Shown here: positions 1-64,000 of the stretch, piece after piece
How positions within the stretch are numbered: position 1 is the first letter of the stretch
Layout of the letters: the number at the start of each line of letters is the position of its first letter
Assembly: GCA_016748015.1 (NCBI GenBank)
Contig: JAAOMT010000660.1
Coordinates: 1-64,000, forward strand
Direction: 5' to 3'
Length of the DNA: 64,000 bases
Origin: Geosiphon pyriformis uo1
Taxonomy: Eukaryota; Fungi; Glomeromycota
Made by a program: the position numbers and the translations under genes
Notes under the pieces: model-generated
Seen by the model: the letters and a program-made list of their open reading frames with translations, nothing else
The model's database searches: none
Told to the model about the DNA's origin: nothing

Positions 1-670
1 TTTTTGGCTCGTTTATCCTAAAATGGTTAATTCGATCAGTATGGGAAATAAAATTCACATCACTTAAACCATGAGACAAATAAGAGAACAATGTAAATGG
101 TCATAGCAGGGTCAGTCATGGGCGTCCATATTTATCTCGCTGCTGAAAAAATAAAAAATTAAATGGTCGCAGCATAAAAAAAATGGTGTCATATTTCATA
201 GCCGAAAAACACCTCCAAACATTAAAAGGTTTCAAATCAATTTTAGATATGATAATAGTAAACGATATTACTTAAGTAGAATAGATGTTTCTTCTTTCTT
301 TCTTCAATTACAGGGTCTGATCTAATGTTTGGAAGTATCAGTGTTTCAGCGTCACGCTGGCATTTCTGTCTTTTAGTTTTTTTTGCAATACTATTATATT
401 GTCAGCATCACATTACAAATTACGTATCAGGGTGAATGCGTAAAGAGCATATGATTTTCAGCCATCCTTTTAAAATCAGTTCTTGATATTTAATGATAAT
501 AATGAATTCTAAAACGGGCTTCCATAGATTTCATAAGATCTTGACAAAAAATCATTTACATATCACGAAAACCCGAAATTAATATGCCAACGCTTAAGGC
601 ATATTTATTTGAAATCAAAAAATTCAACAAAAGAAATGAAGTTTCATATTTATCTGCTATGTCAAAGAAC

Positions 671-711
<41 letters not shown>

Positions 712-1370
712 TTCATAGTGATGAAGATGAATCTCATGTAATACGGGACACGATCAGCAATTTGGTTACCATATTTACATGGCTGTTTGTTGATGGAAAC
801 CAAGTTCTCATGAGAGATCTATCTCTTTTAGGAGCAAAGCGGCCAAAATTAATTAGACAATGGTTTGCTTGTTTTTTAGCATGTTGTGGTAAAAATTAAG
901 TATGTTTTTTCTTGAGTTTGTAAAAATATTAAAGAGTTTAGTCTCTTTTCTTAAGTTTTTCTCATTCTTTTGATCCAATTTTCGATACCAAAACTCAAGA
1001 TCTTGTTGACTGTATTGATATTTCCCCCACATGCAAATTGGTTCATTTGATCGAAAAAAGTTACAATTTATTTTGAAAACGAGCAATAGCAAACATCAAA
1101 AAGTTGCCAGATCAAAGTGAAATAGAAAATAAAAATCATGATATTGTGCCTGAGCTTCAATTGAAAAAGATAACACAAATGAAAGGATTTTGAGAAAATT
1201 AAATTGAGACATTTCTGATGCTTTTTAGCTTATTCACAATAATATAAATTAGATTGGATCAATGAAAAAAAAATAGAAATATCAAGTGACTATTTTTAGT
1301 AAGGCGACAACAATAAGAGATTTGTGATATTTCTTCAGTGACAAAGGGAGAATTTCGGACAACAAAAATG
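1..1370 (-). repeat. Composite dispersed repeat copy, inverted relative to 10050-11418 and 14031-14872
   Basis: Near-identical reverse complement of the + copies (tatctcgctgctgaaaaa, agagatctatctcttttaggagcaaagcggcc, AAT tract). Includes the promoter/start fragment MLKNKQTIV* of the His-repeat gene family. Confidence 0.85.
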
Positions 1371-1950
1371 GCTAATGACGCATACATTCTCTCAAAGAAA
1401 AATAATAAGGATCATTTCTTTTATCACTTCCATTCATTTATTGCTTCTCTTCCTTTATAACTTCCTTTTCTTTATCGCTTTCCTTTCTTTATCGCTTCGC
1501 TTCTCTTCCTTCATTCCTTCTTTTTCTTCGTCCTTTCTTTCTTTTTTTTCCTTTTTTTTATCCTCTCTTCCCTTTCTTTCTTTCTCTCTCTCTCTCTTCG
1601 TTTCTATCCAAATTTTTTCAAGGTGAATCTCACTGAGAATTTTAATTGTCAAAAATCAAAAATTTAAAGAATTAAAGAACTAAGAATCAAAAAATTAAAT
1701 AATTCTGTTTTTTCAAATAATCTCGAGTACAAACTTTATGATGTGACAATACTCATAATTTTTTTTTGTAAACGACTTATTCGCAACAAAAGTCATTGAA
1801 ACCTTGAGAGCAATAAAGGTAATTATGAAAAGTTTTTATTGTTCTTTTATTTATGTAATTTTATTTTAGTTTATTATTAGATTAAAAGTTTTTATTAATA
1901 AATAAAATCTTTGAAATTTTTTTAAAATTCAAAGTCGTTTTATAATTTAA
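1313..1950 (+). repeat. Segment with a CT-rich tract, directly repeated at about 32371-33040
   Basis: ataagagatttgtgatatttcttcagtgac... and the same 81-83 aa low-complexity ORF appear at both places. Confidence 0.8.
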
Positions 1951-2069
1951 GAGATATAATTATGTGACTATTAAGCATTATATTAATTAGAATCGATTAA
2001 AATATTATTTATTTCTTAAAACAAAAAAAATAATTACTTATTATCGAAATTATTAAGATATTATTATAA

Positions 2070-2296
2070 TTTTGACGAATCATTCACCACCATTTTGAGT
2101 TTCTTTTTTTGATGAATCATCACCCATTTTTTCCTTGCTTTAAATCTTTTATACCAAAAACAGATTATCTGGAAAAATTTTCTGACGCGAAAACTGTCCA
2201 GACGTCATTCAATCCGATGGTTGTATCAAAAGCTCCAGTGGATGTAAGCGTTTTTTTGTCTCGAGCTTCTCAATTTAAATTTAAATTTCTAATTAT
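2070..2296 (+). pseudogene. Duplicated intron1-exon2-intron2 fragment of the cupredoxin gene
   Basis: aacag|attatctggaaa...agctccagtggat|gtaagcg matches the reverse complement of about 21520-21755, including both splice sites. The exon copy has indels. Confidence 0.8.
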
Positions 2297-2730
2297 ATTG
2301 AAAAAAATTGTTTTTTAATATTTGCTAATAAAACAAAAGTTACCAAGAAAATTTAAAAATTTCATTAAAATTCAACCTTTATCTTGCCAATTGTTTAAAA
2401 ATTTTGCAATTCTAACATAATTTGCATTTAGAATTTTTTTATTGGTTTTTGAGATTATTCATTAAACTTGTTTTTTTTTGGTGCAATTAAGTTTAGTATT
2501 ACATGTATTACACATTATTGATTACATCTTAGAATTTTATAATTTTATTGGCAAAATAATGATAATTTTCATATTAAATAATATATCTTGACTCTTTAAA
2601 TCTCAGGAATTATTAGATTTCATAAGTAAAATTTCAATTGAATTTCAAATCATACGAAATTATGGATCCTTTTCTAGATTTTTTATAGAAATAAACTCAA
2701 ACCTCAAAGTTTTCTTCAAGGTTATTCTCG

Positions 2731-4521
2731 TCATTTTTTATGTCTGTTTGGGTTACAATCACCCATCAATGTTCCAAAATATGGTCCTCTATGTGCATCA
2801 GATTTCAAGTTGGAACGAGTTGTTGATGAACAGCTCTATTCGGAAAAGACAGGGAATTTATTTTTTAATATATATAAAAAAAGAATCATATTCGAACTTA
2901 CAAAGGACATTACGCCATCAATAGCAAGGCATCGATAATTTTGTTTTGGTGTTAACCAAATTTCTCGGCCGGCGTGATACCGACTTAATGGAATGTGAAT
3001 TGTTTCATCATTTTGATTTGTCACACGGTCATAAATTGGCAAGAAAATCAATGTCCACCTAGCGAAGATTAGATTTCCGATTGGTGGTTGACCAAAGGTA
3101 ATTACTCGAACATGTGGATTTTGATATTTTTTCCTTAAAGCAAGGCCTGTTAAAAATGCGTAAACTGTGAAAGAGAGGAGAAATTGATAAGAACTATGAT
3201 TCATGATAAAAATTTCTAATTTTCAAGTGCAATCTATACAATAACAAGATTTCAGTTTACCACCCCCTGAATCGAATCCAATTAAAACTACTGTTTTCAT
3301 AGATATTCTTAATTTAAAAAAATCTTGAATTGCTGGTTCGGCTTTTTGAAATATTTCCACATATTTTTTGTCACATTTTGAGCCCTGGGTTAAGGCATAA
3401 GGGCATTCTATTAATTTAAAATCAAAGTTATCCACCTTGTTCTTTGCCGGTAGAGTGCCTTGGAAACTGATCCAAGCGACTTTACTGTTTTCTTCATTTA
3501 CCAAAACTAAATTCAGCATTACAAAAATGACGTCAGTTGGCAAATAAAATAAATAAGGTCATAATTTTCTCCTAATTAAATTAATACCTCGAATATCTTT
3601 GGAAATCTGTACTTTTTCCGGATGGTCACAGTAAACATCATTTGCATAGCGAGCCGCCTTTGTCCAAAATGGTTTTTCCCAATTTCCCAAAATTTTTCTC
3701 TCTTGAAGATCGATTGCTTCTAAAGAACTTTTATCGGCTTTGATCAATATAGTTTTTCTCGCTAGTTGTTGTTCAGAATGTTTGTCTTTTGAATTAACTA
3801 ATTCAGATTCCTTTATTTGGGCGCTACCTTTTTCGAAATATTTTGTAAAATTTGTATCATCTTCTAAGATAGGATTTAAGAGTGATGAATCTAATACATC
3901 CCCAATTTCTAGGGTTGATGGCAAGTTGATAAAGTTTTCTTCTATTTGATTATTTCCCGTTAAGTTTTTATTATTTTTAGGATAAAATTCAAATTCTTCT
4001 GAATTTATCTGCTCGACCTTTTGATCAATAAAGTTTTTCTGATCCTCTTCTGGAAAGTCGGATAAATTGTCAATCGTAAGAAGTGGTTGAATTTCGTTCG
4101 TTATTTTTGACAGTTCACAAAAATCATTACAGCCTGATCCTTCATTATTTGCAATTCTCGATGATTGCAAATAGTCAGGTTCTTCATCGATCAGAGATTT
4201 TTTTATCTTCGTTTTGTATTCAAATTTTTTGCCCGATACTGAAATAATCTCATCCATAATTCTATTGAATTTGGAATCCTTCAAGAAATCACTTTTTCCT
4301 CTATAGGTCACGTTCATCTCTTGGCTTTTGCTTTGCAATTTTATTTTCCTTGCTTCCACACTTATTTCAGTAACTTTAAAAAAGAAAACCGCCATAAATA
4401 GTATAAAAAAGAAAACAAAAATATGATGTTGAAATAATTGTCTTTGTCGTTTTTGTGACTTATGATCAAATTGGCTTGTTTCTGGGATTTCGCTTGGAAG
4501 AATCGCAGCTTTTCTTCTCAT
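2731..4521 (-). CDS. Class-3 lipase-fold protein 1 (about 515 aa) with a long acidic N-terminal extension and non-canonical elbow GFDSGG
   Basis: Exons 4521-3588, 3506-3261, 3164-2902 and 2835-2731, all GT-AG and in frame. Motifs RYANDVYC, ISFQGT, IGFDSGGVYA, TFGQPPIGN, RVTNQND, HAGREIW, AHRGPYFG. Hydrophobic segment at about aa 34-49. Confidence 0.88.
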
Positions 4522-6779
4522 TATAAAATAATTATAACCTTTAGGAAAACTATAGTTTGGATAATTTTATAACAAAAATTGTAAAAGATAGCCACGCGTT
4601 TATTAACACATTCATTATCTTCCGAAGAATAACAAAAACCCGTATTATTGATAATTATCAGCAGGGGATTTTATGTTGATAATGAATGATTCCCTGAGGA
4701 ACTACAATGATTTGTGATAATAAAGGTTTCTATAATTGATCGTTCAATGGTGTTCCACTTGAAATTTATTTTATCCTTATAGTTGCTCGGACATTGCAGA
4801 ATTTTGTTAGGTAGAAAAATAAAAGCATGCCTTTAAATATTTACAAAATATTTACCGTTAATCTTGGAACTTTAAAGACGGAGAATTTTTATTCAGAAAT
4901 AATAGAGGCAATCACAAATTTACCATGAATAGATCAATCGCATTCTTGATTTTTATTAAATTTCTTGTCTTGAATATAAAACATATCTTTTTAAAATTTA
5001 ACAATATCAAGTAATAAAAATTGTTTGGTAAAATCAATTCGGTTTTTACTAAAGGGCATATCAATTCATTTTTACAAAATATTGAATTGAATTTGGCAAT
5101 TTTCAATTTGTTAATATAAATTAATTTGCATAAGAGACTTCATATCAAATTTTATTGTGATATTTTACATAAATTTTTTGAATTGTTTGATTGATAAAAC
5201 TTGATTATTTGAGAATTCCCCAAATGCTTCTTAATCAAAGTAAGTAATTTGATGATATTTAAAAGATTTTTTTTTAAAATTTGTTATTTATAAATTTTTT
5301 GAGAGCATTATTGTTAAAACCAAAAGATCAATCTTATTTCTCAAGAAATATTTTCATCTAATCTAATTTTATTTTCAAGATTACAGAATTTTGTCAAACT
5401 ACCTTTTAGCCAAAAATTATCCACTTATTATACCATCCAGTACAGAAAAAATATATTTTTGATAATCTTAACTTAAGCTAAATAGTTTACTTAGTAGAAA
5501 ACTTTTTCATCATTATAAATTTTTATAGAATTAATATTTCCATTTTTTAAAAGTTAACAAATTCTATCACTATGAAAAACCCAGCAATAGATCCGAATAT
5601 TTCTGATCGATCCCAACCCGGGAAAATTAATCTTACCATTTGGTTTGATCATCCATCACAATATACATGTAGTTTATTCCNNNNNNNNNNNNNNNNNNNN
5701 NNNNNNNNNNNNNNNNNNNNNNNNNNNNNNNNNNNNNNNNNNNNNNNNNNNNNNNNNNNNNNNNNNNNNNNNNNNNNNNNNNNNNNNNNNNNNNNNNNNN
5801 NNNNNNNNNNNNNNNNNNNNNNNNNNNNNNNNNNNNNNNNNNNNNNNNNNNNNNNNNNNNNNNNNNNNNNNNNNNNNNNNNNNNNNNNNNNNNNNNNNNN
5901 NNNNNNNNNNNNNNNNNNNNNNNNNNNNNNNNNNNNNNNNNNNNNNNNNNNNNNNNNNNNNNNNNNNNNNNNNNNNNNNNNNNNNNNNNNNNNNNNNNNN
6001 NNNNNNNNNNNNNNNNNNNNNNNNNNNNNNNNNNNNNNNNNNNNNNNNNNNNNNNNNNNNNNNNNNNNNNNNNNNNNNNNNNNNNNNNNNNNNNNNNNNN
6101 NNNNNNNNNNNNNNNNNNNNNNNNNNNNNNNNNNNNNNNNNNNNNNNNNNNNNNNNNNNNNNNNNNNNNNNNNNNNNNNNNNNNNNNNNNNNNNNNNNNN
6201 NNNNNNNNNNNNNNNNNNNNNNNNNNNNNNNNNNNNNNNNNNNNNNNNNNNNNNNNNNNNNNNNNNNNNNNNNNNNNNNNNNNNNNNNNNNNNNNNNNNN
6301 NNNNNNNNNNNNNNNNNNNNNNNNNNNNNNNNNNNNNNNNNNNNNNNNNNNNNNNNNNNNNNNNNNNNNNNNNNNNNNNNNNNNNNNNNNNNNNNNNNNN
6401 NNNNNNNNNNNNNNNNNNNNNNNNNNNNNNNNNNNNNNNNNNNNNNNNNNNNNNNNNNNNNNNNNNNNNNNNNNNNNNNNNNNNNNNNNNNNNNNNNNNN
6501 NNNNNNTTTCACATACTCTAAACATAATTTAGATGCGCAATAAGATTATATTAATCACTAATTGATTGTTATTAAAATTTTGTTTTTAACTCCAACAAAT
6601 GGAACAAAAATAGTTCCTTTAGCTTATCTTTCAAATTTTTTTGATTCGTAAAAATAATCTAGAATTTTGAATCTTTACGCGGCTGAAAACTATAAATTTG
6701 TGAAATTTATCAATGAGGGCTGTTTCATTCAATTCAAAACTAAAGATATAAATCACTTTAAAAAAAAACTTTCTTCACA

Positions 6780-8295
6780 ATGCTTTATCAAAGAAAGCAT
6801 CAAACTAAAAATCACTTTCAAAAAGTTAACGGGCAAAATATTTTTCTATCATTTTTCATTGTTTTTTTCTTAAATTCAATTGTACATGCAAACCCAATAT
6901 CCACCACAAGTATTACTAAAAGAGAGGATTTATTTGGATCAATTCCTTCGAATGATAATATCAATTTAAACTTGGATCCTTTTTCCATATCTAGTAATCC
7001 TTTTTTAGATGATAATAATAACAACCAAAATACTAACACATTAGATGGAATCCCTAGTTCACAAGAGATAGGTGATTTGCCACTTTTGTCATTTATAACT
7101 AATAGTGAAACATTACCAAATAATTTTCAATTACCTAAAGAGGAACTAGCTTCAAATAATTACTTCGACAATACAAGTCCTCTTACAAGTCAAAATATTG
7201 AAAATTATAAAACACTATTTGCTAACGCTGGCTCAAATCAAGGAATTAAGAAAGAATTTAATGAGATAGATAGTGAGAAAATCGAATTATATGGACTCTC
7301 TGCACAACGTATTTATTGTAGTATACCTTTAGAAGCCGAAGATATTATATATTCTTCCGATGGAATTCAAGGTACCCGGATTGAATATTGAAATTTTTTA
7401 GCTTTTTTAACTAATATATGTATTAATTGAAATATTTATTCTTTAGTAATGGCAGAAAAAGATGCAGCAAACTCGGAAATAATTATTAGTTTCCGTGGTA
7501 TCACACGAGCGACTAACATCATTAGTGATATCACACTAACTAATTACCCTTATGATGAATCTTCAAAAGTTCATCAAGGATTTTTGAAGATTTTTCAAAA
7601 AAATGAAAAAGCATTGATTAATCAGGTGTTAACGATGATAAATGATAATCACCCTCTTACTTTAACTATGACTGGGTTTGATTCTGGTGGTGGTATGTAA
7701 AATATTTTTCAAAGAGAAAAAAGTATTTTTATTTAAATTAATACCCTCTTTAATTGAATAATAGAAGCCAAAATAACTTTTTATAATTTATTTCTTATTA
7801 GTATATGCAATCTTTACAGCTTTAGCCTTGAAATTGCAAGGCAATTCATTTCAATTCAAAGATATTAACCTGTACACATTTGGACAACCTCGTATCGGTG
7901 ATAAAGCTTTTGCACAGCTTGTGAAAGAAAAACTAATTGTACGACGAGTTATTTATAACAATGACCTTATTCCACATAAACCTCAAATAGCTCAAGGATA
8001 TCTACACTTTGACACAGAGTATTGGATTAAGCCTCTTGGTCTTGCTAAATTTCAAACTTTTACATGTGAAGGAATAAAAGACCAATCTGGAAAATATCTA
8101 GGTGAAAATCCGGTAAGTTTTAAGTAAATGAGGAAAGAATCATTTGCATATCTTCCAATTTGATAAAAAAATTATAATTAATTATGTTCATTATTTTAGC
8201 AATGTTCAAATTCTGTACAAAAATTGGCATTGATCGCACATGAAGGTCCATATTGGTTCCTAAACTTTAATAACTGTAAAAAAGATTTTTATTAA
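6780..8295 (+). CDS. Secreted class-3 lipase-fold protein 2 (about 414 aa), elbow GFDSGG
   Basis: Exons 6780-7371, 7447-7692, 7802-8112 and 8200-8295. Signal peptide (VHA|NPI) then TKR. Motifs ISFRGI, KVHQGF, TGFDSGGVYA, YTFGQPRIGD, RVIYNNDLIPHKP, HFDTEYW, AHEGPYW. Confidence 0.92.
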
Positions 8296-10049
8296 CTATA
8301 ATACCCAATACCATGCTTTTTATCTTTATATATATTTTTTATAGCTATTACATGTCATAATTTTTATATTTTTTGTAAAATCTTTAAAGGAATTAAAGTT
8401 AGTCTTTTCAATAAGTTTTTAAGATTTTCTGAANNNNNNNNNNNNNNNNNNNNCCTTGATACCTTTATCCCTTCAATTTCTCCATCTCTCGGATTTTACT
8501 AATAGTCTAAATCACATCAAATTGGTTATATAGAGANNNNNNNNNNNNNNNNNNNNNNNNNNNNNNNNNNNNNNNNNNNNNNNNNNNNNNNNNNNNNNNN
8601 NNNNNNNNNNNNNNNNNNNNNNNNNNNNNNNNNNNNNNNNNNNNNNNNNNNNNNNNNNNNNNNNNNNNNNNNNNNNNNNNNNNNNNNNNNNNNNNNNNNN
8701 NNNNNNNNNNNNNNNNNNNNNNNNNNNNNNNNNNNNNNNNNNNNNNNNNNNNNNNNNNNNNNNNNNNNNNNNNNNNNNNNNNNNNNNNNNNNNNNNNNNN
8801 NNNNNNNNNNNNNNNNNNNNNNNNNNNNNNNNNNNNNNNNNNNNNNNNNNNNNNNNNNNNNNNNNNNNNNNNNNNNNNNNNNNNNNNNNNNNNNNNNNNN
8901 NNNNNNNNNNNNNNNNNNNNNNNNNNNNNNNNNNNNNNNNNNNNNNNNNNNNNNNNNNNNNNNNNNNNNNNNNNNNNNNNNNNNNNNNNNNNNNNNNNNN
9001 NNNNNNNNNTTAATAGGCTAAAAAGAAATTTTAATACTATTAATAGTAAAAACTATCTATCTTAAAACAAGAAATTAGTTAATAAAAAAGTTTTATCTAT
9101 TATACTAAGTTATAATTAATATAATTTTTCTATATAATTTATTTCTAAAAAATAACTGAAAACAAACATATTTTTCTTTTTTTCAATAAAAATAAATTAT
9201 ATTTCTTAATATTTAAAAAAAATTAAGATGTTATTTAAACCACTATATATTAAAAACTTATAATTTAAGAATAACTAATAATAAAGTTCTAAATATTGTA
9301 CATGATTTTTCATAATTATTTTATTGCAAATAAGTTATTTTCAAAAAATTATATGAATATTGTTATAATATAAAGTATGTATTTAAGATTATTTAAAAAA
9401 AATGCACAATATTCTAAATAAAAAGTTAAATATGACAAGTGCAAAATAATTATAAAGCTAATTTATTTACACAATTAAGCAACTACTATTAATTGGCTAA
9501 AAAATCATCACAAAATCCTTTCAAAAAAAAATTTTGTTAACAAATATAATACTCAATAAGACTCATTTTGGAAAAAGTTGGATAAAAATTAAAAAAAGAA
9601 CAAAAGCAAAAAAAAAGAAAAAAAAAAGAAATAATAAAAAAAGAAAAGAAGCAATAAAAAAAGATAAAAAAAATAAACAAGAGAACTATTTTGCACATAT
9701 TAAATTTATTACTAAAAAAATTTTCAAATTATTAAGTTATTTATTATAAATTGGCTCCTCTTTATGATGATTTAATTTAATAACAGCAATTTAATTTAAT
9801 TGAAAAATTAAATTTTTTTAATGTTTTATTAATTACAAGATCTTTAATTATTATTATTAGTTACTAATTTTTTTAAATACCAAGAAAAAAAGAAAATGTC
9901 TATCAAGATCTGTCTTACATTAGCAGTATCAAGTTAAATTCTTGAACAAATATTGTTTATAAAACTACATAAGCATAAAGTATAAACTCTGAGCTCTTAA
10001 AAATTTTCCAAGTTAGGAATTTTTTTTATTTGTGTTTTGCTATTTGCTT

Positions 10050-11418
10050 TTCTTGTTATTTGTATCTTTATTATTTTTTGAGAGAATGTTTATGTCATTG
10101 GCCATTTTTATTGTCAAAATTCTCTCTTTGTCACTGAAAAATATCACAAATCCCTTATTGTTGTCGTCTTACTAAAAATAGCCACTTGATATTTCTGCTT
10201 TTTTTTCATTGATCCAATCAAATTTTTATTATTGTAAATAAGTTAAAAAGCATCAGAAATGTTTCAATTAAAATTTTTTCAGAATTCTTTCATTTGTTTT
10301 ATCTTTTTCAATTAAAGTTCAGACACAAAATCATGATTTTTATTTTCTATTTCACTTTGATCTGGCAACTTTTTGATGTTTGCTATTGCTCGTTTTCAAA
10401 ATAAATTGCAACTTTTTTCGATCAAATGAACTAATTTGCAAGTGGGGAAAATATCAATACAGTCAACAAGATCTTGAATTTTGGTATCGAAAATTGGATC
10501 AAAAGAGTGAGAAAAACTTATGAAAAGAGACTAGACTCTTTAATATTTTTACAAACTCAAGTAAAAACATACTCTCTGTTAAAAAATTTGCATCTTCTCA
10601 TTTTTATATTAATTAATTTTTACCACAACATGCTAAAAAACAAGCAAACCATTGTCTAATTAATTTTGGCCGCTTTGCTCCTAAAAGAGATAGATCTCTC
10701 ATGAGAACTTGGCTTCCATCAACAAACAGCCATGTAAATATGGTAACCAAATTGCTGATCGTGTCCCGTATTACATGAGATTCATCTTCATCACTATTAT
10801 TATTATTATTATTATATTATATGTTCTTTGACATAGCAGATAAATATGAAACTTCATTTCTTTTGTTGAATTTTTTGATTTCAAATAAATATGCCTTAAG
10901 CGTTGGCATATTAATTTCGGGTTTTCGTGATATGTAAATGATTTTTTGTCAAGATCTTATGAAATCTATGGAAGCCCGTATTTGAATTCATTATTATCAT
11001 TAAATATCAAGAACTGATTTTAAAAGGATGGCTGAAAATCATATGCTCTTTACGCATTCACCCTGATACGTAATTTGTAATGTGATGCTGACAATATAAT
11101 AGTATTGCAAAAAAAACTAAAAGTCAGAAATGCCAGCGTGATGCTGAAACACTGATACTTCCAAACATTAGATCAGACCTTGTAATTAAAGAAAGAAAGA
11201 AGAAACATCTATTCTACTTAAGTAATATCGTTTATTATTATCATATATAAAATTGATTTGAAACCTTTTAATGTTTGGAGGTGTTTTTCGGCTATGAAAT
11301 ATGACACCATTTTTTTTATGCTGCGACCATTTTTTCAGCAGCGAGATAAATATGGACGCCCATGACTGACCCTGCTATGACCATTTACATTGTTCTCTTA
11401 TTTGTCTCATGGTTTAAG
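10050..11418 (+). repeat. Composite repeat copy: His-repeat/DPBB locus-derived segment plus a downstream block
   Basis: Collinear with 19300-20670 apart from internal deletions. Reverse complement of 1-1370. Confidence 0.85.
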
Positions 11419-11438
11419 NNNNNNNNNNNNNNNNNNNN

Positions 11439-12170
11439 AATAACCAGTATGAAAATACTGGTGTCCACTAACTCACTTACATAAACAGGACGAAACTACC
11501 GGCGTCCGCCAACTTACGAACATAACCAGGACAAAATTACCGGTGTCCACCAACTCACGAGCATAACCAGGATGAAATTACTGACGTCTACATACTCACG
11601 AACATAAACACCAATAACCAGTATGAAAATACTGGTGTCCACTAACTCACTTACATAAATACTAATAACCAGTATGAAAATACTGGTGTCCACTAACTCA
11701 CTTACATAAACAGGACGAAACTACCTGCGTCCACCAACTCACAAACATAACCAGGACAAAATTACCGGCGCTCACCAACTCACGAACATAAACACCTATA
11801 ACCAGGATGAAATTACCGGCGCTCACCAACTCACGAACATAAACACCTATAACCAGGACGAAATTACCGGCGTTCACCAACTCACGAACATAAACACCTA
11901 TAACAAGGACAAAATTACCAGCGTCCATCAACTCACGAACATAAACACCTATAACCAGGACGAAATTACCGGCGTCCACCAACTCACGAACATAAACACC
12001 GATAACCAGGACGAAATTACCGGCGTTCACCAACTCACGAACATAACCAGGACAAAATTACCGGCGTCCACCAACTCACGAACATAAACACATATAACAA
12101 GGACGAAATTACCGGCGTTCACCAACTCACGAACATAAACACCGATAACCGGTACAAAGAAACACCAACA
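11439..12170. repeat. Minisatellite array of 51-bp and 41-bp units
   Basis: Tandem accaactcacgaacataaacacctataaccaggacgaaattaccggcgtcc with variants. Confidence 0.95.
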
Positions 12171-12391
12171 ACTCAACAATATCGAATAAACGAATAAACG
12201 AATAACGAAAATGGAATAAAACATTGATCACCAAATAACTGAAATTAAATTTCAGGGTTAGGTGGTGAGGAATTGATGATTGTTAGTCTGTTATCCATGC
12301 CTTTTGCGGGAGTGGGTGGGGATAGTTTAGATGTAAGAGGGCATAATCCAGCGTGGTTACCGAGGCATTTGNNNNNNNNNNNNNNNNNNNN

Positions 12392-14010
12392 TAAAATTGA
12401 TTTGAAACCTTTTAATGTTTGGAGGTGTTTTTCGGCTATGAAATATGACACCATTTTTTTTATGCTGCGACCATTTAATTTTTTATTTTTTCAGCAGCGA
12501 GATAAATATGGACGCCCATGACTGACCCTGCTATGACCATTTACATTGTTCTCTTATTTGTCTCATGGTTTAAGTGATGTGAATTTTATTTCCCATACTG
12601 ATCGAATTAACCATTTTAGGATAAACGAGCCAAAAAGAAAGTCATGAGGATCTGCATAGTATTATTTTCGAAATATGAAAACACGTTTAATGATGACATA
12701 GTAAAAACTCTGGAGGTTATCTTCAAATCAATTATACTAAAAAGTCTAGTTACTCCCACCCTTGTATTCATGTATTCGTGTGAAATACAAACGCGTAGGT
12801 TTTAATAAACAATCTAATGTCAAAATCAACAAATTAGAGGCAATTTAATATATAAAGAGGTGTTCTTTGCCATTCAAGCAAATTTTATCCTATATAGGAC
12901 TAATACTATCAAGGAGAAAGGTAATATTGTTATGTTTAATGTGATTTACTCTTGCCATTTGCTTATTTAGGGCGAACCCACTATCGGCTCCTAATGACAA
13001 ATTACTGGCGTCCACCAACTCATGAACATAAACACCAATAACCAGTATGAAAATACTGGTGTCCACTAACTCACTTACATAAACAGGACGAAACTATCGG
13101 CGCCCACCAACTCACGAACATAAACACCAATAACCAGTATGAAAATACTGGTGTCCACTAACTCACTTACATAAATACTAATAACCAGTATGAAAATACT
13201 GGTGTCCACTAACTCACTTACATAAACAGGACGAAACTACCGGCGTCCGCCAACTTACGAACATAACCAGGACAAAATTACCGGTGTCCACCAACTCACG
13301 AGCATAACCAGGATGAAATTACTGACGTCTACATACTCACGAACATAAACACCAATAACCAGTATGAAAATACTGGTGTCCACTAACTCACTTACATAAA
13401 TACTAATAACCAGTATGAAAATACTGGTGTCCACTAACTCACTTACATAAACAGGACGAAACTACCTGCGTCCACCAACTCACAAACATAACCAGGACAA
13501 AATTACCGGCGCTCACCAACTCACGAACATAAACACCTATAACCAGGACGGAATTACCGGCGTTCACCAACTCACGAACATAAACACCTATAACAAGGAC
13601 AAAATTACCAGCGTCCATCAACTCACGAACATAAACACCTATAACCAGGACGAAATTACCGGCGTCCACCAACTCACGAACATAACCAGGACGAAATTAC
13701 CGGCGTTCACCAACTCACGAACATAACCAGGACAAAATTACCGGCGTCCACCAACTCACGAACATAAACACCTATAACAAGGACGAAATTACCGGCGTTC
13801 ACCAACTCACGAACATAAACACCTATAACCGGTACAAAGAAACACCAACAACTCAACAATATCGAATAAACGAATAAACGAATAACGAAAATGGAATAAA
13901 ACATTGATCACCAAATAACTGAAATTAAATTTCAGGGTTAGGTGGTGAGGAATTGATGATTGTTAGTCTGTTATCCATGCCTTTTGCGGGAGTGGGTGGG
14001 GATAGTTTAG
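12392..14010 (+). repeat. Composite repeat copy containing the minisatellite array at about 12995-13850
   Basis: Same flanks as 16860-18400 (gggcgaacccactatcggctcctaatgac ... tttcagggttaggtggtgagg). Confidence 0.9.
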
Positions 14011-14030
14011 NNNNNNNNNNNNNNNNNNNN

Positions 14031-14317
14031 AAAAACTTATGAAAAGAGACTAAACTCTTTAATATTTTTACAAACTCAAGAAAAAACATACTCTCTGTCA
14101 AAAAATTTGCATCTTCTCATTTTTATCTTAATTAATTTTTACCACAACATGCTAAAAAACAAGCGAACCATTGTCTAATTAATTTTGGCCGCTTTGCTCC
14201 TAAAAGAGATAAATCTCTCATGAGAACTTGGTTTCCATCAACAAACAGCCATGTAAATATGGTAACCAAATTGCTGATCGTGTCCCGTATTACATGAGAT
14301 TCATCTTCATCACTATG

Positions 14318-14357
<40 letters not shown>

Positions 14358-14872
14358 TATATGTTCTTTGCAAAGCAGATAAATATGAAACTTCATTTCT
14401 TATGTTGGATTTTTTGATTTTGAATAAATATGCCTTAAGCGTTGGCATATTAATTTCGGGTTTTCGTGATATGTAAATGATTTTTTGTCAAGATCTTATG
14501 AAATCTATGGAAGCCCGTTTTAGAATTCATTATTATCATTAAATATCAAGAACTGATTTTAAAAGGATGGCTGAAAATCATATGCTCTTTACGCATTCAC
14601 CCTGATACATAATTTGTAATGTGATGCTGACAATATAATAGTATTGCAAAAAAAAACTAAAAGAGAGAAATGCCAGCGTGATGCTGAAACACTGATACTT
14701 CCAAACATTAGATCAGACCTTGTAATTAAAGAAAGAAAGAAGAAACATCTATTCTACTTAAGTAATATCGTTTATTATTATCATATATAAAATTGATTTG
14801 AAACCTTTTAATGTTTGGAGGTGTTTTTCGGCTATGAAATATGACACCATTTTTTTTATGCTGCGACCATTT
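14031..14872 (+). repeat. Composite repeat copy, bounded by gaps
   Basis: Near-identical to 10512-11332. Confidence 0.9.
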
Positions 14873-14892
14873 NNNNNNNNNNNNNNNNNNNN

Positions 14893-15345
14893 AATTTTCA
14901 TATTCAAATATATTTAAGTGAATTGATTTGGAATTTTTTTTACTTTAAGCAATTAATTTTTTTTGATCAGATATAATTCATTTATACTTTTCAAATTACA
15001 TGTAGTATTTTACCAGTTTCAATCGACAATATGAATCTACTAAGATTGCGTTTGGTTTAATCATTTTTGGTAAGTTTTGTGATGGTAAAAATGGAAACAG
15101 AATATTAGGTAAGTGGCTGAGCTCTAAAAATATTTTCTCGCGTATTAACTAATAGTTTTTTTTAAAACTTTTCTTTGAAATGCCGACTTCAAAGCAAGAA
15201 ACGCAACGGAACGGCAAGTCGTATTACATTTTTGGAAGCAAGGAATACGTAATGCGAAAGAAATACAGAATAAAACGAATATACCCCTTTCTACTATATA
15301 TAATATCCTCGAAAAACTCAAAAAAAAGGAACAAAAAAGCATGCG
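14893..15345 (+). mobile_element. 5' fragment of the Tc1-like element
   Basis: Reverse complement of about 29630-29992. Includes the start MPTSKQETQRNGK at 15180. Confidence 0.8.
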
Positions 15346-15399
15346 AGTCAAGATATATTATTTAATATGAAAATATCATTATTTTCCAATAAATATATA

Positions 15400-16055
15400 C
15401 AATTCTAAGATGTAATCAATAATGTGTAATACATGTAATACTAAACTTAATTGCACCAGAAAAAACAAGTTTAATGAATAATCTCAAAAACCAATAAAAA
15501 AATTCTAAATGGAAATTATGTTAGAATTGCAAAATTTTTAAACAATTGACAAGATAAAGGTTGAATTTTAATGAAATTTTTAAATTTTCTTGGTAACTTT
15601 TGTTTTATTAGCAAATATTAAAAAACAATTTTTTTCAATAAATTAGAAATTTAAATTTAAATTGAGAATCTTGAGACAAAAAAACGCTTACATCCACTGG
15701 AGCTTTTGATACAACCATCGGATTGAATGACGTCTGGACAGTTTTCGCGCCAGAAAATTTTCCAGATAATCTGTTTTTGGTATAAAAGATTTAAAGCAAG
15801 GAAAAAATGGGTGATGATTCATCAAAAAAAGAAACTCAAAATGGTGGTGAATGATTCGTCAAAATTATAATAATATCTTAATAATTTCGATAATAAGTAA
15901 TTATTTTTTTTGTTTTAAGAAATAAATAATATTTTAATCGATTCTAATTAATATAATGCTTAATAGTCACATAATTATATCTCTTAAATTATAAAACGAC
16001 TTTGAATTTTAAAAAAATTTCAAAGATTTTATTTATTAATAAAAACTTGTAATCT
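15400..16055 (-). repeat. Inverted copy of 1878-2540, including a second cupredoxin exon-2 fragment at about 15645-15862
   Basis: Reverse-complement identity by direct comparison. Confidence 0.85.
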
Positions 16056-16471
16056 NNNNNNNNNNNNNNNNNNNNNNNNNNNNNNNNNNNNNNNNNNNNN
16101 NNNNNNNNNNNNNNNNNNNNNNNNNNNNNNNNNNNNNNNNNNNNNNNNNNNNNNNNNNNNNNNNNNNNNNNNNNNNNNNNNNNNNNNNNNNNNNNNNNNN
16201 NNNNNNNNNNNNNNNNNNNNNNNNNNNNNNNNNNNNNNNNNNNNNNNNNNNNNNNNNNNNNNNNNNNNNNNNNNNNNNNNNNNNNNNNNNNNNNNNNNNN
16301 NNNNNNNNNNNNNNNNNNNNNNNNNNNNNNNNNNNNNNNNNNNNNNNNNNNNNNNNNNNNNNNNNNNNNNNNNNNNNNNNNNNNNNNNNNNNNNNNNNNN
16401 NNNNNNNNNNNNNNNNNNNNNNNNNNNNNNNNNNNNNNNNNNNNNNNNNNNNNNNNNNNNNNNNNNNNNNN

Positions 16472-18700
16472 NTTTTTGATTTTGAATAAAAATGGCCTTG
16501 TGTTAATCTAAGCGTTGGCATATTAATTTCGGGTTTTCGTGATATGTAAATGATTTTTTGTCAAGATCTTATGAAATCTATGGAAGCCCGTTTTTGAATT
16601 CATTATTATCATTAAATATCAAGAGCTGATTTTAAAAGGATGGCCGAAAATCATATGCTCTTTACGCATTCACCCTGATACGTAATTTGTAATGTGATGC
16701 TGACAATATAATAGTATTGCAAAAAAAAACTAAAAGAGAGAAATGCCAGCGTGATGCTGAAACACTGATACTTCCAAACATTAGATCAGACCTTGTAATT
16801 AAAGAAAGAAAGAAGAAACATCTATTCTACTTAAGTAATATCGTTTATTATTATCATATATAAAATTGATTTGAAACCTTTTAATGTTTGGAGGTGTTTT
16901 TCGGCTATGAAATATGACACCATTTTTTTTATGCTGCGACCATTTAATTTTTTATTTTTTCAGCAGCGAGATAAATATGGACGCCCATGACTGACCCTGC
17001 TATGACCATTTACATTGTTCTCTTATTTGTCTCATGGTTTAAGTGATGTGAATTTTATTTCCCATACTGATCGAATTAACCATTTTAGGATAAACGAGCC
17101 AAAAAAAAAAGTCATGAGGATCTGCATAGTAAAATTTTCGAAATATGAAAACACGTTTAATGATGACATAGTAAAAACTCTGGAGGTTATCTTCAAATCA
17201 ATTATACTAAAAAGTCTAGTTACTCCCACCCTTGTATTCATGTATTCGTGTGAAATACAAACGCGTAGTTTTTAATAAATGATCTAATGTCAAAATCAAC
17301 AAATTAGAAGCAATTTAATATATAAAGAGGTGTTCTTTGCCATTCAAACAAATTTTATCCTATATAGGACTAATACTATCAAGGAGAAAGGTAATATTGT
17401 TATGTTTAATGTGATTTACTCTTGCCATTTGCTTATTTAGGGCGAACCCACTATCGGCTCCTAATGACAAATTACTGGCGTCCACCAATTCATGAACATA
17501 AACACCAATAACCAGTATGAAAATACTGGTGTCCACTAACTCATTTACATAAACAGGACGAAACTACCGGTGTCCACCAACTCATGAACATAACCAGGAC
17601 AAAATTACTGACGTCCACCAACTCACGAACATAAACACCAATAACCAGTATGAAAATACTGGTGTCCACTAACTCACTTACATAAACACCAATAACCAGT
17701 ATGAAAATACTGGTGTCCACTAACTCACTTACATAAACAGGATGAAACTATCGGCGTCCACCAACTTACGAACATAACCAGGACGAAATTACCGGCGTCC
17801 ACCAACTCACGAACATAAGCACCTATAACCAAGATGAATTACCGGCGTCTACCAACTTACGAACATAACCAGGATGAAATTACCGGAGTCCACCAACTCA
17901 CGAACATAAACACCTATAACAAGGACAAAATTACCGGTGTCCACCAACTCACGAACATAAACACCTATAACCAGGATGAAATAACCGGCGCTCACTAACT
18001 CACGAACATAAACACCGATAACCAGGACGAAATTACCGACGTCCACCAACTCACGAACGTAACCAGGACAAAATTACCGGCGTCCACCAACTCACGAACA
18101 TAACCACCTATAACAAGGACCAAATTACCGGCGTTCACCAACTCACGAATATAAACACCGATAACCAGGACGAAATTACTGGCGTCCACCAACTCACGAA
18201 CATTAACACTGATAACCAGTACAAAGGAACACCAACAACATAACAATATCGAATAAACGAATAAACGAATAACGAAAAAGGAATAAATCATTGATCACCA
18301 AATAACTGAAATTAAATTTCAGGGTTAGGTGGTGAGGAATTGATGATTGTTAGTCTGTTATCCATGCCTTTTGCAGGAGTGGGTGGGGATAGTTTAGAAG
18401 TAAGAGGGCATAACCCAGCGTGGTTACCGAGGCATTTGTGATGATTGACTAGCGAGTGACAGGTATTACTTTTGTAATACTAAGGGAGTTATTAGAATCT
18501 TCTTTGCTAAGATTCTTAATACCCTTGTATGTTGAAGCTCGCCATATTTGTCAATTATCTTTTCTATATCCATCTAGTCTATATAGGAATAAAACTTTAT
18601 CAGTATATAACAAAGTTATCAGGGAAGGGTTTTTACAATGCCAAAATGGTTCACCCGTTGCCAATTTGATTAACTTTTGTTATTTGCTGTTTATCGTTTA
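16472..18700 (+). repeat. Longest ungapped composite repeat copy, with minisatellite at about 17465-18235
   Basis: Contains the downstream blocks contiguously. Its array differs in unit order from the other copies. Confidence 0.9.
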
Positions 18701-19506
18701 AGCCTATCGAAATTTAACTCAGGAATTTGAAATGATCGATATAGACTATGTAAGAAACTTAATGTATAATAAAATTATATAATCAATACAAGTATTTTTA
18801 AATAAATAATAAAAAAATGGATAAAATACTTTTTTACTGTATAAAGATATTAATTTGATCTAGTACTAAAAAAAATGATCACGTTCGGTCTACTTTTTTT
18901 TGAAACTTTTTAATAAAATATTTAAACAAGTTTTTTGATAAAAATTGGGTTAACTGCCATAAATTTACATTCTGCATTATTCCGCTTTCTCAATTTATTT
19001 GTTTGATGAATGAGTCATTTGTGCTCGCTTTTTAAGATGAAATTTGTTTTGAAAGTCAAAAAGATATTAAGATTCGCATCCTGCCACTAACAAAAAAAAG
19101 TCTGCCTAATCCGAATTTTTATGATTTTCTTTGCTGTAGTAAAAATACTACAAATCCCCTGCTGTTGTCACTTTAGCTTAATATTTCTGTTTTTTTTTTT
19201 CATTCAATTGGTATTATATGAAGCTTAGGCATAACATGAGAACTTTTTGATGTTTTCAATCGAACGAATCAATTTGTAAGCGAGTACAAAGTTCCATGGA
19301 GAAATGGAATCACATGGTAATTAAACTAAATGGAAGAAAATATAAATGCAAGATCTTGAGCTTTGGCATCGAAAGTTGGATCAAAAGAGTGAGGAAAACT
19401 TATGAAAAGAGATCAGAATCTTTAGCATTTTTACAAAACAAAAACCAGATCTTAACAATAATAGTATTCGTCAAAAAATTTCTATCTTTTCAATTTTTAC
19501 TACAAC

Positions 19507-19810
19507 ATGCTAAAAAACAAACAAACCATTGTTTCATTAATTTTGACCATTGTTACCAGTTTCGATTTATTCGTCAATCCTGCTTGGCTCCTAAAAGAGA
19601 TAGATCTCTCATGCCTAAAGATGCACAAATCAAATATATACCAAAGAAACACGAAATTTATGGCACCCATGAGCATACTGGGGCTATTAAGTGAGGGGTT
19701 TCAAAGAGTAACGAAGAAGAACTTGGTTTCCATCAACACACAGGCATGGTGACTGATTTCTTAAAGAGACATGAAGGAAACGGTCCTCATCGACAACTCC
19801 CTGATTTCTT
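19507..19810 (+). pseudogene. Frameshifted paralogue of the His/Met-rich repeat precursor at 39312-40343
   Basis: Across three frames: MLKNKQTIVSLILTIVTSFDLFVN, KRDRSLMPKDAQIKYIPKKHEIYGTHEHTG and HQHTGMVTDFLKRHEGNGPH. These align to MLNNKQNIILSILAAVTGLGLFVN, ERDGSLMPKGVEMRRLPKRHEGHGTHEHTG and QHTGMMTGFLKRHEGQGSH. The upstream region is also similar. Confidence 0.9.
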
Positions 19811-19845
19811 GATAAAGTGCACCAAGAATTATAAAACATGGTTAA

Positions 19846-20155
19846 TTCTCAGGTGATGAAACTTATTTTAATCCTGGTTTACGAGCTTGTGGTCGAAAAA
19901 TTTCAGATAGCAATTTAGAGATTGTGATTTTAAGTTTATCAAGGATTTGAAATTTATCTTTGATATATAAAATGGGGAGATCAAAATTAATGTTTTACAG
20001 AATAAACCACAATGGAGTAACGTATCCAATCTCTAATAATAATAATTCAAAAGGAAGCGTGGTGACTACAATTTTAGATTCTGTAAATTTTTAAGATTTT
20101 TAATTTCATTTACGTCTCTCGTGACCAAATTGCTGGTCGTGTCCGTATTACATGA
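19846..20155 (+). pseudogene. RlpA-like double-psi beta-barrel (loosenin/expansin-like) relic
   Basis: Fragments FSGDETYFNPGLRACGRKISDSNLEIVILS, NKPQWSNVSN, KGSVVTTILDS and DQIAGRVRIT* resemble the fungal DPBB consensus (SGDGTYY-PGLGACG...SV-V-IVD-C...GR--I-W). Stops and deletions are present. Confidence 0.72.
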
Positions 20156-21017
20156 GATTATTTTCCCGAGCATGAGGGGAAAACACATCTTCATCACTAT
20201 TATTATTATTATTATTATTTTATTATTATGTGTTCTTTGCATAGTAGATTAATATCAAACTTCACTTCTTTCGTTGAATTTTTTGATAGCATATATAAAT
20301 TTTTATGATATGTCTTCACGTTAATTCCGAAAATGTATTGGGAAAGATTTTGATTTTGAAAAAAAATGGCTTCATTTTAATCTAAGCGTTGACATATTAA
20401 TTTCGGGTTTTCGTAATATGTAAATAATTTTTTGGTTATCACGCAAGAACATCAATTATCATATGAATATGGGCATTTAAAATTTCTACTTAAAAAAATT
20501 TATTTCCTATTTAATGCAATACCCAGATTTATTCATGCCCGGTTCAAAAATGTTTTCTGATAATATAAGGTTTACGAGTTGTATTTAGACAAAATATTGA
20601 TAGTAACGTTGCCTGAATTTTTATTATAATGAATTTATTCCTTTATTTTGTTGTCACGATCTTGTGAAATCTATGAAAGTACATTTTTGACTTATGAACT
20701 TTAAAAAAAAACTTTAGATATAGTTAGATATGAAATAGTATTACACGTACCAAAAATCAATATAATGAGCTATTTTTGCTAACGGCAGTATCTCAATATT
20801 GTGTCTCACATTATTAGAATTGGGTATTATCTAAATTAAATAAATTATCGATCAAAGACCTTTTTTTATGTTGGTCAATTAAAGGTTCAAAAGAATAAAA
20901 TTAACCAATATTAGAATTTATTAATACCTAAAATTTACCGAGTACATAATATATTTATTTTAAAAAAAAAATCATCTATTAACATACTATTTTATCATAA
21001 ATTAAGATTTTAAGATT

Positions 21018-21950
21018 TTAAAAAGAATTGATTGAAATCACGCTCCAGATTAAAGCAACTAATAATCCAAAAGATCCGGTGGTAAAGTAAATAGCATTAG
21101 CGGAGCTTTTAGTGGAATTAGTTGAGTTAGTTGAATTTTGACTGCTAGTAGTCTTATTGGTATCACTTGTAGAAGAATTATCAGATGTACTACTAGTTGT
21201 AGAATTACTTTTCTCAGTCGAATTGGCAGATGTACTATTTGTAGAATTATTTTTCTCAGTCGAATTTCCAGGTGTACTAGTTGTAGAATTACTTTTCTCA
21301 GTCGAATTACCAGGTGTACTAGTTGTAGAATTACTTTTCCCAGTCGATTCAACGATTTTGATAACACCTTTCATGCCTGAAGCACAATGATTTGCAACAT
21401 TACAGAAATAGTATATAGTAGTGGATGGTTTAACATTTTCTGTGACTTCCCAGCTGAATCCATCCGATTTTAATGGGAGGCCAGAATCAACTAATAATAG
21501 AAAATAAAATTTGAAACATAATTAGAGATTTAAATTTAAATTGAGAAGCCCGAGAAAAAAAGACGCTTACATCCACTGGAGCTTTTAGTACAACTATCGC
21601 TATCGGATTGAATAACGTCATGGGGAAATTTTGAGTCAGGAGAAACTTTCCAGATAATCTGTTTTGTGAAGAAAAAAATATTTAAAGCAAGTGAAAAAAT
21701 TGTGAATTATTCGTCAAAAAAGAGAAGCTCAAAATGATGGTGAATGATTGGTCAAAAATAAATAAATAAAAAGAAGCTCAAAATTCATTGAATCTCAGAT
21801 TTAGCATACTTTATCACCAACAGCGGCTTCTACAGTTGATGGGGTGAAGGTCAAAGCGTTTTTAGCACCAATAACGATATTAATATCAGCCGCATGAGCA
21901 GCCACGAAGATTGTGGTTAATGCTATTAAGAGTTTTGAAAAACCTGTCAT
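21018..21950 (-). CDS. Secreted, probably GPI-anchored cupredoxin (phytocyanin-like) with a Ser/Thr/Asn stalk (about 233 aa)
   Basis: Exons 21950-21810, 21658-21571 and 21490-21018. Signal MTGFSKLLIALTTIFVAAHA, then LTFTPSTVEAAVGDKIIW, PHDVIQSD and YYFCNVANHCASGMKGVI (H...C-x4-H-x4-M). STEKSNSTTS-type repeats and a hydrophobic C-terminus after SSA. Confidence 0.92.
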
Positions 21951-23533
21951 GATTTACGTTTTATTGATAAATTTGAAATTTGATTAAAGAGTTTAAAATT
22001 GTATTTATTAAATTTTTTGATGAAATGAAAGTTTTCCTTTAAACCTCACCATCCGACACCCAACCTATTTATAAGAGTTTCTTTTATTATAAGAATTAAC
22101 TTTCACAAATACCATTTAAAATCAAAAGTTCACACTCGATTACCACAAACTCCTCAATAAAGTAACGATAGAAGCAAAGATCATGTAAAACAATAGAATT
22201 AGGGAATATTCTAGCTCGTTTTATCATTAATTCAAACTCTTTAAAAATTTTCCCTAATTATAAATAACCTAAAAAAGTGAAATCACTCACTCATAAAAAA
22301 AAAACCCTGTATTATTTGAATTTAATTTTAATTTTAATTTTAATTTTGTATAATATTTAAAATTTCGGAAATTGATATTTATTATGGTGGGGTTTCACAT
22401 AATAAAAGGGAATTACAATATAAGAATGAGATTGTAAAACAAGGACAATTGCAAATTGCAAATTATAATTGCAGATGAAGCAGGGTTCCAAAAATTACGG
22501 TCAAATTTGAGTCAATTTTTCCTTTTATGGAAAAGATTTCATTATCGCTAATCTTAATTGTGTTTGTGTTTGGTGTGTTCATATTTCGATGCATTTTCGG
22601 CGTTTCTGCATATGATGAGGAGTCTAAGGGATTCAGGGTTAAAATTACTAGCACGTTTTAATGTCCTTTTCAAATATTGAAGGTACAAAATAATTTAATT
22701 GTACACTTGAAAGCGATAATTCGATACCTGAGATTTTAAGTTCTATATTGTCTTTGATTTTGGAAAATTAAAATCACAACTGGTAACAAATTGCAGATAA
22801 CAGTAAAATTTGTAAGCAAATATTGAGAGTAAATTTTATTTGACGATAATTAAAGACAAAAACTTTGATCATTTCCAAAAGTTATTAAATCCGAAACTAA
22901 AGAAAACTGTTATAGAACAAACATTTAATTTAATAAATATATTTAGCATGTTAATTTCGGGATTACTTTTAATCAAATTTTTTTTTTCTCTCAGGATTTA
23001 CAGATAGTTCAAGTCACCATTGACATGAAAAAATTAAAATTATAAATTATAATTTTTGTGGAAAAGGAAAATAAATTTTTAATGCTTAATTGATAAACAC
23101 AGTTTGCTTATTGAAGATATAAATTTCTCATTTTGAATTAATAAAAATATTTCATCCTTTTCGAAATTCAATGATGAATAGTTTTCAAAAAAAAAAAAAA
23201 AAAGTTTGAAACTGAATTGAACATAGAAATTAAATCGATAAGTTTTCATTTATGGGAAAAAGAAACCCTGTTATAAAATTTATCCTCACTTTAACATGTA
23301 AGATCCTTTGAATTTAAATACATTCAATATTTTCAAAACCAATCCCTAAATAATAGTTGATTAATATGATAATTTTTCTTTTTTAAAGAAATACTAAATA
23401 TTCTCTTAGCTCCTCTATATTTTTCTATGTATATTTCATTTTAACTTTGATTTAAAATATTTTTAAAGCTTCCATTATCAATCTTATTTTCAACTCATTA
23501 TTGCTAGGTTATTTAATTTTTAGGTGTTAAATC

Positions 23534-24112
23534 TCAAAAAGGCTGTTGATTTAGGGCAGTAGAATCAGGACGAAATTGTAACATGAAGGGTCGAATTTGT
23601 CCATCAGGACTTACCAAAACGAATTGATTTGGGTTTGATGGATCTGTAATGAGTCGGTCGGTAGATGATGCAGGGCTACTAGGAATCATTATTGGTCCCC
23701 CAATCAATAAATCCTTTGCAGTATCTCCTGGCTTGGAAATAAAGAATTGGTTTTGTTCATTCGAAGGTGGTAAAATGTTTCCAGTATTATCACCTGTAGC
23801 TAATGCAAGGTTAAAACCATTTCCAGAGTTGACTTTAAATTTGTAATTATCGTTCGATAATTTTTCATTTCTTTGGTCACCAAAATTAATCATAAACCCA
23901 CTATTGTCATTTGAATTATCTGATGATGTAATATGTTGGAAAAAGTTGTTTAGATCATCACGCTTGGTGATTTTGCTATTTTTAATAGGAACGGCTTCGA
24001 CATTTGTTAGATTGATTAGTATTCCTAAAGCAACCGTAATGATAAAAATTGTGAAGAAAATTTTTTGTCGTTTTGAGGTAAACCAGTTTAATTGAAGATT
24101 TGATATATTCAT
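23534..24112 (-). CDS. Orphan secreted low-complexity protein (192 aa)
   Basis: Hydrophobic leader, then VEA|VPIKNSKITKR. The body is N/D/S/P-rich with no Cys. Confidence 0.8.
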   Translation of the reverse strand: MNISNLQLNWFTSKRQKIFFTIFIITVALGILINLTNVEAVPIKNSKITKRDDLNNFFQHITSSDNSNDNSGFMINFGDQRNEKLSNDNYKFKVNSGNGFNLALATGDNTGNILPPSNEQNQFFISKPGDTAKDLLIGGPIMIPSSPASSTDRLITDPSNPNQFVLVSPDGQIRPFMLQFRPDSTALNQQPF

Positions 24113-25449
24113 GTTTTTGAAAGAATAAATTGAATATTGAAAAGTTTTATATGCTTATAAAATGTGTTTACGTTTTTCTGATCTCTTGAAAAGTTTTAAG
24201 CAATAAAAATATTCTTTTTATACATTTTCGTAATCAAAAATTGAACAGTCTTTACCCACTTCCCTCTCCTCATTTTAGAATAATAAACATGTATATGCAC
24301 AATGAAAATTTCAATAGAATCTCAAAAAGTTAGCTTCGGTGCAAAGAAAATATAATAATTTTTCCTGCATCATCATCAAAAATTATCTATCTCGGAAAAA
24401 TTCTTAATCTACAATTTTCCTATCAGGAAATAATTATCAATAGGAGTGCTGATTTATATTTTCCTCTTGTCGCAATAAATTAAGAAAAGCGTTTTGGATA
24501 ATAAATTTGATAAGAAAAATAATTGAGTTGACTATTTTCAACAATAATAAATGATTAAGATCGGTTTTTTTTAATACTCTATACACATAAATTATTGACA
24601 ACTCCATAATGATTAGAAATCAAAAAGAAATTTTTATTCGAGTAATAAGTTGAGAATAACTGAACTCAAAGTTTTTCAGTATTCCGTATTTACCGAAAAA
24701 TTGAAAAAGCAAAAAAATAATAATTAAAACCTTGTTTTAAATTTTTAAAATACAATACATTAAAAAATGTTTCAGAAGAATGTAATCACAAGAAACATGT
24801 TATATGAACGGTGTTTCGTAAAGATTGATTAATAATAAATTTGTTACAATATTTTTACTATTTATTTTTGTTTGTTTGGTATATGGTATAGTATAATTCA
24901 GGAAAAATTTTTGAAAAAAACAAAAAAGAAAAACTTTATCTATGTTTAATAGAATGAAAACGAACTGTTATATGATTTGTTTGGACATGTTTAAATATTG
25001 ATTCATTTTAAAATAAATTTAAGATTTGGAATTTTAAATATGAACTCATTGCTAGGTTATAATTTAATTTAATTTGATTTGATTTGAAATTTTTTAAATT
25101 TAAATTATCAAAAGAATCTTTATGAAATTTTTTATACTGTTTATAACTTTTTTCATTGAGAAAATATATAAAAGATTTATTTTTGAACTTTGAAAATTTT
25201 AATTAAATAAAAAATTGTAATAATTATTCATAAATAATAAAATTAAAGAGAAAAAATAATTTTTTTTAGTCCCTTTTTTTGATTTTACTTTAAAGAAAAA
25301 TATATATATATATATATTTGAATTTTAATTATTAAAATAAGTTTTGTTAACAGGACAAACACAATTTTATACAAATAAAACTTAAAATTTTTCACTTTAA
25401 AATTTTACTTCACAATGCTTAATTATAATACTCTTCAAATATATTATCA

Positions 25450-25995
25450 GACCCAATACATTAGATGAAATTATCAGTTCACAAGAGATCATTAATTAAG
25501 ATATTCATATTATTTAGTAATAGCAATTACCTTTATAATTAATTCTCAAAAAAATGAAAGCCCATTAATTAATCCAATGTTAACAGAGATAAAGAACAAT
25601 ATAGTTTTTTTTATTTAAGTATGGCTAAATTTATTATATTAAATGGTTACAGTTTTAGCCTTTGAAATTTAAAGATGAACCGATCTGATTCACAGATATT
25701 AACGTTTATGCGCTTTGAATAATTTCGTATCGATTTTAAGACTTTTATGAAAATAAATTAATTATACGAAAAAATTTTTCACAACAATAACCTTATTCCA
25801 CATAGACTTCAAAAATTTCAAGAATATTTACATTTTATACAAAGTATTGGATTAAAAACTTCTTGATCTTTGTAATTATCAGACTTTTAAGTGTAAAGGA
25901 ATAAAAAAGATTCTCCTGGAAAATATCTCAAAAGACTAATTAAAAAAGAAAACTATTATTAATTGAATTCATTATTTTAGCAATATTCAAAAATT
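25450..25995 (+). pseudogene. Decayed paralogue of lipase-fold genes 2 and 4
   Basis: Collinear relics matching 7030-8210: acattagatgaaattatcagttcacaagagat, aaaaaatgaaagcccattaattaatc, aacaataaccttattccacata, catttt...gtattggattaa, ttcattattttagcaatattcaaa. Contains deletions and frameshifts. Confidence 0.8.
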
Positions 25996-26736
25996 CTCTG
26001 CTTTTAGAAAATTGAAGATCCTAGACTTTATTTGACAAATAAAAATTTCAGTTTTAATAATAAATGATACTATACTCTTAATCTTTTTATAAAAATTTTG
26101 TTATTTATAAGTTTTAAAAATTTTTATTTCATAAAGTCTTACTCATATTGAGTATCAATAAATTTTTAATTAAAGGAATCTTAAGAGATATTTAATTTAT
26201 GTATATATCTTTAGCATTTATTTTTAGATTTTGATACTTTATGAATACATCATGCAATAAATATTTTTAAATTAATCCTTTGAAACAAATTTCAATATAT
26301 ATATATATTTAAATACTATTTTATTAAGATATTCCGATTTTTTAATCCGCGTTCAATTCAATATAAATTCTTTAATTCCTTGTGTATATATATATATTTT
26401 ATTTAATTATTACAATAGTAATAGAAATAAATTTAATCAGTAAACTTCTTGGTACCTATCTTAAAATTTCAAGTTCACTTAATTATGTTAAAATTTTTTC
26501 CTTACTATAAAAATCTAAATAAGATGTTTCCGTTATCAGAAAGAATAAATAAGCCGAAGAGTTGATCCAAGTAAAACGTCATATATGATATCGACATTTA
26601 TGAAAATTAAAAAACTTGGAACTAAAAAGTTTGTGAAGAATCGAAATCCTAATCTCATGGTTATAAATAAAGTAAAAATAATTCAGACAAAATTGTGATT
26701 TCAAAAAATTCTTTCCTTAACTTCTCATTTTCAATA

Positions 26737-28397
26737 ATGGAAAACAATATAACCATGTCCTTCAATAACAAAATAGAAACTAAAAGATATTCTTCTTATC
26801 TTAACCAAAAGCAAAATTTTTTCTTCAAATTTTTTCTCCTGTCAATATCAGTTACTATCGTTTTGGTTTCTGTGCCAACCAATGCAACGCCTTTATCGCA
26901 ATTCACTAAACGCCAACTAAGCGATCTAGTTGCTTTTCAAATGGAATCATCTCCAACCTCTAATCTCGGTGAAAATAATGATTTAACATTTGATTTAGGA
27001 CAAAATACCTTTCCACAGACAGATATTTTTGGCATGAACAAGAATTTAGAAACTAGTACTGGTCAAAAAGTTGGAGCACTACCAAATAGCTTAGATCAGT
27101 CTAACAATGAAAATCAAAATATTTTCCAAATTGGAAATAATCTAGGTTTTGATTTAAGTTCCTTTGATAACCAGGTTCCAGTCGGTTCTACATCTCGAGC
27201 TATAACTGATATGGCTAGTCTTCCTCAAGATCAATTTTTTGAAAATAATAATAATCTTTCATCAGACGAAACAAATTCACAATTTTTGGCTTTTACTGAC
27301 CAGCCCTCATCAAACGAGAATGAGTTCGGCCAATCTAATACAGGTGGTTTTGATATCGCAGCAGCTTCCGGAGGGAAATCACTAGTAGATCGAGCTCTTG
27401 AAAACGAGCTCGCAAAATACGCCAAATATGCAAGTGATGCGTATTGTCCAGATACCGAAATGCATGTGATCACCGGAAATATGCGAGGTAAAATTTCCTA
27501 AATTTTCAAAAGAAATTATTCAAAAATCAATTAATAAGTTTTATACTCTTTCTTTTAATAGCTGCAGTCATAGATAATTTCAATGGATTACTAGTGATCA
27601 TTTTTCAAGGAGCCATTCACGCAACTGATAATGCCCTTTTTCAGGATAGTGCAATGGTCGATTTTCCCCTAGCACCCAATGCCAAAGTTCATCATGGCTT
27701 TTATGCTGCCGTTAATTCTGGAAAGAAAAATTTAGTCAACTTCTTTAAAAACACCGCAGGTGTTACCTCTGACTCAAATGTGATATTGACTGGTCATAAT
27801 TCTGGTGGTGGTATGTTATTTTTAATTCTATTGAGCAAATTAAATATCACTTTTACGAATAAAAGTCAGGTAAACGATTAAAAATATTTAAATTTCCCAC
27901 AGCCCTGGCATTATTTTCGGCACTTCTAGTATTAAAATCAGAGCTCAAGCCCAAAACTATTCAGATTTTTACCTATGGTCAACCACGTGTCGGAAATAAA
28001 GGATTCGCTGAATATGTTAACCGAGAAATTCCAGACTTGTATCGTGTGATAAATGGCAAAGATACTGTGGCGAATAGTCCCAGTAGAGGTTCAACAGGAT
28101 GGGTGCATCATGAAAAAGAATATTGGATTGATCCTAAATCGAAAAAAACGTATAGTTGTCCTGGGACGTTTGACGGCAGTGGAAATTTTGTTGATGAGAG
28201 TCAAGTATGTCGCATCATATATACTGAATATATAATTTTAAATGACCCAATGCGAATTTCTTAATTTACTTTCCTTTTTTATTTAGGAATGCTTAAATGC
28301 TCCAGGTCAATATAATTCAGCATTGAATGCTGGTCCATATTTCTCCATCACAATGGGGAAAACTTGTCTGCCACCGGGAAGAAGGCCGCGATGTTAA
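26737..28397 (+). CDS. Secreted class-3 lipase-fold protein 3 (about 470 aa), elbow GHNSGG, with Asn at the catalytic His position
   Basis: Exons 26737-27487, 27562-27810, 27903-28204 and 28287-28397. TNA|TPLSQFTKR. Motifs KYASDAYC, IFQGA, KVHHGF, TGHNSGGALA, TYGQPRVGN, RVINGKDTV, HHEKEYW, ALNAGPYF. The start could instead be the ATG at 26755. Confidence 0.9.
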
Positions 28398-28707
28398 ACT
28401 TTCAAATTTTTGTACAGAATCAACCGTATTTTTTTCTCTTCCAACAGAATTTTCAAGTTTAGAAGACTTACTTTTTTCGAATTTAATCCTTTAAAATTTC
28501 ATTAGAGTAGCTCTTTGAAAAGACTAAAGTTATATTGTATTTATCCAAGTATTTTCTTAATTCTTATCCTCGTCTGAATAAATTAATAAAATAATTGATT
28601 TTAAAAATAATTAATTTTTTATATTTACAAAATTTTTTGAAGAGATCTAAAGGTCTTTGTAATAATAAACTTTGGTATATGCCAACAAATACTGTATGTA
28701 TTACATA

Positions 28708-29992
28708 CAGTCTGGTAAGAAAAAAATTGGAAATATAAAAATAATTACTATGTCTTAACTAATGTACCAAATTACATAAAACAACTATTATTAGAAAGTC
28801 AAATACCATATAATTTTATTAAAAAAAATTAATAGGAAATTCTTTCCTCATTGATCCTACTAACCTAATTAAGGTAGATTCAGGAATATCTTGCCACTCT
28901 TCCCCCATAAATTTCTCTAATTCACTACGATTTTGAGGCATTCTTTTTAACAATAGCCCAAAGGTTTTCTATTGGGTTTAAGTTGGGACTATTAGATGGC
29001 CACCCCAACAAATCAGTTGTATTCTCAGCAATAAACTCTTTGGCAAGCTTGCTAGTATGCTTGAGGTCATTATCTTGTTGGAATCGCCAATTATACCCCA
29101 GCATTGCTCTAATTTCAGGTAAGTGGTTACGAAGAATATCTATATAAAATTGAGCATTCATTATTTGAACAAAACAGAATTAATTAGTCTTTCCTTTTTC
29201 GTAGAAACCCCCCCCCCCCCCCACGTGAGAATTTTTGTTCGATCGTTAGGCATAGGACGAATTGGTCGAGTACCTTTATGCCAACGTTTTACCGTGTTTT
29301 GAAAAAGTTGAAAAGATGTTTCGTCAGTAAAAACTGTTCTTTTCCAATCATCGTTCAGGTGTTTTTGGGCCCATTCTACACGTTTTCGCTTATGCTCTTC
29401 GGTCAGCATTGGAGTTGCTCTAGGAAAACTTTTTTTATAATTAAGGTTGGATAAATGGTTTTGAATAGTAACATGAAAAACATTTATTCCCTTCTTAGCC
29501 AACTTTATTGCTAAATATCTAGACGAAACTGAGGAATCTCTACTATTAATCTGCCCTAATACTCTCGAAGAATTTCCCGTAATCTTTCTTGGCCGACAAT
29601 TACCACTCGCATGCTTTATTGTTCCTTTTTTTTGAGTTTTTCGAGGATATTATAGATTGTAGAAAGAAGTATATTCGTTTTATTCTGTATTTCTTTCGCC
29701 TTACGTATTCCTTGCTTCCAAAAATGTAATAAGACTTGCCGTTCCGTTGCGTTTCTTGCTTTGAAGTCGGCATTTCAAAGAAAAGTTTTAAAAAAAACTA
29801 TTAGTTAATACGCGAGAAAATATTTTTAGAGCTCAGCCACTTACCTAATATTCTGTTTCCATTTTTACCATCACAAAACTTACCAAAAATGATTAAACCA
29901 AACGCAATCTTAGTAGATTCATATTGTCGATTGAAACTGGTAAAATACTACATGTAATTTGAAAAGTATAAATGAATTATATCTGATCAAAA
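28708..29992 (-). mobile_element. Tc1/mariner (DD34E) DNA transposon with a frameshifted transposase
   Basis: VFTDETSF, then WRFQQDN-x-PSNSPNLNPIENLW with 34 residues between the second D and E. ATG at 29773. The probable terminus is TA|CAGTCTGGTAAG at 28706-28719. The other end is cut by the adapter junction. Confidence 0.9.
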
Positions 29993-30011
29993 AGATGTGT
30001 ATAAGAGACAG
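29993..30011 (+). other. Tn5 mosaic end / Nextera adapter (library artefact)
   Basis: Exact 19-mer AGATGTGTATAAGAGACAG joining two unrelated segments. Confidence 0.97.
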
Positions 30012-31317
30012 GATATAGAAAAGATAATTGACAAATATGGCGAGCTTCAACATACAAGGGTATTAAGAATCTTAGCAAAGAAGATTCTAATAACTCCCTT
30101 AGTATTACAAAAGTAATACCTGTCACTCGCTAGTCAATCATCACAAATGCCTCGGTAACCACGCTGGATTATGCCCTCTTACATCTAAACTATCCCCACC
30201 CACTCCTGCAAAAGGCATGGATAACAGACTAACAATCATCAATTCCTCACCACCTAACCCTGAAATTTAATTTCAGTTATTTGGTGATCAATGTTTTATT
30301 CCATTTTCGTTATTCGTTTATTCGTTTATTCGTTTATTCGATATTGTTGAGTTGTTGGTGTTTCTTTGTACCGGTTATAGGTGTTTATGTTCGTGAGTTG
30401 GTGAACGCCGGTAATTTCGTCCTTGTTATAGGTGTTTATGTTCGTGAGTTGGTGGATGCCGGTAATTTTGTCCTGGTTATGTTCGTGAGTTGGTGAACGC
30501 CGGTAATTTCGTCCTGGTTATGTTCGTGAGTTGGTGGACGCCGGTAATTTCGTCCTGGTTATGTTCGTGAGTTGGTGGACGCCGGTAATTTTGTCCTGGT
30601 TATGTTCGTGAGTTGGTGGGCGCCGGTAATTTCGTCTTTGTTATAGGTGTTTATGTTCGTGAGTTGGTGAACGCCAGTAATTTGTCATTAGGAGCCGATA
30701 GTGGGTTCGCCCTAAATAAGCAAAAGACAAGAGTAAATCACATTAAACATAACAATATTACCTTTCTCCTTGATAGTATTAGTCCTATATAGGATAAAAT
30801 TTGCTTGAATGGCAAAGAACACCTCTTTATATATTAAATTGCCTCTAATTTGTTGATTTTGACATTAGATTGTTTATTAAAACCTACGCGTTTGTATTTC
30901 ACACGAATACATGAATACAAGGGTGCCAGAGTTTTTACTATGTCATCATTAAACGTGTTTTCATATTTCGAAAATAATACTATGCAGATCCTCATGACTT
31001 TTTTTTTNNNNNNNNNNNNNNNNNNNNNNNNNNNNNNNNNNNNNNNNNNNNNNNNNNNNNNNNNNNNNNNNNNNNNNNNNNNNNNNNNNNNNNNNNNNNN
31101 NNNNNNNNNNNNNNNNNNNNNNNNNNNNNNNNNNNNNNNNNNNNNNNNNNNNNNNNNNNNNNNNNNNNNNNNNGATCTTGACAAAAAATCATTTACATAT
31201 CACGAAAACCCGAAATTAATATGCCAACGCTTAGATTAACACAAGGCCATTTTTATTCAAAATCAAAAAATCCAACATAAGAAATGAAGTTTCATATTTA
31301 TCTGCTATGCAAAGAAC

Positions 31318-31348
<31 letters not shown>

Positions 31349-32350
31349 CATAGTGATGAAGATGAATCTCATGTAATACGGGACACGATCAGCAATTTGG
31401 TTACCATATTTACATGGCTGTTTGTTGATGGAAACCAAGTTCTCATGAGAGATTTATCTCTTTTAGGAGCAAAGCGGCCAAAATTAATTAGACAATGGTT
31501 CGCTTGTTTTTTAGCATGTTGTGGTAAAAATTAATTAAGATAAAAATGAGAAGATGCAAATTTTTTGACAGAGAGTATGTTTTTTCTTGAGTTTGTANNN
31601 NNNNNNNNNNNNNNNNNAATACAAGGGTGCCAGAGTTTTTACTATGTCATCATTAAACGTGTTTTCATATTTCGAAAATAATACTATGCAGATCCTCATG
31701 ACTTTTTTTTTTGGCTCGTTTATCCTAAAATGGTTAATTCGATCAGTATGGGAAATAAAATTCACATCCCTTAAACCATGAGACAAATAAGAGAACAATG
31801 TAAATGGTCATAGCAGGGTCAGTCATAGGCGTCCATATTTATCTCGCTGCTGAAAAAATAAAAAATAAAATGGTCGCAGCATAAAAAAAATGGTGTCATA
31901 TTTCATAGCCGAAAAACACCTCCAAACATTAAAAGGTTTCAAATCAATTTATATATAAATTAGATATGATAATAATAAACGATACTACTTAAGTAGAATA
32001 GATGTTTCTCATTCCTTTCTTTAATTACAGGGTCTGATCTAATGTTTGGAAGTATCAGTGTTTCAGCGTCACGCTGGCATTTCTCTCTTTTAGTTTTTTT
32101 TTGCAATACTATTATATTGTCAGCATCACATTACAAATTACGTATCAGGGTGAATGCGTAAAGAGCATATGATTTTCGGCCATCCTTTTAAAATCAGCTC
32201 TTGATATTTAATGATAATAATGAATTCAAAAACGGGCTTCCATAGATTTCATAAGATCTTGACAAAAAATCATTTACATATCACGAAAACCCGAAATTAA
32301 TATGCCAACGCTTAGATTAACACAAGGCCATTTTTATTCAAAATCAAAAA
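30012..32350 (-). repeat. Inverted, gap-fragmented composite repeat copies, with minisatellite at about 30355-30690
   Basis: Reverse complement of parts of 16472-18570 and 14031-14490. Confidence 0.88.
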
Positions 32351-34897
32351 NNNNNNNNNNNNNNNNNNNNATAAGAGATTTGTGATATTTCTTCAGTGAC
32401 AAAGGGAGAATTTCGGACAACAAAAATGGCTAATGACGCATACATTCTCTCAAAGAAAAATAATAAGGATCATTTCTTTTATCACTTCCATTCATTTATT
32501 GCTTCTCTTCCTTTATAACTTCCTTTTCTTTATCGCTTTCCTTTCTTTATCGCTTCGCTTCTCTTCCTTCATTCCTTCTTTTTCTTCGTCCTTTCTTTCT
32601 TTTTTTTCCTTTTTTTTATCCTCTCTTCCCTTTCTTTCTTTCTCTCTCTCTCTCTTCGTTTCTATCCAAATTTTTTAAAGGTGAATCTCACTGAGAATTG
32701 TACTTGTCAAAAATTAAAAATTTAATAATTAAAAATTTTAAAAAAAAAGATTTATTTGAAAAGATTTTGTTTTTTCAAATAAACTCGAGTACAAACTTTA
32801 TGATGTGACAATAGTCATATAATTTTTTTTTGTAAACGACTTATTTGCAACAAAACTCATTGAAAGCGACAAAGGTAATAATAATGAAAAGTTTTTAGTG
32901 TTGCTTTATTTATATAATGTTTTATTATGTACAATATTTAGAACGTTGTTAGATTACAAGTTTTTATTTTATTATTTTTTAAATAAATGCTTAATTTCCA
33001 TAATAAATAAAATCTTTAAAATTGAAAGCCCGTTTTATAATTTAAAAAAAAAATCTTGAATCATTTTTTATTTAATAATTTTATTAAAAAGTTACAAAAA
33101 AAACGTGTTTTTTAAAAAAAAAATCAAATTAGTACCTTTTTCAAAAAGAGATGTAAATATTGAAGTTTTCCCAAACTCGGGTTTCCCAAATTAAGAAATC
33201 ATTAACTTCTTTTGTTATAATTGATCAAAGTAAACAGACCTCTATTTTTTTCACATCTTATTAACAATAAATACACCATCTTTTTCCTCATTTTACATCA
33301 TTGGCTTAAGCAAGTAAAAATCGCTATTAAAATGTCTCAATTTCTTCCCTTTTTTCTTAACTAAATTTCTAAAATGCAGTCATTACTACCGCCATTTTGA
33401 TGTAAAATTATTCTTTTTTTAATTAGAATATGCAGTCTTAAATAATTTCGTAATTGACGAGAAAGATAACGCCGTTTCAAGACAAGTTAGTTTTTATAAG
33501 CATCATATTCAAGTAAAATTTCTGTTCTCGGATCTCTGTACAAACAAATAAATTAGAAAAAACCAATTGTCATTACTTTTGGTCAGCTAAAATGGGAAAA
33601 GAAGTTTTTATTTTTTCACTTAAATCAAACTTGAAATAAAATAAATTTTCTTTAAAACTTTATAGGAATAATATTAAGTGCAATTAGCACATTTTTCTTG
33701 AATTTTTTTTCGCATATAATCACCAATTTTGTGCAATAAATTAATATAAACTAATTATATATTATGTTTAAAAGTTAATAAATTTCGACATAGTTAAAAA
33801 TTTAAGTGAAAATTGTGAGATAATTTTAACAATAAATATTTTGTACAAATTTTTTAAGAGTTTTTAATTAATATATATATAATAAATAAAAATAAAATTG
33901 CAAATGTGACAAATAAAAATTATATTAATTGAAATTGTAATTATATAATAATTAAGTATTAAATTGATTGCAATTTATTAAAATACTTTTTTTAAAAAGA
34001 AAATATTGTCAAATCTAAAATAGTAATTTTTGTTAAAATAAAACATATAAATTCGATAAAAAAAAGTTTTAATTTTTTAATTTTTAATCAGATAAATAAA
34101 AATTTAATATAATTTGTAATGTTTATTATATGTTTATACATATTATATATATATAAAAATTATTAATTAGAAGCATTAAAATTTGTTTTAATATTTTTAT
34201 ATATTTAAGTATTTTTTACAATGTTTTTTAACTTTTTATAATGTATTCGTAATATTTTAATAATTTTAGTTAAAACATGAAATCAAATAAATAAAATAAA
34301 TAATTTAATAAAAAAATAATAATAATAATTTTTATTACTTTATTTTTTAACATATATTTTATTGTAAAATTAAAATATAGATAAATTATTTATATTAATT
34401 AATAAATTAATAAATTTTTAATTAATTAATTTATTTATGTATTTGTTATTAACTTAATTTTTGACTTGATTTAATGAGATCAGTAAATCTTTTGAATAAA
34501 ATTGAAAGATTCATGATATAAGTTATAAGATACATATATTTTCAAAAAATACTATAAATATATTTAAAAAATTTATATTTTATAGAGTTTTTAGCATATC
34601 TAAAACATAAAAACTTTTTCTTACTTTTAATTCTTTTAATTCTTTTAATTCTGGTATTTTGTTTTTATATTTATTAATAAGATGTTTTCAAAGACTTGAA
34701 ATTTCAAAAAACTTTACCACAATTATTACATATCACATGTAATTCATCTTTTTAAAAATAATTTCATATAAACAATATATATTGAAAATTCCTTTGATAT
34801 ATTTATAGTTATAATAAAATAAAAATTTCTGACTTACAAATAACTTTAAAATTGATAAAAGATAACAAGCATGGTATTATCTAGTATGACTAATAGT

Positions 34898-36476
34898 TTA
34901 GGATGAATTGTCACAATCCTTAACGGTTTTAAACAAATATGGGCCTTCATGTTCAATCGATGCCAAACCCGTTGCAGAAGCTGAACATTGCTAAAATGAT
35001 GAAATCAATTAATACTTATTTTTAAAATTAATCATTATCAATTCCTCATTTGCTTAAAACTTACCGGATTTTCGCCCATTAATCTTCTAGATTGGTCTTT
35101 TATTCCATCACATTTAAAAACCTCGCCTCCATTAGTTCCAATAGTTTTATCCCAATATTCTGTATCAAAATGTAGATATCCTTGAGAAATTTGAGGTCTA
35201 TGTGGAATAGGGTCACTTTGATGAACAACTCGTCGTACAATTAGTTTTTCTGTTACGAGCTGTGCGAAAGCTTTATCACCGATACGAGGTTGTCCAAATG
35301 TATATACTTCAACATCTTTGACTGACGATGATTCGCCTCGAAATTTTAAGGCTAAAGCTGTAAATATTGCATATACTAAATAAGAAGTAAATTATACAAA
35401 GAAAATTAAAAAAAGGTTATTTGAGCTACTAATATTCAATTAAAGAGAGTCTTAAAATAAAGATATTGTTTTTCCTCTTTGAGAAATTTTTACATACCAC
35501 CACCCGAATCAGACCCAGTCATAATTAAAGAAGAGACTGTTTTCTCCCTTATTTCCTTTGACACAATATTAATCAATGCTTCTTCATTTTTTAGAAAAAT
35601 GTTTAAAAATCCTTTATGAACTTTTGACGATTCATCATAAGGGTGATTAGTTAGTGTAATATCACTAATGATATTAGCCGCTGGTGTAAAACCAAGAAAA
35701 CTATAAAATATATTGGAGCTTTCTACATCTTTTCCTGCTATTACTAAAGAATAATATTTCAATTAATGGTAGTTAAAAGGCTTTGTAAAATTTTAATATT
35801 CAATGCAGATACCTTGAAAATCTTTAGAAGCATAAACAACTCGTGTGGTCCTGAAAGGTTTACTATGAATACCACATAATGCAAAGTCTGCGTATAATGC
35901 GATTTTGTTACGAGTTTCCATATCAATTGCTTGATATGAGCCAGCGTTAGCTTTAGCAAATAGTGTTCCATCATTTTCAATATTTTGACTTGTTATAGGA
36001 GTTGTATTTTCGAAGAAATTATTTGAAGCTATTTGAAGTGGATCCGTTTGAACTGATAATTCGGATGTTTCAGCTGAGGATCCTGGTATATTATTTAACT
36101 CACTATTATCTATAGATGGCAAAAATGCCAAGTCACCTATCTCTTGTGAACTAGAGATTCCATCTAATATGTTAGTATTTTGGTTATTATTATTATTATT
36201 ATCATCTAAAAAAGGATTACTGGATAAGGAAAAAGGATTCAAGTTTAAATTGAAATTATCGTTCGAAGGATCTAAGTTTAAATTGATATTATCATTCGAA
36301 GGAATTGATCCAAATAAATCCTCCCTTTTAACAATACTTGTGGTGGATATAGGGTTTGCATATGTGATTGAAATTATGAAAAACGAATTTAAAAAAAGTG
36401 AAATGATTCCTCGGTTAAAACTTTGAAAGAAAACTTTGGATTTATACTTTCTTTGAGAGATAATATAATTAAACAT
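34898..36476 (-). CDS. Secreted class-3 lipase-fold protein 4 (about 437 aa), elbow GSDSGG, close paralogue of gene 2
   Basis: Exons 36476-35813, 35743-35498, 35375-35065 and 34990-34898. TYA|NPISTTSIVKR. Motifs KVHKGF, TGSDSGGVYA, YTFGQPRIGD, RVVHQSDPIPHRP, EHEGPYL. Confidence 0.92.
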
Positions 36477-37822
36477 AGTGAATAAATGATTAAAAAAAAA
36501 ATTTTTGTTTCTTTGAAAAAATTTTGTCAAATTTATAAGTTTTTAACTACATAAAAAAATATTAAAGCTCATTTTTATCTTTTTTTTTTTTATAAAATTC
36601 CCTCTTAAAAAGTAAGTTTTTATTTATCCCTAAAATTTTTAAAATTAATTCCATAATCAAAAATATTCGTGCAGTTTTGTTGATACAGATTTTATTATAT
36701 ATTAATTTATTTTTATTATAGTTAAGTTTTTAGTTTTTAGTTTTTGAATATATTTACTCAATTATAATGCATGCATGATATTCCAGGTATCTCTCTTCTG
36801 AAATATCAAGGAGGTTATATTATAAGTAGTACAATTTTAATAAAAATTATTTTTAAAAGTATTCTTTCTTCTAATTTATTAAAAGCGGTGAGACAAAAAA
36901 ATGTTTCTAATATACTGAGACCATTATCATTATATATTTCTAGTTCAAAAAAGATATTTGATATATATATATATTGTAATAGAAAGGCTTCGGCAAGTGA
37001 TTATTAGAGATTTGAATGGAAAAACATTATTAAAACTATTGGTAAAGTCGATGCGAACGCGGAATACATCTTGCGGTTGCAAATTTTCGGGATGACTAAA
37101 AACATTTTATTTATTTATTTATTTATTTATTTTTTTACAATGTTTACAGTAGATGCTGATCCAAAAAATTGAATTGAAATCATTTAACCACCGGAAAAAC
37201 TTTGAATATATAAATTTTCAATTAAAACATTAAAGATTTCTTATGGTTTCATAATGACATGAGAGAGCTTTAAGTTTTAATTAGTTTTGTTTCTTTTTCA
37301 AGTAAAACAAAGAGCTTAAAAATTTCAAACTTTTTAATAAATGAACCTAATTTAAAGGGTTAACAGATCGAACAGCTGGCCAAGGATCTTTAAAATTTTC
37401 AATAAAATATTTATTAAAGTTTGTCAGAAAATTTTCAAAGCTTTTCAATGATGATATTAAAAGAATAAATAATGTTATGTATTTAGGTTAAACTTCAAAT
37501 CTTTTTCCGTGCAAGATCAATTCCCCTCTGTGTTCTTATGATTAGTGATTAGTGATTAGTAATTAGTGATTAGTGATTTCCATCACAGTAACATGTTAAA
37601 AGGAATACCATAGAATTGTTATAAGTTTCTATCTAATATCTGACAAGATAAAAGATAAAAATAATTTTTGCGATGGAAGAAAGTTGATTCGGAAATAAGC
37701 TTATATAAAGGAAAGAGTTTTTCCTGCACTATTTTCTTGAACTTTTTTTTTATTTTTATTGAAAAGCCAAAGAAGTAATTTTCATATAATAAACTATTTT
37801 AAACCATAAAAAAATATTAAAC

Positions 37823-38224
37823 ATGCTATCTTTCTTTCCAAAAATTATTAACTCCCCTCATATACAAAATATCAATAAAAGACAAAAATTTTTGTTTAAA
37901 CTTCTTGTTCTAGTTATCTATATAACTTCACTTTTATATTCCATCTCAATTCCTCCAATTGCAGCTTTGCCAATAAATACGAGCAACCTTTCAAAAAGAA
38001 ACGATTCCTATCAATATATCCACCCCTCTAATATTCATAACTTCTCCTCTCAAGATTTCGAACCTGTCAGTTTTGATGACTCCTCTTCTCAAGATTTCGA
38101 GCTCCTCAGTTTTCATGACTCCTCCTCTTCTCAAGATTTCGAGCCCCTCAGTTTTCATGACTCCTCCTCCTCTTCTCAAGATTTCCAGCCAGGATTGGTT
38201 TCATATATTCCTGGAATAATATAA
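37823..38224 (+). CDS. Small secreted repeat protein (133 aa)
   Basis: Leader, then IAA|LPINTSNLSKR, then four S(n)QDF(E/Q)xx(V/L)S(F/Y)-type repeats. Upstream TATATAAA at about 37702. Confidence 0.78.
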   Translation: MLSFFPKIINSPHIQNINKRQKFLFKLLVLVIYITSLLYSISIPPIAALPINTSNLSKRNDSYQYIHPSNIHNFSSQDFEPVSFDDSSSQDFELLSFHDSSSSQDFEPLSFHDSSSSSQDFQPGLVSYIPGII

Positions 38225-38520
38225 TAACCTCTTAAATTCTGATTCATCATCTAAATATTTTTATGTAATATTGAGTAAAATTTAATGAATATGAAAATTT
38301 TTACTTTGTTGTATTTTATTTTATGTCTTTTTTAATTCATTGAACTCAAATATTTTGAGATTTCTTTTTGGCTGGTTTCAAATTCAATTTATCAAGAAAC
38401 ATTAAAATTATTTGAACTAAAAAGTTGATAAATATAATTTAGATTTTGAATAAAAATGGTGGTTTTTTTTTAAATATTAAATTTTGCTATATATATAACC
38501 TCAATTTTGAACCAATTAAA

Positions 38521-38545
38521 CAGCAACAACAACAACAACAACAAC

Positions 38546-38587
<42 letters not shown>
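38521..38587. repeat. (CAA)n(TAA)n microsatellite; further (TAA)n tracts at about 39165-39268 and 60968-61004
   Basis: Direct reading. Confidence 0.95.
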
Positions 38588-39176
38588 TTTATCCATAAAT
38601 TCGCTTTTTGCTTAAAAGGCATGATTTTTATCTTATCAGTAGGGATATCTATCAGCTTTAATTTAAATTAAGGTATAAGCAAGAAGTGAAAGATTATTAT
38701 TTGAAATAATCTCAAATAAATCATTGGATTCTTCTTTTTTTGATCTAAAAATAATTTCGGGTTTTCATTATATATATATATACATTAATATTGTGCTTTT
38801 AAAAACATCTCAATGCCTTTTAAATATCATTTTGAGAAAGTTTTTCTCTTTGCTTTTTTAACCTGTGACGAAAGTTTACTTTTTGCGCTTGAATAAATTA
38901 TTATCTACTTCATATTTTCCGATCAAATAACATTTACAAAAAAAATTATAGCAGTAAATTTTCAAAAATATCAAATATACAAGATCTTCAAAGACTTTTG
39001 AGGCATTTTATTCAAGATCAATTACTTAAAGTAAAAAAGAAAATCTTTCCCCATATAATTTTAAAAAATAAAAACAAATCAAGACGCATCCTGAACAAAA
39101 TTTATAATGTAAATCATGATTTTTTACCGGAAAAAATCACTTGACCATAATGTCCAATATAATATTAATAATAATG

Positions 39177-39216
<40 letters not shown>

Positions 39217-39225
39217 TGATAAAAT

Positions 39226-39260
<35 letters not shown>

Positions 39261-39311
39261 TAATAATAAGGCTAAATAAAACTATTTGACAAGTCCTTCA
39301 TGATCAAGTTT

Positions 39312-40343
39312 CTACATTGCTTGAGGTGGCATTGGGTAACTCAGTGAACTCAAGTTATCGCCATTCATCTCCTTCCCATTTAATTTTAGCATTGATTCCA
39401 TGTTTTTATTCATGTTCCATTCCATAACGGGTTTTGAAATTAAATTTTGTGCAGTTGGTTTGAAGGCAATTGGTTCCAAGTGCATTTCAGGGCTTGAAAG
39501 TGGGAGCATCTCGTTAGTCATTGGTATCATTTCAACATCTGCTGGCATTTTCATTGTCATTGGCATCTCCATAGAAAGGTCGTTGAATGCCATATCCATG
39601 CCTGCATCTTGATGAGAACCGTGTCCTTCATGTCTTTTTGAGAAACCAGTCATCATTTCTGTATGTTGATGAGATCCATGTCCTTCATGTCTTTTTGAGA
39701 AATCAGTCATCATTTCTGTATGTTCATGAGATCCATGTCCTTCATGTCTTTTTGAGAAATCAGTCATCATTCCTGTATGTTCATGAGATCCATGTCCTTC
39801 ATGTCTTTTTGAGAAACCAGTCGTCATTCCTGTATGTTGGTGAGAGTCGTGTCCTTCATGTCTTTTGGAGAAATCAGTCATCATTTCTGTATGTTGATGA
39901 GATCCATGTCCTTCATGTCTTTTTGAGATCATTTCTGTATGTTCATGAGATCCATGCCCTTCATGTCTTTTAAAGAAACTAGTCATCATTCCTGGATGTT
40001 GATGAGAGCCTTGTCCTTCATGTCTTTTAAGGAAACCAGTCATCATGCCTGTATGTTGCTCCATACCAACATCGTGACGCTTTGGAAACCCTGCCATCAT
40101 ACCCTCAACATTTTCGTGCCTTTTTGAAAATTCTGTATTCATAGTCCCAGTGTGTTCATGGGTACCATGCCCTTCATGTCTCTTTGGAAGACGTCTCATT
40201 TCTACTCCTTTGGGCATGAGAGATCCATCTCTTTCATAGCTCTGCCAGGAGCCATGATGAGTTGGAGCGGCGTTGACGAATAAACCAAGACCAGTAACAG
40301 CGGCCAAAATTGATAAGATAATGTTTTGCTTGTTGTTTAACAT
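39312..40343 (-). CDS. Kex2-processed repeat protein (KEP-like), precursor of His/Met-rich peptides (343 aa)
   Basis: Signal peptide VNA|APT. There are 11 KR-H junctions, with consensus unit HEGHGSH(E/Q)HT(E/G)MMT(D/G)FSKR (57 bp). The C-terminal tail is Met-rich. Confidence 0.92.
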   Translation of the reverse strand: MLNNKQNIILSILAAVTGLGLFVNAAPTHHGSWQSYERDGSLMPKGVEMRRLPKRHEGHGTHEHTGTMNTEFSKRHENVEGMMAGFPKRHDVGMEQHTGMMTGFLKRHEGQGSHQHPGMMTSFFKRHEGHGSHEHTEMISKRHEGHGSHQHTEMMTDFSKRHEGHDSHQHTGMTTGFSKRHEGHGSHEHTGMMTDFSKRHEGHGSHEHTEMMTDFSKRHEGHGSHQHTEMMTGFSKRHEGHGSHQDAGMDMAFNDLSMEMPMTMKMPADVEMIPMTNEMLPLSSPEMHLEPIAFKPTAQNLISKPVMEWNMNKNMESMLKLNGKEMNGDNLSSLSYPMPPQAM

Positions 40344-42915
40344 GTTGTCGGTAAAAATTAATTAAAATGAGAATGAGAAGATGCAAATTGTTTGACCGAT
40401 AGTATTAATGATAAGGTCTGTTTTTTGGAAAAAATGATAAAGAAATTGGCCTCTTTTTATAAGGTCTAGTTACTCTTTTAATTCGACTTTCGATAGAAAA
40501 ACTCAAGATTTTGCTGTAAATGTTGACGATTTCTCCCGCTTTGGTAGGTTAATTACCCTCGTCTGGAAAATTGATCGGTCCGATCAAAAAAAAAAAAAGG
40601 TGCGATTTATTTGAACATGGGTAACAGTAACGATGAAAAAGTTTCCCGAATTGAATTGGAATAATGTTGTGAAATATTTTGAGTTGTTTCTTGAGATAAG
40701 ATAGAATTTTAATCGAAAGAAGCTAGTTTTCTGATGTTCTGTTCTTTAAAATTAGAACTTTTTGCCCATCGAGTTTTATCAATCAATAGAGATTTCCATT
40801 TCAACATATTTTGTCAAGAATTACAGTTTCATTTCTCTTGAAAATCCATTACTTTTTTTGATTTTTTAACCTTGTATTTTACAGTGTAATTAAATGGAAT
40901 TGAAAGTACCTGAGCTTCATGAAACACATCATTTGGAAGGATATACGATAGACAAAGGGATCCTGAGAAAAATTTTCCTTTAATCAATTGTCAAGTTGGG
41001 AAACTTTTGATACTTTTTAGGGAATTGACAATAACAAAAATATGATCGGGTCAATGGAAGAGGAAAGGGAAATCTCAAGGGAATTTTTATTTTTATTTTT
41101 ATTTTTTTTAGTAAGCCAACAACAACAACAACAACGGAGAATTTGTGATGTTTCATCCTCACTGTTTTTGTAACAATGGAAATCATAAATATATGGAGAC
41201 TTCCGCAATAGGCAAGAATTTTTATTCTAAAAAGAAATTCGTATGAATATGAGATCTCAGTTTTTTTTGACTATTTCTCTTTTAAATTTTTTTTGCGATT
41301 AATATCAGTGATCAAAACACAGATGAAATCAACTATGACAAAAAATAATTTTAAAATGGGGCTAAACTCATGACGAACTATATCAGTAAGACTCGATCAT
41401 AAGGTAATTTATGATGTGATTTTTTTTCTTTACAAACAGAGATGTGTACACGCATTTTGAAGTTTTTTTGATACCTTAAATATTATTAAATGTGTAAAAA
41501 ATCTGTTATCTGGAATAGAATCATATGATTCAATTTTTTTCTAATATGATTAGCTATCTTTAATCAAAAAGTAAATCATCAATCAAGAAGTAATATTTGA
41601 AGCTTATGACCAACTCTAGCCCCAGGAAAATGAAAATGAAAATGAATTGCTTATCATAAATTGATGAAAGATAAAAAATGATTTTATCGTTTAAATTTAT
41701 ATTCAAATTATGAGTTTTTTTTTAAAAAAAACGGTTTTGAATTAAACTCATAAAAAACTACTAGATAAAACTCAATATTTGTAATGCCTCGATCGAAAAT
41801 TTTTTTTTTTTTTAACTATCAATAAGCTTCTAGCAAATCAGAAGGTAATCGAAAATTTTCTTAATTACTTTAGAAAACGATATTTCATTAAGCGAAAGAA
41901 AAAATCCATTCTAAATAACTTATTATTTTGAATCATGGTAATTAAGAATTTATTATTCTAAAGGACCTAATGAATAAATTATTTTGTAAGAGCATTCTGA
42001 ATATAAAATTTGATCTTTCCTTTAATAAAGATATGATGCAAAAAATTCATAACTTGGAAAATAACAAAAAAAGTTGAAACATAAATGATGATGCCATTTT
42101 TATGATTAAAAAAGAAAATGATAAAAAAAAATATGTGTTGAAGGCAGCAAGCAAAGAAGAAAGGAAGGAAGTAAGTAAGAAAGGAAAAAATGTTTATTCA
42201 AGATAAATTTACCTATTTTAAAAATATTTTTTTTATGCAAAAAGTTATTAAAATCATAATATCAAATTTTTAATTTCTAATTTTTTGTAGAAAATATATT
42301 AAAAAAACTTTAGATATTATTATTATTATTTTATTTTTCTAAAAGATTTTTCATCTTTTTGTATATATATATATTAACTTTTATATATTTTTTGTTTTCT
42401 TGGCTTTTCTTTCTTTTATAAAATTGATACTTTAATTCATTACACTTTATATTTTTTGTCAAACATTGATAATATTATGATGTTGATTTAGTATTTTTGA
42501 TTTCAAAATATATATATATATAATGCCATGATTTATGTTTATTAATCTTTTAAAGAGTTAAAAAATAAAATTGTGAGCATGGTTTTTAAATTTTTAGTGT
42601 TTATCTTTATAAAAAAAAAATACTTAATATTTTTCAAAAAGATCAAGGTTTTTTATGTGTAACCCAAAAAGAATATTAGAATCAAAGAATTCTTTTTTTA
42701 TTATACACACATGAACAGATAAGTGATTTCTCGGAAAAAATATCTCTAAAAAATATATATATAAAAATAAAAATGATACTCTTTTATTGAAAGTTTGATT
42801 TTTTCCGATATTTACTAAAAATCTTTTTATTTTGAAGATTTCCTGTTTTGACAATTTCATTATCGTTTAGCTTTTTCTTTGATTTTTGAAAAAATCATTT
42901 CTTTACTTTTAAAAA

Positions 42916-43747
42916 ATGTTTACTAAATTTCAAAATTTTAAATGGGAAAATATTTATTTTATCCATTTTATTTCAATAGTAATTCTCTTATTTTTAATTC
43001 CAACCATAAGCTCAGTCCCACTATCTCCAACAATTTTTACAGCTTTTGATAATCCACTTTCTAATGGTTTTTCTGACGACTTGAATAGTTTAGACCTAGA
43101 AAATGAGAATAACCATTTCGGTGACGGATTTTTGAATACCTCCGAAAATTCAAATTATCAATCCGAGAAACCAGACAGTTTTGAACCAAATTTATTGGCA
43201 ATATCTAATAACAAAGAATCAGACAATTTTAAACCAAATTTATTGGCAATATCTAATAACGAAGGATCAGATAGTTTTGAACCAAACTTATTGGCAATAT
43301 CAAATAACGAAGAATCAAACAGTTTTGAACCAAATTTATTGGGAATATCTAATAACGAAGAACCAATCAACCCAAAATTAGTATATAAACATCGTGGTGA
43401 CCCATTACCTAAAATGATTCAAAATGTTCAACCTTTTGAGACGAAATGGACGGTTAATATGAAGGCTAATACAATGGTTGTCAGCAATCCCAACGAGGAT
43501 GGTGAACTTGCTTTTATACCAGATTATGAAGATCAGGAATCATTTCAAAATGGTCATTTCAACGATGGAGATCAGGAAAAGTTTGAAGGTAAAAACGAAT
43601 ATAGTATGAATCTGAAAATAATTTAAACATGGTAATTTTAACACTAACATTGATGAAAATTTATTAGACGACGATTATTATGAGGCTATTTTTGGCGATG
43701 ATAATGAGGCTATTTTTAATGATAAAGGGGAATTTTTGAACGAGTGA
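42916..43747 (+). CDS. Acidic secreted repeat protein (about 250 aa, probably 2 exons)
   Basis: Signal ISS|VPL and four 16-aa SDSFEPNLLAISNNEE-type repeats (48 bp). A probable intron at 43589-43667 gives the tail DDDYYEAIFGDDNEAIFNDKGEFLNE*. The unspliced stop is at 43626. Confidence 0.8.
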
Positions 43748-44982
43748 TTGAAAGTTGACTCAAATGAATTTGCTCAACTACCTTCGATTTCTCCTTTTTC
43801 TACCAAATTAACGAAAAAATATTCAAAAAAAGACTTTAATCTTAATACAGCTTCTAATTCGATGGGAGACTTAAAAACAGAAATATTTAATTCCTTCTTT
43901 TTATTTTATATGTTTAATTTTATATATAAATATCATCTAAAAATACTTATTAAAAATGGGTAGTTATTTTAAGAAATTATTTTAATTTTAGCTACATAAA
44001 TACATATATTTATGTAGCAGAAAATTAAGTAGTCGTACGGGACCTTTGATCTTTAAGTATTTTCAGGTGATTTCTATTATTTTATTGAAAGATTAATTTT
44101 ATCAAATAGTCTGAACTAAATGCTATTTCTAATATTTATAATCATTAAAGAAACATTAATTCGAATAAGTTTATTTCAAAAAAAAAAAAAAAATTTTTTT
44201 AATTTTTTAATTTTTTCGAAAATTTATATTCCCAAATATTTTTTATAACATTAAACCATTTAAAATAAATTAATATATTATTTTAGTTCACTCCAAAATA
44301 TAGAATAATAAGAAAATTTTGATATTTTCTTGGGAAATATTTGAAATGCAGATTTTCAATAAATATTTGTAAAATCTCTAATATTTTTTTTATTTTAAAT
44401 ACCTTCTTTAAATATGTTTCAACTTTTTTTTTCCATTCATTTCTTTGCTTTTGGGCTATGCATATACATACATATATATATATATATAAAAGTAACGATG
44501 CGATGTAGTAAGAACCAAATTATTTTTTAAAGTTCTAAATCCAAAAGTTAAAAAATTTCTCTGTTTTTGTTTTTTATTTTCAACCTATCAACAACTGTTT
44601 CATTTATTAACAGCTGTTTCATTTATTAGGGAACGTTTATTTGTAACATTCCAGTATCGTTGACAAAATAATATTTATAAAATATTTTTGACATCGGATA
44701 TATGCTAATTCTTTTTTTGTTTTATAAGAAAGGAAAGTATTTATGATCATTGCCTTTTGATTCGTTGATGATGGTCTTCGAGTGATGATGGTCTATTTCT
44801 CGAATATTTTTTGAGAATGCGTATACAAATATTGATGAGATCTGATCAGGAGATTAAGAGTTTTCAAAATTCTCACGTATAATATTTCCCTCCTTAAATA
44901 AAAATCAAAGAAAGTTGAACTTTTTTAATTGAAACTTTTTTCAACTTACACCAAATCTTTCAAAGAAATAAAATTTTCCCTT

Positions 44983-46323
44983 ATGATTACGACAAAAGTG
45001 AGCATCAAACCTTCGCCAACGACAGCTAAAAGGCAACACATTTTCTTTATAATTTTAGCAACTGTTATCCTTTTTAATGTCCTTCCACAGTTGCGATTAG
45101 TCGATGGATCGCCGATCAATAAAAAACTATTGAAGAGTCGACGTTTACCGTTCAATGGAAAATTAAACGACCAAGAATCAAATTATGCCTCATCCTCATC
45201 CTCATCCTCATCCGCATCCACATCCACGTTCAACGATCCTGATTCGTCATCAAATCAAGTTTCCAAGAGTCCTGAGTACGCTTCAACTGAATATCAATCA
45301 CAATTTCCTAATAATCCTGAAACTACGCTTGATTTTTCTTCAGAACCTTATAATTACGACTCTCAGTCAAATGAAAAGAAAGAATCATCTTATAATGAAA
45401 AATATCCGGATTCTAATCTCAACACCAACCAAGAAACCTTTAAAGGTAATGCTGCTGCTCCAAAAACTACAGAAGTAACCATAACTGGATATATGGAAAT
45501 TTCCACAAAAGATTTGGATACCATGGGAATAAACTTATCGGAGATGCTTCCGAATTATCAAGCTCAAATCCCCAGCCAAAGATGGGAGTCAGAGCAAGAC
45601 CAATTAAAAGAGTCAAATGAATTTGAAAATACACCGACATCGAGAACACAAACAGAGGAAAGCCCGTTAATTAGGATACCACAATCTGATCCAATGCTGA
45701 AGCATCAAAATCCACAAATTATTCCAGGTCAAAAATTGGGACCAAAAGATACGAGGAAATATCCAACTGGTCAGACGAGTACTATATCACCCTCTGAATT
45801 TTATAAAGTTTTTATCCGACCAACGCCACTAAATCCAGATTTAAAAGTGGATCGAAATGCTCCGTTGAATATATATCCAGGTCTTTCTGAAAATCCAGGA
45901 CATGAACAACAAAACTTCCCTTTTCCAATAAATCCACAAATTTTGCAGCAGCCAGGAACAAATATATTAATACCAATGCAGCCTCAAAAAGCGTCACAAC
46001 GTCCAATGTTACAAAACGACACTTATCTTTCACAATTGCAATCAAAGCCTCACTTTTTGACACCACCCAAACAATCATACGTGAATCGAAAACCAAGTCT
46101 CTATCGACAAAAGAAAATAGTCAATGATCCTCAATCACAAATTAAAAATCAACTACCTTTAGAAAGACTTTCGAAGCAAAATCTTTATGAGAATATCCCA
46201 AATGGTGAATTAAGAAATCAAAGAGAGGCTCCTGAAAACGCGTTCGCTTTTAAAATGCCTGATTCGAGCGAACACGTATTTCCTCCAGCTTTTTGGCAAG
46301 ATCTGGATGGTCTGATGTTATAA
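44983..46323 (+). CDS. Orphan secreted S/P/Q/N-rich protein (about 446 aa)
   Basis: Long ORF in AT-rich context with first ATG at 44983. AKRQHIFFIILATVILF leader, then VDG|SPINKKLLKSRR. No Cys. Confidence 0.85.
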   Translation: MITTKVSIKPSPTTAKRQHIFFIILATVILFNVLPQLRLVDGSPINKKLLKSRRLPFNGKLNDQESNYASSSSSSSSASTSTFNDPDSSSNQVSKSPEYASTEYQSQFPNNPETTLDFSSEPYNYDSQSNEKKESSYNEKYPDSNLNTNQETFKGNAAAPKTTEVTITGYMEISTKDLDTMGINLSEMLPNYQAQIPSQRWESEQDQLKESNEFENTPTSRTQTEESPLIRIPQSDPMLKHQNPQIIPGQKLGPKDTRKYPTGQTSTISPSEFYKVFIRPTPLNPDLKVDRNAPLNIYPGLSENPGHEQQNFPFPINPQILQQPGTNILIPMQPQKASQRPMLQNDTYLSQLQSKPHFLTPPKQSYVNRKPSLYRQKKIVNDPQSQIKNQLPLERLSKQNLYENIPNGELRNQREAPENAFAFKMPDSSEHVFPPAFWQDLDGLML

Positions 46324-47212
46324 AATGTGTAACTTAAAGAATCTATTGTATACCTCTGAATTATCATTGATAATTTTTAAATGTTGTGCCATTACTATTT
46401 ATTACGTTGGTAAAAAATCATTTAATTGGGAAACCAGAAAATATCTATTGTTATTATGCTCATCCTATATTTTGAAATATATCGTGTCTTTCCATAAATT
46501 CTCAAACATGATTGAATTTAAAAATTGATAAAAATAAATATTTTGATTGAATTGGATTGGATTGGATTGGATTTACTTTTTTTAGATTTACATTTGCCAA
46601 TTTTGCAAATCATTCTTTACATAAATTTATATTTGAAAAGGAAGAAAATTTTTATATATAAACATAAATAATTAAAAAAATTGATAACAAATCATAAAAA
46701 CCCAACTTTAATTTTTAATGGCAAGCGGTAGGTTTAAAGTATAGTCTCTGAGAAAATTGGGGAATCCCTTAATATTAGATCCAATAATAATAATAAAAGT
46801 TTTGGACTACTCTAAAAATCAAGACATTTTTAAAGAATAGCAATACTAATAAATTTGAACCTTTTAATTTTCAGTTTCAGTTTTAGTTTTAGTTTTAGTT
46901 TTAGTCTTTTGAAAAAACTCCAAAAAAAAAAACTCCAAAAGAATCTATTTTCACACGATATAATTGCCAATATTAAAATAAACCATTAGATACCATCACT
47001 TGGTCCAAAAAAATCACCGAATCCTTTCATTTTACAAACTATTAACAAACAAAAAAAATTTTAAAAATTCGACAATTGTTCCTAGGCATCTTTGAACCCA
47101 AATTTAATTTAATGATTCGATTGTTTCTTTATAAGAGACAAAAAAATTTTTATCCATTATAAATGTTGATATGGAAGAAATAAGTTTAAATTTCAAGAAA
47201 AATTAAAAAAAT

Positions 47213-47243
<31 letters not shown>

Positions 47244-47977
47244 GAATTTCTGCATATGAATAAAAAAAAATTTTTATTCTTTTTTATTTATTAGAATTAA
47301 TTAATAGGGATAATTAATATAAAAAAAAAATTGTTTTTATTAATTTTTTATTTAATTTTCAACTTTCTGAAAATGATTTCAGTTAATTAAGAATTGCTGA
47401 TTTTTTTAATTTGGAGAAAAATAAATGTCCCATATGTTTTGTTAAAACATAATAAAAACCATAAATGAACAAATGTTCCCATATTAAGTGATTACCAATT
47501 TTATAGCTTTGAAAAAATGGTGTTTCTTTCTTTTAAATATATCAAATATTTTAGATTTTTGAATATGGACACAGTAACTGAGGGTTATAAGCATCGTATA
47601 GATCATATAGTCTTGGAACGATTAAAAGTTTTCGATTTTAGAACAGATAATGATATAATTCATAAGCTGATATGCTATATTCGGTGTAGAATTTAAGCTT
47701 TAATCTTAAATCAAAAATTGGAAATATAGGGTTTAAATGTTTCATAGAAAAAAATAAAACATTTCCAAAAAAAAAAAAAAAAATTTTTTTTGACGAAATA
47801 AAAAATCCAAATCAATCAAATTAGTTAATGACATTCCAAAGGATTTGTCAAAGACTTTCGAGAGAATCAATCTTGGCGAATGATAGCAATATTTCATTTT
47901 CAATAGTAATCTGAATTAATGAAACATTTATTCAGTTTTCCTATATTGGCAAACTAGTAAAATATTAAATTTAAAAA

Positions 47978-48092
47978 CCTTTTTACCTTATTAATGCCTT
48001 TAACACTATTTTTATATCAAAATTTGAAATTCCTTTTTACCTTATTAATGCCTTTAACACTATTTTTATATCAAAATTTGAAATTCCTTTTT
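47978..48092. repeat. Tandem duplication of a unit of about 54 bp
   Basis: cctttttaccttattaatgcctttaacactatttttatatcaaaatttgaaatt occurs twice. Confidence 0.9.
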
Positions 48093-48434
48093 GTAATAAA
48101 AAATCATATTTAAAATCGTTAAAAGCGGAATAAAGTTTCGAATACGCCATATTTTTGTTGTTAGTGTATGTGTATGTGTATGTTTATTTGTATGTGTATG
48201 TATGTTGTGTGTGTGTGTGTCTCATTTCCAAGTGAAAAAGTTTGATCAATTGTATCATTTCGGGAAAATGGAAAAATTTTTAAAATCGGACAAACATTTA
48301 TTTATACAATTAATAAATATCTTTTAGATTTAAATCAGTCGTTTTTGTAAATTGCCTGAATCAGAAGCGTAATTATAATTTCAAACTTTTAATACTATTT
48401 CTCACTCACTTTTAACAAAAATTCTTTCACTAAA

Positions 48435-48833
48435 ATGAATTTTATTATCAATTCAACACTCCAAAAGCAACCCATTTTCTCTCAAAAATTTACCTTTTTT
48501 TTCATTTTAATCACATTATTATTCGCTTCATGTACCGGAATTCCCATCTACGAGCGTGACCTTCAGCATGTAGAAGGATTTAATCGCTTTCATATGACAG
48601 GTCATGAAAGTCTTCCAGCGATGGGCTTCGATATTACAGTAACTCCCATGGGACTTACACCGGCGGCACCACTACCACCACCAATTTTGGAAAACTTAAA
48701 GCAAAAACCATATCCATTGTCGAAGGGAAATTATAAATTCATTCCTTTTGTTCAAGATGCTAATAATTCGAATGAAAATAACGAGATAAGAAACGATCTA
48801 AATGAATCAAATTCTAATGAACTTGAGTATTAA
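48435..48833 (+). CDS. Small secreted protein (132 aa)
   Basis: Hydrophobic leader, then CTG|IPIYER, a Pro-rich middle and an N/E-rich tail. Confidence 0.72.
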   Translation: MNFIINSTLQKQPIFSQKFTFFFILITLLFASCTGIPIYERDLQHVEGFNRFHMTGHESLPAMGFDITVTPMGLTPAAPLPPPILENLKQKPYPLSKGNYKFIPFVQDANNSNENNEIRNDLNESNSNELEY

Positions 48834-49814
48834 TATTCTTTTAAAAAAGATATTTTTTATTTTATTAAATCTATTGAAAATTTTTTTATGACAAAATTTT
48901 GATTCCAATTATTTCTAATTTTAAATTCTTATTATTATAAACCTTCATTCTTTAACAAGGGATATTTTGTAATTTAAATAATAGTAATAATAAAAAATAA
49001 AAAAATTATAACGTTTCTGAATCATTAGTCATTATCGAAATCTTTCAACTTGTTATTTTTGCCCGATTCTCTTTTGATTAAATATTATTTTAAATAAAGA
49101 AATGTGACCAGGATCTCAATTAATTAATTAATTAAAAAAAAGTATCTAATTCCTGATATATTTTAAAAGAAAAGAAACTGAGATAATAATATTCTTTAAA
49201 AAAAAAAAAATTTTTTTTTTTACCAAATGGTTTTTTCCTTTTAAATATTCAAAAATTTTTGTGATTATTCGTTTTTTTTTTTTCAATAATAAAATTTTGA
49301 TACGATTTATATCTTCAAATATCCTCTTCTATTATACTTGCAGCTGAAAATACTCAAGATTTTCTCAACCTAATATTAATTAAAAAGGAAAAAAAAATTT
49401 TAAAATCTTTATCCAATCGAAAAATCCCCAAATTCTGAATTTTTCATCAAAAAATTGAAATTGAGAAAGTATATTATAGAATTTTTCTTTTATTAAATCA
49501 AAGATATCACAAAGTGATCCAAACATCATTACCCTTTTTTTTAGCTACTAGTACCATTATGAATATCAGAGATTTTGACAAGATAAAATTCTATTACACT
49601 CGGTTTCACCGCCATACTAACCATAAAGCCCGAATGCTTAAAAAATAGAACTTTGCACGACTATCCTCATTTTCTTTACATCTACATTAAATCCTTTCAC
49701 CTTCCACTAGAGAAAAATCTCATTAAACCAATCATCTTACTGAAACTATTCACTAATACAAAAATCATTTTTCTAAACAGAAACTCATTTATTCGATTTT
49801 TTTCACCTAGAATC

Positions 49815-50396
49815 TTAAATCAAATCAATCTCTGATGAAGATTGTTGCAATCCAAGGCTACGGCCCGAATCAATCGAGCTACCTCCGAGATAATTAACAG
49901 GTTGATAAATCGAACCAGATTCATTGGTCTTTTCAAATTCTACTGGTTTATATTGAGCTGAGGATGAGGAACTATCAGGGAGGTAATTCACGTTTTGGGA
50001 ACCGAAGGTGCCTTGCGAAAGTTCAGGAGTTGAGGCGGCATTAAATTGATCAGATTGCCAAGCTACATTTTGAGCCTGAGCCTGATTCGGATTGGAAGCT
50101 CCGAATTGGTTAACTTTATCAGAGCTAGGAGTTAAGTTTGTGAGCCCTTGCAAATCAAGAGGTCGTTGTTGTTGTTCTTGTAAAGTTTGTTCCGTTGACG
50201 GTGAAAAAGCGACAAAATTCATGCTGCTTGGCTGGATTTTATCTGATTGAAAAGCCTGAAGGGTATCTTGAGCTCCTAGATTGGTGAGGCCAACATTCAA
50301 ATCATCTCTTGGACTTTGGATTGGAACAGCAGTGCTCAACGTGAAGAGCAAAGTGATAGATGCGAAAATGGATAAGATGATAATTTGTTTAGTCAT
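49815..50396 (-). CDS. Secreted Q/S/N-rich protein (193 aa)
   Basis: MTKQIIILSIFASITLLFTLSTA|VPIQSPR. GC is higher than in the flanks. Confidence 0.85.
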   Translation of the reverse strand: MTKQIIILSIFASITLLFTLSTAVPIQSPRDDLNVGLTNLGAQDTLQAFQSDKIQPSSMNFVAFSPSTEQTLQEQQQRPLDLQGLTNLTPSSDKVNQFGASNPNQAQAQNVAWQSDQFNAASTPELSQGTFGSQNVNYLPDSSSSSAQYKPVEFEKTNESGSIYQPVNYLGGSSIDSGRSLGLQQSSSEIDLI

Positions 50397-52752
50397 TATG
50401 ATAGGCTTTGTAGTGGTAAAAAAAAAATAATAATTTATCAGGAAATTAATAAAAATTATTAAAGATGATGATTAAAATATGTAGATATATTGTTTTTAAA
50501 ATTATTTCTTTGCCGGAAAGAAATATGGATAGTAGCGATGGAAGAGGAATGTTACTGTTTTTGGATGAAAAAAAAGACGGTAGAAAAGGTCTCGCTTTTA
50601 TAGAGATTTGAACAAGAGAATTTTTAAAAGTTATACATAGTATATTCACTCAAATATCAATTAGAGATTGAGGCTTTTGTACAGACACCTAACACGTCGT
50701 GATTTTTGATAAAACAAAACTTCATGCCTCCAATTTGTTTCTAGCGAAAACAATTTTCACACGACCAAAATCAAAAGCATAAAAGAAAGCAAATAAATAA
50801 AAATCTTATCATCATAGTCCGAATTAAACCTTACTCGTTATCAGGACACAAAAATTCATCCTTTCGCTCAAGATGATGAAACTTTGACATTTCAAAACTA
50901 GAAAAGAAATCCAAACCAATCAAATCATCCAATGCAAAGCTGCGTCAAAAATATAAATTTGAAAAAATATTTGTCCAGTTTAGAATTTTCTATAGTCGTG
51001 GTACAAACAGCAAGAACATATGAAAAACAGAAAAAGGGTGGATCTCGTATGGAAAGCTAATACACAACCTTGTGGCAATTGGTAGATCAAAATCTTCACT
51101 CTTTAAACCCTTGTTTGGACTAGTAGATAAGCCCCCTAGTGTCCCGAATCCCATAGAAACAGGCTCGGTAAAAAAAACAAAAAAAACAAAAAACGATCCT
51201 TTTTAATATGCTTGCTGCAGAGGGAAATTGAATTTTCCGATTTTGTTGAATGTCAAAAAAATATATTTATATATTGGGATTGTGAGAGTAATTAAATGAG
51301 TTTATCGAAGAATATTAATCAAATAAAATTAATGAAAGATGAGCTTATCGAAAATTCTTAAACGTTGACCCGTTGCCGATGAAACTTTATGAACATTAAA
51401 AAAAAGAAAAAGGTATAATGACTTTGACTTTATTTCAAATTCAATTTATTTTATAATTAAAAAGATTTTTAGCGCAATAATTTTTTTTTAGTTGAAGTAG
51501 TGAATTAATTCTTTGAGAACTCAAGTTTCAAACAATATTACATTTAAATAATGTTTTGAAATATATATATTTTTTTTTTAATTTTCTAATTTTCTATATT
51601 TATTTATTTATTTATAAGAGTGTATGGAAATAGTTAGTAGTGTATGAAAAATAATAATTTTTGGCAAAAAAAAAAAAAAGGAGATATTAAAAAAAAAAAA
51701 AAAATGTTTTTCAATTGCATGAACAAAATTCTAGATAAATTTGTATGTACATGTATTAAAACAATTGATCGATTGGTAAATTTAATTACTCATCATCAGA
51801 ATTGAACGCGTAATGTCCAAAACTTTAAAAGATGAAACATGTGGGTCACACGTCAAAGAATTTGATTCTAGAAAATGTACTAAATCTACAAAAGAAAACT
51901 TAAATTTTCAAGTGTAATGTTTAGGATTTCAGAATTTTATAAAGTATCAAATAAAAGGTTTTTTTTTTTTTTTTAAGCATAATTTCTCACTTTCTATTCT
52001 TTTTTCCTATCTTATGTAACGAGAAATTGGACAAAAAAAGATCTTGAATGTTAACAAAAAGATTCAGAATCAAAAAATGTATATGATATATATATATATA
52101 TATCATATACATATTAAAGTACAGACTCGTTCCCTTTATTTTGAAATTTTAAAACTTTTAGATAAAACATTTTTTTAAAATCTCAAAACTATTGTTCTAA
52201 CTATAATATTTTGAAAATCTAAATTTTCTAATTTAACTTCTAGAATCTTGTATGATTTTTTCTATTCATGTTAGATTTTAATTTTAAAGTTAAAATTTTT
52301 TGATTTGGCAAAATATGTTATTATTTCCGTCTAACTATAAAAAATATTCTCTCGCTATTTTACAAATTTCTTCAATGAAAGTGAAATATTGGATACTAAT
52401 ATTTTTCTTGAAATTTGAGTAAAACACATTATGAAAATGGAAATTATTCACTTACCAGTAAAAATACCAAACACTTGTTTATCAATAAATTACTTAGTAA
52501 TGCATTATCGTCCTTAGTAATGCATAATCATCACATTAAATACCCATTACCCCCCAAGAACTTCTCATTGAACTTAAGGCACTATTGGAATGGAGTAGTC
52601 TTGGAAGTTGTGGTCATCCATCGCGAGTGTCTTTGTCGCTTTACCTTCACAACCTTCTCCAATACATCTTCTTCCTCCATCCTGCAGAATGCAAGGACGC
52701 TGAGCAGCTAAATACAGAAAAGCGCTAGCTCATTTCGAAAAAGTCAAACTGC

Positions 52753-52753
52753 C

Positions 52754-52801
<48 letters not shown>
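52753..52801. repeat. (CTGT)n microsatellite
   Basis: Direct reading. Confidence 0.95.
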
Positions 52802-52804
<3 letters not shown>

Positions 52805-54081
52805 ACTTCAAAGCGTAAGAAACGCAGGTCCTAAAGATTTAACAAAGCAGTCTTGCACATACGATGAAGGAATTTCTAACAGCAGAATGAAATCCGCAGA
52901 AAGACGACGATCGTGTTCTTCACTCGCAATCATTATCCCCACCATTTAAGGTGTTACAAACATGACAGATCATAAGGCGAGAAAAATTACGCAGAGACTG
53001 TCCCGAAAATGCTCTATTGAGCACATTACGCCAAAAACGAGGAGTTAGGATTCCCGTGTTGTTATCCAAAATAAGCTTATGGATCCATATCAAATTTTTA
53101 AAAATAGATTAGTGATCCAGATTTAGTCGAGATATTCTTTTTAAAAGGATAATAATGCTCTGATCCATACTGAAGATTGGATAAAACAAAAGATGATTTC
53201 AACACTTTGCAAGATAATCTTGAAAGAAAATTTTGTAAACGACGTTTCGTCCAAAATAATACAAGAATAGTCAAATAACTATATAAAATTGGTTGAAAAC
53301 ATACCAAAAAGAATGAGAAACGTATAAAAACAAAGAGAATCTAACATTTTTTGTTGAAAATATTATTTAAAAAATAATAATCTTGTAGCTCATATTTTTG
53401 CTAGGCTAGTAGTAAATGTATATGTCATCATAAATGAAAAATTCTCTTTGATAGAATAAGAGATTTTGAAGAATTGTAAATGAATAAACTACAACATAAA
53501 ATCAATTTTTTTATTAGGTTTAATATTATTAAACTAATTTCCTCCTCATTATTAAAAATGAATCATCAACTAATTTTCTAAAATGCTCTCTTATGAAGGA
53601 TTGGAATTGACTTTTTTTGTCAGAGCTCAATCTAAAAAAAATCGAAAACACTACTGAGTTTTATTATTGCCCCTAAACCCTTTTTGACCATTCAATTTGT
53701 TCATCAAAGATTCCTCATCCTATGGAGTTGACTTAAATTAGTTTCTATAACTTTATCACTATTTACAGTTTACATCAAATTCCCACGCGAATAATGCTCC
53801 CAATTAATGGGAAAGAATAATTATAACAAAATAACCCAATATTTAGACATTATCTAATCTGTGAAATATCAAGTCGTTATACTGAAATACCGAGAAAATA
53901 TTATCATTCGCTTTCTAAGATTAGATAAACAAAATCCCGACCGAAAAAAATTTTTTTTTCCCTCGTATAAAAAAGCTTGATGATTCTCTTCTTTGACTGA
54001 TTATAAAAAAATTCCTTCACATCTCATTTTTTTACGTATTTAAATCAAAAATTTTTTTCTATATCACTCAATATTATCAAA

Positions 54082-54312
54082 ATGAAAAAACGTCAAGCAC
54101 CAAACTTAGATCCACCTCCTTCAAAAAAACAACGTCAAACAAGTTCCACAAGTTTTTTTGAAGCGTATAACCCTCAGCAAACCACTTTCTTTGTAATTTT
54201 TACCTCTTTAGCAATTTTCGCCGTTTTCTTGAAAATGGCAATTGTCAATTCATCACCATTATTAGGAAATAAAAATACACAATTATTTGGACTAGGACCA
54301 TATTATTTTTAG
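54082..54312 (+). pseudogene. Leader-only remnant, or first exon, of a secreted protein gene
   Basis: MKKRQAPNLDPPPSKKQRQ, a hydrophobic stretch, VNS|SPLLGNK, then a stop. Upstream TATAAA. The layout resembles the lipase 1 N-terminus. Confidence 0.5.
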
Positions 54313-56444
54313 TGATTTGGGCATCATACAATGATTACCACCATTTAGGTAATCCCGCGATTTCGAATACCTGTTGGAAAATATTAATCAGTTGTTTGCT
54401 TAGTAATGCTTATCAAGTTCAAATAAATATCCCACCTTATTCTTTTCCCTCTTTTCTAGATAGTGATGAAAATCACGCTCGGGATCTTCCTTCAGGGCAT
54501 TGCTTGATGAATAGGCATTACATACTAATGCTTAGTATCACATGTTATCCCATGATACCTTTACCATCACGCGGTGATCTCCGAATTATAGACAAAATTC
54601 CTTGAAAATCGTCTTTCAAAATTCCTCATTAAAATGATAAAAATTTTTCTTGTATTTCAAATCAACGAGAAGAAATTAATAAGTTAAAGATATTTTAAAT
54701 TTAAATTTGTTACATGGAAGTTTTGTTACATGGAAGTTTTGTTACATGGAAGTTTTGTACCTAGGAAGGAAGGATACATTTTTTAATTTTCTAAATTTTG
54801 TTATTATTTGTCTTTTTGTTTGAGATGTAGTTTTTTTTTCGCATAAAATGTGATGGTCTTCAAAGTTTTTTTTTTGGCGTCATCCATTTGTAAACATGTG
54901 AATGGTAACATAAATTCTCCGACAGTTTTAAAATAATTATTAATTATTATACAAATAATCATCAAAATAAAAAATCAACAAATGTAGACTATAAAAAAAT
55001 TTATTTCAAACTTGAATATTATAAAAAAAAAAAGTACTAATTTTCCAAAATTTAAATATTGGGTTTTTAATTAAAAAATTTTATTATTACTATTTTTGTA
55101 AATGTTATAATTAAATTATCCAATATTCAAAAATAAATATTTATTAAAAAAAATACAAATTATTAAAAAACTAAAAAAAAATTTGAATTTTATTTTTTTT
55201 GCTATAAAATAATAATTTCAAGTTAATTAACTCTCAATTAATTTAAAATTAATCTGCTGTTCTTAAAATTAAACATAATATTATTACAATTAAAACATTA
55301 AAACTATTTAACTTTGAAAAAAACTTAATAATTAAACTTTTTAAAAAAAAATTTATTATTAAAATTGAATATCCTTAGACAGTTTAAAATCTTGTAAAAA
55401 AAATTGAATTATAATTTCAAATCATATAAAAATAATTAAAAATATTGTTTTAATAAATTTTAATTAATATAATACTTATTCATATAATTACAATAATTTT
55501 TTTTTTCTTTGTAATTTTATAATTGTAATTAAAATAAAGAGTAAAACAAAATAACTTTTATTTATTTTTAATATTGTTATCAATAAAGTATTTAAATTAA
55601 AATTAAAATTATTGAAATTAAATTTGTAAAATTTGTTTAATTTAGTAAAATTTTTGTAATTAAAAAGATTGAATTAATTTATAAATCAATAAAAAAAACT
55701 TATTTTTTAAATATTTGTGTTTTAAAAGTTAGTTTTAATTCTTATTAATTATAACAAATTGTATAATATATAGATTACAGCAAAAAAAATGATTCTTATA
55801 AAAAATATATATATATATATATATATGTAAACTTGTTAAATTTATTTTTTGTAATAAACTTTACATAATAAATTTTATTTAAAATTAAACAATTTAATTC
55901 AAAATTTTATATATTAAAAACAATTATTAGTATTATAGCTTGATCAATCAAATAATACAAACCCTGGAAGCTGTTAAAGGACAATATCCAAAAACATAAA
56001 GTCTTTCAGAGGTCTGTGGTCAAACTTAAATTTGCGCTAAAGGAGGAATGGGAGAAATTCGATACGTCTGTTCTCGAGCCTCAATGCCAAGGAGGATTGA
56101 AACAGTATTAGAGTCAAATAAAGGGAGATAAATTATAATTTTTTACTTGGTGTGTAAATTGCAAAAAATTAATTAAATCGAAAAAGTATCAAAATTTTTG
56201 TGTCTAATATTGAATAGGGGTATTGTACATATTTCTTGAATGGATTTTGTCAAAAGTTGATTTCGAAGCGGAAAAAATTGAATATTGCAAAAAATGAAGC
56301 TAAGGGGAGGTTAGAAATATTTTACAAGCAAAAAACTCTAATTATTTCAAATTCTAAAAATAAGAAAGATATATATATTTCTAATTTAAGATCTTTATCT
56401 TTTGGATAATTCGAAAGCTCTAAATTGTCAAAGCTTAGCTGGTT

Positions 56445-57141
56445 TTATCGCTTCTGGAATATTTTCTTCAAGGTTTCAAAAGCCTCCATAAATCCTTGAT
56501 CTGTGGATTTTCGTAGCAAACTAATTGCTTTATGCAAATCACGGTCTGTTCCCACTGCTTTTCGATAATTTCTCGCAAGTGCCCATTGTCCTGCAAAATG
56601 GCTGCTTTCAGCCGATTGTTTTGCCCAATAAAATCCTTGTTTCGCATTCTGCTTTAACCAATCGCTTATAAGATGTTTTTAGAATTTATTTTAGTATCTT
56701 GATTCAGCATAAAATATTGATTAATTCCAAGATGGTTTTGGTATACCCATAATTCTTCCCTAAGAAATACCCCACCGCAGCTTGAGCAAGTGCAATACCC
56801 TGAGCTGCCGCTTTCAACTGCCAATGAAAGGATTCTTTGTCATCATTTTCAATTTCATCCGCATAACAAAATTGGCCGATAGGGTCACCAAGTTCGGCGG
56901 CTTTTCGAAAAGATTTTTTCGCAAAATCTTTGTTGATTTCTGTACCGATTCCATATTCATAACAAAGACCAAGCAAACTATAATCTCTCGGAATGTGTTG
57001 TTCACTTTTTACGTCGTTAAAAAATTTTTGGGCGTTCCCTTCGAGACATCTTGTGATTTCCTCTGGGATGTTGTCTATCTTTTGTGGATCTGACAAGGCG
57101 TTTTCGACTGTTTTCCAAAATAAATCTTTCATGTTTGACAT
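56445..57141 (-). CDS. Sel1-like repeat protein (about 204 aa)
   Basis: Exons 57141-56747 and 56664-56445. Motifs LGLCYEYGIGTEIN...KAAELGD, KAAAQGIALAQAAVG, GFYWAKQSAE...GQWALARNYRKAVGTDRDLHKAI. Confidence 0.9.
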
Positions 57142-57816
57142 TTTTCAGAGTAAAAGGATCAGTTTTTGGATTTCTGATTATTCATGAAACTCTTAAAAAA
57201 AAGGTATGTTGTAATACTTGAATGCCCATGATGTGGATATACAGCCAATTATAATGGGCATTGTTTCATTCCATTCCTGTTTCAGGCATCAATTCAATTG
57301 CTTAACATGGGGGATATCGTGATATCATAAATTTGAACTTTTGAAAAGTCTGGAAACAATTCTTTTTCAAATTATAATTTTTTGGCTCGAATTTTGCGAA
57401 TTCAACAAAATTACAAATGAAAAACAGTTCACAACCTTTATTCTTGAAAGATTAAGACCTTCAACTCTTGAGGATTCAATAATATCGAGAATTATAAAAA
57501 TACAACATAAATAGTCCTAATGCTTTTTTTAAAACAGGTTGACTGATATGGCTTTAGGGACAACTATTATCAAAAAAATTAACGGGTTTGTCGCAGCAAG
57601 ATTTAAATATTACAATTATTGGATAAGCCAAAAAGTTTAACTTGTTCTTGAGGAATTTGAAATTTGTTTTCCATCGAGAATTATATCGTTAAACTGATTA
57701 CATCTTCTAAATTCACATTACTTTAGTACTCCTCTTAAGGGGACTTCGAGATTGGGAGAGAAGAATAATGGAGGAGTCGTTACCTAGAGACAATTTCTGA
57801 AAACCAATAGCTTGGT

Positions 57817-60282
57817 TCATGCTCTCTTCATCTTGTGATCGTTGAAATATTCAGAGGATCCCATGTCACCGTTAAGAGTTGATTTTTCACTGTTGAAAGC
57901 CAATTTTTCATCTTGAGCAAGTGGCTGAGCACCATTAAGATGTTCTTGGTTCCATTCTTGTCCATTGAAGGCAACTTTATCACCCTTAAGAATTTGCTCA
58001 GATGCAATGCGAGGCTCAGGAATATATGATCGTTCGGTGAAGCCTAATTTTCCATCTTTAATGACTGGCTGACGAGCAAAACCTTGCTCTTGAGTCCATG
58101 CTGGTTCGTTGAAGGCTAAATGTTCACCTTTGTGAGTTTGTTGATCGTACGAAGCGAAACGAGGCTCCTGAGTCCATTCTTTTCCATTGAAAGCCAAATT
58201 TTCACCTCTCAGCATTTCTTGACCATGAGAAGCGAGACGTGGTTGTTGGTTCCATTCTTGTCCATTGAAGGCAACTTTATCACCCTTAAGAATTTGCTCA
58301 GAGGCAATGCGAGGCTCAGGAATATATGATCGTTCGGTGAAGCCTAATTTTCCATCTTTAATAACTGGCTGACGAGCAAAACCTTGCTCTTGAGTCCATG
58401 CTGGNNNNNNNNNNNNNNNNNNNNNNNNNNNNNNNNNNNNNNNNNNNNNNNNNNNNNNNNNNNNNNNNNNNNNNNNNNNNNNNNNNNNNNNNNNNNNNNN
58501 NNNNNNNNNNNNNNNNNNNNNNNNNNNNNNNNNNNNNNNNNNNNNNNNNNNNNNNNNNNNNNNNNNNNNNNNNNNNNNNNNNNNNNNNNNNNNNNNNNNN
58601 NNNNNNNNNNNNNNNNNNNNNNNNNNNNNNNNNNNNNNNNNNNNNNNNNNNNNNNNNNNNNNNNNNNNNNNNNNNNNNNNNNNNNNNNNNNNNNNNNNNN
58701 NNNNNNNNNNNNNNNNNNNNNNNNNNNNNNNNNNNNNNNNNNNNNNNNNNNNNNNNNNNNNNNNNNNNNNNNNNNNNNNNNNNNNNNNNNNNNNNNNNNN
58801 NNNNNNNNNNNNNNNNNNNNNNNNNNNNNNNNNNNNNNNNNNNNNNNNNNNNNNNNNNNNNNNNNNNNNNNNNNNNNNNNNNNNNNNNNNNNNNNNNNNN
58901 NNNNNNNNNNNNNNNNNNNNNNNNNNNNNNNNNNNNNNNNNNNNNNNNNNNNNNNNNNNNNNNNNNNNNNNNNNNNNNNNNNNNNNNNNNNNNNNNNNNN
59001 NNNNNNNNNNNNNNNNNNNNNNNNNNNNNNNNNNNNNNNNNNNNNNNNNNNNNNNNNNNNNNNNNNNNNNNNNNNNNNNNNNNNNNNNNNNNNNNNNNNN
59101 NNNNNNNNNNNNNNNNNNNNNNNNNNNNNNNNNNNNNNNNNNNNNNNNNNNNNNNNNNNNNNNNNNNNNNNNNNNNNNNNNNNNNNNNNNNNNNNNNNNN
59201 NNNNNNNNNNNNNNNNNNNNNNNNNNNNNNNNNNNNNNNNNNNNNNNNNNNNNNNNNNNNNNNNNNNNNNCGGTGAAGCCTAATTTTCCATCTTTAATGA
59301 CTGGCTGACGAGCAAAACCTTGCTCTTGAGTCCATGCTGGCTCGTTGAAGGCTAAATGTTCACCTTCGTGAGTTTGTTGATCGTACGAAGCGAAACGAGG
59401 CTCCTGAGTCCATTCTTTTCCATTGAAAGCCAAATTTTCACCTCTCAGCATTTCTTGACCATGAGAAGCGAAACGTGGTTCTTGGTTCCATTCTTGTCCA
59501 TTGAAGGCAACTTTATCACCCTTGAGAATTTGCTCAGAGGCAATGCGAGGCTCAGGAATATATGATCGTTCGGTGAAGCCTAATTTTCCATCTTTAATAA
59601 CTGGCTGACGAGCAAAACCTTGCTCTTGAGTCCATGCTGGCTCGTTGAAGGCTAAATGTTCACCTTTGTGAGTTTGTTGATCGTACGAAGCGAAACGAGG
59701 CTCCTGATTCCATTCTCGTTGATTGTCACCCTTGCGAATTGGTTGTCCATAAGTATCAAGGCCTGACTGAGGAATGTAGGATCTTTCAGTAAAACTTGGT
59801 TTTCCATCTTCAATTGGCTGACGAGCAAAGCGTTGCTCTTGGGTCCATGCTGGTTCATTGAAAGCTAAGGAGGTTTGATGTCCAATGGGTTCACCACTAA
59901 CTTTGCTATATGCGAATTTACCAAGTTGTTGTTCATCGTGACGAGGCATTGAAGCATAGTTACCATTCCAGACTGTAGGCTTGCTAGCAGTCAATATAGT
60001 CTCACTTTTCATATTTCCGTACGTATTTGAAGCTTGTTGACTCCAGTTCTCTTTTTCATTGCCCAAAGAATTTTTTCCAAATTGATCAATAGGGCTCTCT
60101 TTGCTGTACGCATATTTGTTGAGTCTTTGGTCATAGAGAGAAGCAACTGGAAGTTGATTTTCACCGATCCATTGACTGTGGGCAACACCGGGCATCCTCT
60201 CGAGCGGTGCAGCTTTAATACAGGCCATGGCGGCAAAAAAATATAAGAGAATGGTTTGCTTGGAAGCACGTTTGCCTTTCAT
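57817..60282 (-). CDS. Secreted tandem-repeat protein with 300-bp (100-aa) super-repeats; the centre lies in an N-gap
   Basis: Signal IKA|APLER. Identical anchors are 300 bp apart (58104/58404 and 59340/59640). The gap at 58405-59270 makes the true length unknown. Confidence 0.88.
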   Translation of the reverse strand: MKGKRASKQTILLYFFAAMACIKAAPLERMPGVAHSQWIGENQLPVASLYDQRLNKYAYSKESPIDQFGKNSLGNEKENWSQQASNTYGNMKSETILTASKPTVWNGNYASMPRHDEQQLGKFAYSKVSGEPIGHQTSLAFNEPAWTQEQRFARQPIEDGKPSFTERSYIPQSGLDTYGQPIRKGDNQREWNQEPRFASYDQQTHKGEHLAFNEPAWTQEQGFARQPVIKDGKLGFTERSYIPEPRIASEQILKGDKVAFNGQEWNQEPRFASHGQEMLRGENLAFNGKEWTQEPRFASYDQQTHEGEHLAFNEPAWTQEQGFARQPVIKDGKLGFTXXXXXXXXXXXXXXXXXXXXXXXXXXXXXXXXXXXXXXXXXXXXXXXXXXXXXXXXXXXXXXXXXXXXXXXXXXXXXXXXXXXXXXXXXXXXXXXXXXXXXXXXXXXXXXXXXXXXXXXXXXXXXXXXXXXXXXXXXXXXXXXXXXXXXXXXXXXXXXXXXXXXXXXXXXXXXXXXXXXXXXXXXXXXXXXXXXXXXXXXXXXXXXXXXXXXXXXXXXXXXXXXXXXXXXXXXXXXXXXXXXXXXXXXXXXXXXXXXXXXXXXXXXXXXXXXXXXXXXXXXXXXXXXXXPAWTQEQGFARQPVIKDGKLGFTERSYIPEPRIASEQILKGDKVAFNGQEWNQQPRLASHGQEMLRGENLAFNGKEWTQEPRFASYDQQTHKGEHLAFNEPAWTQEQGFARQPVIKDGKLGFTERSYIPEPRIASEQILKGDKVAFNGQEWNQEHLNGAQPLAQDEKLAFNSEKSTLNGDMGSSEYFNDHKMKRA

Positions 60283-60967
60283 TTTTGCAATAGTATTTTT
60301 TTTAAAAGAGAAAACGATTTATTATTATTTCGAATTGAAGAAATATTGGAGAAATTTCACTTATCGATGCTAAAACAAAGTAAGGCTACCTCCATTTTAT
60401 AACTATTTTTACAAAGCATTTTTTAACAATTTTTTTGTTTCATTAATTGATTTTCCTGTTTCAAAACTACGCTAAACATTCAACGCGAAGCAAAAGATAA
60501 GAAAGAGCATATTTCACCTCTTTTTTTTTATTAGGAATCTATACAAAGGGAGAAATGATTTTTGGAAGTTTGTTCGAAAGATAGTTGAGTTATGAAAGAC
60601 AAAACGTTCGCGCTCTCAACAAAAAAACAACTGTAGCTCGAAAAGTCCAATCTTATCATATGAAATTTTGGTCAATTCGCGTCAATTTCATACACACATT
60701 GAGGCACGCGATATTCTCATACATAGGCCTCCTAGAATCATAGTGCAAACATTCCATGGCTGGACTCATGAAATTCTTATGAAGCTTAGTCGACCAGGGT
60801 TCGATGATGATCATGAGAAATAAATAAACATGTCCCTGCGTTCAAGTCAAATTCTTGGAGAATTCTGTTTTTATGATGATTTCAGAATTACTAAACCAAA
60901 CAGCCGCCAGCGGGAGAGTGTATTTAGACCAAAAAACTTTGAAATGACGCTCGGATAATTCCGTGTC

Positions 60968-61007
<40 letters not shown>

Positions 61008-63359
61008 TAAAGAGAGAATCAATTCAATTATGATTGTAGAATTTTCTGACTATCTACTACTTACAGTATAGAAAGTCATGTGAACGATGTATTTCAAAGT
61101 TTAAATTTCATAGTGATAGAAATCTTACAACTTCAAATTAGCTGAGAAAGGCTGAAATTCGAAAAGAAGATCCATAAGATTAAATAAGTATTATCTCAAA
61201 AATTATCCCACGAAAAGTTTTTTTGAATTCTTTGAAACTGATTAAATATTCACATGGGAGATTTCAAGATTTTTCGTCAATTAAAAACTCCATTTTTTCG
61301 ATCTGTCTAAACTAATGAAGTGAATACCGTTGCCATGAATGGTTAAAATTCATCTAAGAGGGAATGTAAATTTTGTGAAAAAAAAAACCCCCCATTCTCT
61401 ACATTTTGTTGATGAATATGACTAAGTTGGGATAACTTTATGATTTTTTTGTTGATATATTTCGAAACACTTTTGAACCGAATTAAATTCGCACAAAAAT
61501 TTTGGAAATAAATTTTTTTAAATTGTTTCAAAACTGAGTTTCAAGGATTTTCAAAATTTTATTAAATGAACAAATTTTGGTGATGAAATTCTTCATGAAA
61601 AAATATGAAACTTTATTAAATATTTTGATAAAGTATCTAACGAATAAAACTACTATTAGGAAAAAAGTGTCCATGTTTATTTATTTACCGCTAATTTACA
61701 CGTTATTAAAAAAGAAAAGAAAAAACAAGGTTTAGATATTTTTTGATAAACCCATAAAAACCAATTTGATTTGAATTAGAATCGACATCAAAAGTTTTTT
61801 TCCATTATATCAACTTTAATTTTTAAAGATTGATAAACTTTTAAATTCTTGATTGGTGATAAAAATTATGGCATTTAGAATTTTTAAGCCTATTGACTGA
61901 ATTTCCCATTATTTTTAAATTGCTCCACTATTTTATTTTTAAATACGAAACGTCCACATAATTGCTTTACTCCGTTTTAAGGCCACCTCAGAAATGCAAA
62001 GTTTCCAAATTATTTTAAAATGTTATGTGTGTGTTATACCTAATTATAAATGAATTAAAACCAACCAAAGAATTTTAGTTTGTCCAAACTTTCTTTAAAA
62101 AATTACCCACAGATTTCGCTGATGTTTATCTGAAATTTCTAAATAAAAAATAATACTTATTTTTTCTCGAAAAATTTTATTAAAAAATAAAAATAAAAAG
62201 TAGGATGAATTTTTCAGGGGCAAATCGATAAATTTTAAAGCATACAAGGGTTGTTTGCTTTCAATTTATATGTTTTTGGATGAGTCTCAAGATGTTTTTT
62301 CAAAATGTGTGATCTTGATATTCAAAATGTCCAGATCGGATCTCCAAAATTTTAACAAGAACCAAAAATTGTTAGAACTGAATATTTCCATCTTTGAACA
62401 GCCCAAACTTTTGTTTTCTGTTTTAGCATAAAATGTGACTTCCAAAATATCCCTAAAATATAAATATTAGGAAGTTAAAAATCCTTGTGATTCTTCGATT
62501 GTTTCCCCTAACAACATTCTGAGAAACTGAAGACAAGGTATTTCAAGGGAATTTGAGAAATTTATTTTCATTATATAAGGTTTTGCGTAATTCTCTGGGA
62601 AATTTTCATTTTTAAGATTGATAGATATAAATATGAAAACTCAAAGTACTTTATGATAAGTTGAGAAGAGTGAGATAAAATGAAAATTGATTTCAAAAAT
62701 CATTGATTGCATCAATTTTGATGATTAAATTTTTTGAATATAAATTATATATAATAAGGCAGCTGTGAGTAATGTTTCCTTAAATGTAATAGATTTTTAC
62801 GTTCAATAAAGCTTGTTTCAAAGATACTAAAAATTTTCATAGCTTTTGAAGTTCTTAAAAATAAAAGTATGATGAATAGTATTCATTTCAAACTTGTTAT
62901 AGATGTATATCGAATTGGGAAGTAAATCTTTCTAACAGTATCAACGGTAAAACTAATAAAAAAATTCTAGTGTCAAAAAATTGATATTCATTTAGGAAAA
63001 AACTATTCAAAAAAGTATGCAATTTTGTGAAAACTAAAGGTTTTATTTTTGACAATAGTATTAGTATTGAACCTTATAAAAATATGAAGATTTTGTGAAA
63101 TTTTCTATATGAACATTTAAGCACAATGTAAAATACAACATTTTATATACTAATAACTTTTTGAATTAATAATAAAATACTTATTTTTAAGAGATTATAT
63201 TTTATTATCAATTTGGAATACCAAATAAAAAAACATTATTAAAGTATTAAAACTCTAAAATTTCAGAACTTTATAAAATTTAAATTTAAACCATTTTTGC
63301 TTATTAACAATAAAGTTTAAATAAATTTTTATCCACATTTTTGTAATTATAATTAATAA

Positions 63360-63397
<38 letters not shown>

Positions 63398-64000
63398 TTT
63401 GATTAACTATTTCTTATTAAAATAAGTTGAAATATTCATTTTTCTCTTTAAACTAAAAATAAAAATTAACTTAAATAATCAAAATTTTTTTAAATATTTC
63501 AATATTTCTATGGTTAATTACAATTTAATATTATGTTCAAATATTTTTAAACATATTTGGTTTTAAATTAATTCTTTTCATAAGCATTACACCATATTGT
63601 GACATTCCACCTTACAACTTTGTATAGGTTGCAACAATCTAATTAAGATGTGTTATTTTTATTTTAGTCTAAAATAATTTTAGTAAAACTATTCAAAACG
63701 GATCACTTTCAATTAATTTGCTTTTAAATTGAGTTTATGTTCTTTTTATATGATATTATATGAATAACTTTCATTGCCTCTTTTAATGAAGACGAAATGT
63801 TTAAACAAAATGAAACCAATTATTTCAGATTTTGTCTTCAACAAGGTAGAGTAACAGAAATTTTCATAAAGCCTAAGGATATCCTTTTTTGTATTAAAAT
63901 TTGGGATTGGATTATATCATAATTCTCGATAACTTTCTCTATATAAAGTTGGGCGTTCAGATTTTCTTTCTTAATTTTTTATGCGTAAATAGGGAAAACA

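What the first reader, a model, noticed from the sequence alone, without database searches (positions are those of the whole stretch)
2731..36476. Family of secreted lipase-fold proteins whose nucleophile Ser is replaced by Asp or Asn
Seen: after splicing, the four intact genes read GFDSGGVYA, GFDSGGVYA, GHNSGGALA and GSDSGGVYA. Aligned without gaps to the class-3 lipase GHSLGGALA, the catalytic Ser position holds D, D, N and D, and an invariant Ser sits one residue later. The acid (ND/KD/SD) is kept in all four and the His (H-x-GPY) in three. Intron positions and ORFs are intact across very divergent paralogues, so this is not decay. Established: Asp at this elbow position is the nucleophile of epoxide hydrolases and haloalkane dehalogenases (GHDWG). 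Inference: either new Asp-nucleophile chemistry on a lipase-3 scaffold, a register-shifted Ser nucleophile, or non-catalytic lipid-binding effectors.
Basis: partly seen in the sequence, partly recalled or inferred. Interest (0 to 1): 0.85.

Follow-up and report, generated by a model that had tools for sequence, protein, structure and literature searches.

The report
Serine-less lipase-like genes, Asp subgroup
Four intact genes of Geosiphon pyriformis, the fungus that houses Nostoc cyanobacteria, encode lipase-shaped, probably secreted proteins with aspartate or asparagine where a lipase needs serine; they are one small branch of a family of about 300 such serine-less genes (mostly glycine there), so they more likely bind a partner than perform new aspartate chemistry.

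Summary
Observation confirmed: four intact four-exon Lipase_3 genes (no assembly gap inside any) read G-F-D-S-G-G, G-F-D-S-G-G, G-H-N-S-G-G and G-S-D-S-G-G. The acid is kept in four, the His in three. The genome is Geosiphon pyriformis. Two AlphaFold2 models (pLDDT about 90; Rhizomucor lipase / FaeA fold) put the Asp at the strand-helix turn and the Ser in the helix, arguing against a shifted serine. A genome-wide census changes the meaning: of 334 elbow-motif matches, Gly has 220, Ser 44, Ala about 22, Asp about 18, Asn 6, Val 0. Asp arose repeatedly. Acid and His are kept as well in Gly copies, so they do not mark Asp catalysis. Epoxide-hydrolase motifs are absent. In the B/D group the fold core is under purifying selection (dN/dS 0.31) and variable sites are near or above neutral (1.47). 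Best reading (0.68): secreted pseudo-lipases that bind rather than cut; Asp/Asn are tolerated fillers of a released elbow. Asp-nucleophile chemistry stays possible (0.07). No serine-less Asp, Asn or Gly relative was found outside Geosiphon. This scan already reported the Gly-type family on other DNA of this genome; no report of this Asp/Asn-Ser subclade was listed. Expression is untested: no RNA run was listed.

The parts
2731..4521 (-). Gene A (NCBI G9A89_020463), exons 4521-3588, 3506-3261, 3164-2902, 2835-2731; 515 aa; elbow G-F-D-S-G-G, Asp390 codon 3273-3271; acid Asp446 3009-3007; His496 2793-2791; hydrophobic segment at aa 33-51, then a long linker
   Evidence: model
6780..8295 (+). Gene B (G9A89_020464), exons 6780-7371, 7447-7692, 7802-8112, 8200-8295; 414 aa; elbow G-F-D-S-G-G, Asp276 codon 7680-7682; acid 7963-7965; His397 8239-8241; signal-like segment, KR at aa 47, acidic Asn-rich linker
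25631..25991 (+). Decayed remnant of a B-like copy (intron 2/exon 3 region, 72% DNA identity, frame broken by stops and shifts); described only
26737..28397 (+). Gene C, exons 26737-27487, 27562-27810, 27903-28204, 28287-28397; 470 aa; elbow G-H-N-S-G-G, Asn330 codon 27798-27800; acid 28061-28063; catalytic His replaced by Asn448 (28326-28328): two of three triad residues lost
34898..36476 (-). Gene D (G9A89_020470), exons 36476-35813, 35743-35498, 35375-35065, 34990-34898; 437 aa; elbow G-S-D-S-G-G, Asp300 codon 35510-35508; acid 35214-35212; His421 34951-34949; recent paralogue of B (74% DNA identity)
   Evidence: model

Best explanation
These are secreted class-3 pseudo-lipases of Geosiphon pyriformis. 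An ancestral fungal lipase gene was multiplied about 300-fold in this lineage and the family was released from serine catalysis. The elbow residue still has to fit the tight strand-helix turn, so it moves among small or turn-friendly residues one or two base changes from the ancestral AGY codon: mostly Gly, also Ala, Asp, Asn, and Ser again. The four window genes belong to one old subclade that settled on Asp (Asn in gene C) followed by Ser. The fold, with its buried acid and usually the His, is kept as a scaffold around a pocket, while variable positions change fast. The proteins most likely act outside the cell or in the symbiosis compartment as binders (lipid or other small ligand, or a partner surface such as Nostoc's) or as decoys. 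Shown: gene structure, motifs, fold, census, repeated origin of Asp, conserved core. Inferred: secretion, lack of activity, binding, any role in the symbiosis.
For: Census of the elbow codon in G-[H/Y/F/L]-X-x-G-G-G|GT: Gly 220, Ser 44 of which 41 AGY, Ala about 22, Asp 17-18, Glu 3, Val 0, Asn 6; 334 matches against 8 in the reversed controls. All 20 sampled Asp/Asn rows as one clade are rejected, narrowly (p-AU 0.047); single Asp copies sit beside Gly or Ser copies. [quoted passage not shown] Elbow, acid and His never change in 13 canonical lipases, whereas the elbow changes 0.15 times per unit length in this subclade and 0.24 in the rest of the expansion. Gene C lacks both nucleophile and His yet is intact and has a recent duplicate. 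The oxyanion Ser/Thr is lost in B, C and D. B/D group: dN/dS 0.31 (0.16-0.51) in core columns and 1.47 (1.11-1.97) in variable columns. Fold is intact.
Against: No assay, no ligand and no expression data (one search listed no RNA run). Within this subclade Asp is kept in four of five deep lineages, the +1 Ser in four of five, and the one lineage that lost Asp also lost His, which is what a functional Asp-His pair would give. All scored Asp copies keep the His, while two of three intact Asn lineages lost it. Tomato MKS1 shows that a serine-less elbow can still be an enzyme (PMC3531081). The dN/dS values are simple pairwise counts on five related, AT-rich genes, so 1.47 is suggestive only.
Confidence: 0.68

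Rival explanations
1. Serine-independent chemistry by the His-Asp pair (general base on water or substrate, as in methylketone synthase 1 or lyase-type alpha/beta-hydrolases), common to Gly, Ala and Asp copies; the elbow residue only shapes the pocket.
For: Acid kept in 97% and His in 83% of 39 serine-less copies; the His column is among the slower ones in the expansion; MKS1 has G-H-A-L-G and is a decarboxylase (PMC3531081).
Against: His is lost in several intact copies, gene C included; His is commonly kept in non-catalytic members; hundreds of fast-diverging copies fit binding diversity better than one reaction (inference).
Confidence: 0.13
2. The Asp/Asn-Ser subclade (about 11 genes, the four here included) uses Asp as nucleophile, like epoxide hydrolases and haloalkane dehalogenases, on a lipase-3 scaffold.
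For: Asp tops the elbow in both models; the four genes fall in one subclade (support 88) with Asp in 8 of 10 rows; loss of Asp and His coincide in gene C's lineage; the subclade keeps the ancestral K-V-H-x-G that the rest has mostly lost.
Against: No H-G-x-P, no D-W-G and no G-x-G-x-S motif; only Lipase_3 passes in Pfam; no epoxide hydrolase or dehalogenase among the 50 best fold matches; Asp is not clearly more conserved here than the elbow elsewhere (0.15 vs 0.24 changes per unit); Asp recurs sporadically among Gly copies, one transition away.
Confidence: 0.07
3. Birth-and-death by-products: copies persist mostly neutrally, with only general folding constraint and no specific function.
For: Overall dN/dS 0.7-1.4 among recent paralogues B, D and kin; a decayed remnant in the window and broken copies elsewhere; repeat-rich genome (64% repeats, PMC9453076).
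Against: Core dN/dS 0.31, interval below 1; older pairs 0.20-0.57; frames, splice sites, cysteines and signal-like ends kept at 26-35% identity between A, B and C.
Confidence: 0.08
4. Register-shifted serine: the Ser one residue after the Asp/Asn is the nucleophile of an ordinary hydrolase.
For: Ser(+1) is in 9 of 10 subclade rows although the column is fast elsewhere (0.15 vs 0.50 changes per unit); 20 further genes read G-x-G-S-G-G.
Against: In both models the Ser is the first helix residue, the place of lipase Leu145, and Asp is the turn residue, also when canonical outgroup lipases are left out of the alignment; two residues before the Ser stands His, Phe or Ser(once) rather than Gly; a subclade member has Ala there; gene C has no His. 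Distances could not be measured, as coordinates are not returned.
Confidence: 0.04

Closest known systems
Class 3 fungal lipases (Pfam PF01764 Lipase_3; Rhizomucor miehei lipase 1TGL/3TGL, Aspergillus niger FaeA 1UWC)
   Same: Same fold (Foldseek E 2e-16, TM 0.81; Z 28, rmsd 2.1 A over 234 residues), same order of elbow, acid and His, signal-like N-terminus and pro-region.
   Different: No Ser at the elbow; G-H-S-L-G-G is replaced by G-x-[D/N]-S-G-G; oxyanion Ser/Thr lost in three of four; His lost in C; long acidic linker; family of about 300 copies.
Non-catalytic alpha/beta-hydrolase-fold proteins (neuroligins, glutactin, neurotactin, insect yolk proteins, listed in PMC3531081); plant EDS1/PAD4/SAG101
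   Same: Fold kept for binding with an incomplete or unused triad; EDS1/PAD4 are lipase-3-like and are the next fold matches after true lipases (Z 17-20). That they act without catalysis is from my own knowledge.
   Different: Different subfamilies and kingdoms, few copies; none is a fungal, secreted, several-hundred-member expansion.
Epoxide hydrolases and haloalkane dehalogenases (Asp nucleophile)
   Same: Asp at the top of the nucleophile elbow, acid and His present.
   Different: Different subfamily fold with a cap domain; the H-G-x-P, D-W-G and G-x-Sm-x-S/T motifs are absent here; none among the top fold matches.
Tomato methylketone synthase 1 (Ala at the elbow, G-H-A-L-G)
   Same: Serine-less elbow with conserved His; about 22 Geosiphon paralogues also have Ala there.
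   Different: Hydroxynitrile-lyase subfamily, single plant enzyme with a known reaction; no activity is known for the Geosiphon proteins.

Membership tests
Lipase_3 fold family (PF01764) | Profile match above the curated cut-off | tested here: met
   50-81 bits against cut-off 22 for the NCBI proteins of A, B, D; exon-wise for C
Lipase_3 fold family (PF01764) | Rhizomucor-type alpha/beta fold with strand-turn-helix elbow | tested here: met
   Models pLDDT 89.9 and 89.3; best matches RmL and FaeA
Active class-3 lipase | Ser nucleophile in G-x-S-x-G at the elbow apex | tested here: not met
   Asp, Asp, Asn, Asp at the position of RmL Ser144
Active class-3 lipase | Catalytic acid and His | tested here: inconclusive
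   Acid in 4 of 4, His in 3 of 4; geometry not measurable here
Active class-3 lipase | Oxyanion Ser/Thr after F-R-G | tested here: not met
   Thr in A only; Ile, Ala, Phe in B, C, D
Active class-3 lipase | Triglyceride or ester hydrolysis | not testable with these tools
   needs assay
Epoxide hydrolase / haloalkane dehalogenase | Asp at the elbow apex | tested here: met
   A and D models; B by alignment; C has Asn
Epoxide hydrolase / haloalkane dehalogenase | H-G-x-P oxyanion motif, aromatic residue after the Asp, G-x-Sm-x-S/T motif (PMC5082902 for the first and third) | tested here: not met
   none found by pattern in any of the four
Epoxide hydrolase / haloalkane dehalogenase | Cap-domain fold with ring-opening tyrosines; Abhydrolase_1-type profile | tested here: not met
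   No such Pfam match; no such enzyme among 50 best fold matches down to Z 5.8
Non-catalytic alpha/beta-hydrolase (pseudoenzyme) | Canonical nucleophile absent while the fold is under purifying selection | tested here: met
Non-catalytic alpha/beta-hydrolase (pseudoenzyme) | No measurable catalysis; a binding partner | not testable with these tools
   needs assay
Secreted protein | Cleaved signal peptide | tested here: inconclusive
   Hydrophobic segment at aa 22-51 after a basic stretch in all four, KR site after it in B, C, D; no signal-peptide predictor; NCBI models of A and D start downstream of it

The most novel reading that the evidence does not exclude
Inside the large serine-less family, the Asp/Asn-Ser subclade (about 11 genes, four in this window) has turned the dead lipase elbow into a working Asp nucleophile with the retained acid and His. 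It would be the first Asp-nucleophile enzyme on a class-3 lipase scaffold, perhaps acting on cyanobacterial epoxides, halogenated or lipid metabolites, with gene C as a secondarily dead copy.
Probability: 0.07. Interest if true: 0.85.

Novelty: new variant of a known kind. Interest (0 to 1): 0.52.

Why it matters
Geosiphon is the model for a fungus that takes up and houses cyanobacteria, and how it recognises and manages Nostoc is open. A Lipase_3 expansion in its genome has, to my memory, been reported from domain counts (Malar et al. 2021; the paper was not held). The data here say that about 87% of the motif-bearing copies lack the catalytic serine, so the expansion should not be read as extra fat digestion but as a large, fast-diverging repertoire of lipase-shaped binders. 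That gives concrete candidates for partner or lipid recognition. The Asp subclade is the best place to ask whether a dead hydrolase can regain catalysis through another nucleophile. I found no paper describing the serine loss, but the library misses many subscription papers.

Tried and rejected
Assembly artefact: rejected, no gap lies inside a gene. Splicing artefact: rejected, the D/N and S codons precede all donors and NCBI models agree. Single origin of Asp: rejected narrowly. Relatives in other organisms: 157 scored proteins not named Geosiphon have Ser and 5 (one unnamed Logan cluster) have Ala; none has Gly, Asp or Asn; hits named Ambispora, Entrophospora, Glomus and Gigaspora are ordinary G-H-S-L-G-G lipases; these searches are not exhaustive. 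Metagenome scan gave one ordinary bacterial lipase. No RNA run was listed. The genome paper and one mechanistic review were not held. The careful tree did not finish; trees are quick ones with SH-aLRT support only and many open forks. The joined-model search step was left out: spliced models were built and kept only inside scripts, and database searches used single exons by reference or proteins returned by the tools. Broken copies were not joined or mended.
Full report
Observation. The window is AT-rich (28% GC) and holds four Lipase_3 genes within the finding. Enumerating GT-AG junctions gave open models with three introns in phases 1, 1, 0 for each: A minus 4521-2731 (515 aa), B plus 6780-8295 (414 aa), C plus 26737-28397 (470 aa), D minus 36476-34898 (437 aa). 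The Asp/Asn and Ser codons are in exon 2 ahead of every possible donor. The acid is kept in four and the His in three; C has Asn instead. None of the N gaps lies inside a gene. Domain identities are 26-35% except B-D at 59%. A decayed B-like remnant lies at 25631-25991.

Origin. A profile of the four second exons retrieved a protein identical to residues 69-515 of gene A, KAG9288157.1 of Geosiphon pyriformis; B and D are KAG9288158.1 and KAG9288164.1. These NCBI models share the elbow splice. The assembly (128.3 Mb, 792 contigs) fits the published 129 Mb and 795 scaffolds (PMC9453076). Geosiphon partners Nostoc and is sister to Ambisporaceae (PMC11134847).

Which residue tops the elbow. HMMER aligns the Asp of A with Ser144 of Rhizomucor miehei lipase. 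The AlphaFold2 model of A (103 sequences, pLDDT 89.9) has a strand at 108-114, one turn residue at 115 (the Asp) and a helix from 116 (the Ser). A model of D, built from 33 Geosiphon expansion sequences without outgroup lipases (pLDDT 89.3), gives the same: strand 110-116, Asp117 in the turn, helix from Ser118. Best fold matches are RmL, Rhizopus lipase and FaeA, then EDS1/PAD4; no epoxide hydrolase or dehalogenase is among the top 50. Atom distances could not be measured. The shifted-serine reading is therefore unlikely, and the Asp does sit where a nucleophile would.

The family. A Lipase_3 search of the genome gave 783 candidates, and most of the best loci had Gly at the elbow. Pattern counts of G-[H/Y/F/L]-X-x-G-G followed by the shared intron give 334 matches in three disjoint classes against 8 in controls: Gly 220, Ser 44 (41 AGY), Ala about 22, Asp 17-18, Asn 6, Glu 3, Cys 3, Val 0, and about 17 others, some by chance. 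These are lower bounds and include broken copies. AGY to GGY to GAY are single transitions. Ala, Asp and Glu occur while Val, equally one step from Gly, does not. This fits the established view (my own knowledge) that the elbow residue has a strained backbone that Gly, Asp and Asn tolerate and beta-branched residues do not. Of 25 Asp/Asn matches only 11 have Ser at +1, and 20 Gly copies have Ser there too.

Phylogeny and constraint. Five sampled Geosiphon G-H-S-L-G-G genes group with lipases of other fungi (support 96-97); all else forms a Geosiphon radiation in which Ser, Gly, Asp, Asn, Ala and Cys are interspersed. One clade for all Asp/Asn rows is rejected at p-AU 0.047, while the four window genes fall with six other rows in one subclade (support 88, not starred). 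The acid and His are kept in Gly copies (17/17, 14/16) about as well as in Ser copies (24/24, 19/22) and Asp/Asn copies (19/21, 14/19). [quoted passage not shown] In 13 canonical lipases the elbow, acid and His never change; the elbow changes 0.15 times per unit length in this subclade and 0.24 in the rest. Pairwise dN/dS among B, D and three close kin is 0.7-1.4 overall, which splits into 0.31 for columns conserved in the other rows and 1.47 for variable columns; older pairs give 0.20-0.57. So the fold is maintained and the variable parts change fast. The method is crude and the pairs are not independent.

What is left for the Asp idea. In the subclade, Asp is kept in four of five deep lineages, and the lineage that changed it to Asn (gene C) also lost the His. 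Genome-wide, all scored Asp copies keep the His, while two of three intact Asn lineages lost it. This could reflect an Asp-His function, a structural salt bridge, or chance on few events. Against it, the motifs that define epoxide hydrolases (PMC5082902) are absent, the oxyanion Ser/Thr is gone in B, C and D, and Asp appears sporadically all over the Gly radiation.

Distribution. Among 218 proteins fetched, no Gly, Asp or Asn elbow was seen outside proteins named Geosiphon; one unnamed cluster had Ala. Hits from Ambispora, Entrophospora, Glomus and Gigaspora were ordinary lipases. The searches are word-limited or capped, so absence is not proven.

Mechanism and verdict. Most likely (0.68) these are secreted pseudo-lipases: signal-like segment, KR site and acidic linker, then a lipase-3 fold whose pocket binds but does not cut, with Asp/Asn as a tolerated filler. 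Rivals are serine-independent His-Asp chemistry (0.13; precedent MKS1), neutral persistence (0.08), Asp nucleophile (0.07) and shifted serine (0.04). They are members of the Lipase_3 fold family, fail the test for active class-3 lipases and fail the test for epoxide hydrolases/dehalogenases. Any link to the Nostoc symbiosis is inference from lineage specificity and secretion signals. No RNA run was listed, so expression and splicing are unconfirmed by reads.

Prior knowledge. I found no paper on serine loss in Geosiphon lipases; the genome paper was not held. After I had recorded my reading, the scan's notes showed that other agents reported the Gly-type family on other pieces of this genome, with the same conclusion; these are unchecked AI notes and not independent support. 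No note with this subclade's motif was listed. The joined-model search step was left out: spliced models stayed inside scripts, and searches used single exons by reference or tool-returned proteins. Broken copies were described only.

Noticed in passing
window 39312-40343 (-): Secreted-type 343-aa ORF made of His/Met-rich repeats separated by KR sites (57-nt period), like a Kex2-processed peptide precursor; no Pfam match. Already noted by the scan (s1-526164).
   Followed up: no
window 57817-60282 (-): Signal-bearing ORF of long imperfect repeats that spans an assembly gap (58405-59270); continuity across the gap not tested.
   Followed up: no
window 23534-24112 (-), 37823-38224 (+), 42916-43626 (+), 44929-46323 (+), 48435-48833 (+), 49815-50396 (-): A run of ORFs with signal-like N-termini, several with a KR or PR site and an acidic low-complexity region like that of the lipase-like genes; the four scanned gave no significant Pfam family. 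The window looks like a cluster of orphan secreted proteins.
   Followed up: partly
window 11440-13834, 17469-18221, 30436-30644: Dispersed arrays of a mixed 41/51-nt tandem repeat, next to several assembly gaps.
   Followed up: no
window 56704-57141 (-): Sel1-repeat ORF (E 5e-7), a family common in Glomeromycotina (from my own knowledge).
   Followed up: no
L031 (G000:C286) and L037 (G000:C591): Broken paralogues: L031 is an A-like copy with Asn at the elbow and part of exon 3 missing; L037 is a B-like copy with a frameshift in exon 3.
   Followed up: partly
loci L055-L084: Many paralogues that do have Ser at the elbow lie inside the serine-less radiation and lack the oxyanion Ser/Thr (5 of 24 keep it), so some may be returns from Gly rather than working lipases.
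   Followed up: partly
P0016 (KAG9286608.1): A Geosiphon protein model with two tandem lipase-fold domains, both G-H-G-S-G-G; may be two genes fused by annotation.
   Followed up: no

Follow-up and report, generated by a model that had tools for sequence, protein, structure and literature searches.

At positions 39312-40343 of a stretch of 64,000 nucleotides from the Glomeromycotina fungus Geosiphon pyriformis (the window), the minus strand carries an open reading frame whose translation is rich in His and Met and is divided by Lys-Arg (KR) pairs into a row of similar units. Is this a genuine gene of the Kex2-type precursor class (KEP), the product of which is cut into a set of short secreted peptides, and would those peptides serve as ligands for metal ions outside the cell? 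Both had been proposed from the DNA alone, in what we call here the sequence-only reading. KEPs are common in fungi and a function is known for almost none of them. If the metallophore reading is true, it would give KEPs a new functional class and fungi a new kind of metal handling, in which extracellular metal ligands are made by a ribosomal, enzyme-free route, and it would open a way to study how metals are exchanged in the only fungus-cyanobacterium endosymbiosis known. Should the metal reading fail, the gene would remain a clear case of rapid KEP gene birth and decay in Glomeromycotina.

The coding sequence is complete (343 codons and a stop), intact and uninterrupted, and its translation is 343 aa long. 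Over the parts covered by contigs of a public sequencing run, X1, it is intronless, and the collinearity of these contigs with the genome argues against introns. The local GC content is 27-30%, and as stops are frequent in such DNA, a chance origin of a 343-codon open frame is extremely unlikely, at an estimated 1e-13 or so per start. Residues 1-25 (40269-40343, minus strand, as are all features of the gene) form a predicted signal peptide, whose n-region contains a Lys and whose hydrophobic core spans residues 7-24 (by a heuristic hydropathy scan, the window value is above 2 over residues 7-13). The cut would fall after VNA and before AP, in line with the -3/-1 rule (Val -3, Ala -1). In the AlphaFold model a helix over residues 4-24 is the sole confident element of the precursor; beyond the signal peptide the chain is modelled as disordered, with a mean pLDDT of 46 and values below 50 in this part. 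A pro-region of 30 aa follows (residues 26-55; 40179-40268), which ends in LPKR, a kexin site of the LxKR type. Then comes the array of ten His/Met-rich units (residues 56-237; 39633-40178), each closed by KR and with a core unit of 19 aa (57 nt), and after it a C-terminal tail of 106 aa (residues 238-343; 39315-39632). The opening of the tail resembles a repeat unit; the remainder is Met-rich, with an alternating-Met run at P0001:258-266, and the tail as a whole holds 18 Met (17%), five overlapping MxM motifs and no further dibasic site. The whole protein contains 40 His and 39 Met (together 23%) and 0 Cys. Two other readings of the same DNA were rejected: the 128-aa open frame at 39587-39973 on the plus strand is an antisense reading of the repeat array, and an N-terminal exon of a Ctr transporter is at odds with an X1 contig that runs collinear past the stop codon and with a signal peptide that is cleavable.

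The translation bears out the signal peptide and the eleven KR-H sites that the sequence-only reading had described. The KR sites lie at residues 54, 74, 88, 106, 125, 141, 160, 179, 198, 217 and 236, and His is the next residue at 11 of 11, as had been claimed for the start of every predicted product. Ten peptides are predicted, no two of them identical. The earlier count of about ten was right, whereas the lengths, given as 12-17 aa, come to 12-18 aa after removal of KR; the peptide quoted at the time as an example is P0001:200-216. The Met-rich tail, the pro-region and the two decayed paralogs described below had gone unmentioned in the sequence-only reading. His stands at positions 1, 4, 7 and 9 in seven of the ten and an MM pair, at positions 12-13 of the unit, is found in seven. 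Both features occur together in four, so the statement that most carry four His plus MM was slightly overstated. Tandem Repeats Finder describes the array as a 57-nt unit in 8.3 copies with 86% matches. The best-kept columns of the unit are His1, the acidic residue at position 2, Met12, Phe16 (the P4 residue of the next site) and KR; units 2-4, which are older and diverged, have lost some internal His and retain His1, the acidic residue 2, the Met pair, the P4 Phe and KR. Since all eleven KR-H sites go back to duplication of one unit, they do not count as separate events. P4 of the KR sites is Phe, Ile or Leu, and P1' is His. Both LPKR and a hydrophobic P4 are contexts favoured by kexins, and His at P1' together with Glu at P2' might have been retained for processing and not for metal ligation.

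The precursor class itself is already known. Its members include MF-alpha1 of S. cerevisiae, Rep1 of Ustilago maydis and the KEPs of Rhizophagus irregularis (PMC6339444, PMC7329392, PMC5293756), and Glomeromycotina are rich in them (PMC6339444, PMC5293756). The published sequence criteria are a signal peptide, at least three repeats, dibasic sites between the repeats, and repeats that make up at least 15% of the length (PMC6339444). The Geosiphon protein has a predicted signal peptide, ten units, KR at every unit boundary and an array that takes up 53% of its 343 aa, and it qualifies on every one of these counts, which upholds the Kex2-type architecture first proposed for it. We consider it highly probable, judging from the sequence, that this is a lineage-specific KEP gene.

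The processing machinery is encoded in the same genome. A kexin gene lies on contig C608, where Peptidase_S8 exons precede a P_proprotein domain at a single locus, the domain order of kexin and furin, and there are several loci for S10 carboxypeptidases. We infer that the precursor is cleaved and secreted. The pre-pro-protein would enter the ER via its signal peptide, the fungal kexin would cut after each of the eleven KR sites in the late Golgi, and a Kex1-like S10 carboxypeptidase would remove the C-terminal KR, with neither Ste13-type trimming nor a UstYa-type tailoring step. The STE13 signature, XA or XP after KR, is absent, and HE or HD follows every KR; PF11807 (UstYa/DUF3328) has no match genome-wide, in a search to which the control genomes were equally silent, so that this absence weighs little. 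On these results as a whole, linear peptides with a free N-terminal His are to be expected. The products would be ten different linear peptides of 12-18 aa and a Met-rich fragment of 106 aa. The sequence-only reading had seen no DUF3328-type gene in the window and had judged linear products likely; this agrees with the genome-wide result, which the silent controls qualify, and with the larger open reading frames of the window that were tested, none of which contains a tailoring-enzyme or other Pfam domain. In other fungi, mass spectrometry has detected linear peptides released from KEPs (PMC9769878).

Is the gene transcribed? Its sequence is present in one public run only, X1, the library type of which is not on record and is guessed by software to be DNA. 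Three X1 contigs cover the gene (39277-39651, 39622-39708 and 39914-40424), all collinear with the genome, at a word depth of 225-900 as against 30 at the neighbouring open reading frame 37823-38224, and there are none on the flanks at 38268-39205 and 40425-42000. The gaps between contigs within the gene coincide with the tandem repeats, where assembly graphs break. A motif scan of the upstream 1.2 kb gives a single TATAAA box, at 40456-40461, 118 nt upstream of the ATG and 37 nt upstream of the outer contig end at 40424. The 81 nt between this end and the ATG (40344-40424) are a probable 5' UTR, the collinear contig ending here being no proof of the transcript start; on the other side, a 3' UTR (39277-39311) runs into an (ATA)n microsatellite at 39159-39269. 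The pattern is transcript-like and transcription is probable, with the caveat that such contigs prove neither transcript ends nor levels. We conclude that this is a real and probably well-expressed gene. Over the upstream 1.2 kb, yeast-type CuRE, CuSE, ZRE, Aft1 and MRE elements occur at or below chance, and these are yeast consensus sequences, uninformative for a glomeromycete. Two further observations concern the 3' side of the gene. The microsatellite that adjoins it is scored as (ATA)37 by Tandem Repeats Finder, and an X1 contig enters it by about 20 nt. Beyond it, the open reading frame 37823-38224 (plus strand; 133 aa) is a convergent orphan without a Pfam family, and the contig of depth 30 covers its end and stops 33 nt past its stop codon.

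What the peptides would do is a question of their chemistry. After trimming they contain no Lys or Arg, and they have a charge of -0.8 to -3.7 at pH 7 and a pI of 4.2-6.3. Counted over the spacings that matter for metal ligation, there are 16 HxxH, 8 HxH, 8 HxxM and 1 MxxH. An ATCUN site, with His at position 3, is absent: position 3 is Gly, Asn or Val, and His is at 1 and 4. The histidine brace, to which the N-terminal His had been likened, is a comparison that cannot be claimed for a disordered peptide. Metal binding is nonetheless plausible from composition and motif spacing, although a biased composition need not by itself denote one particular chemistry. The peptides would bind extracellular borderline and soft metals, Cu(II)/Cu(I), Zn and Ni, and might act as a buffer, sponge or scavenger at the hyphal or symbiotic interface; no metal transporter or other metal-related gene is found among the window's open reading frames that were tested. 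Taken as one chain, from a KEP through ten linear peptides to extracellular ligands for Cu, Zn or Ni, this proposal has in our judgement not quite an even chance. Its most specific form we put forward tentatively: a linear, ribosomal, Kex2-made peptide metallophore or sponge with an N-terminal His, four His and a Met pair in each unit and a tail of Mets motifs, which would handle Cu, Zn or Ni where Geosiphon meets the soil or its cyanobacterial endosymbiont.

Comparison with known systems gives this proposal some context. Mets motifs occur in the ectodomain of Ctr1, and Met-rich segments in CopA, PcoA and CueO; the tail of the Geosiphon protein has clustered MxM and MxxM runs, a motif-only resemblance in a protein without a transmembrane or cupredoxin domain. 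The precursors of ustiloxin- and phomopsin-type RiPPs (dikaritins) share with it a signal peptide followed by KR-separated repeated cores. The Geosiphon cores, however, contain no Tyr or other cross-linkable residue, nor any Cys, and because no UstYa/DUF3328 was detected either, linear products are expected, unlike those of dikaritins. The zincophores Pra1 and Aspf2, which fungi secrete to scavenge metal, contain unstructured regions rich in His (PMC3386192, PMC9780748). They belong to a conserved family of folded proteins about 300 aa long and are paired with a dedicated transporter gene, whereas the Geosiphon gene is without homology and without a nearby partner transporter, and its products would be peptides. 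As with many KEPs, the host of the gene is a glomeromycete; its peptide sequence shows no relation to any catalogued KEP motif, and neither the acidic, His/Met-rich composition nor the long Met-rich tail is described in the KEP literature searched.

How far, then, do relatives help to decide between a metal ligand and something else? A word-index search of 5.8 billion proteins returned the protein itself only, and an exhaustive HMMER phmmer search of 1.84 billion representatives gave no relative; four further phmmer matches (E 8e-8 to 9e-4) were to unrelated proteins with repeats of similar period. Pfam, searched with the whole protein, the repeat array and the tail, returned no family at E up to 1, a PDB sequence search yielded one match at E 0.94, which is a chance match, and the best score for ESM Atlas features was 0.82, below a useful level. 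A metagenome scan produced 40 pattern matches, 0 of which were confirmed. Of the published KEP catalogues, suggested earlier as a place to look, the supplements of two contain none of six short unit strings. As far as these searches reach, the peptide family is new and undescribed. Its orphan status means that no function is supported by conservation.

The best-surviving alternative, unlikely in our view yet the one to be taken most seriously, is that these are KEP peptides with a non-metal role, as signals, pheromone-like molecules or effectors acting on Nostoc or other microbes, and that His and Met are incidental to a receptor-binding sequence. Most KEPs have been proposed to be signals or effectors (PMC6339444), and in the KEP-rich Glomeromycotina SP7-like effectors bear KR repeats (PMC5293756). 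The units, at 12-18 aa, fall within the 9-24 aa class of alpha-pheromones, and ten slightly different variants resemble a diversified set of ligands. Against this, the missing STE13 signature is a difference from pheromone-type processing, no relatives were found in other Glomeromycotina, and 23% His plus Met, with ligand-type spacing and a Met-run tail, would be superfluous for a receptor ligand.

A further possibility arises from the comparison with SilE, the nearest functional analogue of the Geosiphon precursor as proposed here. SilE is an exported, disordered His/Met protein that binds metal ions through HxxM and MxxH motifs and acts as a molecular sponge (PMC5008109). Common to SilE/PcoE and to the Geosiphon protein are export (predicted here), the absence of Cys, disorder and repeated HxxM-type His/Met motifs; there is no sequence homology in the Pfam and PDB searches. 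SilE is bacterial, periplasmic and intact, whereas the Geosiphon precursor is eukaryotic and is expected to be cut into short peptides. It may be asked whether it too is left uncut, or only partly cut, and forms a long disordered His/Met polymer, such as a metal sponge of the wall or matrix or an adhesive layer. The disorder predicted for the chain after the signal peptide would suit such a polymer, SilE does its work as an intact disordered sponge (PMC5008109), and R. irregularis SP7, in spite of its KR repeats, is described as acting as the native protein (PMC5293756). We nevertheless regard the uncut form as improbable: KR stands at all eleven boundaries, with a hydrophobic P4 and with LPKR at the end of the pro-region, a kexin is encoded, and eleven exposed sites in a disordered secretory chain are unlikely to escape cleavage.

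The history of the gene bears on a different doubt, namely that it is a young and possibly function-less orphan, in which a 57-nt tandem expansion behind a signal peptide is transcribed under little selection. Within the 128.3-Mb assembly (792 contigs), two decayed copies were found. The first is a pseudogene 20 kb away in the window, at 19250-19830 on the plus strand (approximate coordinates). In common with the KEP gene it has the signal peptide, some three units and a stretch of promoter and 5' UTR of roughly 250 nt; deletions of 11 nt and 9 nt and a TGA stop disrupt it. The second is a frameshifted fragment on contig C507, beside an assembly gap. A degenerate DNA pattern for KR-HEGHG matched, genome-wide, the KEP gene, the pseudogene and two sites with one mismatch on contigs C568 and C657 and nothing else; the C568 site is a chance match. 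On this sequence evidence, the gene family is small and young, and a single member of it is intact. Contig C507 also shows a segment of about 240 nt that is duplicated within locus L003 (G000:C507:25343-28495), at 56-291 and 1127-1362, about 1.07 kb apart; it lies beside the decayed fragment of the KEP gene and a gap of 50 N and could reflect either a repeat element or an artefact of assembly.

The decay of two sister copies and the failure to find a homologue among 1.84 billion representatives are what a function-less orphan would lead one to expect. So is the pN/pS of about 0.66 among the seven 19-aa units, which are young; a value of this size, as estimated from the units, falls short of strong purifying selection. 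Another point on this side is the open antisense strand of the array, a repeat artefact. A frame of 343 codons has, on the other hand, stayed intact in AT-rich DNA with frequent stops, neither the signal peptide nor LPKR nor any KR site has been lost, the older diverged units have kept His1, the MM pair and the P4 Phe, and the apparent X1 depth is high. Lack of any function is, on this balance, a poor bet, and a KEP gene whose peptides may bind metal is the reading that we prefer.

His-rich peptides such as histatins are antimicrobial, and a histatin-like attack on membranes or intracellular targets, which the sequence-only reading had drawn by analogy, is the most improbable alternative of all: although the trimmed peptides become about neutral to +2 at pH 5, they are anionic at neutral pH, without Lys or Arg and with no amphipathic helix predicted, so that the comparison fails because they are not cationic, and metal withholding, the more plausible antimicrobial route, belongs to the metal reading itself.

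The window holds some other features of note. The open reading frame 57817-60282 (minus strand) encodes another secreted repeat protein, with a signal peptide and units of about 30-40 aa that bear AFNEPAWTQEQ-like motifs and no KR; a stretch of N at about 58.4-59.3 kb, an assembly gap, interrupts it and yields spurious open reading frames on both strands. In a short open reading frame at 56704-57141 (minus strand), a Sel1 repeat scores 30.6 bits, slightly below the cut-off of 30.7. The GC content of the window reaches its minimum, 14.7%, at 8001-10000, and its GC-richest part (32-38% GC) lies at 11440-12150, where a 51-nt tandem unit is present in about 12-15 copies with 74-82% matches.
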